DNA of 62,773 bases, counting the filler, from Globobulimina sp. (Eukaryota): the NCBI GenBank assembly GCA_003354225.1. It is 19 parts of 19 records of this genome, joined end to end, with 100 filler letters (N's around TTAATTAATTAA, not from the genome) between each part and the next. Parts side by side here need not be neighbours in the genome. Positions count along the whole stretch, not along the records: positions 1 to 3,212 come from PIVH01003405.1; positions 3,313 to 6,524 come from PIVH01003406.1; positions 6,625 to 9,836 come from PIVH01003407.1; positions 9,937 to 13,147 come from PIVH01003408.1; positions 13,248 to 16,458 come from PIVH01003409.1; positions 16,559 to 19,769 come from PIVH01003410.1; positions 19,870 to 23,079 come from PIVH01003411.1; positions 23,180 to 26,389 come from PIVH01003412.1; 11 more parts are not named here. One strand, written 5' to 3'. A program made the translations under genes and the position numbers. Position 1 is the stretch's first letter; every line of letters begins with the position of its first letter. This document shows, one piece after another, positions 1 to 62,773 of the stretch. The notes under the pieces were generated by a model that did no database searches, had not been told where the DNA came from, and was given only the letters and a program-made list of their open reading frames with translations.

Positions 1-23
1 CTCTCTCTCTCTCTCTCTCTCTC
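1..23 (+). repeat. (CT)n microsatellite at contig edge
   Basis: Directly visible CT dinucleotide run. Confidence 0.9.
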
Positions 24-374
24 GTAGTACAATATTCCATATTTTGCATGATATCTTTGTATGTTATTTGAAATTATGGTATACACAAAAGGCCACGAAA
101 CGAGGGATTTAGGGTTCAATTAAACAATCAAAAAAAGAAAAAGAAAAATATTAAGATGGATCCAACAATGTGCGGAATTAGCTCCTTTGAGATGAGATGG
201 ACGACGACGGCTTTTTTTCTGCGCTGATCGGCAAAATGGTTTTTGGTCAACATTCTTCACAACTTAAGAATCAATCCGTTGACGATCTCCTGCGGTAAGT
301 GGTCGTTTTGGAACCATTGGCCCAACGCCTGTAAGAAGACGTTGCTGTCGCCCAACTTATCGGAAAAAAAAAGC

Positions 375-2390
375 TTAAACAGTTTGAACAAGGCCAAGTG
401 CAATGGTTTGGCCATCTCTTCGTATTGTAATTCTTGACAACTCTTTTAAATTTTGATACGTGTCCAATAAAATAATATCATTTTTATTTTTTAATTTCAC
501 AGTAACAATGGCACATTGATCCGCTTTGATGTGTCGGATATGTTTATGTTTCATTCTATTCTCGATCTGTCCACTTTTCTTATTCAAAATATTATCTATC
601 TTCGAAATATACGCTTCCTTCTCCACCGATTGGGTATGAATAATAATATGATGTCCTTTGCAAATCGGGATTTTTAAGTTTTTCATCGTCACAATTTTGC
701 AAACAAACTTATTGATTAATTTTAGCGGCTCATGCGGCGATGTAATAATGTCACCGACTTTGATTTGATCGAATATCTCGTCGTTGGAATCGCGATGAAT
801 GTCCAATAACAACTGAATATTGTCCCCTTTTATGGCAATGGCATGCTTATATTTCTGCGAATGGTTTTCGATCGAGATCAAATTCTTTATTTTGGTCACT
901 AAGTTCAAGGGCTGAAGCAATATCTGTTGGAAGTTAATGACGCAGCCACTGACTATCTTGCCGCTCACTACAATGCCAACATTCAGCTCCTTGTAAATAT
1001 CGGTGATGGACATACGCAATTTCCCCGACAGCGAATCTCCGAATATCGACGAGGAGCTACGCAGCGAATCAATCACCTCAAACAGCGACAGATTTGTCAG
1101 ATACGTATCATGTTCGTCCTGCTTTTTCCACCATTTTATAACATCATTATCCTTCTCAGCATCAACAATTTGAACGTCGCAGCTCATCAAATTGGCGCCG
1201 GTCAGCCCAGAAACTGGAATAAATATCACATTCCTTTTCTTTTTCTTGTTTGCAAAGCCAATCTCTTTTAAAAACGCTTTGATTTGAACCACAATCATCT
1301 CAAATCTGCGTTTGTCCCATCCACAGCAATCCATTTTGTTCACTGCCACAATGATCTGCTGCACGCCCAACGACTTTGCAATCAGTGCATGTTCGCGGGT
1401 TTGCCCATTGTTTACATCAAAGCCTGTCTCGAAATCGCCTTTTTTGCTGTTAATCACTAAAATCGCAGCATCTGCCTGACTCGCTCCAGAAATCTATAAT
1501 CATTTATTAATAACATATGTAAAGCAAATAGTATAAAGCAATGAGAGCATACCATGTTTGGTATAAAGTCTTTGTGTCCGGGGCTGTCCAACAAAGTGAT
1601 GCATCGATGTTGCGTCTCGAAATAATGGGTGCTGACATCGACAGTGATACCACGCTTTCTTTCCTCTCGGTGGCAGTCTAAGACCCAGGCGAAGGCAAAG
1701 GAGCTCTTCCCAGACTCTGCCGATTGATGCTTGTATTTATGCATTGTTTTGTTAGTAACAATGCCATATTCATACAATAAGCGACCCATTAAAGTGGATT
1801 TACCCGCATCGACGTGACCAATCACCACCAGGTTTATATGCGGCTTTACCTCTGAAAAATGCTTCTTTTTCTTCTTTTTTTTGGCTTTTTTATCGCCGTC
1901 CTTATCATGGTCGACACCCAAATCAATATCGGCTAAGTCTGTGAGGCCAAAGCGAGATTTTATGAGTTCTTCTTTCTGGATTTCGCGCCGTTTGTAGGTC
2001 TGCTCCGATTCAATGCGACAGCCAATAAATTGACGATGGATAATGTTGCTGTCGGACTGTGTTTTTTTCTTTTTTTTTTTCTTGGGTTTATGTGCTTTTT
2101 TAACTGTGGTAGAAATGTATGGATTGGGCTCAATTTTCAGTTCCAATTCTTCTTCGTTTGACTCATTTGCTACGTATACATTTTCATCTTTTTTGACTGG
2201 CTTTTTTGTGTCAAAATGTGTATCGTTGGCATCGCCAAATAATGAGGGTCTGTCAAGAAAAGAAGTGGCTGCATTGGCTGTGTTGTCACTGTTATTGTTA
2301 TTGCTGAATGTGTCGAATATCGATGGTCTGTTGGCTATGTCGGCGGATTTATGGTTGTTTGTAGGTGGTGCGTTTTGTCCATATGTTTTT
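375..2390 (-). CDS. HBS1: HBS1-like translational GTPase (eEF1A/eRF3/Hbs1 family); 5' end unresolved
   Basis: G1 [28 protein letters not shown] and SGLTG motifs. Removing intron 1494-1552 restores [30 protein letters not shown] and [15 protein letters not shown] favour Hbs1. The frame stays open upstream to about 2390 without an ATG. Confidence 0.85.
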
Positions 2391-2547
2391 GATCATAAAT
2401 TGCCTTGCCACAGCACCTTAAAATAACCTTATTATTGAAACTACATTATTTTAAATCAAACTTTTTTAACATTTTATTTATAACCTATTTTCCTTCCGTA
2501 AATTAGTATGTTTATTTTTGCATATTGCCAATTAATTCAAAAAGAAT

Positions 2548-3212
2548 ACTATAAAACAATGAGAATAATGAATAATATCCATTCAAATACCAGCCAAAAA
2601 CAAATTGGAAAAGAATAATCAAGTTGTTTTTGCTGCGTTTGATGGGATTGGCGAACAGCTCGCATAACTTTTAGCAATTTCTGTTTTGGCAATAAAAAAA
2701 GAAAAAAAAAAGTTAATTAATTAATGAGATGGATCCAACAATATTATAAAATAAATCTTCTTTTTTGCTTTCTTGAGTCACAAATGTAAGCAAATTATGT
2801 GTCGCATCTCGTGATTCATGGTCAAGAAAATGTAGCTCGCATAAATTTTAGCAATTTGAGTTTCGGCAATAAAAAAAAAAAGATGAGAAATGAAAATGAC
2901 AATTAAACAATCAAACAATCCAAAAAAAAAAAGAAAAAGAAAAAATTAATCATTCATTTATGCTTTCTTGAGTCACAAATGTCCGCAAAGTCTGTGTAGC
3001 ACAAATTTTAGCAATTGCAGTGTCGGCAATCAAAAAAGATTAAAAGAAAAATAAAATATTAATGAGAGGGATCCAATAATATTATAAAACAATGAGAATA
3101 ATGTAAGCAAAATTAAGTATGTGTCGCATCTGGTGATTCATGGTCAAGTTACAAAACAAAACAAAGGCAGCTCGAATAAATTTTTAGCTCGCATAAACAA
3201 TCAAAAAAAGAA
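2548..3212. repeat. Modular dispersed repeat block
   Basis: Recurring modules: TATAAAACAATGAGAATAATG (x2), GCTTTCTTGAGTCACAAATGT (x2), TATGTGTCGCATCTSGTGATTCATGGTCAAG (x2), GCTCGCATAA (x3) and GGATCCAAYAAT. Related modules also occur at about 120-170. Confidence 0.75.
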
Positions 3213-3312
3213 NNNNNNNNNNNNNNNNNNNNNNNNNNNNNNNNNNNNNNNNNNNNTTAATTAATTAANNNNNNNNNNNNNNNNNNNNNNNNNNNNNNNN
3301 NNNNNNNNNNNN
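3213..3312. other. Artificial contig spacer (first of 18)
   Basis: N44-TTAATTAATTAA-N44, with stops in all six frames. Copies start at 3213, 6525, 9837, 13148, 16459, 19770, 23080, 26390, 29699, 33008, 36317, 39626, 42934, 46242, 49550, 52856, 56162 and 59468. Contig lengths between them never increase, running from 3212 to 3206 bp. Confidence 0.98.
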
Positions 3313-4505
3313 GTTTTACTCCCAATCACTGCTTTATTATTATACAATTTTATAGTTTCTAAGCAAGAATTCAATGCAACGAATTGCGCCAACTTAGTTA
3401 CGCCAACATTGCCAATTTTATTCGATTCCATCCACATTTCTTTTGTATGGAAATATTGCTCATTTTCAATCAATACATCAATAAACAATGCAAACAGTTT
3501 ATCGTCGAGGCCAATATTTGTTATTTTCACCTTTTCAATGTTTGCGACATTCTCTTTATTCTGTGACACCAAACAATGTGCTAATAAAAATATAAATTGT
3601 TTTCTTTGATCATTGGTCAAACGACGCAATGTTGAATTATTTGTCATATTCAATGTATACATATCTTTTTTTAATCTTTTATCATACTCAAATTGTAAGA
3701 CGCCCATCGAATTAATAACAGCCATTGCATCTTTTTGTGTTGCTTGATTTAATAATTCCGATATCGTTTTTTTGTTACTTTCTTCATCAATTTTAATGCC
3801 ATTCGCCTGTTCATATTCTACCCGTTTCATTAATAATTCCTTTGCTTTTTCGCGTTTTATAGCATCCATTTGAATGATTTCTTGTTTGCCGTCTTCCTCT
3901 TTGATTGTTAACAATTCTTTTTTTAATCTTTCAATTTCATCGTTTGCATTGTTTATGATTTCATCTTTTGTGCGAATTATATTTAAATATTTATCATTCT
4001 CTTGTTTCAATTTCGTGATAGGAGCACAGTTTGTGTTTGGCCAAGAAAGTGTTTCTTTCATTTCTGCCAATTCTTCGTTGTCAAATGAGGCAATCAAATC
4101 ATCTGTTTCTTCATTGATATCATACGATGCTGTTTCTTTTAGTGATAAATTCTTTGAATTTTTGGAATCTCTCATATTGTCATATATTTGTTTGAATTTT
4201 TCAACGGTTTTCAGCCATTGTTTACTGAGATTATTGTCTTCACTCTGTTTAATGTATACAGCCAATAAATTATTCAAAACAATTTGGGACACATTGCCGT
4301 TTAACACATTTGCTATTTTATCCATGTCATTTCTTTTAGATTTCAATTCATTTTGTAATGATTTCAATTCATCGTTGGTCGCTTTGCTAATTATTCTGCC
4401 AATCATATCCATTTTGCCTCCTTCGGCTGGCAATTTCAGCGACTTACACTTTTTTGTAATGCTATTGATACTTAATTTCAATAACTCACTTGTCCTATTT
4501 TCCAT
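3313..4505 (-). CDS. SAP domain, coiled coil and tropomodulin-like RNI LRR protein (3' truncated)
   Basis: N-terminal LLKLSINSITKKCKSLKLPAEGGKMDMIGRI fits the SAP pattern. C-terminal EMWMESNKIGNVGVTKLAQFVALNSCLETIKLYNNKAVIGSK resembles RNI-type or tropomodulin LRRs. Confidence 0.6.
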
Positions 4506-4620
4506 TTCGGAGTGAAAACCCTAGTTCAAACTAAAAAAATACAGTATATTAATATTGGAAACTTTCAGAAACGAAACACGTACACAACATATAAATATAA
4601 ACTGCGCAATTATACTCTCG

Positions 4621-6387
4621 TTATATTTTGCCAACACCACTATGCATCCTTTGCATTTTCTCAAACACACTATTTTCTTGTTTTGCTGATTGTCTTTTAT
4701 CCTTCAATTCCTCCTTACTCATTTTTATCTGCTCCTTCCCTTCGACATCGGCCACTAACTGCAGCAAAATGCATACAAACATAATCACAAATATAACGCC
4801 GTTATTCACAGACAACGCAAACAACGGCGTCACAATCATGATGAGCAACAAAATAATTCGAAATATCCATACTTTGACATGCACATTGTATGGATGTGCA
4901 ATCCGTATCACATTCAATGAAATAATAATAATAACCAAGGCGTAGCCAGGTAATACCACGTCAATATATCGACGTTTTGTGTCTAATAAATGTTTGCCCG
5001 ATATTTTGATCCCCATTCCAAAGCCTAACAAACCAAAAAACAACAATTGATGCGCATGCATATACAATCTAGCTCGGAACGGACTTATTCTATAAATAAT
5101 TAATAACAATAAAAGTCAAACCAGTATTTATAGAATATATAATACATAGTACCTCAATGCATGATTGCCATCGCCATTCATTATGGATTCCTCATTTGGC
5201 TGGCAATCAAAATACAACCTAGCAATACAAAACGACAAAACAAAGGTCAACAACACAAAGGCCACCACTAACTGAGATGGTGCCGACGAACCCAGATTGG
5301 TGCCCATGACAGAGATAATTGACTCGCCCAAAATTATCATTATAAACAGGCCGTACCTTTCAGAGATATGCGGCACATTGATTGGGATTTGAGTCTTGAC
5401 ATGAAACTGCGACACGGGGCAATAAAATGAAAGTGCAAAGCATAAATGTTCCGCAATATTCTCAAATAAAAAGAAGGCCGAATAAATGCTGAAGTAATGA
5501 ATCGAGCATTTGCCGCGAACCAGACTCACGATGGGGAATATCACAGCAATTATGATCACTGATTGAGTAATATGCCAAACCGCATGCCATTTGCCTCTGG
5601 GAATTAGCAAAACTTTCAAAAACATCAAAATAGTCACCATATGCAGCCACTGATAGGAGATCAGAAATGCCCGCTCATACGACTCGTCATCCTGAATAGT
5701 TATCATTTTTTTATAACAGCAATTGTGATTAAGTGTTTTTGTAAAATTACAATGCGCTCACACTAAATAAGCATAAAAACACGTAACTCGAATAAAGATA
5801 CCCATCGCCAATATGGATAACATGAATAACAATCTTAGGCCGTCATCAATGTACTGATTGAATACGAAATGCGTGATATACATTAGTTGTTTTATCCAGG
5901 CATTGGTCAACAAGCCGAACTGCGCAAAACCAGTCAGTAAGAATGAATATTTCCATTCATGCTCGCACGCGGAGCTGCTGGCTAAACGTCTGTGGGCCGC
6001 ATCGCTGGCAATGGACTCTGAAACCTCTGCTGATAGCTGTACGATGCAGGCCACATAGATCAAATCAAAAAATAATTCTACCCAATGGGCGCGCAACTCG
6101 TCAATGCCATCCTCGACATTAAACGTGTCCCAATCCTGCCGTACATAGCCTCGAAATAAGCCACACCATTTCTTTGGGTCGATGCGATAGTGTGCTTTGC
6201 TCTGTAATGCGGTGGATGGCGTATAAGTGCTGCGGGTCTGCACAATTTCTGTTGGTTGTTGGACAGCATTATCACAGCTGGGAGAGGAAGAAGCGGCGGG
6301 ATGGGCAATATCCTCTGAAAATTGTATTGCGTTACTGAGATTGTCAACTGTCTGTTCAGTATTTGCTATTGCGGTGAATTCTGTCAT
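4621..6387 (-). CDS. Low temperature requirement A (LtrA)-family membrane protein, 3 exons
   Basis: Motifs WVELFFDLIYV and HISERYGLFIMIILGES, with multiple TM helices. Introns 5692-5787 and 5090-5152 join the three ORFs in frame. Confidence 0.8.
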
Positions 6388-6624
6388 GGCAGAACTGTGA
6401 AGTAAAGACTAGCGCCTAAATGAGGCAACTGTAAATAACATGCCATCAAAAACTTACTTGCAACGCATGCCGGATTCTTCGGATTCCTTGACCATGACTC
6501 CAAACTAAACTAAACTAAACAAACNNNNNNNNNNNNNNNNNNNNNNNNNNNNNNNNNNNNNNNNNNNNTTAATTAATTAANNNNNNNNNNNNNNNNNNNN
6601 NNNNNNNNNNNNNNNNNNNNNNNN

Positions 6625-7351
6625 TGCATTTCTTATATTTCTCCTTCTTTAATAATGAGCGTAACCATTGGTCCGTTTCTACAAAAAACAAAATACTCTC
6701 TAAACTGAACTCCTTTGTTAAATATCTGATTAATGCGTTCAATCCGTGTTTGTCGCATAAAACATCTGACAGTGTGCATTGACTCTGTTGCTGGCTTTGT
6801 ACACTATCGAGTGTCGGTACATATTTATATTTGTGAGCCATGCATGGATTGGTTGGCAACTTAAATACTTTCAAGACATAACCATTTATGATGTAAACAT
6901 ACAGCAATGCGTAGAGAGCAGAGATAAGAGGCAATATTAAATAAGGAATGCTATGTTGTTTAATGGGGAAAAGAAAAACAATCATACCATACAATAAAAA
7001 GGCAACCAATTCAAATCTTAAAATCCATAGAGATTCCTTTGCCAAATACCAGACATCATTAAATTTGGGGAATTTCAAATAAACAATAATGTCAATCATG
7101 GTCGGTATAAAAGTACATAACAAAATTGTTATTCTGCCCATTGTGGTTGGTTTGCCATTATTTAATAACATTGAAATAGTTTCAATTATTAACCAAAATA
7201 ACCAGTTCGTGAATAAGAGTGCCGATATTTTCTTGGAGGAACCATAGGTTTTTCTGTGTTTTAGAAACCAATTTGTTTCGTTTGGGTCAATGTGTAATCG
7301 CCATTGTTTGTCGGTTAATGCTTTCACGAATTTAATGTCGTAATAAACCAT
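6625..7351 (-). CDS. Multi-pass TM protein with C-terminal RGS domain (7TM-RGS-like), partial
   Basis: Several hydrophobic helices followed by LSDVLCDKHGLNALIRYLTKEFSLESILFFVE, typical of the start of an RGS domain. Upstream helices are missing and the 3' end is cut by the spacer. Confidence 0.7.
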
Positions 7352-7519
7352 ATATGTGCGGTATGTAAATAGGTGATATACGGCAAGAGTCGTAAACCAT
7401 GACAGTTAAAAAACCCCTCACTGTAATCTTTTTCATGATGATTAAAAACTAAATCTCAAGCAACAATTAAAACAAAATAACTAAAAATACGTCACAAATA
7501 TCAATCAACATCAGACTTA

Positions 7520-9787
7520 TTATTTACCTCTCGGCGCAAATAAAATCCAACACAATTTCTCAGAAGTCCGCTTACAAAGTTCCACAGATTCCAACACCAT
7601 TTTTGATTGTAACACCTTTCTATATTTCATCTCATTCTCTGTCCGCTTTGCCAACTCTTCAGACTCTCTTCTTTTCCTTTCTGCCTCCAAAATAGCCAAC
7701 TCCTCCACAGATAGTTCGACCACAGGTTCCGGCGACGGCGCTCTCTGTGTATCCCCATCCGAACTGTCCTCATATTCCTCTTCTTCATCTTCCTTCGCTT
7801 CCGGTTTATCCTAAATATATTCCCATCGATCATTCACATTCCACGCACATCAAAATAATACAAACGAATGTGATACCGGAATGGCACTATAATCCACTCC
7901 ATGATTAACATAATAATTACCATCTTTATCAACCGTCGGTGTCCTGTCATCGATGCCATATATCGGCGAATCTGTGACTTGCTTCAACTGAATTTTCGTA
8001 AATTGAGTGTTTGCTTTTTTGTTTGCTTTTTCTTGCCTTCTTCTCGTTTCTTCTTTCATTTGTTGCCTTTTCTGTGCTTCTTCCGTCTGTTTTCGTTTTT
8101 GAATCAGGCCCTTTTCCTTTTCTTTTATCTTAGCCACATATTCGCGTTCTTCCTGCAAAGCTTTTTTGAACGCTTCCTCTGAGAATAACGCATCGCCGCC
8201 ATCCACAATCACCGTATTCTTCACCCTCAAAATCCACTCATTGATGGTCACTTTTTCTTTGCTCTCCACAGTCAATGACAACGTCCACGGTTTCAATAAT
8301 TTTTGCATCTCTCCATTGTAACTCACATGCTTCATTCTCTTATTTCCCTTTTTATATTCATGCGACATCGAATCCGGTGTCCTGCAAACAAATGTTTTCA
8401 GTTTCAAACCATATCCATAAATATATAAAAAAACATATACCACAGAAAATAGACCCAATGACTTCTCCGAAACCTTCCGGAACCAAACGACATTCGCATC
8501 AATCCGTACTGAACCTGGTCATCTTTCAGTTCCTCCCTCAGCACATTCAACGAGCCGTGCCCCCATTTCATAGGTTTTATCTCTTTCTGTGACGGTTTGA
8601 ATAACCCCCAATTCACCGGCGACATTTCAGAGTGAATCGCGGCCAAAACCCGCTGTGCCGTCCACGGCTTATTATCGCTCCAATCATCCTTTTTTTTCCT
8701 GCCTTTCCTACGTTTTTTTTTCTTCAAATCTCGGTTATCTGCATTCGGATTTTCTTGCAATTCTGCTTCTAATCTTTTTCTTTCTTGCTCCAATCTCTCT
8801 TTTTCTTCCCTTTCATGTCGCACATTTCTCTCTTTTTCGGCTTTTCGCTTTTTCTCCGCTTCCATTTCCTTTCTTTTTCTCGCCGTTTCCTGTTTTAATT
8901 GAAGTAATTTCCTCTGCTCTTCTTCCAATGCTTTTGCTTTGGCCTCGCGTTCCAATCTCAATTTTTCTTGAATTAATCGCATCCTTTCTTCCTTTGCATC
9001 GACCGTTGCCTGTTCCATTTGCAATTTATAATTGACTTTCAACTGAATATATACACATAAAATGGCATAAAACCAGAATATGGAAACGTTTCTGTCCATA
9101 TTTTAACTTTACATACAGTGTTTAAATCAGTTTGCTGTCCTTTCCCTTTGTACGCAATGCTGTCGCCTTCAAACACTCGTTTTAACTCAGAAAAGACCCA
9201 TTCGACTGTACATATTGCCCCATTGGGTATAATTAGCGGTGCGTGGGTGTGGCCGATCAGCTTTTTAGCTGCACTCAATTTATTGTTTGCCTTTGCTCGT
9301 TGCAATGGTTTCATTTCTTTGGTGTGTATAATGTGTACAGTTAGTTATAAATAATAGGAATGTGAGAAAATGTGAATATTTAACTGTCGCCTTGGAAGTG
9401 GATGAATATATTTTTATGCCTCGCAAAGGTTCCTTGGCCAATTTGTATTTGCAATAAACCAAAAAACACATTGTTATCATCCAATACTTTGGCCATTTCA
9501 TCAATGCCGGCGATGCCACGTCCAATAATTTGAAACGGTGCGAATGCCATAATCTCTTCGTTTGTGTAAGCTTTCATTTCATTTTCTAAGGTATGTTGGA
9601 ACTGTTGCCCTGCAAATGAGATGGGAATGGATGCCATGCGGTTTTGCAGTTTGATGACGTTTCCATCGTTTCCGGTGGCAAAGAATTTCATTTCTGACTC
9701 TTGATCCAACTCATTGTCATTTATTTCTTTCTCTTCGTCAAATGAGGGCAAGGTTTGGTGTTCCATGCTCTTCACTCTGTGCAACAA
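7520..9787 (-). CDS. Multi-exon protein with two ADF-H (coactosin/drebrin-like) domains and charged coiled coils
   Basis: Domain 1: GIAGIDEMAKVLDDNNVFFGLLQI...KNIFIHFQGD|KMKPLQRAK (intron 9317-9384). Domain 2: GHGSLNVLREELKDDQVQYGLMRM...HWVYFLW|TPD. Further GT-AG introns near 9044-9115, 8382-8440 and 7811-7876. Start and final exon are uncertain. Confidence 0.7.
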
Positions 9788-10059
9788 AAACTTTCAAGGT
9801 TTAAATTAAACAACCAATCATAAAAAATATGTGCAANNNNNNNNNNNNNNNNNNNNNNNNNNNNNNNNNNNNNNNNNNNNTTAATTAATTAANNNNNNNN
9901 NNNNNNNNNNNNNNNNNNNNNNNNNNNNNNNNNNNNATGATGATGAATATGATGAATATGACCAATATGCACAAATTGAAGGTAGCTATGATAAGCATGC
10001 CGTTGCTCCAAATCTTAAAGACACTGCTAAATAATAATTGTGATTTTTGTAAATATTTA

Positions 10060-12933
10060 TTATTTTTTCCTCGGTATCTTTTTTTTGTGGCCATTCCGTT
10101 TATTTTTGTTTCTAACACTTTTCTGAACTCGATTTTTTTGTTTTTTTTCAATTTTCTGCCTCAATCTCTTTGCGAGTTGTGTCCTCTGCCCAGGTTTCAA
10201 TAGTTTAATGTTATTCTTTTCATTGTATTGCATTGTCTCGATTTCCTTCAAAGAGTGTTTCCTTTTTTGTTGATTTTTGTATTTTTGCTGTTTTTCACAT
10301 TGCTCACTATGAAATATTGCGGGACCGTGACCCACACAAAATATTCGCGCACAAAACTTACATTGGATTTTCAATAAATGCACCTTTTTCTTGCATCCTT
10401 TGAAAAAGCACCGTTTCGCATTCACATCAACCAAAATATTTAATAAATCATCTTTTTTCCGCTCCACTTTTTCCAGAGGAACAGCATCATTTTGATTTCC
10501 ATTTTGTTTTTGTTTCTTTTTCTTTTTATTCTTTTTCTTATTCTTTTTCTTGACTTTAATATATCGAATATTTTTCAAATTCTTTTTATTTTTTTTATTT
10601 TCCTCTTTTATCGATATCTCCAAATTGCATATTTCATCTTTTTTGTCTGTGTAAATTTCAGCATCATTCGAAGAAGAATCACTTTGCGAATCAGCATCAG
10701 CAACAAATGTAATATGATTTTCTTTTTTTTCCAGTTTTACTTTCTTTCTCCATTTCTTTTTTTGTGCCCTATTCATCCCTTTCTTTAATTTCTTTATTGG
10801 TTTCTTCTCATTGCATAGATCCAATTTCTTTCCTTCCGCTCCATGCTCGACAACCAAATCAATGTCAATGTCCTCCACAAACTCAAACTCGTCAATAACA
10901 CCCAAATCATCCACCAAATACTGATCAGCAGTGCGAATATCTGCAGTTTTATAGCAAAAATCAGTGAAATCCTTTAAAAACGTGTGTCGTTCCAAAGTCT
11001 CAGAGTTCAAAAACAAACAACAATGTCTCCGCGCTCTCGTAATGGCGACATTTGTCCTTCGATCATCACTCAAAAAGCCAATAATATGCTCGTCATTGCT
11101 CCGCACAAACGATACGATGACGGCTTCCTTTTCACGGCCTTGAAAGCCATCCACTGTGCCAACCTCAATCAATTCATTTTTTATAAACTCTCTCAACAAA
11201 GTAACCTGTCCTCGATACGGCGAAATAACTGCAATGTCCTGGCTTTTCACGCCAGCATTCAGCAAAATGTCCACGTGTTTCGCCACAATTTGCGCTTCGT
11301 TCATATTGGATTTACTTACATGTGGCTCGACTTTGTCTTCCTCGAAGCCATAAATCCCGGCACAGTCCACCAGCATCAAAGGAGTCAGCAGACAGTGACT
11401 AACAACATTGCCAATGTACGGCAAATGAGACAGCAAATGCTGTGCCACACTCTCATGCGATTTCAGTTTGCTTTCATACAGCGAGTCGCTGAAATATTGA
11501 CAGATTTTCTGGTTCATTCTGTACTGCGTATCCAACAGTGCTATTTTCGGAGGATGCGACCCTTGGAATTTGCGCTGCAATTTGTCAAATAAAGTGTAGC
11601 TTAGTTCTCTCGCTTTGGTTGATTTCACGGTCGGAGCTAATTGTAAATGGTCGCCGCATAATACAATTTTGCGACTTTTAACCATCGGAATCCAACAGGC
11701 GACCTCCAGCGATTGTGCTGCTTCGTCGATTATACACAAATCAAACTCGAATCGTTTCAGTTCAAACCTGTCCGCACCGCACAGCGTACATAATATCACA
11801 TCGACATTATTCAATATATTGGCCACCATTTTTGTTTCATATTTTTTTAATTCTTTGCGCAAAGCCTTCAATTCGGCATACACCAAATATCTCTCCTTTT
11901 TGCTGCCGGCTTTGTTTAATAAGTTCAAATTTTCCTTGATTTCCTGTCGAATGTCGTCCACTAAGCACTTGTCATCATTTTTGAAGTGCTTTCCGCGGAG
12001 CAAAGACTCCAAACATTTACTCAACACATTGTCCGAGATTCGCGCTGGATGTCCTATGCGGACAATGTTTATTAAATCTTTGTACAACAAACTCGATAAC
12101 TTTTCAACCATATTATCGACTGCGATATTGGATGGAGCACAGGCTAAGATTTTCATTTTTTTCTTGCTGTGGCTGCAGCATTGCCATTTAATTAGGGACT
12201 GATACATTAATTCGATGATCGTGGTCGTTTTGCCAGTTCCCGGAGGGCCATGAATTAAAAAAATGTCCTTTGCGTCCAATGCACATTGAATGGCATTTAA
12301 TTGCGAAGCATTTAGCTTTTTATTCACTGCTTGGAAATCAATGGAGGTTTTGCACTCAATCGCAAGTTTATTGTTTGTGGCTGGCTGAATGGCACTGAAT
12401 AATAAGTCGCGAATTGGTGTTGCAATTCCGATGTTTGGTTTGCATAAAACAGACAATATTTGCTTGTATTTTGTGTATGTAATGCTATCAATTAACAATA
12501 ACAATGAATATTTATGCCAAATAACTAAATCTTTGCCAATTTCAAACGATACGCCGTCATTTATGGCAATTTTTAATTGATTACGGAAGGATTTGCAAAT
12601 AACACCGCTGATTTTATCGTTGTCAACAAATTTTACAATATCTCCAACAGTGAATTTGTGATTGATTCCTTCTGTTTTTCTCTCATCGTTTGAATGTAAT
12701 GCAAATTTAATCATTGTTCGCCCATATAATCCGGTGTAAATATCGGTGATTTGAATGCGTCGTAGACATAATCCCTTTTCTTCCAATTGTCTTAATGTAA
12801 AATTAGAATAAGCTTCTTCTAAAAGCGTAATATCATCCTTTTTTTCAATCGATAACAATTCTTTTGTTCGTTCCACAAAATCAAATACATTCTCATTTAA
12901 AAGATGTTCAAACTTTAAAAGACCACAAGCCAT
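10060..12933 (-). CDS. IGHMBP2: IGHMBP2/SMUBP-2 (Hcs1-like) UPF1-family SF1 helicase with C-terminal AN1-type zinc finger
   Basis: Motifs HGPPGTGKT, CAPSNIAVDN, DEAAQ, GDHLQL, QYRM, TVDGFQGREK and NVAITRAR. C-terminal CFFKGC...CKFC...C..H...H...C. Confidence 0.9.
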   Translation of the reverse strand: MACGLLKFEHLLNENVFDFVERTKELLSIEKKDDITLLEEAYSNFTLRQLEEKGLCLRRIQITDIYTGLYGRTMIKFALHSNDERKTEGINHKFTVGDIVKFVDNDKISGVICKSFRNQLKIAINDGVSFEIGKDLVIWHKYSLLLLIDSITYTKYKQILSVLCKPNIGIATPIRDLLFSAIQPATNNKLAIECKTSIDFQAVNKKLNASQLNAIQCALDAKDIFLIHGPPGTGKTTTIIELMYQSLIKWQCCSHSKKKMKILACAPSNIAVDNMVEKLSSLLYKDLINIVRIGHPARISDNVLSKCLESLLRGKHFKNDDKCLVDDIRQEIKENLNLLNKAGSKKERYLVYAELKALRKELKKYETKMVANILNNVDVILCTLCGADRFELKRFEFDLCIIDEAAQSLEVACWIPMVKSRKIVLCGDHLQLAPTVKSTKARELSYTLFDKLQRKFQGSHPPKIALLDTQYRMNQKICQYFSDSLYESKLKSHESVAQHLLSHLPYIGNVVSHCLLTPLMLVDCAGIYGFEEDKVEPHVSKSNMNEAQIVAKHVDILLNAGVKSQDIAVISPYRGQVTLLREFIKNELIEVGTVDGFQGREKEAVIVSFVRSNDEHIIGFLSDDRRTNVAITRARRHCCLFLNSETLERHTFLKDFTDFCYKTADIRTADQYLVDDLGVIDEFEFVEDIDIDLVVEHGAEGKKLDLCNEKKPIKKLKKGMNRAQKKKWRKKVKLEKKENHITFVADADSQSDSSSNDAEIYTDKKDEICNLEISIKEENKKNKKNLKNIRYIKVKKKNKKKNKKKKKQKQNGNQNDAVPLEKVERKKDDLLNILVDVNAKRCFFKGCKKKVHLLKIQCKFCARIFCVGHGPAIFHSEQCEKQQKYKNQQKRKHSLKEIETMQYNEKNNIKLLKPGQRTQLAKRLRQKIEKKQKNRVQKSVRNKNKRNGHKKKIPRKK

Positions 12934-12972
12934 TTAATTGTTAAATAGGTATTAAACTCAGTGACTCGCATC

Positions 12973-13147
12973 ATGGCAGCTGCACCAACATGGACAAAAC
13001 TTCCAGATGCACCATTTGGGTTTAATCTTTGTGGCAGACCAGCAGTGTTGATTAATGATGAAATTATTTTATCTCCATACGAAGATAATCATATTTATAA
13101 ATTCAACATCAAATCACAATCATGGACTAAATATTCATTTGGTGACT
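12973..13147 (+). CDS. 5' fragment of a Kelch-like/beta-propeller protein
   Basis: WTKLPDAP and IYKFNIKSQSWTK resemble Kelch blade ends. Truncated by the spacer. Confidence 0.4.
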
Positions 13148-13247
13148 NNNNNNNNNNNNNNNNNNNNNNNNNNNNNNNNNNNNNNNNNNNNTTAATTAAT
13201 TAANNNNNNNNNNNNNNNNNNNNNNNNNNNNNNNNNNNNNNNNNNNN

Positions 13248-13504
13248 GCTGCGGTACCAGACGGGTATAATGCACAGCCAGCACCACCTTCTAACTCTGT
13301 CATCGCATCGCTAAAAGCAAACGATGTTGTTGTGCCTCGTCGGCCATAGACCATCGTTTGGTTGTGTCGGTTTGCCACCGCATTATTCATTTCTGCAACA
13401 GTATTAAATACCACAGTAGATGCTCGAGTTACTGAGGGGTTAACGACACCATTTGTCCATTTAGCACTACGCCCAGCATTTACTATTTTAGTATCTTGTT
13501 TCAT
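13248..13504 (-). CDS. metC: Bacterial-type cystathionine beta-lyase, N-terminal fragment
   Basis: DTKIVNAGR, VNPSVTRASTVVF, YGRRGT and AMTELEGGAGCALYPSG parallel the N-terminus of gammaproteobacterial MetC. An SD-like GGAAG lies 5 nt before the ATG. Confidence 0.85.
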
Positions 13505-13599
13505 ATTCACTTCCATTAAAGAGGTTTAGCATCAGTGGCATAAAGATAAACTTCAGCTATCTAGCCATCTAAAACTTTATAATGTATTTATAACCTGAA

Positions 13600-14148
13600 T
13601 CACCTCAGCTGGCTAGGAATTGTTAAATAAAAAGCACAGTAGCCACGATTGGAATTTTTCCACCCAGAGAGACATAATTCCAATTTAAAACATCTACCAT
13701 TTTTAGTAAATGCCGCACCTAAAATACCTCCTTCGTTATTACCTGCCACTGCCGTATCATTATTCGCGTTTTTATTTTGTAAACACGCATAATTCAATGA
13801 TTGTTTGTCAATTAACCATGAAATATTATATATTGTCGGAATTGTGACAGTTTCGATTGATATCGATGTTGGATTATCACCATTGGCTAATGATGATGAT
13901 GTAGCATATTTTGCTGTATTTTCTATATCTTTTTCTTCAGTGGACCCATCATAAGCACTCATATCATTGTCATCGTCATCGTCCTCAGTGTCTAAAGATA
14001 ATAACGAGTTATGGATTGCATTATTTTCGGAATTTTCGGAATCTTCGTGTTGCTCTCGTTGAAATAAAAAAGATGAACTTGGTGATGAATTTGATGGTAA
14101 TGAGTGGTCGTCTTCGTTAGTATTACTATTATTATTAATATTATCCAT
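13600..14148 (-). CDS. Acidic/low-complexity N-terminus plus partial MATH-like domain
   Basis: YNISWLID...AFTKNGRCFKLELCLSGWKNSNRGYCAFYL resembles the first half of a MATH/TRAF domain. It stops abruptly next to the bacterial-like segment. Confidence 0.45.
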   Translation of the reverse strand: MDNINNNSNTNEDDHSLPSNSSPSSSFLFQREQHEDSENSENNAIHNSLLSLDTEDDDDDNDMSAYDGSTEEKDIENTAKYATSSSLANGDNPTSISIETVTIPTIYNISWLIDKQSLNYACLQNKNANNDTAVAGNNEGGILGAAFTKNGRCFKLELCLSGWKNSNRGYCAFYLTIPSQLR

Positions 14149-14360
14149 ATTAACTCTACGTTTAAAATATTTCAGGTACAACTTTGAAGTAAATAGGTTC
14201 ATTACCGTAATGTTTGAAAACTTGAAAAAAATGTTTGTTGAATAACCATAAACGATGTAACCTCTATTATCTCGGTTCAGGTTTGTTGGGAACGTAAGAG
14301 AAATGAGCCTAGGTTTCCTAAATAGTTGCTAAATAGTAACTATTAAAATAGTTTGGTCTG

Positions 14361-14437
14361 AAAATTTGCATTGGGTTTGTAAAGTGAATACAAACTGTAC
14401 ATTTGCAATTTGTTTTTGCAAACCCAATGCAAACTTT
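14361..14437. repeat. Inverted repeat with 23-bp arms
   Basis: 14361-14383 matches the reverse complement of 14415-14437 at 21/23 positions. Confidence 0.8.
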
Positions 14438-14593
14438 ATATTGATCGATATGTATACACGGGGGAGGGGGGTTATGTATCAAAACTCATGGTTTAAGTTC
14501 ATGTATGTTGAGAAAACTTCGACATCAACAACCAAATCACATTCACTCGCAAATTTTAACAAAATAAACCTGCTACAAAAACAATATAATACA

Positions 14594-16055
14594 ATGAACC
14601 GTCAGCGAAACACGTCAAGCAACGTTGGAGATAAAAAGAAACGCAAACCACGCACTGTGAAAAATGCGTACATTGACATATCAAATATCTTAGTCGACTG
14701 TGGCGATGATTATAATAATTGGATCTCAATTGCAAAGGAAAAGTTAAAAGTTAGATATTGTGTACTTGTTTAGTTGCACTTAGATATTCTGTTTTTAATC
14801 GTGTACTTAAATATAATAAATCAATAATAAAGGAGCGCGAATATAAATTATTGGAGATTCGTGCGCAAGCAATTAGGCGCATTGTGAAAGAGAAGAGTTG
14901 CATTCAAAACGGAAACGAAATAATCCCATCGCAGTTTTTTGGAAGTTGTCTTCGAGACTTATATGAATTAATCGACTGTTGGAAAGGTGTCAAATTAAGC
15001 AAATTGTCATCGCACTCTTCGTCAACAGATTCATTTAAAAATTATTTCAGTGTTGCAAAGAATTGGTGGGACCAAAAAAAGAAGAAGAAATATGGTGAAT
15101 TATTTTGGTGCGGTGTGTTTAGTTACATCCAACAGTTCAATCAAAGCAGATATAACAATAATGTCATTAAACAGCGATGTTGCATCTATCAGGTATGAGC
15201 ACAGCAAATAAATGCTATATTCCGCGTCGTTTGATTTAATTCACGATTATTCGGAGTCGGAATAGCATTGAATTGCCGTAATTAATCAACTTAGTGATAA
15301 TTATATATTGTCAGACATTACGTAAATTGTTAGATGGGAAAGTACAATATTCAAAGTTGAGTAACTATACACAACACAACTACGGTAAACACAAAGTTAT
15401 ACACAACACAACATAACGCAATGTACATGGTACCAAGCAACAGCCATTAATACCAATTGGTACACTTAAAAATTGCAAGTATATCAAAGAATATTTGCAT
15501 GATTTGGACCGCCGATTGGATATCGACAAATGGATTCGAACTGATATTATGGAACAACAATTAAATGATAAATTAAGTAATAATAAAAAAACAATCCGGA
15601 CAGGAAATGCCAAACATATTACTGTAAAATTGAAAAATGAGTTAGATGTATTAATAAATAATTGTTTCAATAAATTACATGTTCCAAATAATGAGTCGCT
15701 GAATAAAAGTAAACAGATTTTATGTTTGTGGAACACATTTATGGAGCAACAACAACTCACAAATAACATTCCCATTGTTATACAAAATCAGAATCACAAT
15801 CATGATCCACATAATAGAGTTTATAATAACGGAGTTAGCCAATATAATTATAATTATATTGTGCCAGCAGTTACTACTCCAACAATGCCGATATTTGCAA
15901 GAATTAATAACAATATGAATAATAATAATCATAATAATAATCATAACAATATAAATAATAATAACAGTGTGAATATGAATAATATGTTGTATCAGTATCA
16001 CCCATTTCATTTGGCAAATCAATCTGTATTCCACCGACGGTTTACTCCGTATTAA
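14594..16055 (+). CDS. Hypothetical multi-segment protein with basic NLS-like N-terminus and Asn-rich C-terminus
   Basis: Three successive same-strand ORFs, KKKRKPR near the start and a poly-N tail. Exon joins were not established. Confidence 0.35.
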
Positions 16056-16891
16056 CACCTTATTCCCCCCATGAACCCCCACGCTGTCTCCTTCTTAAAA
16101 TCATTATGATTCGATAAAGCGGGGCCGGTATTTAAATATTGAGTAGTGTGGGTTTTATGAATGAAGAAAGGTTGGGGCTTATGACTGGAATAGGTTTTTA
16201 TAATTATAGTGCTGAAGGGTTAATAAAAGCTTAGCCTTTTATTGATTTTGTGAAAAGTTCATCAATTGTGTTACTTGAAAGTTCTGTCTGCCCCGCATAA
16301 ACGCGGGATTATAATAGGCAGGGAGCATTGTTTTCTTTAAGATCGCCAACTTTTATTGCTGAGGCAAATTTTTATGTGTAACATTTTAAGAATATTTTTT
16401 TATATAATTTTTATTAGCTCTCTGCTTGCAGTAACATCTTTTGGTGAAGAGATTGATGNNNNNNNNNNNNNNNNNNNNNNNNNNNNNNNNNNNNNNNNNN
16501 NNTTAATTAATTAANNNNNNNNNNNNNNNNNNNNNNNNNNNNNNNNNNNNNNNNNNNNAATGATCAGAATTCGAGTTAAAACGTTGTTACAAATGCATAT
16601 GATCGGGCGGTATTGGAGTATGTGGATAAAACAGATACAAAATGTGTGTTTCAGTTTAAACCTCTATTTTATTCTTCTTAATTGATTATTCACCAATTTG
16701 TTATATTTTGTTTTATTTTATTGTCGCTATTTATTCACAAATATACCGGTACCATTATGTGGATTGTAAAACCGCAGAAATGCGGAGTTATAATATCGAT
16801 AAAAAGATAAAAATAAGGCAGAACAAAAAAATAAAGAAAAATCATAGAGACAAAACAAAAATAAAGAAAACACATCAAAAAGTCAAACAAA

Positions 16892-17248
16892 TCACAAAAT
16901 ATCATTATCAGGCATAAATTTTCGTAATTCTGAATTCTTTTCTTCATTCTGGGTATCCTCATCATCCAATCCTATATTTTGGTCATCATTTGATGTTTTA
17001 TCCCCATCGACATCGCCAAATTTTAATTTAACATCATCTGAGTCTGCGGAGTTAATTACCATTCCTCTTTCAATGATTTGTTTCTTTTTCAGTTTAATTA
17101 AAACTATAATTGTTGTAATCCAACAACATCCAGTAATTGCAATGAAAATCCATATCCATAGAGCAGCATTCTTGTCATCTGGCTCATCAATTACAGATTC
17201 TTTTTTTGTTTCGGGTAATGCTGTTGAATAAACATGATTTATTGACAA
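16892..17248 (-). CDS. C-terminal part of a single-pass membrane protein
   Basis: TM helix ALWIWIFIAITGCCWITTIIVLI followed by KLKKK and an acidic tail. Confidence 0.45.
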   Translation of the reverse strand: MSINHVYSTALPETKKESVIDEPDDKNAALWIWIFIAITGCCWITTIIVLIKLKKKQIIERGMVINSADSDDVKLKFGDVDGDKTSNDDQNIGLDDEDTQNEEKNSELRKFMPDNDIL

Positions 17249-17580
17249 AAAGTGTCATTGTATTTGAATAACTAAACGTGCATCATCGTGAGCTGTATAT
17301 TATGTTATAACTTATGCGGGCATCACAACGTCAATACAATGATAATTAATGAATATTTAACTAAACTATTACTATCCAATACAACCAGCAGGAACAATGC
17401 GAAAAATTCTGTATTATTTTTAATTAATTAAATCTTACATATAAACCACACCATTACTTAATTAGGGGATTAACAAACGTAATGAGGCACTTGACACGAA
17501 TCCCATGCAAAACAGATAAACTTTTTGGAGCTCGAGTTTTCGCAGTTAATTTAGTTGTTGCGTAATCAGAGATAGTGTTA

Positions 17581-19029
17581 TTAGTGTATTCCTGTGAACA
17601 CATTGATTTGGCTGTAATTTCTTTGCATAAGTATGTATTTGCCAAGAGACATATAACTGTTATTCCAACTGATTAAACGTGATAAATGCCTTTGTTTCTC
17701 AATATCAAATCTCCATAAATTTTTTGAAACATTATACATTCTTTGCATTGGCGTGTACTTAGTATTATAAATAGAATGTAGTACATCATGAGTAATTTTC
17801 CTATATTTTTTATATTCTCTCCAATTTAGTGAGAAATGTGTTGGCAAATAATATTTGTTCATATATGGAACAGCAGATAGCTTATGCGGGAATTCAATGT
17901 TTAATTTTTGGATCCCACCATTTTTGGTGTGTTTCCATTGACATCCTAAAAATGTTTGAATTTTCTGCCATGGATTATTTTCGCATTCTAAACAAAGTAT
18001 TAACACATCTTTATTTATTCCGATTCTATTTTTGCCAAAATAATTCAAAATATTCTCATGATGTTTTTCATAATTTCTTGCCATTAAAATTGCAAATTCT
18101 TCCAATGCTGCATGTTCCATTAGAATATTTTCAATAAAACTGTTCCATAAAATTGTTTTATTTGAATTTATATACTTTTCCACAATATCAATATCATTGT
18201 TTCCCCGTGCTTTTGCCATTAAATATCTTGTTCGTAACTCGAATTTAATGGCACTATTCACTCGATTATAGGTCGATGCTCTTACTGTATAAATATATTT
18301 TGATTTTGGATACCATGCATCCCATAATTTATAGAAGAATGCCCACGGAGTGTCAGCAAATATTTGTGAGATAAACGATAACAAATATAAATCTTTTGTG
18401 TAATTTTTATTGAGAAAGGCATGCGAAATATCGTCAGCAGAAAAGGGTCGCCATGATCTATGAAATCGCAAATGGTTTTTATATCCGATAGTTAGCTGAT
18501 GATTGGCACAGGTTTTCATAATATTAATATTCTCCAAATAATTACATTGGTATCCTAACCATTGCAGTGCTGCCGCTATTGACGTTGTTCCAGTTTTTTG
18601 AATTCCGATATTAAATATTTTACCAGTATAATTGCATAAAACTGGCAATTTGTCTGATTTGTGCCACCGCGGATTCCTTACAATATTTGCTGTGATTTGT
18701 GCATCTGTTTCATTCAATATTGTCGGAATAGAATAATTGTAGGTTGATTCAAGTGCATATATCTCTTTTTGTTTATTGCTTACATTTATTAAAGACCACC
18801 AATCATTATGATGATACCAGTCACATTCATGTTTGCTAGCTGATGTACCATCAGTTTTAATAATGTTAATTGACGATTGTTTATTATCGATAGCTTTAAA
18901 TATATCAACAACATGCAATAGAGACAAATCAATGAGTAAAATAAATAAAATGCCAATACAAACAAAAGTCAGTACAAATGTCCAATAAGATTGAAATGCT
19001 TTCCTTACTCTTGAACTTACTTTGGACAT
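17581..19029 (-). CDS. Type II membrane sulfotransferase-like (P-loop) protein
   Basis: N-terminal signal anchor; IFNIGIQKTGTTSIAAALQWLGY (PAPS-binding-loop-like); FADTPW...YPKSKYIYTVR. Confidence 0.75.
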   Translation of the reverse strand: MSKVSSRVRKAFQSYWTFVLTFVCIGILFILLIDLSLLHVVDIFKAIDNKQSSINIIKTDGTSASKHECDWYHHNDWWSLINVSNKQKEIYALESTYNYSIPTILNETDAQITANIVRNPRWHKSDKLPVLCNYTGKIFNIGIQKTGTTSIAAALQWLGYQCNYLENINIMKTCANHQLTIGYKNHLRFHRSWRPFSADDISHAFLNKNYTKDLYLLSFISQIFADTPWAFFYKLWDAWYPKSKYIYTVRASTYNRVNSAIKFELRTRYLMAKARGNNDIDIVEKYINSNKTILWNSFIENILMEHAALEEFAILMARNYEKHHENILNYFGKNRIGINKDVLILCLECENNPWQKIQTFLGCQWKHTKNGGIQKLNIEFPHKLSAVPYMNKYYLPTHFSLNWREYKKYRKITHDVLHSIYNTKYTPMQRMYNVSKNLWRFDIEKQRHLSRLISWNNSYMSLGKYILMQRNYSQINVFTGIH

Positions 19030-19300
19030 TTTTCAACTTGATTTCACTGAGAAGTCGGAAGTTGTATTTATTTTCTGCAAATAATGCAAAGTTGCAAACT
19101 TGCATATTTCCCTAAACCAATAATATAAAATTAAACAATTAATAAATATATAGAATTACTCACAAACAAACAAAAGCGATTTAAATAGACGAATTAATGA
19201 TTTATAACTGCTACGGTTTGAATACTGTTAAATTATAATTAAGCAATGATCGATGGTCGACCCCCAATTAAATTACCATTGCGATTGATTGCAATTGTCA

Positions 19301-19768
19301 TTAAATATTATCGTTCATTAACTCTACCTCATTTTCAATTACTTTAACATTCGGATATTTATTTAATAATTCATTATTATCTTTCATTCTGTTACTTGGC
19401 GCAAACAAACTGACAAATGGATGGTTTAAACATTTTAAAGTGCTCAAATCGAACCTTTGAGACGGTATATAACATAATAAATTCGTGATAAAATCAGCAG
19501 CTTTCAATGAACAATGCTTTCCTAAAACCTTTTGCTGCCATTGTTGTGGTGCAATCTTATAATCTTTTGTAATGTTTTTCAGTTTATTCGGGTCCGGATA
19601 CGATGAACATGGAATTGGTCCCAATATCTGGCTAATTAATTTCAACTGATCCTTAGTATTATTGCCATTGAACACGGGCTGTTTGGTATACATTTCTGCG
19701 ATGACACAGCCCAAAGACCAACAATCCACCGCCGACGTATAATAATTTAATTGACACAGCAACGCCGG
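19301..19768 (-). CDS. CMGC (GSK3-like) protein kinase, C-terminal fragment
   Basis: YTSAVDCWSLGCVIAEM...PVFNG...DQLKLISQILG...LLCYIPSQR...CLNHPF correspond to kinase subdomains IX-XI. Confidence 0.75.
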   Translation of the reverse strand, partial: PALLCQLNYYTSAVDCWSLGCVIAEMYTKQPVFNGNNTKDQLKLISQILGPIPCSSYPDPNKLKNITKDYKIAPQQWQQKVLGKHCSLKAADFITNLLCYIPSQRFDLSTLKCLNHPFVSLFAPSNRMKDNNELLNKYPNVKVIENEVELMNDNI

Positions 19769-19869
19769 TNNNNNNNNNNNNNNNNNNNNNNNNNNNNNNN
19801 NNNNNNNNNNNNNTTAATTAATTAANNNNNNNNNNNNNNNNNNNNNNNNNNNNNNNNNNNNNNNNNNNN

Positions 19870-22800
19870 TGCTTTCTGTCCATATTGGAGATAAATGTCG
19901 ATTTGAACCACTGGAATTATTTGAATCATTTGAATTCACTGGGAACCAAGGTTTCCCCAATCTACATTCGACATCCCCCTGACCAACACCAACTTCCATT
20001 CCCCGAAGACAGACAGTGCTGTTACTGAAGTCGATATGAGCTTGGTGATATTGTAACCAATCCAGTCCCAAAGTTACAAAAGGCAGTTGTAGATCGTCTT
20101 TGATAATATGGAAGCTTTGTTCGAATTTTACTCCATTCATCATAAATTGCATTCTTGATGATCCAATAATTCGGAACTTTCCACCAAATCCGACAAAATG
20201 GTCATGTTTGCATTTCTTTAAATCCTTCAGTCTGGCTCCGGTCCGTAAATAAACTGATTCCTGAGCCATGCACAATGCTGCACCACAGTCAATAAGAGCT
20301 GCAATTTGACACATTTGTTCTTCCTCCAGGTCACTCAACATTATGATTGGTGTTTCCATTGGTCCCAAAATTAACATTCTTGCATTCATACCATCCTGCC
20401 TAATTGATGTGGCGTCTACTGGTTGTTGACATAAAGTATGGTTTCCCAGTAAATCCTCCGTCTTGGTTGTATAACAATCAGCTTCACAGACATACAAAAC
20501 TGGAGTTTGGAATGGACTAACATCTTTGGACAATGGTGTCTTCATAACTTCCTTTATGTTTGTCTCCTCTACCGATAGTTGCTGCATACTTCTACATATG
20601 GGGGTAGTGTCGTCTGACATATCATCAATGTAGCTTTTCACTGGTTCAATATGTTCAATTGTGAAACCCTTGTCAAATAATGAGCTACGAGGTGTGTCAT
20701 CCTCCCAATTTTCGTTCCAATCATCGTTAATCCATGTCAAATATTTTTGACGCCATTTTGGATAAGGGAAGCCACGGCGACGACTATATTCAACCATACA
20801 TTTATCGTATTCTTCCGATCTCATGTATCGATCCTCGAGTTCTGCATCAGGATCTGTTTCACACATTTGTAAAAATTCTTCGTACGTTACTGATCTGCCA
20901 GTTTGACTGTATCGTTGGATTAACTGATTTAACTGAGAGGGCACATAACAACCCTGATTACCATTCCGAAGGCCACGACACGACACTGGTGACATGGGAG
21001 CCTCGTCTTCTTCTGGCTCTCCTGTATCTGACAAATCAGTGTTCTGATGTTCACAATGGCTTGACCAATGATCTCCACGCTTGCCACAATGTCCACATGC
21101 GTACTGTTCATCTGGTTTCCGAAGGTGCGGTAAATACCCATTTTCTGATAAATTCTCAGTGGCCACTGGTATAGCATTGGCACCTGTTGCTGGTGATTTC
21201 CCTGTGGCAGACACACATCCTGATGGTCGCTTGGGTGTTTCTTGTTGTTGATATGCACCGGGTGTCGCTTGAAGTTCAAAAACAAAATCAGGTTTATTGT
21301 CGGATGGTGAAATACAATTTTTATTATTAACACACGGCACATAATTATTGTTATACACATAATCCACATCACAATGTACATCACCTACTTCAGCGGCTAT
21401 GGTTCCAATATCGTCGATTTGTGGTTCCTCCACTGATTGTATTTTTGTCGAAGTAATTTGACCGGCGAATGTATGAAATCGAGTTTGTGCCGTTCGGGTC
21501 GGTTCGATGGCACGCAAAAATAATGCACGTTGACGAATCTGACGGGCCAATTGTTCCCACGTCGGTTGGTCGATAGTACTAAGGATCTTTTTAACGAATT
21601 CTCGATCGGCGTCATTAAGTTTGCCCAAAAACGTGGCCAATATACGAGCATCTTGCAGCAAAACACGATTGGTCAATGCTTTCGCGCCGTAAACTTGGAC
21701 ATACACAATTTCGAATTCAATTAAAAAATCACACAAAATTTTACTACCCTGTACCAATTCGTTGAGTCGTACGGTACAGGCTGCGGTAACAACGTCCTTG
21801 TTTGCATAAAGGTCGGCCAAATGATCGAAAATAATTTGTGACGTAAGCGCATTTCCATATAATCTTCGCAAATGATGGTAAATTTCGTGCGCCCTTCCTT
21901 CCAAAAACGACGATATGTTTGCCAAAAATAAACCGACATTGCCTTGCGTAGCACAATGATCTTGGCAATTTACGGCCCAGTTTTCGAAATTTTCGGATTC
22001 CGTCCCGTAGAAAATACATTTTGACGGAATTTCGGACGCCCGGAAACGAAGGAAACCATAGGGATTGACATTAACGACCGATTGGCTTTGATTGGCGTTT
22101 ATTGACGATACGACGGCTGAATTTGGCGGTTGAATACGGTTACGATTTTCGACGGCCGGTAAATTTGACGTAACTGAGGGTAAATTAATGACGAACGGGG
22201 GCACGACGGATTTTCCACACAAACCAGAATCAGTTGGAATTTTATCCGCTCCCTCTGACTGTGATTTGTATGTTATTTGCCCTTTTAACTTATTGTCGAT
22301 GTCACAGGGGTCGTATTGGGTAAATTGCGGTTGTATGATACCATAAGAATTTTCTACCGCTATGTTTTGCGTCACATTGTTATAATACCGATTATATTTT
22401 ACCTGTGGTCGATCATCCACACATTCCAATTGGCAATTCTGTTCACTTGGGGCCTTCTTTGACAGGTCCTGTAGCTGGGCTCCGTCTCCGGCCTTCACAA
22501 CTTGCACTGATTGGCCCGTAGGATTTGACTGACTCGGTGGATACTGTAAAAAATCAGGATTATTCATGACACACAAATTATGTTTGAAAATATTTGATTC
22601 TCTTTCTAATTCGACCCTTTTAGCTGCCAAAACCCTTGCTTGTGACTCCTGTTCAACCCTTTCACGTCTTTGTAGTTCCATCTGACAGCTGAGATGTTTA
22701 TCTTCAATTTTGGCTTTATCTATTTTGTTCCTCAGTTCCTGTAGTTGTCGAGCTGTCTCCTCCGGCTGCTGTTGGACTGTTTCCCTTTGAACCTTTAACC

Positions 22801-22954
22801 GCAACGGCGTGATACAAACCATTTGGTCTTGTTTTTCACTACCCTGCTGAAAAGAAATTTCCTCCGGCGGACGAGATGAAAAACCACGGGTCTGCAATGT
22901 ACTGGAACATGACGGGGTACCCGGACAATGATTAGACAAAGCTGCTCCAACCAT
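19870..22954 (-). mobile_element. Ty3/Gypsy-like LTR retrotransposon gag-protease polyprotein (3' truncated)
   Basis: Intronless ORF over 1000 aa with capsid-like FYGTESENFENW, zinc knuckle CGHCGKRGDHWSSHC, and retropepsin motifs ALIDCGA and LGLDWL. Confidence 0.85.
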
Positions 22955-23009
22955 TTCTCGTTAAAAACGATGAAAAATTGAACAATTGATGACGAAAACC
23001 TCCTCCAAG

Positions 23010-23019
23010 TCTGCTACCA
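23010..23019 (-). promoter_or_regulatory. Primer binding site, tRNA-iMet type
   Basis: Minus strand reads CA-cgt-TGGTAGCAGA, complementary to the TCTGCTACCA 3' end found in animal-type initiator tRNA-Met. It lies 55 nt upstream of gag; 23023-23079 would be the end of the 5' LTR. Confidence 0.7.
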
Positions 23020-23181
23020 ACGTGGCCACAATCAAGATGATGCACTACGCCAGCAATACAAGTATCACTAACGCAAAGTNNNNNNNNNNNNNNNNNNNNN
23101 NNNNNNNNNNNNNNNNNNNNNNNTTAATTAATTAANNNNNNNNNNNNNNNNNNNNNNNNNNNNNNNNNNNNNNNNNNNNAA

Positions 23182-25470
23182 TTCCCCAGTAATTCACCAA
23201 CCAAATTACCAACAGATGCAGTCACAAGTCAACCAACCAATATTCTAACAACAATTATGACAGATATCCCAAGCACAATTCCAACCGCCTATGCATGCAG
23301 CAATAATGTTACATTTACGTTGCGCACAGGAAGCAGTATATGGTGGCTTGCATTTGTTAAGTGTTTACGTATTGTATATACTCTGTTTTTGTGCAAATAA
23401 TTGCATATTTAGTTTGTTGATGATTTGTGTTGCGGCACGGTTTCAAAAGTAGCAGTTAAAGATCACAGTAATTATCCATCATATATAGGTGGCGTGTTAT
23501 CGTTTGGTTATTTTGCATTTGATCCTGTAACGGGACAGTTCAGCCCTCCGCTTTCAGTGCGCGTTACAAATGGCAACAATCAAGTTATTGAATTCATGGA
23601 TGTACTCCAAAGTGCTGATGCACCGAATACATACTATGGAGATACTAATTTCTGTGTTAAGTTATAATTACATTAATATCATAGAAAAAAACACATATAA
23701 TTTAATATGTACATATGCTACAATTGAAAGGGTCCAACCCCTTCACCAACAGATACAGTCACAAACCAACCAACGACAGATATTCCAACCACAATTCCGA
23801 CCGACGCCGTTACAATGATTCCGACACAAAATCCAGTTACAATGGTTCCAACAAAGAGGCCGATACAAAAACGAAGATGGTATATTTTTCGATGTTTATA
23901 CAATGATGAAAATTCCAATTATTATGCTTTTTATATGACATTATATAAATATGCTGAATTGATGAGAAATGCAACATTTTCGGCAATCGAGTCGATAACA
24001 TTTTATTCGGCAAATTACAATCAAACACAAATTAATCCCCTTTCTGCATGGAAAAAGGGTGGGATTTATAGTTTCAAAATTTGTATAATATTTTCAGATG
24101 TCACAATACCGGATGGCTCCGATGATTGTGCCAATTTAGAATATAATTCAGATGACTCTGACGATGAAAGCAAAGCGGAATTCACTGCAGTTGGTATATT
24201 TGGTATTATTGCTGATGAAGCTTTGAGTGAATACGAACAGTTTTTAATTGATGCTATGATATCAAATAAATTCAAAAAAGAATTTTCAAGACAAATGAAT
24301 TCGGCGCTGAATAGTGCAACAAATGAGAGACGAAGGAATTTATTGGCGAGTAAGTTTCAGACTATTTTGATTCAAGTAATAATACCGCAAAATAACACAA
24401 TTATTAATACCAACTCACCCGCGGATAAGCAGACTATTACAAACAATGTGAGCTCACGGACTGTAATCTTATTATCAATCATTGCAATTTTATTATTAAT
24501 TGTTATTGGAATTGTTTTGTTTATTTACAAAAAGTTTTATAAAATTGATAATGAAAAAGAAGAAGAAGAAATAGAAGAGCTCGAAGAAGAGGAAATAAAT
24601 GAAAAAGTTGAAATGTTAGAAGTAGAACATAATGATTCTGAAATTGTGGAAGCAATGAACAAACCAGCAATGATGGAAGAAAATGTTAATGTCGACGATG
24701 AGATTAATTATAACGTTTTTGTCTGCTGCAATGGTGATAATATTGAAAAATGTCAAATTATTTGTCGATTATTGGGGATAATGATATCATATGAAACATG
24801 GAATGGAATATCAGATGGTGCGACCAAATGGAATTTAATAAAAAGTTTGTTTGAGGATTATGATTTAATGGATTTAATTGATGATTATAATCATTATCTG
24901 TCGGATCACGACAATACAGAAAGTTTGGATTATGTCAGAAAATATATATTGTCAAGAATCCATAATGAATGCAATAAAAAGCATGATATTCAAAATGGAA
25001 GAAAGCATTTAATGGACAGTCAACATTTTGATGTTTCGAGTGAGGATATTTTTAAATTGGAAATGGTGGATAAAATTCATTTGTATTTCTTTCATAAAAA
25101 CAATAGAAAAAAAGAGAAAAGAAAGGAAAAGATTGCTTTGCCACAAACGGGTACATTTGCAATGGTTTTAGGCGAAAATGAGTTGGATAATATACTGGAA
25201 TTGGAGCAGGATGAAAATAAAAATAATTTGTTGGAATTGGAGATAATTAAAGAGATTAATCGGACAGTAATAGGACATGAAGATGATAATTATGATATTG
25301 ATGAAATGGATGTTGCTCATATTGATATTTCAGATATTTTGGATGCTGTAAATAATACACAACTGCAAGATGTTGAAATTGCTGACAATGAAGATATTGT
25401 TTTACCGGCACATGAAACAAACACAATAAAATTAAATGTTGGTGAAATGCATCCACTCTTTTCAATGTAA
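23182..25470 (+). CDS. Type I membrane protein with Pro/Thr stalks and an expansin D2 (CBM63)-like domain; 5' truncated
   Basis: TFTLRTGSSIWWLAF|FVDD...GYFAF...PPLSVRVTNGNNQVI. Introns 23356-23412 and 23656-23730 keep the frame. PT repeats, TM helix VILLSIIAILLLIVIGIVLFIY and an acidic tail. Confidence 0.65.
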
Positions 25471-26724
25471 ACCAAATTGTAATTTAGTTTTTTTGTATGA
25501 TTAATTATTAGGCTTTTTGTTATGTTTAGTTAGTACATTTAGCGAATTATGATGAAGATGATGGTATAATTTTATCCAATGGAATGTATCGTTTACTCAC
25601 TTTAATTGATTAATTAATGCTGTGCAGGATGAGAGATTTAAACCACTTATTTTTGGTTTAATTTTCTTACAAAAATTTAACAAATATTGAGCATTTGTTG
25701 GTGATTTTCCTTTTTGATGTTTGTACCGTTGATATGCATCGATCCATTGCCATTTTGTTTTATATCGCTTTCCACCAAAAACACCATATTGTCTCCAATT
25801 TATTTTCTTCACACATTTATTATTATTATCAATCATTATCAATTTAATTTATATATAATCCATTTAAAGCAAAAGTTAATAAAAATAAAAAGAAGAAAAA
25901 ATGGGATCCATCAAAAGCAAGATTAACAATGAAAACAATGGCAAAGGGAAATAAAAATATCGAAAGTAAGGATAGATTCTATCTGGAGATATATTTTAGT
26001 AAATCGTTAAAAAATTTGACGATTTATATATGGCTATTTTTATCATTGCATGTGTAGGATTTATACAAAGTGAATATTGTTAAGAATGCTAAATCCAACC
26101 AATGGAAACCGACAAAATACTGTATTGGATCAAATTGTTGTGGCCAAATAATAAAGTGCAAATTAATATGCTTAGAAAATAAAATATATTGGATGTTGTG
26201 TTCCAAAATTCTGCAATATAATAAGTAACAGTAAGACTTGTTTCGGAGGGATCTATTTTCAGATAGTTCAAGATTGGTGAACCATCGTCCAAGCAGTGCG
26301 AGGATATTCAATTAACTAAAAATTGTTAGACAATTCAACTGAAGCATTGTACATATCACACATATCACTCATATCATAAATATACAATANNNNNNNNNNN
26401 NNNNNNNNNNNNNNNNNNNNNNNNNNNNNNNNNTTAATTAATTAANNNNNNNNNNNNNNNNNNNNNNNNNNNNNNNNNNNNNNNNNNNNATGAGCTGATA
26501 ATTTTATCTCTAATGCCGCGATTATGAGTTGAGACATGACATTTTGAACAAAATGTCATGTCAATGTAGCTGCATATATACACAAACTCAATTGCCCATC
26601 CAACACAGTAACACTTTGTGTCAAACTTGAGAAAAACCCTACACAAATATCAAAAAAACATCTTTTTTGTCGCAACAGTCAGAAACAAACAGATAATAAA
26701 TTAAATTGTTTCTAATATTTAGAT

Positions 26725-27864
26725 TTGCAAAGGAAATCAATATGGAACCGACCATTTGCAAAACAAGATATCCGTATAACAAACAGAATCATAAATGATA
26801 TGTTCAGATCGAGGAGAATTACCACCAAAGTAAACTATGTTTCTGTTTTAAAAGATTGGTGGGGATATTGCATAGAAAATGGAGCAAATCCATTCACCCC
26901 AAATATAAATCCGACCATTGCAATATATTGACAATATGATAGAACCCTACGTTTAGGTTCATGCAATTCACATTCAACATGGTCATCAGCTTTATCATGG
27001 TGTGTAAAAGCAAATGGACGGACGCCAAAATATTTCACAGATTTCTTCTATCATAATATGGTCAAAAACCGAAAAAAAGCGAGAAAACACCGAAAACAGA
27101 TTAAAATCCAATGGTTAGTAAGTTATCTCAACAATAAAAATATATTACAGAATACATGGAAATATTGCACATTGGATGAATTAACTTCTGCTGATCTCTT
27201 AATGATGGCCTTCTTTTCAATAAGTCGCCCAGCCGAGATCTTGTACACTGACAGTACAGAAAATCCGGCATGGGAAGTTATTACAACTGGACTAAGATGG
27301 GGCGATATTTCATTGCATAATTTAGATAAACCGTATAATCGGAGATATAAAAAAATATTAATAAATTGGTACAAAAACCAAGAATTTCGTGGCGAACAGA
27401 AGGAAATTTATATGGCACCACCAATATGTAATAATACTAAATGTCATTGCAGAATTTTGGATTACTTTAAATTATATTTGGTTATTTTACAAAAACGAAA
27501 ATTATTAATTCAACAATTAAAAGCCAAAGATTCGAAACAGCAAAAAACAGCGTTATATAAAAAACGTTTATTGAATTTAGATACGAATAGGAATAATTAC
27601 ATATTTGTAGGCTCCAATGTATCAATCTGGAAACCATCCAAACTCTCAACATTGGTGAAAGATTAAATATTATCATTGAAAATCCCAAATCCTAAATGTT
27701 ATCCAGCATACAGTTTCCGTATTGGTTCAACCTCTTTATGTCATTTACAAGAGATTGATTTATTGAAATTAATCAGATTTGTAGTATGGTCAATCAATAA
27801 TTTACCTCATGTATCTAATCGATACATTAATTTCACCATTCAACAACATTTTATGTTTGGTTGA
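26725..27864 (+). pseudogene. Decayed tyrosine recombinase of a DIRS-like retroelement
   Basis: One reading frame broken by TGA 26929-26931 and TAA 27664-27666. Motifs FFSISRPAEIL, LRWGDI, YSFRIGST and WS...SNRYI. The N-terminal WWGYC...NPF helix bundle resembles the YR start at 58812. Confidence 0.8.
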
Positions 27865-28879
27865 AATAAATCTTGTCTGGATACAACAGAGTACAATATC
27901 AAAATATGGCACTCAGGGGCATACAGGGAGTAGATCTATAGAAACGCTTTGTATATATACAAAAACACAGAGTTTCTAAATTGATCAAACCGGAGAATAA
28001 AGAACCGATAACTTCGTTCTTCGGATATTTACCCGTATGAGTCAAATCATTGAGTTTGCGAAATGAGTGGACTTTTATAAATTGAGTTCAATTCTCTATC
28101 ATGTTTGATATTGCGTTCTGTAATCATCATGGTATTGAATAATACTCTCAACAGTGGCCCAAATACGCAATGTGTAATATCTATATCTCTAATCTAAGCG
28201 ATTATGAGTTAAAAGACAATTTAATAATAGCCATAAGCAGTATCATTGACCATCAACTATTATTGGATATGACGGGTCTTCCAATGCCCAAATGCATTTT
28301 ACTAATTGTGATGGTGGCAGCTATAATGGGGTGATGAGCGCTTTCAATGACCAAATGCGTGCACATCATCCCATGGTTGTGTTTACCTGGCACTAGGAAG
28401 GTTTTTTCTACAGTTTCGGAACTCATAGCATAATCTCTCAAAATTACAATATAACAAATGATAAATTTGCATGCAAATACTGTCATCATTATGCTTATAA
28501 TGGCGGCGAAGCCGCCTCATCGTATGGTATTATTTTGGTATTTATTATGGTATTTATGGTGGCGAAGCCGCCTCATCACTCGATATGGTATCTATTAACG
28601 GCATGGATCGCAATCCATACAAATAAGTGATGATAGCTCAATGAGACCATCTTATAAATAAGATTTGGGTCCAAATCCCAATCATCACATTTTTATATAT
28701 CTTTTCTTTTAGTTTTTTTAAAGTAAATTAAGGTTTTTGCCAATCGTGTGTGTGTTTTTTCGTCTCTATTTTATTTTGTGTGCATGCAATAAAACGAGAA
28801 ACGTTTCTATTTTATTTTGTGTGCAAGCAATAAAGTGAGTTTTACAGTAGTAAAATAAAACTCTTTTATAGGCGATTTT

Positions 28880-29170
28880 TGCACTAAAATAACAAACAAA
28901 ATAACAAACAAAATAACTCATAAAATACAACATAAAATACGCCATAAATAACTCATAAAATCCACATAAAATAACCATAAAATCCAGATACAATAACCCA
29001 TAAAATACCCATAAAATAACAAAAAAAATACCCATAAAAAAACCATAAATAACCATATTAAATTCGCCCTAAAATACGCCATAAAATACGCAGTAAAATA
29101 CCATAAATAGCCATATAAAATACTGCATAAAATAACAAACAAAATACCCAATAAAATCCAGCTAAAATTC
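28880..29170 (+). repeat. Degenerate ~12-bp tandem repeat (CCATAAAATAMC-like)
   Basis: More than 20 visible ATAAAATA-type units. It generates the spurious hydrophobic ORFs on the minus strand. Confidence 0.8.
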
Positions 29171-29590
29171 ACAATAATATCAATATCCACACAGCAATAT
29201 CCTTTCTTCCGATGCGTTGCTAGAGCCGCAGTACGCCGTGACACCAAATCACTGATCTCGGCGCCGTCATTCCTGTCATTATTTCAGTGGTTGTTCCTGT
29301 TGCTGTTTCTATTCCTATTCAAATATATTATGTGTCATGGTGTAAATTTTAAAGGTGGATATAATACGATATAAAATTAAAATGAATAATGAAGCACTGA
29401 ATAATATGTTTACATTTAATGAGGATGTAGGTTGATATAAAATATAATTGCAGGATAACACCGATATTTATCCATTATTTTAAATAGTGATTGTGGCTGT
29501 GGATTGCCACTCAATTGTTCTCAATTCCTTTATCAATCCTTTGCTCAATTCCTTTTCTTAATCAACTCATTTATTTGAAATATTTGTTGG

Positions 29591-29660
29591 GGCTGCCTCA
29601 GGCTTTGAACCTGAATCTTCTGGATATATCTATCCAGTGCTCTACTTGAGCTAGGCAGGA
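29591..29660 (-). pseudogene. tRNA-like cloverleaf (pseudo-tRNA or tRNA-derived SINE head)
   Basis: Minus strand: CTGCC-TA-GCTC-AAGTA-GAGC-A-CTGGA-TAGATATA-TCCAG-AAGAT-TCAGG-TTCAAAG-CCTGA-GGCAG. All four stems pair and A/B-box-like motifs are present, but the anticodon loop is non-canonical. Confidence 0.65.
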
Positions 29661-29798
29661 GTTTGAGGACTGTGCATTGGATTGAGATTGCATTTGCANN
29701 NNNNNNNNNNNNNNNNNNNNNNNNNNNNNNNNNNNNNNNNNNTTAATTAATTAANNNNNNNNNNNNNNNNNNNNNNNNNNNNNNNNNNNNNNNNNNNN

Positions 29799-30863
29799 AT
29801 GCCCATCCCCATACCCATCCGATGCATAATCTCGTGTAGTTTCCCCATACATTGTCTCCCATTGCCCTGTCATGGTAGTACTCCTTTCTTCGCTGTCATC
29901 GGTGGCCGTAGTGGACATACCAAAAGCCATCGTTTTCTGTACAAATTCTTTGTTTTCCTCATTCCAATACTCCGCAGTTGATATTTCCTCCGAATCAGAC
30001 GCATCATCCGTTGTTTCCATATCATAATACAATGCGGTTTTAACCTGATTTTCATCGAACGCCCATTTGTTCTCAGCGCTTTCATACGCAGAAGGATCAG
30101 AAAAATCATCGCTGGAATCCACAATATCGGCGTACATATCATCATCAATACCAAGTGTTTCTGGCATATTATTTGCTGTTTCTCCATCGACAACCTCGGG
30201 AACCGCTGGTATATATAACTGTAATTTATGCGGAGTTGAAGCGGAGTCGTCCTCGTTACAGGTACATGGCTCAAATCCGTCTTCGCAAATTTGGTGACCG
30301 TCACCGACATAGCCAGTCACGACAATGTCGTCACATCCATTCACATATGAATTTATAATGCTGTCCCCATCACAAGAAGTGTCCATATATCCAGTACAAA
30401 CTTGATAATTAGTTTTGATTTTAAAGGTAGTTAAGGCGGTGAATGAAGTCAATAAGGGATTGCAAGTTATTTCGTCGCCTTGGTAAAGGTTATTAAATTT
30501 ACATAAATGCTCACTGTTTGAAGTAAAAATCTTTATAAATTGTGCTGGTGCTTCGCCTAAATATAGCACTGATAATGAGGTTATGGTGTCGCAATCGCAA
30601 TTTTCTTGAATGGATTGGGTCTCACAGAAACAAGCATCGCCTTCCATAAACGCGCAACATTCATTTTCTATATGGATTTTAGTGTATATATTGTTTTGGG
30701 GTTTGTATAGTTTGTGTTATAGTGTTTTGTATAGATATTTACCTTTGTCTGCCACCAAACTTTTGATTCGTTTATCCTGTGAGGATTGTTTTGATTCGTC
30801 AGAATTACTGTTACATGAGACAATTAATGTGATAATTGTCAATAGTGAGGCCACTAATTTCAT
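29799..30863 (-). CDS. Secreted Cys-rich protein with acidic C-terminal region (3' truncated)
   Basis: Signal-peptide-like MKLVASLLTIITLIVSC at 30863, a probable intron at about 30670-30742, then the Cys-rich 298-aa ORF. Confidence 0.5.
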
Positions 30864-31004
30864 GCTCACATGTACTTGATTGAGCGAGGAGTTTTTTATG
30901 TTTTTGAGAAAGTTGAGGTAAAGCTCCGACTAAATATATATCCGACAAAAAAAAATCCAATTCTGATTAGGTTTATACACAAAAAAAATATAACAAATGT
31001 TAGG

Positions 31005-32016
31005 TTATATACAAACAAAACCAACCATAAACGCAATTAAAATGACACATATAGCTGAATAACTTGATGCCGCTCCAACAATATCCGTTGGAGTAGGTGT
31101 GGGTTCATATGTGGCTGTATCCTCCATGCCACCTTCCGTACTATATGTGCTCTCTGTGGGTGATGCAGTATACGGACAATGCGTAATTTCAACATACGAA
31201 GCATGCGCATACACACAACCTCCATTCCGAATTGTCGTTGTATTATAATTATATACATTTGCAGATGCAGCAGAACATATTTGCTGCGTAGTTTCAAACG
31301 GAATTAAATAATCATTGATCGTAATCGAATTTAATCCATCACATGAAATCACACTCGATATCCATCCATACCCTTTTTTAACATAACATTCATCCACAAT
31401 CATACTTATTGTTTCATAAAACACCTCATCTCTGTCACAGACAACCGGATTAAAATCAACATCCCCTGGCTGAGGACCATCAGTCATGCCGGATATTCTT
31501 ATCGTAGTATATTCACAATTCATTGACGATTCACAATGATAATCATACACTGTAAAGTCACATAAAGCCGCATCATTTTCACATTGTGATTCGAGCTGTG
31601 CGTCCACAGTAAAACATGAATTCCCTCCACAGGTTTGCGTGTATGGACATATTGTAACTTGCAATCCAGATTTATCAGCTTTGCATTCAGCTTTATATGA
31701 ATATCTATCATTGTCGTCCATAGTGAATGGATATTGGCTCTTATAGTCTGGGTATTTGGTGTTACATACACCAATGGGCATTGGTGCCATGTCGTATATG
31801 GAAAATTGCACAAAATTACATGTTGGTGTATGAAAATCAGATACTTTTGGTGTTTGCGGTGAATCTGATTTTGTAATTGCTTCGGTTGCACAATATACAT
31901 TTAACAAATATTCTGCTTCTCCAACCACCGGCAATCCAACAATTTCATTATGCCAATTTCTTTTTGCTTCGATTGCTATGTTGGAAAATATCAAAAATGT
32001 CAACAAATGAACATTT
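31005..32016 (-). CDS. Cys-rich surface protein, probably GPI-anchored
   Basis: Hydrophobic N-terminus (the nearby ATG is one base out of frame), two Cys-rich segments, a PT linker and a C-terminal hydrophobic tail GAASSYSAICVILIAFMVGFVCI. Confidence 0.55.
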
Positions 32017-32029
32017 GATTTGGATCATA

Positions 32030-33007
32030 CCTAACCAATGATCACCGGAATCAAAATAGCCAGTAATGTTTAGACACTCAGCATTTTTCCCGTCACCATA
32101 TGCATCATCAATTGATGGCGTAGCTGATGATGAAATTACATCGTATGTAGCATCATTATTTTCTTTATATAAAAATATTTTTGATTCAAAATGTGCCATG
32201 GAACAAAAGGAAAATAGTACAAATTGCGGTTGACTGTTATAAAACCGATATGTGTTCCTTATAATATATGACAACGCAAACAACATAATACGGCTTTTGA
32301 TAATTTCAGATGAGAACATCCGACGAATACTAAACTTTCCAACAACATTAATTTGCATGATATTTGTTGGAAAGTTTTGTTTATTGCCGTTTTCGCCCTC
32401 ATTCAAGTATGAAATATCGCAAACAGTATTATTTGTTGCCATACCTTAATGATGTGGTACTTCTTAAATCTCCCATTAAATCCCTGCTCGAACACGTAAT
32501 TGCCTCATCACTCAGTTGTGTGGGTGCTGGTGTTATTGTTATTGTTGGTGCCTTTGTGTTCGTTGTCGTTGGTGCCTTTGTTGACGTTTCAAAGTTTGAA
32601 CATCCCATTTTTACATCATATTGACAATCATTATCGAAACATTCATCATAATTATACACACCTAAATAATACGTTGAGTATGCATTAATACCAAAAGCAT
32701 AAAATAAATAATTCCCGCTTCATTTCCATTACATACATATCGATTTGACGTACCATGGCTGCCCAACTCACTCGAACCATTAGCTACCTCATACACTGTC
32801 AATAACACATCAAAATTAGATAAACATCCGTCAAATGCAACATTTGCGCTGATCCCAACTGTATTAATACTATAAAATCCCTCGGAATTATTATATATCC
32901 CTACAACATTATCAGCGCACGATATTTCGTCAACATTGTATGGCAAAGTTGGTGAGGGTGTGGTTCGCATTTGGGTATCACATAAAAACTCAATTTCATA
33001 AGCAAAA
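32030..33007 (-). CDS. Fragmented extracellular protein with TxAPT linkers
   Basis: Consecutive minus-strand ORFs with Cys-containing modules and TKAPT repeats. Joins are unresolved (introns or frameshifts). Confidence 0.35.
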
Positions 33008-33475
33008 NNNNNNNNNNNNNNNNNNNNNNNNNNNNNNNNNNNNNNNNNNNNTTAATTAATTAANNNNNNNNNNNNNNNNNNNNNNNNNNNNNNNNNNNNN
33101 NNNNNNNATGGAATAAAATCAATTGATTGAAGACATTTTAATATCGAATTAAATTGTTTATTATCATCTTTGTTTGAGAACATAGTTGTTAATTTTTGCT
33201 TTTTTGAACATAGATCACCAATTGCTTCGTCGCAATTCATTTCATCAAATGTTCTTTTCTTGTTTTTATTTGAACCATTCATGTGATGATGATCAAGTTT
33301 TTTAGTGAAAGTATTTGGTGATTGGATATAAGGAATCGACCCGGGGGTTGAATGGAAGTTATGGAACGTATACAACTTATCGACCCAGGGGGTTATCTTT
33401 TGGAATATATCGTTAAGAGCAAGTAGTGAGTAGTCATGATTGCTAAGCTAAAAAATGGATAAATATGTTAATTAT

Positions 33476-36316
33476 TTATAAGTCCGAGTCCAAATCTTCC
33501 AAATTAAAAGGATCATCATCCTCATCATCACCATCCGCATTCAATATGTTATCATCGTCATCATCATCGTCAGTCATTCCAGATGGTAATCCCGAGGAGA
33601 TATCATCCGATAAATCAACCACAACATCCACTTCTGTCTCCACATCAACATCAACATCAACTTTCTCCTCAACAGCAATGGCAACAACTTCTTCTTTTTC
33701 TTTTTCTTTTTTCGACTCAACAACAATGGATGGCGCCGGAAATGCGTTTGGATGCGTCTTGGTATCACCCAATGCATTGGCCGCCGATGGAGATATTTTC
33801 TTTAATTTCTGCTTCCAAATGGCTTGAATTTCATCGATTTTGTCCGGACAGTAAGCCCTCGAAAACATGGCCGCCTGCGGAATATTATTGGTCGAAACCA
33901 ATAAGTCCAAACACGCCGCAATGTCGCTTAAATAAAAGAGAGTTTGGAAGGCAATGTTGAATTTCTTTTGTTTGACGGCCAAACTCGCCATTTGCTGCAG
34001 GCCCTCTTTGTTATTTGTGGACGTATACAATAAATAAAGCAATGCCAAATCGTTTGCATTCTTTGCGGCTTCCTCAGTGGTAATAAAGTCGCATTCATTC
34101 AGCGCCAAATCGGACAATTGCTTCCATTTAGAGACAGACGGTGCTTTCAATAATATTTGCTTTGCCAAAGACAATTTTTTTAACAACAAAGCTAATTCGA
34201 ACTGATGTTGCGGATCGATGCTGACTTTTAAGGCCAGCTCAATGTGTCCTTGACCTTGCAAGAAATGCGCCAATTTGTTGTAATATTTGGGGTTTATCTT
34301 CTTTTTGTCGATGAGCATCTGAGCGGTGCGCAAATCGTCCCTTACGATGGCGGCTTGATAGGCCAATACGTATCGCAATAACTGGTACGAGATAATGTTG
34401 CATCGCTTATCGATTAAATAGATGCGGTTTGCTTTTTGGATGTAGCCCAACAAATAATAGACTTTGTCCAAATGCTGCAAAATGATGACGTTTCCGTGCT
34501 GACTGCCGGCAATGTAATAATTTAAGCGTTGCGTGGAAGAAACATAAATGAAAATGGAGCCGCTAAAACAGGCCGAAACCACAATTTCGTTGATGTCCAC
34601 TTCCAAATCGAAGGCGGATTCGATGCCATGCTGTTCGATGTTGACGTTGTTGGAAATGTATTTGTCGACAATCTCTTCGTTGTACTTTAAGACATAGAAA
34701 TTGTCGGCGCACTCAATCGAGACATACTGTCCTTCGCTGCTCCAATGGACGTTGTTTGCGGCCACTTCGATGCGGCGGATACATTGAATGCTGTCTTGCC
34801 AGCGATAAAAGTAAATGTCGCCGTCGGTGCTGGAGACGCCCAATAAATAGCCACCAAATATCTTTTCAATTTGGAAGGAAGTGCGAATGCTCTTGAACTC
34901 GACATAGTTTTTGTAGATTTTCACTTTGTTGGCCGACTGCTTGGTGGCATAAATGGACGGCGACGTGGAGCACCACGCAAAGTCCAGGCCCTGTCCAAAG
35001 GACTTATGTTTCAACTTCAATGAGGTGTAAATTGTGTACTCGCCGTCGCCGCAGACTGCGATCAACTGTCCGTTTTTGTTATGTTTGAGGAAATTGGGGT
35101 AAAATTCGCAAGATCCCAAGTCGTCGGACGCTAATTGCAATTCCTCGCCGTCGGTCTGCTGTTTGATGGAGTTTTTGCCGCGCAATATTTTGGTTAATTG
35201 GATTTCGTGGTTCTTGGCCCAGACCACTTTGCCGGACTGATCCATAGAGACAATGGGCTCTTCCTGGCCTAAGGAGATGAGAATGGTGCCTTCGTCGAAG
35301 CCGATGGCCACTTTGTTGGAAGTCACCTCTCCGCCGTACTGCATGTGGGCCGACATCGTCCACACTCGCTCCATGGCGTAATGCAGAGTGGTCTCCAGTC
35401 GGTAGGTGTTGCTATGCCAGATCTTCAACGAGCCGTCCTCGCTGCCACTGATTATGATTGGTAATTGTGGGTGGAACATAACTGCCGAAATGTTGGCCGT
35501 GTGCCCCTCCAACGTAGCAATGCAAGTTTTGGTCTGATAGTCCCAGATTTTCACCAAATTGTCGTCGGCGCCGCTCACTAAAAACGGGCGCTCTCCGCCC
35601 GAGTAATATGCCAAACAGTTTACGCCGCGGTCATGGCCTTCTAACTGGAAGTGCGGAACACTGCTATTTAAGCCCCAGACTTTGACGCTGCGATCCAATG
35701 AGGCGGAGGCGAAGGAATTGCTGTCTTTGGGGTTGATCGCAATTTGCATCACATACTATTAAATTATATATTTACACATGTTATGATGTAATATAATATA
35801 ATAATAATAATAGTACTAAACATGGGTATGTCCTTCGAATATGATGGCGTTCTCCCATCCATTGTCCCAGTCCCATAGTTTGATGCTCATATCGTCGGAG
35901 GCGGATAAGATGAACGGCAATGTTGGATGCACCACAATACTCCGAATATAGTCGGTGTGCGCCTCAAACTCTTTGATTTTCTCACATGTGTTGTAATTAT
36001 AAATGCGAATATGCATATCGTCGGTGCCGCAAACTAACCAATTCTTTCGCACAATAAACTTTGCGGTGCGGACCGGCACTTCCGACACTTCAAAAGTACG
36101 CACTATTGTTTCCGTATCAAAGTTCCATATAAATATATTGCCGGAATACAATGCGCTTAAAATCCATGGCTCTATGCAATTAAATTTATTTTATTTTGTT
36201 TTGTTTTGTTTGACAAATTGATCCAACAATTTCCAATAAATTCACATCACAATACCTTTTGGATGGATGTCAACACATTTCACTCTCTCACTCTTTCCAT
36301 GTAATATCTTCTCTAC
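33476..36316 (-). CDS. COPB2: Coatomer subunit beta' (5' few codons missing)
   Basis: [15 protein letters not shown] (intron 36172-36255), [26 protein letters not shown] (intron 35756-35821), WD40 repeats, coatomer solenoid and acidic tail. Confidence 0.95.
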
Positions 36317-36509
36317 NNNNNNNNNNNNNNNNNNNNNNNNNNNNNNNNNNNNNNNNNNNNTTAATTAATTAANNNNNNNNNNNNNNNNNNNNNNNNNNNN
36401 NNNNNNNNNNNNNNNNGTATGATATTTTATAATAACAATACATTATAATTAATGATAACTATATTGTTACCTATATATTATCATATCTTTATTATATAGG
36501 ATTACTTAG

Positions 36510-39500
36510 GAATTAATTCAATCAGAGAAGAAACATCGATGCATCATCCTTACAACGCATTTTATGGTGTATCGCTCTCTTTGTACTTTATTTATTATAT
36601 TGATTTTAACAGATTAAACATTTTAGGACGAGGCAGATATTTTAGGCGATAGAATTGCAATTATGGCTACAGGTCGAGTTAAATGTTGTGGTACTAATTC
36701 ATTTCTAAAACAATTATATGGTATGTACTGTGTACGTCTTATTTATTTAAGATTTTATGATAATTAACCAATGTGCATTGCAACTAAAGGTGTTGGCTAT
36801 ACTTTGACAGTGTCGTTGGATTTATTGGATGATTTTGATAAAAAAAATGTAAATAATATTAAAACCCATATTGATCAAATTGTATTTGATCATGTTACCA
36901 ACGCAGAGGTTGTAGCACTGTCCGGTGCTGAAATAACATATCGTTTACCATTTGAATCAACACCACAATTCTCGACATTATTTAATTTATTAGATGACAA
37001 TGGAGCTACGTTAAAAATTAAAACATATGGTATTTCTGTAACAGTTAAGTACTGCTTACTCACATATAAAATTACAAATATTTCTGCATGAGCTTATGAA
37101 AAATATACCTATACAGACAATGGAAGAAGTTTTTTTGAAAGTTGGGCACGATGAAATAGAGCCAGCCGCAGTTGCACCTCAACAAGAAACGGGAGAATTG
37201 GAAGAGGAAAAGGAAAAGGAATCTCTACAAGATCAAGATGCGAGTTTTGATTCATTTGAATTACGTTCCATGAATCGTTGTGCAATATTTTTTTATCATA
37301 TTTATGCAATTTTATATAAGCGGAGCATGTGGAATCTAAGAGATAAACAAGCATTGTTTTGTCAATTATTTTGTCCTGTTGTTATTTCGTTTTTTGGTTT
37401 TGGAATCGGAGCAGTTACATTAAGTTTAGTTTCAAATATAAAGGTTTATGAGTTTGCTATCACATTTTGTTCCCTTCACCATATGCATAGATACTTTGAC
37501 TGTGGAACCCGCGATGCCTTTACATCCAACCACTTGGTATCCTTCTTCTGATGATATTTATATACCGACTACAAACCACAATGGATCATTCCCTGAGGAA
37601 GGTAGTCAAGGTACGGATTGGTGGCAAATACCTGGTAATTTCTATCAAGATAATGATGAATTCTACAATATTTGGGACGATTCATATTTTACTGAGAATA
37701 ATGGTGAATTATTAATAAAAAATACAAGCATTGATGTTGATGAATATTTCCATGAAAACAGAACAAATTCGAATGGCTGGTTTTTGAAACCATTCGGTTC
37801 GGTGTATCCATCAACATACGGAGTGACACATAAATTTCAAGACTGGTTATTGGACGAAGGGCGCAGAAATGAACCGATATATATGTCATTTTTTTTTGTG
37901 CCATATTCGATGACTACCAACCAACAAAAGCGTGTTTATTTCGGTATAAATGGGTCAGCATTGCATGGATTACCCATTGCTGTTAATCTATACAATAATT
38001 GGATTGTCAATTATATTTTTGACGAATATTTGGGTGGTGAGGGTCAGGAATCAGTGGCAAATATAAGTGCTACAACACACCCATTGCCACCAACACATAC
38101 ACAGAGTATTATATTACTATATTTTTTAGCATTTCAACAAGCGATATATTTTGTGATTGCATTTAGTTTCATTCCAGCCGGTGCCATATACTTCGTTGTC
38201 AATGAAAAAGAAGCAATGACTAAACATCAACAATTAGTATCTGGAGTGTCATACAGTTCATATTGGATTGCTAATTATATCATGGATGTCTCCATAGGTT
38301 ATCCAGCAATAATTTTAGTGACTTGTGGGGTTTATATATTTCATTCCTTTGTCTTCGAAGATGCGATTGGTTGGTTGATTTCCACATTGGTACTCTTCTT
38401 ATGGTCATCCACACCGTTTTCATATTTATTGTCATTTTTATTTTCCTCGCCATCACAAGCACAGTTTACCACTATTATGCTATATATGGTGTTGGGAATG
38501 GTCATCGGTTTGGTCTGTTTAGGTTTAGAATTAATGTCACCCGAAACACAAGATATTAGTCAAGACATTTTACGTCCAATCTTTAGATTATTTCCACCAT
38601 TTGTTTAGTTTGAATTAAATCTATCATTTCGGCATTTTTCTGTTTGTTTATCTATAAAACCATTTTTGTCAGATATTGTGTGAAAGTTTGATAAATATTG
38701 GACTAAAAATTGTATTATATCCATTTTCTGATTTTGAAGATTGGGAGGTGTTGGGAAGGAATTTTACTTTTATGTTTGTTGAAGGTGTCGGATATTTTAC
38801 GCTGGTCTTAATCATTGAATATTTATCAACATATCCTGTTTTATTAAGAAAATGTGGCTTAATTACAAATATGGCCGCAAAACAAAGAGATGATACTTTA
38901 GATAATGACGTCTGGACAGAAAAACAAAGAATAAAAGATGGTTTAACGCAAATAACATACAAAGAACATGAAGACGAAGCCGAAGTAAGATTAAAAAAAG
39001 ATGCATTAAAGGATGATTCTGTTATTATTGCTGGATTAAGAAAAGTATTTAAACATAGAAGTGGTGGCAATGTAAAAAAATTTGAGGCTGTGAAAGGTTT
39101 ATATTTTGGTGTGAAGCAAAGTGAATGTTTTGGATTCCTAGGAGTTAATTTTACATTGTCTTGAAATTCAAATTGATATATTATATAATTACAAATTATA
39201 CAAAGGTTAACGGAGCAGGAAAAACAACAACATTGTCAACAATGACCGGTGCTCAATATCCATCCACTGGAACAGCATTCATTTGTGGCCATGATATTGT
39301 TCGTCAACAATTAAAATGTCGTCGATACATTGGCTATGTTCCACAGTTTGATGCATTATTTGATTTATTAAATTGTGAAGAACATTTAAAATTTTATGGA
39401 ATGTTAAAAGGACTAAAACAAAATGTTTATAATAAACAAATGGAGATATTATTGAATTCATTGACTTTAAATAAATACAGAAAGAGATTATCGCATACTT

Positions 39501-39625
39501 ATTCTGGTGGCAATAAACGTAAACTCTCGGTTGCTTTGGCGATGATCGGTAATCCGCCCGTAGTATTTTTGGACGAGCCATCGACGGGAATGGATCCGGT
39601 GTCACGTAGAGCAATGTGGACATTT
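36510..39625 (+). CDS. ABCA-subfamily transporter, internal fragment
   Basis: [70 protein letters not shown] and [11 protein letters not shown]. Introns 36567-36626, 36721-36789, 37044-37116, 37424-37490, 38603-38672 and 39144-39205. Confidence 0.92.
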
Positions 39626-39725
39626 NNNNNNNNNNNNNNNNNNNNNNNNNNNNNNNNNNNNNNNNNNNNTTAATTAATTAANNNNNNNNNNNNNNNNNNN
39701 NNNNNNNNNNNNNNNNNNNNNNNNN

Positions 39726-41329
39726 CCCATATACGGAGTAACTTGTGGTGTCTGCTTTTTTTCATCATCGTCAGTTCCCGTCGGCGTAATGTCATCATCG
39801 GGGCCTGTATCACCTACACAGTATAATATTAATTATATTATTATGCACGAAATAGAAAAAGAAAAACGAAAAACAAAAAAAACAGCAACGTTGCACCATA
39901 TATAGGTACATATATACATAAATTACTTACCTGTATCAGGGGCAGTTCCCGTATCTTCGTTTATGTCGCCAGAAGTTATTATATTATCAAGTACATTCCC
40001 ATCTGATCTGGACTCAATTTGCTGCGATTTCAAATATTCATTTATCAATACTGAGGTTGTCCTCATTTTTGATTTTGAAGTTTTTTTGGTCGTTCCAATG
40101 GTTGGCGATAATGACGCTATTGAAATTTTAGAAATATGAAGTTTACCTCGATTCTTATTCGCTTTCTTACTGGAACTAAAATAAAAACACATACATAAGC
40201 AAGTTAAACAACAGCATAATAAGACCACGAAAAACGTCATCATTAATTGTAAATCATTAGTGAAAGAATTAAAAAATGGGTGTTGTCCGGCATGTACATC
40301 TTCTTCTTCATCTGACTGTGCTTTTGTTGCTGTCATAATCAACGTTTCTGACGGAGAAAATGTGGCAATATGTGATGGTATTATGCTTGGATTAATTGTA
40401 GGATCATATGACGGAAATAGCGATGGCTTCACTGTGGGATAATGTGATGGCGATAGGCTGGGAATTATGGTGTGAGCACTTGTGGGTGGTGCAGTTGGCT
40501 CCAATGTTGGGAAATGTGTAGGATTCACAGTGGGAAATGCAGTCGGTATGTCATACTGTAAAGTAACTTTAATGGACATCATATCAACATTGTCGTCCAA
40601 ACCATAAGCATCGGCCGCAAAATATATATTCATGGCAGTATCGGGTTTGAATGACGAATTAAATCCACAGGTTCTCTCAAAAGTATTTGGATTGGCATAC
40701 GTATATAGTAAATATTGAGAGGGATAGTTTTGTAGAATAAATGTTAATGGAGGCTCAATATTTCTGTTGCCAAAATTGATGGGAGGTCTATAGTATTGAC
40801 CCCACTCTTCTTGGCCAGCTGCAAAACTTCGAAAAGTATAAGTATTTGCATCAATGATAGATTTTATGTTTCCGGATAAATATGAAGAATAAGGCTGTGT
40901 GCTGGTAAATGCAGGAAACATCTCATGGTCATTCATGCCATCCATAGCGATGATAGTTGCGAAATATTTGGCTGAGTTTGGCTGTTGGAATGCGACTAAT
41001 AAATTATGATTAGGACTGGCGGCACTTGTGTTTGTATCTGCGTCCACTTCAATGGTAAGAACTGTATGGAATGTTGGATGAAATCCCCACGAAGCATTCA
41101 AGCTTAATTGTAAATGAAATCCTTGCCATGTAGCTGCACCGCCTGTACGTAATTCCCATTCAAGAGGGTCTTGATCAACCATTACATCTAGTTCCGTGAT
41201 TGTAGCACCGTTATTAGTTATATTATGTGGATCTAATGTAACCGTTTTTATGATGGTTAAACATTTTGAGGTTGTGAACAATATGAATAATAGGCTTATT
41301 AACGTAGAAATATTGACATGTAGAACCAT
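39726..41329 (-). CDS. Type I membrane protein with PT/PS-rich stalk
   Basis: Signal peptide, beta-rich ectodomain, PTxxPT repeats and a Cys-rich TM helix. A GTAAGT donor at about 39930 leads to a further exon. Confidence 0.6.
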
Positions 41330-41432
41330 AGTTAATCAGCTGACAGTTTTCTTGAAAAAGTACATTATAACAACAATTAACCACTGGATACTGGTAAATT
41401 CCGGAAATAAATAGTTAAATCAGAGCTCTTTG

Positions 41433-42933
41433 TTAATTGTCTTTCTTGTCAGTTCCTAAAATTCTCCATGATGTTTCCTTTGGAAGATGATCAAACTTTG
41501 TCAATTTATTACGTGTTAAACCAATCCATATAATTCCATACAAAGCACAAAATGTTACTATTATATAATATCCATCACGCTCAATCATTGACTCCTTACC
41601 GTTGCATTGTTCTTTATTATCCCCATCACATTCAATTGTAACTGTCAACATATCAACAGCTTTCAATACGAAATATTTAGGCCAAGTTATGCCAAAATTA
41701 GCAATGGTATTTAGCAATGTTAAATATGTACCACCAATCACAGGATCTGCTATCTCCGCAAAAAAAGCACATTGATTAGTAAACTGAATCTGTGTTACAA
41801 AGGAATAAACAATTGTTATTATCACTAATTTTACAATAAAAATATATGGTACATTTCCATCCGAATCCAACGCAAAGGAGTGTACATTATATGCACCAAT
41901 TAAACCAATAGCGATTCTCACAACATACGCATATTTATATTGTGTTAAATAATTCATTTTTATGAAATTTTTATCCCGCAAACATCTGCCATTGAATACA
42001 GTAATTTCATTTGCATTTAATAATTGGTTTTTATTTTTTGCAATGCAAATAAAATTATAATAAAAAGGCATACCTTAATATCAATGGATATGCTAAATTA
42101 AAGGGTACATAAATAAATATCAATAATCCTGATATCTCTTTTGGAAACCCTTCCTTTTGCAGTTTAACAGCTGAGACGGAATCAATCGCAGTAAATGTTA
42201 ACTGTCTCGTTAACAAAACAACAGCTAATTCCATAACATTCCGCATCTTTAAAATTCTAAAAATGTCAACATACGTCTTTGAAATAGTTAAATTACCCAA
42301 TGTACCATTTTCATCTTTGTTTTCTGATACAAATGACGTAATAAAAATGGTCATCAAAATCGTTCCAGTACCACAAAGGTAGAAAAATTGAGGCAATGTA
42401 ATTATTTTAGAGTCGACACCAAAATAACTGGAGCATATTTCATCAGAATTTAATGCCAAAAATACAGGATAGCCAATGGTCCATCCCAATGACATCCCAA
42501 ATGATTGACATGTTGACTGATATGATACGTTCTCTTTGCTTAATATGGTTAATGACCAACCATCGACGGCTATATCTTGCGTGGCTGTAAAAAATATTGT
42601 TACAAAACACCATATTGTCATATTCCTTACATCCAAATTATCCATCCATTCGGTAACGTTGTAACTGATATAAATCATTAATATTCCCATCATAGTTTGG
42701 CATGGAAACAACCAAGATTTGCGTCTGCCAATTTTTTCAGAATATACACAATCTACAATTGGCGACCATAATAATTTTAAGCTGTATGGGTATGATGCCA
42801 GACCAAATATTGCTAGTTCAGAGTATGAGAATTTATCTGCTAATACAATACGCATTGAACCCCAAAAGAGACCCATAGGAATGCCTTGTGCTGCGTACAA
42901 TATAATTAAGACAACAATGCCTAAGGCATCGGA
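41433..42933 (-). CDS. SLC33A1: Acetyl-CoA transporter 1 (MFS), 5' truncated
   Basis: LYAAQGIPMGL, YPYSLKLLWSPIVD, GRRKSW, ATQDIAVDGWSLT and ADPVIGGTYLTLLNTIANFG. Intron about 41986-42073. Confidence 0.92.
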
Positions 42934-43141
42934 NNNNNNNNNNNNNNNNNNNNNNNNNNNNNNNNNNNNNNNNNNNNTTAATTAATTAANNNNNNNNNNN
43001 NNNNNNNNNNNNNNNNNNNNNNNNNNNNNNNNNGTTTGCTGTTATCTCTTTGTTGATTTTGTGGAGTTTCAGCAATGTGACGTTTCGAAGCAAAGTACAA
43101 CAAATCTCCTTTAATATTTATATTTTTCAGAGCTCCATAAT

Positions 43142-44354
43142 TTAAAACGTGTGTGGTTTACGACAAATTAAACCTTTCAAAAAATCAAAAGAATTGCCAT
43201 CAGGATGTAATTCAAACGCATCCCCATTTTTATTTTGTCCAAGTAACTGTCCATTATCACTAACACCAATGATAAACATTTCAATTTTATCATTACTATT
43301 ATTATTTATATTTTTTGTTCCTTTCACATCTTTACTAACAATAACTTTTTGTCCAGAATGCATCCAATATTTTAAATATTTTTGCTTGAATGATTCAAAT
43401 CCATTTTGTATTAAATTCTCATAAATTGGTTCGAAAATATTCACAAAATTACTTAATATTTCTTCTTTTGTTAGCTCCATTTCTTTCATGTCTTGTTGTT
43501 TTATAATATCATTAATACAAATTGTTGGATGTTTATTATTTACATTCAATCCAACACCGCAAGTAATAATATATTTCTTTTGTTTCATATCATATATTGA
43601 TTCACATAAAACACCTCTTATCTTTGATTGATTATAATAAATATCGTTTGGCCATTTCAGTTGTAATTTAATTCTATTATTTGTTAAACTTAATATGGTG
43701 TCAACAATTGCTATGGATATTATATATTGCATTGTTGTCAAACATTTAACTTTCTCCTGTTTCATATCTGTGATAAAGGAATACAATAAACATCCTTTTG
43801 GTGACACCCATTGGTTATTGCCTCGACCTCTGCCGTCAGTTTGTTTGTTGCAAACAGTCATTGTTCCATTGGGTAGCAACAAAGCATTACTTTAATTTAT
43901 TATTTTTATCCTTCTTATTCAAGAAATAACAAAATTAAATAGAATCGAAACTCTTTTGTGAATGTTTGAGTGGATTTCATACAATCACTAAAAACAAACG
44001 TTTGTGACAACCATTTTGTTTTTAGCGATGATTTATATGATTCGATATTCCATAATGCATTGTTGTCCTCTTTGCTTTCTGTATTCTGATTTGTGCAATC
44101 ATTTGATTTCTGTTTTATTGACCATTTGATTGCAAATATTGGCTCTATTTATTTGTTCTTTTTTGTTAAAGCAAACACACATTACCAAGAACAGTACCAT
44201 TGTGTTTCAGAGATTTGGTATCAATTTCAACATTGTTATGATGAAATAAATACATGGTCGATGATAGACTGCTAAATACTGATTGTGACATTGCCCACGA
44301 AAATAAGAATGGAGATGAAAACCGAGACAATGATTTGATGCGGAAAGTTTTCAT
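43142..44354 (-). CDS. HLCS: Biotin-protein ligase (holocarboxylase synthetase), 3 exons
   Basis: QTDGRGRGNNQWVSPKG, LKWPNDIY, GVGLNV and ELHPDGNSFDFLKGLI. Introns 44145-44197 and 43890-43951. The Arg/Ser-rich N-terminus resembles a mitochondrial presequence. Confidence 0.9.
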
Positions 44355-44423
44355 TCGCTAAAAAACCTTCAAACTCCATCTTTCCTCTATTCTTTTTATC
44401 GATATCCTTTATAAAATAAAATA

Positions 44424-45530
44424 ATGTCCATACAATTTCCAAACGAGATTAATTCATCACTTATCTCTTTAAAAAAACAAAAACAAATGAAACATATCAA
44501 TGCAATAAAAAACGTAAAACAATTATTTAGTGTTTCAAAATTAAAATTTAATAAAGAAAATTCAATAAAAATAGCAGATGATCCTTTATTTAGTAAACAA
44601 TTATCAACCAAACAAGCACAATATATCCGATGGGTGATAGCCTGTAAATTTATCATAGCATCCGGTTTACGGTTTTCTTCATATAATTGCCACGGAATGC
44701 AAAGAAATAAAATTCCGAAAAATATGTATTTTTATTGTGATGATGCGAAGAATTTATGTGCTGTTATTCATGAGGTACACAACAAAAATAATACAAATAA
44801 TTCCTTTTCAGCAAATATAATTTCGCATTGTAGCAAAGTGGAGACCTCCGTAATTCAAACATATTACGGAATTAATAAACAGAATTTGAAGCATTTGGCA
44901 CAAGTCATGAATGAAAATGGCAGTACAAACACAAAGCACTCCATTGCGGGGTCTAATTATTTTGTGAATGCCGATGTAGATAACGGAGATATGATACATA
45001 TTATCCGTATTCCACTAATTTATTATGACGTTAATATGGATTCCAGTTTTTATTGGCTATGTTGCAGAATATCAAAGTATGTGGTTGCAATGAATAATTT
45101 TGCAAATCCGTTATTTCAATTATTCTTTAAAACTATTGCAAATTTTGATTGTTTTATGCTTTCTGTGCCCGTCGTTCCATTAAAAGGTCCATTAAATCAA
45201 ATGTTTGATCAGTTTGCTATTCCGAATGGAAATGATACATTAAATTCCAATGAATTTGTGTCGTTTTTAGCAACCTATGATTGTTGGAATGCGATAGTAA
45301 GAAAACAAAACTGTAGGAAATCAATGCACAAATATTGGCAAACACTGACAAACACAGATGTTAATATAATGGACATTGTCTTTCAATATTCTGATTTACA
45401 GAAAATGAGCGATAAACAAATAATTGAATATATAAATAAATTTAATAACAACTCAATAAAATATACTCAATATTTTAATGAATTAAAATCGGAAATTCCA
45501 TCTTTAGAAAAACATATAGTAGATTTTTAA
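44424..45530 (+). CDS. Hypothetical protein
   Basis: 368-aa ATG-initiated ORF in AT-rich DNA; no family recognised. Confidence 0.55.
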   Translation: MSIQFPNEINSSLISLKKQKQMKHINAIKNVKQLFSVSKLKFNKENSIKIADDPLFSKQLSTKQAQYIRWVIACKFIIASGLRFSSYNCHGMQRNKIPKNMYFYCDDAKNLCAVIHEVHNKNNTNNSFSANIISHCSKVETSVIQTYYGINKQNLKHLAQVMNENGSTNTKHSIAGSNYFVNADVDNGDMIHIIRIPLIYYDVNMDSSFYWLCCRISKYVVAMNNFANPLFQLFFKTIANFDCFMLSVPVVPLKGPLNQMFDQFAIPNGNDTLNSNEFVSFLATYDCWNAIVRKQNCRKSMHKYWQTLTNTDVNIMDIVFQYSDLQKMSDKQIIEYINKFNNNSIKYTQYFNELKSEIPSLEKHIVDF

Positions 45531-45745
45531 TCTTTTTTTTTTTCTTTTATTTTATATATATTTATAGTGTTTGATCTGTGATATCGATCGAGAGTATTTT
45601 TTAGTTTGTTTGTGTTTGGGGCTTCTATTATTTATTTAATTTAATTTTAAAATAACATACTTTGCGTCGTTTACAAAATCCAATAAGCCAATAAGGACAC
45701 TCACAATTATCAAAAATAACTTGGTCGAAAACTTTTTTAGCCATC

Positions 45746-46241
45746 ATGTCAGCGTCAAGTGGTAGTGCAATTATTCTGAAATCATTATACAGAGGCTTAT
45801 TAAAACAAAGTCGAATCTTAGACCAATCCCCCATTCATCAATGCTTTTTAATATCTAAACCAAAAAAGATATACATTCATGAATATGGCACAGCAGTAAA
45901 TGTACGTTTATACAATACAGATTTTGAAATAATTGAACGAGTATTACATGAACATTGCGGTGGTGAATATTTTGCGCCCTCCTATTCCAGCCAAGAAGCG
46001 CAATTATTACAAAATAAAATTAAACAATATTTTCGCTTTGGTATTCCATCCAAATTCGACCCCTTAAAAGTATTAGACCCAACACATAAAAACCAATCCA
46101 ACCAAGAAATATTAAATAAATATTTAGAATTAGCCTTTTATTCCAAAAAAAGATTGTCGTATTCCACCAATATCATCAATAAAATGTCACAAAACCAACA
46201 AGCTCAATTTTTAAATGCATTCGACACCTTTGGAGCAGACA
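45746..46241 (+). CDS. Hypothetical protein with LYR-like N-terminus (3' truncated)
   Basis: LKSLYRGLLK near the start; open to the spacer. Confidence 0.45.
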
Positions 46242-46343
46242 NNNNNNNNNNNNNNNNNNNNNNNNNNNNNNNNNNNNNNNNNNNNTTAATTAATTAANNN
46301 NNNNNNNNNNNNNNNNNNNNNNNNNNNNNNNNNNNNNNNNNTG

Positions 46344-47093
46344 ATTGAAGGCATTATTGCCATCGCTGCGAAATATAATATTGTTATTTTAGCCGATGAA
46401 GTATATCAAGAAAATATATATTATAAAGATACGTTTCCGTTTGTTTCGTTTCGCAAATGTTTGTTATCGTCGTCGATGAGACATCGTATTGAATTGATAT
46501 CATTTCATTCCACATCGAAAGGCATTTTTGGAGAATGTGGATTGCGCGGAGGATATATGGACTTTGTGAATGTCGATGTGGACGGTTTAAATATGATCGT
46601 TAAGTTGGCGTCGATCAGTTTATGCCCAAATACTATTGGTCAGTGTATGGTGGATTTGATGGTTAATCCGCCCAAAGCTGGCGATGAATCGTTTCAATTA
46701 TTTAGGCGCGAATATGAGGAGCAATATGAATCGTTGCAGGAGAGAGCGAAAATAGTGACTTCGGAATTGAATGGCATTGATGGTATATCGTGCAGTACCA
46801 TATTGGGCGCAATGTATGCTTTCCCAACTATTGAATTGCCGGACATTGTGGTGCTAAATGTTTTGGATGCATATAAAATGAATGTGCAGTATAATAGTAA
46901 GCCTGCAGATTTTCTGTATTGCATGGAATTCTTGGAAAGATTTGGTATCGTATTCGTGCCGGGCTCAGGCTTTGGACAAAAAGATGGTACCTTTCATTTT
47001 CGAACTACGATATTGCCGCCAAAGGATCAAATACAGGAAGTTGTTAAATCTTTGGCGACTTTTCATAAAGGGTTTATCGCGAGATATTCATAA
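46344..47093 (+). CDS. GPT: Alanine aminotransferase, C-terminal half
   Basis: LADEVYQENIY, SFHSTSKGIFGECGLRGGY (PLP lysine), GAMYAFP and VPGSGFGQKDGTFHFRTTILP. Confidence 0.93.
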   Translation: MEGIIAIAAKYNIVILADEVYQENIYYKDTFPFVSFRKCLLSSSMRHRIELISFHSTSKGIFGECGLRGGYMDFVNVDVDGLNMIVKLASISLCPNTIGQCMVDLMVNPPKAGDESFQLFRREYEEQYESLQERAKIVTSELNGIDGISCSTILGAMYAFPTIELPDIVVLNVLDAYKMNVQYNSKPADFLYCMEFLERFGIVFVPGSGFGQKDGTFHFRTTILPPKDQIQEVVKSLATFHKGFIARYS

Positions 47094-47276
47094 CAAATAA
47101 CAATTGTACGTGTATATACTAGACATTACTGGTACTTTAACTTATTATTTTTACTCTTCGACTATTTTTCAATGGCATGTTTTGATGACATGGTCATATC
47201 ACATTTGCAATATCCGAATGATGAAACGTTGTTCAGAAGTGGGTTTTTACAGTTTAAAGGTTGTCATCTAGTGGAA

Positions 47277-47426
47277 GTTGAGAGGTTCAGAAGTTTATGC
47301 GTTGAGAGGTTGGGATGTTGAGAAGTTGGTGGATAAAAGTATAGTAGAATTGGATACTGCTTTCATTAATAATTCAACTTCTGAACCTCTCAACTTCTGA
47401 ACGCATAAACATCCGAACCTCTCAAC
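47277..47426. repeat. Foldback element with 52-bp arms built from 8-bp GTT-initiated units
   Basis: Arms 47277-47328 and 47375-47426 are 45/52 complementary, with a 46-nt spacer. Confidence 0.85.
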
Positions 47427-47453
47427 CTGTTAGACCTTTAATTTTTTCTGAAC

Positions 47454-48714
47454 ATGGAACCCTTTCCAGAATACCCTGTGACCCCTTTCCATATATTTAG
47501 GACACTACTTCCTAATGTACTTGGTGAGGATGACAGATTAACCCCAGAATTTATTAGCGAACTGTGTCAAGCATTTAGTAGGGTTGGTTATTTAGAGGAA
47601 CATCAACGAATGTTAAACATTGACAAAGTTTGTGCTCATAACCATTTCAAATCAGAAACTACATTTTGCAACGTAATCATAAAACAAATGAAATATTTTA
47701 TACGTCAGCCAAACAATGAAGCAGCTCGGAGTTTGGTGGTCAGACTGCATAGTTTTATTACAGATGGATGGTGTTCCAGTTGTTGTATTAGGATAACTCC
47801 TCATTTACCAATTTTAAAAATCGGTTTCATTAAACAAATAAAGGAATATGTTGTTATCACTATACTCTGTAACTTATATGTCAATTCAATGCAATATTTT
47901 GCAATTTCAAAGCATTATTTATTTAAACAAAATCATCAAATATTATTTATTTTTGAATTATTTTTATGTTTATTAAATTGTGAGATTATGAGGATAGACC
48001 AACCCGAAATATATTATCAATCACTTTTTTGTTTTGGAGTGCAAATAAACCGTCATTTAGGACTATTAAAGCAAAGACATTGGAAACAATTATTTATCAA
48101 ATCGGAATTGATTGAAACATTAATATCTCGCATAAAAATAGACTTATTGTCCAGAAATAAATCTGTTAATGATAATATTCTCCATCTAATGCATTCTTGT
48201 TTGGCGGTCGTATGCTATTTGTTGCTGAATTTGATGCAAAAATATTTTGAAATTGAGTTCAATTCAAATGATAAATTTAAAATTAAGAAAATTATGACAA
48301 GTTTTAAGAATGATTTGAAAGGAATTCGAAGAAAGATGACACGGAAAATGATTCGTTCATATAAACGTACGGATAATCCAAAGACAATATGGAGAATATG
48401 GATAAAAAAAGAACAAAAGTTCACCAATTTGCATGTGGTTCAGAGGGATGATATGTTTTGCAAATAGTTTGTTGTTCAAATCTGATCCAAATGAATACAC
48501 AATTATGGCGCAAACATATCGGCAAGAAATGATGGTATTAAAAATGGAAAATGTTGAATGCCAATATGCAAAATGTAGAAAAATAAAAAAACGATGTAAA
48601 CAATTTTTTAGATGCAAAAAATGCAATGTATTTAAATATTGTACCCGAAAATGTGCCAAAAAAGATTGGAAACGAGGAACACATCGTGGTTTGTGTAATA
48701 AATATAATATTTAA
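47454..48714 (+). CDS. Protein with C-terminal MYND zinc finger
   Basis: CQYAKC...CKKC....YCTRKCAKKDWKRGTHRGLC. The two ORFs need a short intron (possibly 48419-48467) or a frameshift to join. Confidence 0.7.
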
Positions 48715-48939
48715 ATTATTTTATGTTAAGTTTAAAAAATTCTGAATCGATACACTTGTTGTGTTCTCTTTACATTTTTTTGTTTGAAGGTCGATCCTCA
48801 ATTATACTTTTTACATAGAACAAACCCAAGACAAACCTACAGCATCTGTCGAAACGTCGAACTCTTTACCCTTGTTTGAAAATAACCTTTCTAGAAACAA
48901 ACACCTCAACGAAACCCTTAACATTTAACCTATAGCATA

Positions 48940-49099
48940 TCAAAACATTTTTGGGTACCCCATGTTTTGCCTATCAAAAAAAGCAATATCCAACTACACT
49001 GTGTTTACATAAAAAACAGTGGCTAAACAGTAAATATACAGTGGAAGTGGATATTGTTTTGTTCATAGGCAAAACATGGGGTACCCAAAAATGTTTTGA
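48940..49099. mobile_element. MITE-like 160-bp hairpin element
   Basis: Perfect 35-bp inverted repeat (48940-48974 / 49065-49099) with imperfect pairing continuing inward. No clear target-site duplication. Confidence 0.65.
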
Positions 49100-50040
49100 A
49101 ATGGCAAACCGTTTCTGGATTTGCAAAGTGCTTCGGGTATAATTGAATAAAATGTATACAATATATCGTTTAATCAACCAAAAAATGTTTTCTTTCTAAA
49201 GTCACCTTAAATTCCAAGCATCAAGTTTTTTTCACAATATTAAACATTTCAATGACATCTTTAACTAACAATGAAACAATCAAAAAGAATGATAACACAC
49301 AGGTTATTGCAGAATTCTTGACAAAAAACAAGGATTCATTAACAGACTGTGTCAAAGGATGCTGTGCAATCTCAAAGCAAGATTTTCTAGCAACATGTGA
49401 TGCATTATGGGACACTAAAGTACGAGACCCGTGCGGTGATTCGCATATTTTTCAAGATTTATTACTTGACAGTAATTTCTGGTATTATTCATTTTGTCAT
49501 AAAAGGGTGGTGCAAGAAAATCACACGACTTTCGCACCGATTTTTTTCANNNNNNNNNNNNNNNNNNNNNNNNNNNNNNNNNNNNNNNNNNNNTTAATTA
49601 ATTAANNNNNNNNNNNNNNNNNNNNNNNNNNNNNNNNNNNNNNNNNNNNCTGTTTAAATGGACTCTGAAAAAAGTGCAAGTTTTACAATATTCAAAAACA
49701 ATATATAAGATACTGTTCAGCAAAACTTAGTATACCGAATATTGTTTTGATACGAACAGCAAATCAAAAAATGCACAAATTACAACAAAGAAAAACATAC
49801 ACGCACAGTACACAATTTGTGTGATGAATATAAGAAATCATTGTTAGCGTAGAAAAACAGACCAAAAATTAACAACAAAATCTGCTATGCAATAACACAA
49901 AAAACAAACAATTCACAGCAAAGTAACCAAAACCAAGCAAAATTACATATAATTATAAATATAGAAAAAAAACAATTATAAAACAAAAAAACACACGCAA
50001 TGTTTGCATGTTTACTTTACTATGATTGTTATGCAACATT

Positions 50041-51501
50041 TCATTGTAATTCCATACGCGCCGATTGACATATTTTAAGTCTACATTTCTTACTACTTTT
50101 CTTTTTACGTGGTCTTAACACAGAAGTTCTATCAATACAAACCCGTTCGGACTGCGAATTCTTTAATTTTAATTTCTTTTTTGTATGTTCACGTTCACGT
50201 TTTCGTTTTCGTCTCGATTCCCGTTTTCGTCTCGATTTCCGTTTTCGTCTCGATTTCCGTTTCCGTTTTCTATATTCCTCATTATCCAGAAACGTAAACC
50301 CATCATTTATGTCCCTATCCTCCTCCTCCTCTTCACCTGTCCCAATCGACGGAAACCTCGTTACAACCGGCTGTAAATGTATCGGTGTAACGGTCACATT
50401 GGAATTTACAGAATAATTTGGCGTTAAATGTGGTATATGCAACCCGTACACATCAGGTAAATCCTCAAAACTCGTACTGGACAATTCAAAAACATCCGTA
50501 ATCTGGCTATGAGTGCCTAAACCACTGCAACTTGTCTTTGTAGGCACCGGTGACCTGTAAGCGACTATGGGTGACAACAAACTGATGGTCAACCCGGCTG
50601 TGCGTAGTATCTTAAATGTGGGTATTATGGCATTCAAGGGACTCATTGCATTGCTCATAAGGTCTGGCAAGCGCGAAGGCCGCGCGGTGGGTAAATCAGT
50701 GAGGATTTGAGGCATACAAAATTTGTGCTCTTCGCGTGGATTATTATCCAAAACGCGACCCAATGGAATGGTGTGTGCGGATTTATTGCGTTTGGTAGGT
50801 TTTAACTGTGTCTTTACCAAACGAAATATGTTATTTTTATCATTGGAACTCCACGAATTACTGTCAATTATGGAGGGGGTATTTAGTATTTTCGAGTGGA
50901 TTTTTTTATTTTTTATGATTTGTTTATTTAATTGTTGCTGTAATTGATGTTGTTTGATGGCATTTGCCTGCACTTTGAAACCTTTCCAGAAGCCTTCAAA
51001 GGACACGGTTAAGGTTTGTTGCGTGTCCATATAATACCAATATTGAGAGATGTATTGATGCGAATAGCCATGTTTGGTTAAATAAAAATAAAATTCTGGC
51101 CATGTTACTGTTGTAATTACGTTTTTTGGCCATGTAAAAATAAAAACGTTTTTTGTGTATACGTAACTTTGACCGTCTCCGTTTTCGTCATATTGCTGGA
51201 AGATTTTGAAAGTATCAATTACAAATTCATAGTCTGCGCGCGAGGAAAGGATTAATTCGAAATCATTGGATTTGATCAAGTTTAAAAAATCATCGAAATG
51301 GACGGTTTTGGAATTGTTTGAGTCTGCGAGCGCAAATAACGCCATTTGTTCGGTTTCATCATTAATGCCAAGATCTTCGAGTGCGTTTCCAAACTCATTT
51401 TCGTTTAAAAGACCATCATTGTCGGTATCGTAGCGTTGGAATATGGATTTTAAAACAATGTTAGGTGTTTCTGGATGGATTGCGGATTTGCTGGTGTGCA
51501 T
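50041..51501 (-). CDS. EF-hand calcium-binding protein with low-complexity, basic C-terminus
   Basis: Loops DTDNDGLLNENE and DSNNSKTVHFDD. Removing the in-frame 60-nt intron 51108-51167 restores DENGDGQITWPE. An 18-nt tandem repeat at about 50204-50270 encodes RKRKSR units. Confidence 0.8.
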   Translation of the reverse strand: MHTSKSAIHPETPNIVLKSIFQRYDTDNDGLLNENEFGNALEDLGINDETEQMALFALADSNNSKTVHFDDFLNLIKSNDFELILSSRADYEFVIDTFKIFQQYDENGDGQSYVYTKNVFIFTWPKNVITTVTWPEFYFYLTKHGYSHQYISQYWYYMDTQQTLTVSFEGFWKGFKVQANAIKQHQLQQQLNKQIIKNKKIHSKILNTPSIIDSNSWSSNDKNNIFRLVKTQLKPTKRNKSAHTIPLGRVLDNNPREEHKFCMPQILTDLPTARPSRLPDLMSNAMSPLNAIIPTFKILRTAGLTISLLSPIVAYRSPVPTKTSCSGLGTHSQITDVFELSSTSFEDLPDVYGLHIPHLTPNYSVNSNVTVTPIHLQPVVTRFPSIGTGEEEEEDRDINDGFTFLDNEEYRKRKRKSRRKRKSRRKRESRRKRKREREHTKKKLKLKNSQSERVCIDRTSVLRPRKKKSSKKCRLKICQSARMELQ

Positions 51502-51574
51502 TGTGACATGAACGCAAAGATAAAGTTTTTGCCTATATCAAACAGATAAAGTTTTTAACATCTTCGCACTGATT

Positions 51575-52743
51575 ATGGCTTCTGAAAATGCGTTAGATGT
51601 AAAACAAGCAAACTGGAATGCCTTTGTTGCGTCAATTGTGAAGGGGGCAGGATTACCATCCACTTGTTTGGTGCGTTTTGCATTCAAGGATTCTGAGGCA
51701 CAAAGACACGAAATCAACAATTGGAAAGAATTAAATTCATTATCACAACAATACACTGAATACAGCATAACAATTGATAACAATGAATATATTACAATGT
51801 GCATTATGATTGAAATATTGGCATTAAATTTCACTGATTTTTGCAAGCGCTTCAACTATGAACATAATATATATGATACACATAACAAAAATAAAAAACA
51901 TAAAAAGCATAAAAAATTTAAATTATCTGCATTGGCCACTACAACCGCTGTAATCCGACGTAAAACCACCCGAATCCGGCCAGTAATTTCAATGATATCT
52001 GAATTAAGTCACTTGCAATTAACTAAATTAGCAGAGGACGCTAACGATACAGCTCCCGATATGCAGCATATGATGGCAATGGAAGACAGTGAGCCAGACC
52101 TTCCTGAAGAAAAAAAACAGGATTTTTATACTCCTCATCCAAGCCAGGTAAGCTTTATAGGTATATTTATGTATACGATATGTGCACGGATTACATGCAG
52201 AGGGATACATGGAATGTGGGCTCGAAAGTCGAGATATATTCCAATTCACAGAAACAATGGTTTGAGGGCACCATACGAGAGATAAGCAATGATAATGAAG
52301 GCGAATGGCTAAAAGTGCAATATAATGCAAATTCTGTGAAAAAAAACAAACAAATTCAAAGGTATAACAGTCAAATTCGACCAGTTATGATTATGTATAC
52401 TGACAGTTGCGATGAAAAAGCACACGCTAAAAACGGTTTGTTTGACATTGTGAGCAGGAAAAAGAGTGCGCGGAAGGCGGTTTATGGGTATTTAGATAAA
52501 GTGGTGGATGAACTGAATGGAAAGGGATATAATGACATAAATAAAATAGTATCGGCTATGAAAGTTGTTTTGAATGCGGAGAAAGTTATTTATGAAATAA
52601 GAAATTGTAAGTCACATAAAAGGAATTCATACGCTGTGAAAGAGATAAGTGTAGGGATTGGGGGCTGGGAGTGTAAGAAATGTACTTTGCTAAATTATAA
52701 AGACTTTAATAAATGCATAGCTTGCGATAATCCAAGACTGTGA
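51575..52743 (+). CDS. Protein with Tudor/Agenet-like barrel and C-terminal RanBP2-type zinc finger
   Basis: Intron 52148-52200; WNVGSKVEIYS...WFEGTI...EWLKVQY; WECKKCTLLNYKDFNKCIACDNPR. Confidence 0.7.
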
Positions 52744-52956
52744 ATCAATGCATTGTGTGCTCTAAATTAAATATAGTGTAAAATCTGAATTGCTTTTCTT
52801 TTTTCAATATGAATATTGGATACATCATTCATTTGCATTACTTTTTGTATTGTTCNNNNNNNNNNNNNNNNNNNNNNNNNNNNNNNNNNNNNNNNNNNNT
52901 TAATTAATTAANNNNNNNNNNNNNNNNNNNNNNNNNNNNNNNNNNNNNNNNNNNNA

Positions 52957-54879
52957 AAAATTGAAACATCAATCAATTCTTTATGGAAATTAATAAAATA
53001 TTACGCTAACTTTATCTCAAATAATAAGGAAAATGATGGCAAATTAGAAAGTGAATTTGATGCAAATGACATATTACTTTTATGCACAAATGATATTTCT
53101 AAACATAAAATATCGAATTGGCTTTCTTCTATTTTACAAAATCAGCGCAGTGGGTTATATCCAGTCGAATTATTACCATCAATGAGCTATCAAATGCAAC
53201 ATTTATTACAAAATGATTCAAAATCAGTAATAGAAAAAGAATTGAATAAATTTTCCGATAAACATTCAACAAATATTCCTGAATTGCCATCATTTTTATC
53301 ATTGATAATATCGCCAACATTAGGAAGAGAAAAATGGTTAAATTCAATGTTAAATTTATGTGAATATTATAAACATCCAAAGATTGGATTATATCATAAT
53401 GCGGCAGCAATATATTTATCCTTGTCATCACCACCATATATACATTTATGTATTGATATGTACTGTGATATTCATTATTATGTTGAAGCATTAATCATTG
53501 CAAAATATCATTTGTTACCAAATCATCCAAAAATTAAAAAAATATTATATTTATACGCTGATAAATGTTTATCAAAAAACAATTATATTATGGCTATAAA
53601 ATGTTATTTATCCACGTTATCACTTCATACAAATAATAACACATTCTTTAAAAAACAATTTATTGAAATTATGGGGAAATACGTATTTGAAATATTGTTA
53701 AAACACTATTTTATTAATTCATTCCACTCCTAATATAATGCATTTGTATCATTAAAAAGTTCAAAAACAGAAAATCTGAAACTAAATAAACGACGAATCG
53801 GAAAAAATGATATTAACTCTTTGATATTATTGTATGATATTATTCATTTATTATCTGATATATTAACACCTGAAATAACAGATGTTATTAATAAACAATA
53901 CATTGATGATATATTTGCAATATATTGGATATTAACATTATGTGTTTACTCTCAATCGCCAAATATTAAACAAGTTATTGATTCAAACAAAATGTTATCT
54001 CTCCATAAATGGCCATTTGTGGCTAATTGTCAATTATTTGCGTGGGAATCATTGTTTTTCTTTGCTTCAATTTTAGATGTTGATAAATTTAATATGATCA
54101 TGATTGATAGCACTCAAATATCTGAAAACATCCACATTGATAAAAATAATATTTTTGAAATATATTCATTATTACAAAGAAACACATTTTCCATTCGTAT
54201 TGATTATATTATAAAATGTTATATTTTACCAAATGATCATAATCAAATAAGAAGGATACATTGTGTTAAATTTGCAAATTATTTATTTGAAAGTTATTGT
54301 TATTCATATTCGAAAGATTATGCATTTGAATTTGAATCAGTTCTATGGGACAGTTTAAAGTACGCATCAACATATAATACATTATTATTATTACACGCAT
54401 ATCTTAGAGGTTTGCTATCGTTTTGGAAGAATAATATTAACAGTCATTTATTTATTGTTGTAAATTTAATATTTAATACGTTGGAGCGATTTCAAAATGT
54501 TAATATTAATATTGATGTTGTGAATTTATTACAAGATTATATAAATGTAATAAATATATTTTCTCAAGTAAACCAATCTCAATCTGTTGATCTGTGTAAA
54601 TGCAAATTAATTATTAAGTTTTTGGTGTTGTTATTATCTTCAATCAAAATTACAGAAACAATTCAGAATCTTTTGGATAAAAATGGAAATTTGTGGATGT
54701 TTGTTCAAAACGTAATGAATGATAAAAATCTCAATACAATTGAGTCATTAATTGAAAAATGTAAAAATATGTTTATAGCGCAACAAGAATTCAATGATCC
54801 ATATTTGGCTCAATACAAAGCTCAGATTATTGCCCGAGAATGTTTGAGTTCTATTATTGAGAATGTGCTTTTATCTTAA
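52957..54879 (+). CDS. Gemin5-like protein, C-terminal part with TPR-like dimerisation region
   Basis: SPTLGREKW...YHNAAAIYLS...YYVEALIIAKYHLLPNHPKIKKILYLYADKCLSKNNYIMAIKCYL resembles the Gemin5 middle region as recalled. One frame throughout; the TAA at 53731 could be removed by a candidate intron 53697-53759. Confidence 0.6.
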
Positions 54880-54940
54880 ATTGTGGTTCAACGTTATAGT
54901 ACTTATATAATTCAAAACATAACAATAATTATAAAAAGCT

Positions 54941-56034
54941 TTAGTCTTTTATTGATTGCACTGCAAAAACCTCCAAACTACTAACTTTCGGTGTTGACTG
55001 TTGATAATAACGTCGTTTCTGTTCATGTTCATCTTCATGTTCCGATTCATTACCGTTGTATGTCATAAATTGACCAAATTTTATATCTGCAATCGGTGAA
55101 TAAAAATAACGTGAATCCTTAGTGGTAGAAATATGGCCGCCGCTAGTAATATAAAAATGATTATATCCAAAATTAGGACCATCTGCATTAGCAGCAACCA
55201 TAATATTTTCGTTTGCGGTTAGATTTGTTGCTAATAAAGGTAGGGATATGTCTAATTTCTTGGTTAACGCCTCATTTCTCAATACAAATAATTTAGAAGC
55301 AACTGATCCCTCAACAAACCATCCACAATTTCCTCCTCTACTCTCGAGACCACGTTTATGCGGACTGAACCATGATTTATCACAATAACCACCAATTACC
55401 ATTGATCCACAATCAATTATAAATATAGTCGCTCCTTTCTCATCAACACAATCATGGAATTTATACGAATCATATTGTTTGAATGAATTTTTATCTTTGT
55501 CATCAATGATTGGTGATACGTTATACAATCTATCTGTCATATATGTATTAATTGGTATGACATTGTTATAAATCCATTGAATGTCATCCCATTTTAATAT
55601 TTGAGTTTCTATGCACAATGAACATAATTCTGATATAAATTTTAATATTGCATCTGGTACTACTATTTTGTAGATTTGTTCACAAACTCTATGAATTGCG
55701 TTTGCAATCATTGTCTCATACTCAACACTCCAATATTTCAAAGGTCCAACATTTAGATCCAATATTTGCTTATTTAGCAATGCTTTGACTTTGGAATATA
55801 ATTTTTGTGGAATTTCTTCTTTTATCTCTTCGTTTCCATTTAAATCAGCTTTCACAAAATCAAAATCATACTGTGTAGTACATGTAAAATGTTTAAATGT
55901 ATATAAATTTTACACAACCTCGATCATACAGTTGCCAATACCTCCTGTGTGTCTATAACATTTTTCAGTACATCCAAATCTTCTTCATCTTTAAGTGTTA
56001 CATACAATTCTTCTAAAGAGTGTATGACATTCAT
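54941..56034 (-). CDS. TLDc-domain protein
   Basis: FHDCVDEKGATIFII...IGGYCDKSW...GPNFG...LEVFAV. Probable first intron about 55874-55941. Confidence 0.75.
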
Positions 56035-56261
56035 TTTTACCTTGATTTTGGTTAATTATATAACCCACTCCCCCGGTCCATTTGATTCGCATCAAAACAA
56101 TTTATTCTTCTTCAAAATACCAAGAAAGCAATCGGTGAATTTTGTGTATACGTACTATATANNNNNNNNNNNNNNNNNNNNNNNNNNNNNNNNNNNNNNN
56201 NNNNNTTAATTAATTAANNNNNNNNNNNNNNNNNNNNNNNNNNNNNNNNNNNNNNNNNNNN

Positions 56262-58990
56262 AGCTGTTTTTAAAAAACTTTTATTTTGCAGATTTCGTGG
56301 AGCATGGCAGAAACTTCCACCACTATTTGGAAGCTGTGAAGCACAGATTTGTGTTAGGCACATCTTTGGGGACTAGGAAATATTGTTATTGGTCTGCACA
56401 ACATTGAGATCAAAATTTCGCGGCAAATTAAGTGATAAATATATTGAATCTGGCATCAATAAATCAATTAATGTCAATTATGTTGAAAAATTAATCAATG
56501 ATTCATATAAATTAAAATCAACAACAAATAATAATAACAATCCAAACAACAACAACAGCAATCGAACTAATACTAGAATTGGTCCACGAAAACCAAAATG
56601 TAGATTTTTAGATACTGCGACTGGGTGTTTTGCAAAAAGTGCATCACATTTCCAGAATTTTTGGCATCCACAGTCAACTAACAAACAACAACCAACTGCA
56701 CCAAATGCATCTAAATCAGCTGTCAACTCCGCCGCTACAGCTTCTACAATTAAACCTAAAACAACATGAACAAAAATATTTACTGTATATTTTTGTTATG
56801 TTTAGAAACGTTTTTCTTTCTGTATTATACGCTTTTAATTATACAAATGTGTTTGGTTTTGTTTGCGTATTTATTTATATCTTTGTCTCATGCTTGCCAT
56901 TTTTAACAGGATAACAATCTATATTCCGATGAAGATCCATTCATTTTGAGTCATCCCGATATAAAACCTCACTTAGAACGTCTTCGGAAAATTATACCGA
57001 AAAAAAGACCGAGCTGGTTCTTACCCCATACAGCCTGGGCATACGCCTTACGTAATTATGGTACAACATCTGCCGGATTGCCAGGTCCATCACTTATTCC
57101 AAATCTATCACGCTCAGACCCAGCCTATAAAAACTTTGTTTTACAATGGAATCAAACAGGTTGGCCTATGACTTTAAATCCAAATATTCGTACATTTGGA
57201 TCAAAAAATAATTATCCGGCAACCGTTGAACATATTATTTCCGGTTTAAAATTAATTGAACGCCGTACTATAGCTGGCTACTTATGGGGGCCTTTTAACA
57301 GCTTGCATGAACTAAATTTTCAGTCAAAATATAAACCTGTGCAATGGGCAACATTTTATAAAGATGAAACAAAGAAAGTTCGCTTTCTCATTAATATGTC
57401 CGACAGATCCAGAGGACCTTCCTTAAATGATAATATTTCACAACAAGAAAAAACAGTATCATATCTAGATATTATACAAATTATTACAACAATTTTTTAT
57501 TGTAATATACGCCTTTGAGGCTTACTACAGAGTACCTATCCAACAAAAACATTGGCCTTTACTTGGTATCAAGATTTGTAAATTATTTTTCTTTTTTACA
57601 TGTCTTGTTATGGGTATGGCTACTGCCTGTAGACTATACACTGAATTCGGAGATATAGTATGTTGGATAATTATAAATAATTGTGGTGATTTATTTTACA
57701 CTCACGATCAAACACATAACACACAAAAAGTTTTATTATATCATTACATTGATGATTTTCTTGGCTTACATCAGACCAAAGCTGGTGCTGAGTCACAGAT
57801 GTATTGGGCTTTATGGTGGTGGTATCTCTTAGGAATACCCAGTCAAATGCGCAAATCCACGCCGCCTACACAAATTTTAACTTATATTGGATATGTTTTT
57901 GATTTAATCCAATATAAACTATTCATTCCCAAAAAACGTTTATCAAAATATTTTAAAAACATCCATAAACTTTATAATTTATATCATAATCATATTCGTG
58001 TTTCTGTCCATGACTTACAATCCATTGTAGGACAGCTCCGATCCATCACCACTGTCTTTCGGGATATCATCCCATTCCTTCGTTCATTTGAACGCGTTAC
58101 AGGGCGCTTAGATACCCATAAACGTATTTATATTTCATACGAACAAATAAATGATCTTCATATGATTGAAGACCTCATACATTTACTATATAATCGGGGT
58201 GTAACCTTTCAATGGTTACTTCAATCCAATACCACTCCGGATATCACAATCTATACCGATGCGTCCACCTCAATTGGTTTAGGTGGCTTCATTGACTCCA
58301 AACCAGCTCCTTATTTCTGGTTTAATTGGCTAAACACATCCCGTTGGTCCACATACCATGAAAAACCAGATATACTTTTCATGGAATTATTAAGCTTGGT
58401 AATATCCGCCAAAATTTGGTCTCCGATGTGGAGTAATAAAATAATCCATTTTTATTGTGATAATACAGGCGTTGTGGGTATGCTTAATAGAGGTTGTGCC
58501 TGTTTACGGCGTTATGATTGTAACGCTTTATTGCGTAAACTCGCCTTATTGCACGCACACAATTTATTTAAATCAAAAACATTATCAATAAAAGGTGATG
58601 ATAATATTATAGCCGATGGGCTATCCAGAAACAAAACACTCCAAAACCATTGGAATTTATCCACAAAAGCAACTCCGTGTAATAATATCATTGAAGAGCT
58701 ACTTTCATGTTTCTACGATAATATCTCCCGTATGCGCGACGAGAATTTGCAATTCTGTGATTGCACCAATGACTATCTCTGCAAATTACAGAGATTAAAA
58801 CACAATTAACTTTGACTTATAAAAATTGGAGTTATTACCAACAACATTGGATTGTTTTTTGTGATTTATACGGATTTAATCCTTTTAATATAACAGAGTC
58901 ACAATTAAAACGATATGCGTCATGGAAAATTTTAAATAATAATAATGCATCAGGTTCATTACGTAACCATTGTTACGCAATAAGAAACTA
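56262..58990 (+). mobile_element. DIRS-like (tyrosine recombinase) retrotransposon: gag end, RT-RNase H, start of YR
   Basis: Gag-like ORF to 56769 with a Cys/His motif. Pol 56946-58809 has KVRFLINMS, AYYRVP, LVMG, YIDD and RNase H motifs YTDAS / MELL / CDN / ADGLSR. A frameshift at about 57517 removes the first RT aspartate motif. Integrase N-terminal-like ORF from 58812. Confidence 0.88.
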
Positions 58991-59467
58991 TGGTTTATTG
59001 CCTCAATCAAATATTCCTGTTTCCTATACAATCGATGGAGGTACACCAGTTTCTGATACGCTGGAAACTATCCTTAACCTGGATTCTTATGTGGATTTCA
59101 CTTTTGAAGAAACAGCTGATTTATCCATTCCTGGTCATATCTATACCATTGAAGTATGTACTCATCTTGTAGGAGATGAATATCCTTATGACGATTGTGT
59201 AAATAAACTTGTTGAAAATATTGATACAACTTTTGGAAGTATTGAAGGTTATGTAACAAATTGTTTAAATGGAGATCCATTGGAGGGAGCATCAGTTTCT
59301 TGTGATATCTGGACATCAATAACCGGATCAGATGGATATTATTCAATTTCTGACATACCTTCTGGTACATATGACATAAGTTGCTTTTATCCCGGATTTT
59401 GCCCGTTTGACACAACAATCACATTTATTCAAGGCTCTGGTGTTACTCTTGATATAGAGTTATGCCC
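58990..59467 (+). CDS. Bacterial-like CARDB/Ig-like plus carboxypeptidase-regulatory-like domains, in frame with the YR N-terminus
   Basis: NYGLLPQSNIPVSYTIDGG...FTFEETADLS...GDEYPYDD, then GSIEGYVTN...PLEGASV...TGSDGYYSISDIPSGTYDISC. This style is typical of large secreted proteins of FCB-group bacteria. Confidence 0.65.
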
Positions 59468-59567
59468 NNNNNNNNNNNNNNNNNNNNNNNNNNNNNNNNN
59501 NNNNNNNNNNNTTAATTAATTAANNNNNNNNNNNNNNNNNNNNNNNNNNNNNNNNNNNNNNNNNNNN

Positions 59568-60669
59568 CATATATTTTCCAATCATTAACATCAATTAAAA
59601 GCAATCGATTCTTATCCTCCTCATCCATAAAATGGAAAGTTATTATGCCACCAAATGAAACTACATGCTTCAAATTATTTATCTGAAATCGATACGGTAA
59701 TATCATATCTTCCCGTTTGCATTCTATTGCTCCATCGGCATCCATACCATATATATAACGGCGTATATGGTCAAAATAAATATATTTATCCAAATGTAGA
59801 TTATACCTCATCGGTATTTCTTGTGTATACTCATGCGATGACACAACAGATTCAATGCGCTCAAATGTGTTTGCATTTTCATCATATAGCAACATTGAAT
59901 AATGCTGATCTCTTAAAACTTCTTTTATATATAATTTATTTCCTAATATCATAGATATAAAATCACTGTGTTGAAGATTTGGATATTGCACATTCCATTC
60001 GCCACTTTTACATTTAATACGATATGAACTGTCCTCTAAATTGTAAACTGAAAAACATTTGTTTCCACGATCAGTGCATAAAATATATAAATCTCCGTTT
60101 GTTGGGTTTATATTAAATAAAATATTATGTATTTCAAAAGGTAATGGGAATAAAAATGTTATTTTATTTGCTTTTATGTCGTATTTATAAATTAAACTTA
60201 AAAAATCACTTTGCTCTTCGTTTGCGTTGCTATAATTATCAACAGATACCATTGCTATAATAATCACATATTCATTGCATGATGTTTTTGAATAATAATA
60301 CAAATATTTACTTTTGTTATAAAATGAATCAATCGATGGTGGTTTTGTGATTGCGTTCCAATCTGCGATGGACATTTCATATCGAATCTTATTCCGCCGA
60401 GTGGGTAAATTTGAGGATAGCTGTTTTGTATATTTATGTAATGATTGTACTCTTAAACTCTTTGCATCGATTCATTCATCTTCGTCACTATCAATTTCTG
60501 AATCGTAACGTATTTTAATTGCATCCTCTTTGGCTTCAACAACAGTGGCAATATGCCACGATTCATAGATTTTTTCATCATCATCCCCAACATATCGAAC
60601 ATCCAATTTACTCCCAACAACTAAGGATATTTTTTCAGATAATGAGATATTTTGCTCAATTTCATCCAT
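59568..60669 (-). pseudogene. Tudor/Agenet-like plus beta-propeller-like protein with one in-frame TGA
   Basis: ORFs 60472-60675 and 59512-60375 share a frame and are separated only by TGA 60472-60474: VGSKLDVR...WHIATV...IRYD...DEDE*IDAKSLRV. Confidence 0.55.
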
Positions 60670-60723
60670 TGCCAAGTACGTAGTTAAAACTGTGGACTCA
60701 ACTGCCTCTATATATCATAGACA

Positions 60724-61967
60724 ATGTCTTCGGTCAAAGAACAAAAGATGTTGTTACTTATATGGCACAGCGTATGCATTTTTATCTGCACAGTAATTTT
60801 AATTTATGCGTTATTCTACATCGTCTTTCGTCGATATGTTATGACCACAATGACAAAATCAGCGGTGAGATATTCTATAATTGGTGTATTGTTATTTATT
60901 CTCACGTTAGTTTCCAGTTTAAATTACATCATTGCATTAGAAAGACAATTGAACAGAGATGAAATACATTATTACGTTACGAATTCAATATGGACTGCGG
61001 CTCATATTTTCACATATCTATTATTTGTAAATCGTTTGGAACATTCAGTGATTGCAACAAAATATAAAATCACAAAAAGGATTAAGTTAGTTTTTAAAAT
61101 AGGTTTAATGACATGGGCCATCTTTGAAACTCTGGTGGTATTAAATCAAGCTGCTGCGTCAACAAATTATTATTCATATCATACCTATCACCTTTCCAGT
61201 TTAATATTATTATTTGCCATTCAAATGGTTGATTTATTGCTTTCCATCTATTTGATTTTATTATTTTTAAGGTATATCATTTATTAATATGTATATTGAA
61301 TATTCCATACATTTTTGACAGGAATTTATATAAAATTGCGTTTGATGAAAAAATTAACATTTCTTCAATTGACGATGATTCCAATTTAGACGTCTTGGAG
61401 ATGTATGATGAAGATATTGTGAATGAAGTGATTGAAATATCAAATAAAGGATCGCAAGAATCGGTTTCCGGCTCATCGAGTACGGCAAACACAGTTAACA
61501 CTAACACCCAAACTGACTATTTGTTACTGTCAGAAACAAATAATGCTTTTACAAACTCTTTGTTGACTCGGAATTCGTTGCATAATCAACATATGCTATT
61601 AAATTGGGGCACAAAATATTGCATGTTATTTGTTACTGCGATGATATCGACACAACTAAGTTTATTGTATAGTTTATTATGGATTGCTATTAACTTTTGG
61701 CTCAGACAGAATCTGTTTGATAGTACAATGACATTGGCATCGCAGTATATATGGTCATTGAATATGTTGATAAATTGCTATGTTATTTATTTGGATTTTG
61801 ATTTTGCGATTCATTCTTATAATTGTTGTTGTGGTGAATGTCATAAAGTATGTCGGATTTGTTGTATTTTTTGTGCGAGAAGAAAGGTAATTTGGATGAC
61901 ATATAGAGTTTGGGGCGCAAAACCATCACAGAAATGGCATGATAACGAGAATATGAGTGGACTCTGA
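60724..61967 (+). CDS. Seven-TM (GPCR-like) membrane protein
   Basis: Five hydrophobic helices, intron 61272-61321, a long acidic loop, two more helices, then a Cys-rich tail. Confidence 0.65.
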
Positions 61968-62773
61968 GAATTATATACATGATAATATTTAATATTTCGT
62001 ATAGAAGAGTGTTTACAAACTTGTACTTGTTTTGCTGATAAATCACGACATTAAAACAGATTTTTCAGTGAAAACCACTTCAAAGCATGCGAGACAGATT
62101 CAACAAATCACACATATATCAAAGAATAAACTCCCACCAATCAGAAGATCAGCAACCAAGCACGACACACAAGCTGATACTAAATTGTTTCATGTTTATC
62201 TTCATATCAATCTGTCTCATCATATCACTATGCATCATGTCATACGTTTTCGAAAACAACATATCTGACACAATATCACATGCAAAATCATTAATGTCAA
62301 CAAATATCAATAAGTATCTCAATGGAAACAAACAACTGCCATATTGCAAAACCATTCCATTCGATGCATACAGAAACATGTCCAATGTTACATATTACAA
62401 CAACTTTCCAGCACATACGACAATTGAAGAAATCATGAAAAAGCGAACACAGTCAATACAAGACATCCCGATATGTGCTACTGCCAACAAAACAAACTAT
62501 GACCAATACACTGAAATACTCTCAAAACTGCCAAACAATCTCATCGCATATACCAACAGATGTCAAATAAACGCAATAAACCGTGGCAGCCGGCAATTCG
62601 GAGGCTTGTTAAGTGGCGACCCACTTAAACCAAAACATTCCACACAAATCGGTTTTCTTCACGTGTACAAAGCAGGTTTTTGTTTTCTACGCATTTTCTC
62701 AGTTACTCTGCTAACAATGTCTCCACTTTTAATCAGGAGGCACCACAGTACGAGACACAATGAACAGTATTCT

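Follow-up and report, generated by a model that had tools for sequence, protein, structure and literature searches.

The donor consensus GTRAGT is typical of U2-type introns but not obligatory, and what is known of how the spliceosome chooses the cut under displaced U1 pairing comes solely from rare sites in humans and from engineered minigenes. The human shifted U1 register (Roca and Krainer, 2009, as described in Tan et al., 2016, PMC4856993) was tested with the sequence ACA/GUCAAGUAU, and the same article gives CAG/GUUUAGUAU and CAG/GUAUUGUAU as test sequences for other registers. According to its account, the validated non-canonical registers combined make up 1.5% of human sites (PMC4856993). 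For foraminifera, a literature search yielded no report of a shifted donor class.

The window analyzed here is a stretch of 62,773 nucleotides from Globobulimina sp., which consists of 19 unrelated contigs of about 3.2 kb from an AT-rich eukaryote, joined by spacers of the form N44-TTAATTAATTAA-N44. Its top protein matches are foraminiferal; for beta'-COP these were P0001 (EukProt; 71% identity) and an Ammonia sp.-labelled transcriptome protein (74% identity), which reached 75 and 73% identity, respectively, by tblastn. The donor set comprises 36 sites, all within 62 kb, of which 17 belong to independently supported introns and 19 come only from a motif-blind parser that was given GT, AG, frame, and composition as its sole inputs. 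Half of the set (18 donors; 11 verified and 7 parser-only) starts with GTT, and the 18 non-GTT donors include six verified comparators. The parser recovered the known donor at six of eight independently known introns and also chose, unprompted, the donors of the first-pass annotation. The supported introns without exception start with GT and end with AG (17/17). Introns are short (57–96 nt, 24% G+C), and their removal restores a continuous frame and a homologous protein, as seen from homologs, Pfam profiles, and an EF-hand motif. They look like ordinary short introns of the GT-AG spliceosomal type in a foraminiferan. The first-pass annotation had listed 11 GTT donors on at least seven independent contigs, eight of them fitting GTTWMGT; all 11 heptamers are present at their coordinates and on their strands, they are spread over seven contigs (numbers 2, 3, 8, 11, 12, 14, and 16), and the count of eight was reproduced.

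Four of the 11 GTT donors were fixed by spliced contigs from public sequencing runs. Contigs without introns are provided by runs X5, X6, and X7 of three studies, and X1 is DNA-like; although their run types are not on record as RNA, X5, X6, and X7 are taken to be RNA-derived because six GT..AG introns have been lost exactly. X5 and X7 lack all six introns of contig 12, one of which is absent from X6 as well, and X1 retains the six. The four GTT joints, 37043>37117, 37423>37491, 38602>38673, and 39143>39206, are all of the GT..AG type, with X1 being colinear through each. A 73-nt intron of an ABCA-type transporter gene (37044..37116, plus strand; donor aca/GTTAAGTAC, acceptor ATACAG) has an unambiguous joint in X5 and X7 (both=0). 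It is followed by a 67-nt intron (37424..37490, plus strand; donor taa/GTTTAGTTT, acceptor GCATAG), the joint of which is present in X5 (side 232) and X7 (side 255), and by a 70-nt intron (38603..38672, plus strand; donor ttt/GTTTAGTTT, acceptor TGTCAG) with a joint seen in three runs, X5, X6, and X7. The 62-nt intron at 39144..39205 (plus strand; donor gga/GTTAATTTT, acceptor ACAAAG) interrupts the Walker A motif FLG/VNGAGK; at its joint in X5 and X7 five letters fit both sides, and a single cut yields GT..AG.

Homologs fix another four GTT donors to the base. In the beta'-COP gene, a 66-nt intron (35756..35821, minus strand; donor cat/GTTTAGTAC, acceptor TAATAG) lies between GHTH and YVMQ, and the tblastn alignments of P0001 and of P0002 (labelled Ammonia sp.) leave a gap of exactly 22 codons. 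At the 57-nt intron 23356..23412 (plus strand; donor ttt/GTTAAGTGT, acceptor ATTTAG), the homolog P0185 has WWLAF directly followed by FVDDLCCG, with a gap of 19 codons. The 62-nt intron of a biotin-protein ligase gene (43890..43951, minus strand; donor aga/GTTTCGATT, acceptor TTAAAG) is spanned by P0122, P0125, P0126, and P0127, which align unbroken over STQTFTK-x-NAL. For the 68-nt intron in a gene for a protein with ADF-H-like domains (9317..9384, minus strand; donor aca/GTTAAATAT, acceptor CCAAAG), residues 7–130 of P0186 stop at 9386 and residues 132–199 begin at 9314, whereby the split codon AAA encodes K in agreement with residue 131 (junction HFQGD-K-MK).

Support is weaker for the remaining three GTT donors, 23656, 51167, and 5787. 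The alignment of P0185 stops exactly at the exon end YYGDTNFC (23655) in front of a 75-nt intron (23656..23730, plus strand; donor tgt/GTTAAGTTA, acceptor TGAAAG); the frame closes three codons on, and the donor is the top motif-blind call with a margin of 5.0. The 60-nt intron at 51108..51167 (minus strand; donor aaa/GTTACGTAT, acceptor CAACAG) is in frame, has no stop codon, and lies within an EF-hand loop. Its excision yields DENGDGQ-I-TWPEF with a 12-residue loop, whereas read-through places S and T at loop positions 8 and 12, respectively, and we infer the intron from this motif. In the gene for an LtrA-like membrane protein, the Pfam LtrA profile closes at the upstream exon with positions 1–82 and opens five residues into the downstream exon with positions 90–237, on either side of a 96-nt intron (5692..5787, minus strand; donor cga/GTTACGTGT, acceptor ATTCAG) whose donor is the top motif-blind call with a margin of 1.0 (next best 5801). 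All of the listed sites are supported as intron starts, four by spliced contigs, four by homologs, and three with the weaker support just given.

The six verified comparator introns were delimited in the same ways. On contig 12, a 60-nt intron (36567..36626, plus strand; donor atg/GTGTATCGC; joint 36565>36626) and a 69-nt intron (36721..36789, plus strand; donor atg/GTATGTACT; joint 36719>36789) are both spliced in X5 and X7, each giving GT..AG after the cut is moved one place to the right. The 84-nt intron 36172..36255 (minus strand; donor aag/GTATTGTGA), which has G at +6 after GTA, corresponds to a 28-codon gap of P0001/P0002 between DIHPK and EPWIL into which no more than one GT..AG pair fits. 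In a translation-GTPase gene, the Pfam profile GTP_EFTU matches with positions 1–88 in the upstream frame and 88–177 in the downstream frame of a 59-nt intron (1494..1552, minus strand; donor atg/GTATGCTCT; motif-blind margin 10.9). The homolog P0206 carries on into the exon behind the 74-nt intron 9043..9116 (minus strand; donor act/GTATGTAAA); here, P0186 apparently reads through a similar donor (..SVC..) at the same place, and the alternative donor 9107 scores equal in the motif-blind parser (margin 0.1). Finally, P0197 and P0199 align to FLW at 8440, in front of a 59-nt intron (8382..8440, minus strand; donor gtg/GTATATGTT; spliced product W-TPDS) with an alternative donor, 8434, within 0.3 score units.

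Comparison of the two groups revealed that the conserved bases of the GTT donors are displaced. GT is found at +6/+7 in eight of the 11 verified GTT donors vs. 127 of 2269 (5.6%) background GTT sites (P = 1.4e-8). G occurs at +6 in nine of the 11 and at +5 in none, in line with the postulated one-base displacement of the register, and the usual consensus (purine at +3, G at +5; GTRAGT) does not describe this class. T at +3 as such does not exceed the AT-rich background (18 of 36 donors vs. 2269 of 6072 GTN, 37%), and GTTWMGT is not enriched window-wide (28 matches vs. 25.05 ± 4.06 expected); G or C at +3 was observed in one of the 36 donors vs. 39% of background GTN. The exon end covaries with +3: G at −1 is present in none of the 11 verified GTT donors vs. 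five of the six other verified donors (Fisher p = 0.00097), and including the motif-blind calls in 0/18 vs. 13/18 (Fisher p = 7.4e-6). The commonest base at −1 of the verified GTT donors is A (7/11). The seven parser-only GTT donors differ, with G at +5 in four and G at +6 with T at +7 in one, which points either to a heterogeneous class (GTTTGTAT occurs twice) or to errors among the parser calls. The share of GTT is 4/6 among the RNA-defined introns of contig 12 and 5/8 on the two contigs having every intron independently fixed. The first-pass annotation gave 11 of 26 (42%), a total that cannot be re-counted since only the 11 GTT donors were itemized, and regarded GTT as a mainstream donor class of the organism; a major class it is within the sample (18/36), whereas the organism-wide reach goes beyond its basis of 62 kb.

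Because of the GT at +6/+7 and the lack of G at both +5 and −1 among the verified GTT donors, a second donor class with the conserved G/U one base deeper in the intron is real, albeit in a small sample from 62 kb. Class 1, the familiar type, combines G at −1 and at +5 with the intron start GUAUGU or GUAAGU. Class 2 accounts for about half of the sampled introns and reads GUU[A/U][A/C]GU, with G-U at +6/+7 instead of +5/+6 and, in its verified members, never G at +5, and the exon ends in A or U but not in G. Such a site resembles one of class 1 (A-G/G-U-A-A-G-U) with its first intron G changed to U and cleavage moved one base upstream, which keeps GU at the intron start.

As there is no U1, U6, or other snRNA gene within the window, the snRNA register or variant that reads class 2 can only be inferred, and the relaxed or variant U1/U6 recognition put forward in the first-pass annotation is a conjecture. 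Folding with the standard U1 5′ end, from which the host U1 may differ, gave the shifted register as the best fold for six GTT sites out of 11, an asymmetric loop for one, and neither of these for four, with weak energies of −0.2 to −7.3 kcal/mol. GTTAAGT-type sites adopt the shifted register under these conditions, and the site at 37044 forms nine pairs including C9:G+1 and U10:A−1 (−7.3 kcal/mol). We consider it rather probable that there are two donor classes, the second of which is read by U1 in a register shifted by one base. On class 2 sites, the U1 5′ end would then be displaced by one position, with C9 facing +1G, A7 to A3 facing +3U to +7U, and U10 facing −1A, and later factors (U6, U5, and Prp8) would still cut before GU. 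The absence of G at −1 favors such a shifted over a bulged U1 reading, and the preference for A at −1 would be expected if +1G replaces −1G opposite U1. In agreement with a shifted register, G is lacking at −1 (0/18), and A is favored there in the verified GTT donors (7/11).

It might also be that a co-evolved or second U1 snRNA has a 5′ end altered such that GUUAAGU/GUUUAGU pairs perfectly in its own normal register, for instance by one extra base in the ACUUAC box, and we regard this as a possible, though rather unlikely, explanation. Class 2 pairs weakly with standard U1, and two sharply distinct donor classes exist side by side. Precedents are described in bioRxiv 10.1101/2022.06.08.495308, which reports an Entamoeba U1 with ACAAAC for GUUUGU, a Mastigamoeba U1 candidate with ACGUAC matching GUACGU, and standard plus modified U1 candidates in Physarum. 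However, one altered U1 would not suffice for both classes, because class 1 (GUAUGU, GUAAGU, and −1G) suits the standard form. More doubtful still is a routine two-register major spliceosome, in which two U1 species, of which one would have a longer or otherwise changed 5′ box dedicated to GUU[A/U][A/C]GU, would act together with enough flexibility in U6/U5 to set the cut one base before the paired block.

The more conventional explanations fare worse. That no special class exists, with +3 being free in an AT-rich genome and the rest of GTTWMGT being due to chance or composition, would fit the GTT share of GTN (37%), which is near the 42–50% among donors, and a heptamer without overall enrichment; nevertheless, it is very improbable, since the GT at +6/+7 (8/11 vs. 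5.6%) with no G at +5 and the difference at −1 (0/18 vs. 13/18) contradict it in the present sample. Misplacement by hand, with nearby GTA sites as the true donors, could draw on near-equal GT alternatives at a few junctions (5801 vs. 5787, margin 1.0; 9107 vs. 9116, margin 0.1), but it is refuted for eight of the 11 by four exact spliced joints and four codon-exact homolog gaps and is extremely improbable overall. Minor-type donors carry the motif [AG]TATCCTT, and such a start was found in none of the 17 supported donors. A survey lists 2.1% “minor-like” introns for the foraminifer Reticulomyxa filosa, yet it found no minor-spliceosome snRNA genes in Rhizaria (PMC11347168), and we give U12-type introns next to no chance.

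With regard to U1 pairing in a shifted register, a free-living eukaryote in which the signal of about half of the introns is displaced by one base and covaries cleanly with the exon end would constitute a natural large-scale test case, and it would add Rhizaria/Foraminifera to the few lineages, such as Entamoeba and Mastigamoeba, with donors moved off GUAAGU. If the two-register reading is true, it would be a natural dual-register system, showing how the choice of the cleavage site can be independent of U1 pairing. Foraminiferal genomes are fragmentary and mostly automatically annotated, and gene finders trained on GTRAGT will put around half of the exon borders of such genomes in the wrong place.

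Among known systems, the rare human sites read in shifted or asymmetric-loop U1 registers are the nearest counterparts of the GTT donors. The GUAUGU-type donors of yeasts, Giardia, Trichomonas, and Physarum resemble the other class of the window, which mostly carries GTATG after a G at −1 (36721, 1552, 9116, 32030, 42073, 55929, and 58730); this class is ordinary and serves as an internal control. Entamoeba, with GUUUGU(U) and U1 ACAAAC, shares with the window U at +3 as the norm and a preference for U at +7 but keeps G at +5, whereas class 2 has it at +6; furthermore, 88–90% of its introns follow one motif in intron-poor genomes, as given in bioRxiv 10.1101/2022.06.08.495308, in contrast to two coexisting classes here. 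The Entamoeba-type GUUUGU (U at +3/+4, G at +5, U at +6) was found in none of the 11 verified GTT donors and in two of the seven parser-only ones (31016 and 18963, both ttt/GTTTGTAT). Test sequences used for two kinds of human register, asymmetric loop 1 (+3/+4, +4/+5) and bulge +2/+3 (Tan et al., 2016; Roca et al., 2012), have intron portions, GUUUAGUAU and GUAUUGUAU, that are identical to GTTTAGT (35821, 37424, and 38603) and GTATTGT (36255) of the window. However, these human test sites retain G at −1 (CAG/...; PMC4856993), whereas the GTT donors do not (0/18), and for most of them this speaks against an otherwise normal register with a bulge or loop. The human shifted sites, as presented in PMC4856993, are like the GTT donors of the window in starting with GU plus pyrimidine, in having G-U at +6/+7 instead of +5/+6, and in ending the exon with A instead of G, as do 37044 (aca/GTTAAGTAC), 9384 (aca/GTTAAAT), and 51167 (aaa/GTTACGT). 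They differ in frequency, since the human non-canonical registers are rare (1.5%; PMC4856993), whereas the GTT class makes up about half of the introns sampled here.

All 11 heptamers beginning with GTT that had been listed as intron starts in the first-pass annotation were found at their positions, spread over 7 contigs, and all 11 are supported as true intron starts, eight of them at base resolution. The observation of GTT donors is thus confirmed. Four of the 11 lie on contig 12, which was covered by the comparison with public sequencing reads. Run X1, which is DNA-like, was colinear over contig 12 with the introns retained; in contigs of X5, X6, and X7, runs from three other studies that we infer to be RNA-derived, six segments bounded by GT..AG were skipped. 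The X5–X7 contigs carry two other organism labels and are 90–100% alike to contig 12, and the run search found no public run matching the window that is recorded as RNA. The skipped segments start at 37044 (GTTAAGT), 37424 (GTTTAGT), and 38603 (GTTTAGT), each without positional ambiguity, at 39144 (GTTAATT), where five letters fit both sides and a single cut gives GT..AG, as well as at 36567 (GTGTAT) and 36721 (GTATGT). Two further joints, 36666>36789 and 36666>36936, were rejected as introns, their ends being CT..AA and CT..TA and their source records matching just 21–42 bases. X7, which carries another organism label and is 90–99% alike over 36417–39625, skips these six introns at identical bases, and X5 skips five of the six, four of them GTT introns. 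The GTT junctions are thus in use in one or more related strains or species.

Four donors outside contig 12 were fixed to the base by homologous proteins. At 35821 there is a homolog gap of 22 codons from GHTH to YVMQ, at 23356 a gap of 19 codons from WWLAF to FVDD, and at 43951 four homologs read TFTK-x-NAL. For the donor at 9384, residue 131 (K) of P0186, a homolog of the ADF-H-like protein on contig 3, corresponds to the split codon; P0186 itself runs without interruption at this position. P0186 ends with ...DINSVC followed by unrelated residues, facing window positions 9111–9116 (minus strand), and judging from this alignment it looks as if P0186 reads into a GT.TG. donor where the window has a GTATGT intron, so the intron position may be common to a relative. 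The support for the remaining three donors is weaker, though consistent: at 23656 the homolog ends at the last codon of the exon and the frame stops three codons on, at 51167 a canonical EF-hand loop is regained when 60 nt are removed, and at 5787 the donor is supported by continuity of the Pfam profile.

To keep the choice of donor independent of the motif, a parser was written without it, using GT, AG, the reading frame, codon usage, and the base composition of introns as inputs. The parser recovered the known donor in six of eight independently known introns, a pairwise version was correct for all five testable introns, and the donors at 5787, 9384, 23356, 23656, and 43951 were chosen unaided. 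A “shortest intron” rule was dropped as it misplaced the acceptor or the donor of the introns at 37044 and 37424, and the first parser listing and the antisense parses were discarded as noise. Counting was confined to sense genes and introns of ≤130 nt, with longer parser introns and a call at 506, which would cut a Pfam domain, dropped beforehand; 19 parser-only introns were counted in this way.

Together, the supported and parser donors (n = 36) comprise 18 GTT, 17 GTA, and one GTG, and on two contigs with every intron independently fixed, GTT starts five of eight introns. The T at +3 lies within the AT-rich background, as GTT accounts for 37% of the window's GTN sites; the rest of the motif (+5 to +7) is non-random. 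GTTWMGT as such matches 28 times in the window compared to 25 expected. GT at +6/+7 is present in eight of the 11 GTT donors vs. 5.6% of 2,269 background GTT sites (P = 1.4e-8). G occupies +6 in nine of the 11 and +5 in none, and G or C at +3 occurs in one of 36 donors compared to 39% of background GTN. The seven parser-only GTT donors break the +6G rule, with +5G in four and +6G together with +7T in one; the GTT class may be mixed, or some parser calls may be wrong. Three of the 28 GTTWMGT matches belong to three head-to-tail GTTTA units at the end of contig 2 (6504–6520, minus strand) and are not donors. Several more copies of GTTTAGT or GTTAAGT terminate a coding frame or lie close to where one ends (14768, 17277, 17366, 25524, 48725, and others), whereby the TAG of the copy at 14768 is the stop of the frame. 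Such copies may be additional donors that the parser misplaced or missed.

The exon end covaries with the donor type as well. G at −1 is absent from all 11 verified GTT donors (A in seven, T in four) and present in five of the six verified others (p = 0.00097); with the parser calls added, the counts are 0/18 and 13/18 (p = 7.4e-6). On sequence grounds, aca|GUUAAGUAC corresponds to the classical CAG|GUAAGUA in which U has replaced the first G of the intron and cleavage falls one base earlier. A U1 5′ end pairing one base out, i.e., in the shifted register, would place +1G opposite C9 and −1A opposite U10, which agrees with the −1 pattern. A bulged U on the normal register would instead keep −1G, which the GTT donors do not carry. 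Folded against a standard U1 5′ end, which may not be the organism's own, six of the 11 GTT sites favored the shifted register (37044 most strongly, with nine pairs and −7.3 kcal/mol), 35821 folded as an asymmetric loop, and four adopted neither form; energies were weak overall. GTA sites folded in the normal register. A search of the window with Rfam revealed no snRNA, with zero matches at gathering scores and, at E up to 1, three weak miRNA or snoRNA look-alikes. The reading as a register-shifted donor class, put forward in the first-pass annotation, is supported by the sequence statistics (the excess of +6G/+7T) on this 62 kb sample and reinforced by the −1 covariation, with the fold itself shifted in six of 11 sites only.

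The 17 supported introns (the 11 GTT introns and six comparators) are 57–96 nt long, with a mean of 68 nt and 24% G+C. A at acceptor position −3 is uncommon in most eukaryotes. Here the acceptors are TAG in six, CAG in six, and AAG in five introns (36789, 39205, 43890, 9317, and 23730), i.e., the acceptors are relaxed too, with AAG about as frequent as TAG or CAG. The 60-nt intron of the EF-hand gene (51108–51167, minus strand) repeats the opening bases of the next exon (ACATGGCCA) and contains AAAAAACGT twice, and a 5-base direct repeat (GTTAA) flanks the intron that starts at 39144 (region 39144–39211, plus strand). Both features may reflect the gain of introns through local duplication or insertion.

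The window comprises 19 contigs of 3,206–3,212 bases over 62,773 bases, sorted by length from 3,212 down to 3,206 and separated by artificial spacers (N44-TTAATTAATTAA-N44; from 3213–3312, then every ~3.3 kb). It is not one locus, and because separate contigs are joined, the order of neighboring genes is uninformative. G+C content per contig is 27–42%. The longest conserved reading frame encodes beta′-COP, whose nearest relatives are the homolog P0001 from EukProt (71% identity) and a transcriptome-derived protein carrying the label Ammonia sp. (74%), with the rest far behind. On this basis, the source is a foraminiferan or closely related to one. Genes for an ABCA-type transporter, a biotin-protein ligase, an EF-hand protein, an LtrA-like membrane protein, a translation GTPase, an acetyl-CoA transporter, and an SF1 helicase were assigned by Pfam. 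An intron-free open frame of 1,030 residues (19871–22960, minus strand), situated on the most G+C-rich contig (42%), is probably a retroelement, given its weak similarity to retrotransposon gag (E = 0.0014).

A scan of metagenome contigs for beta′-COP, as a source of donors from a second foraminifer, yielded 38 loci; the seven inspected were not foraminifera, with at most ~70% identity, solely in conserved segments of 27–34 residues, and 45–62% G+C. Foraminiferal introns are described in the literature searched as canonical GT-AG and short (mean 87 bp in Reticulomyxa). The search found nothing in print on foraminiferal donor composition, whereby supplements and the Reticulomyxa genome paper lay outside it and an earlier description is possible; for the heptamers themselves it returned primers only. 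For human U1, shifted registers, one-base bulges, and asymmetric loops have been described (PMC4856993; review PMC9311317). The intron starts of the human test sequences ACA/GUCAAGUAU, CAG/GUUUAGUAU, and CAG/GUAUUGUAU recur at sites in the window, and the validated non-canonical registers combined account for 1.5% of human sites (PMC4856993). The finding is of interest for studies of splice-site recognition and intron evolution. According to 10.1101/2022.06.08.495308, Entamoeba uses GUUUGU(U) in 88–90% of introns with U1 changed to ACAAAC, and Mastigamoeba has a U1 candidate pairing with GUACGU. Both keep G at +5; the window differs in having a displaced-G class that stands alongside an ordinary class and is about as numerous.
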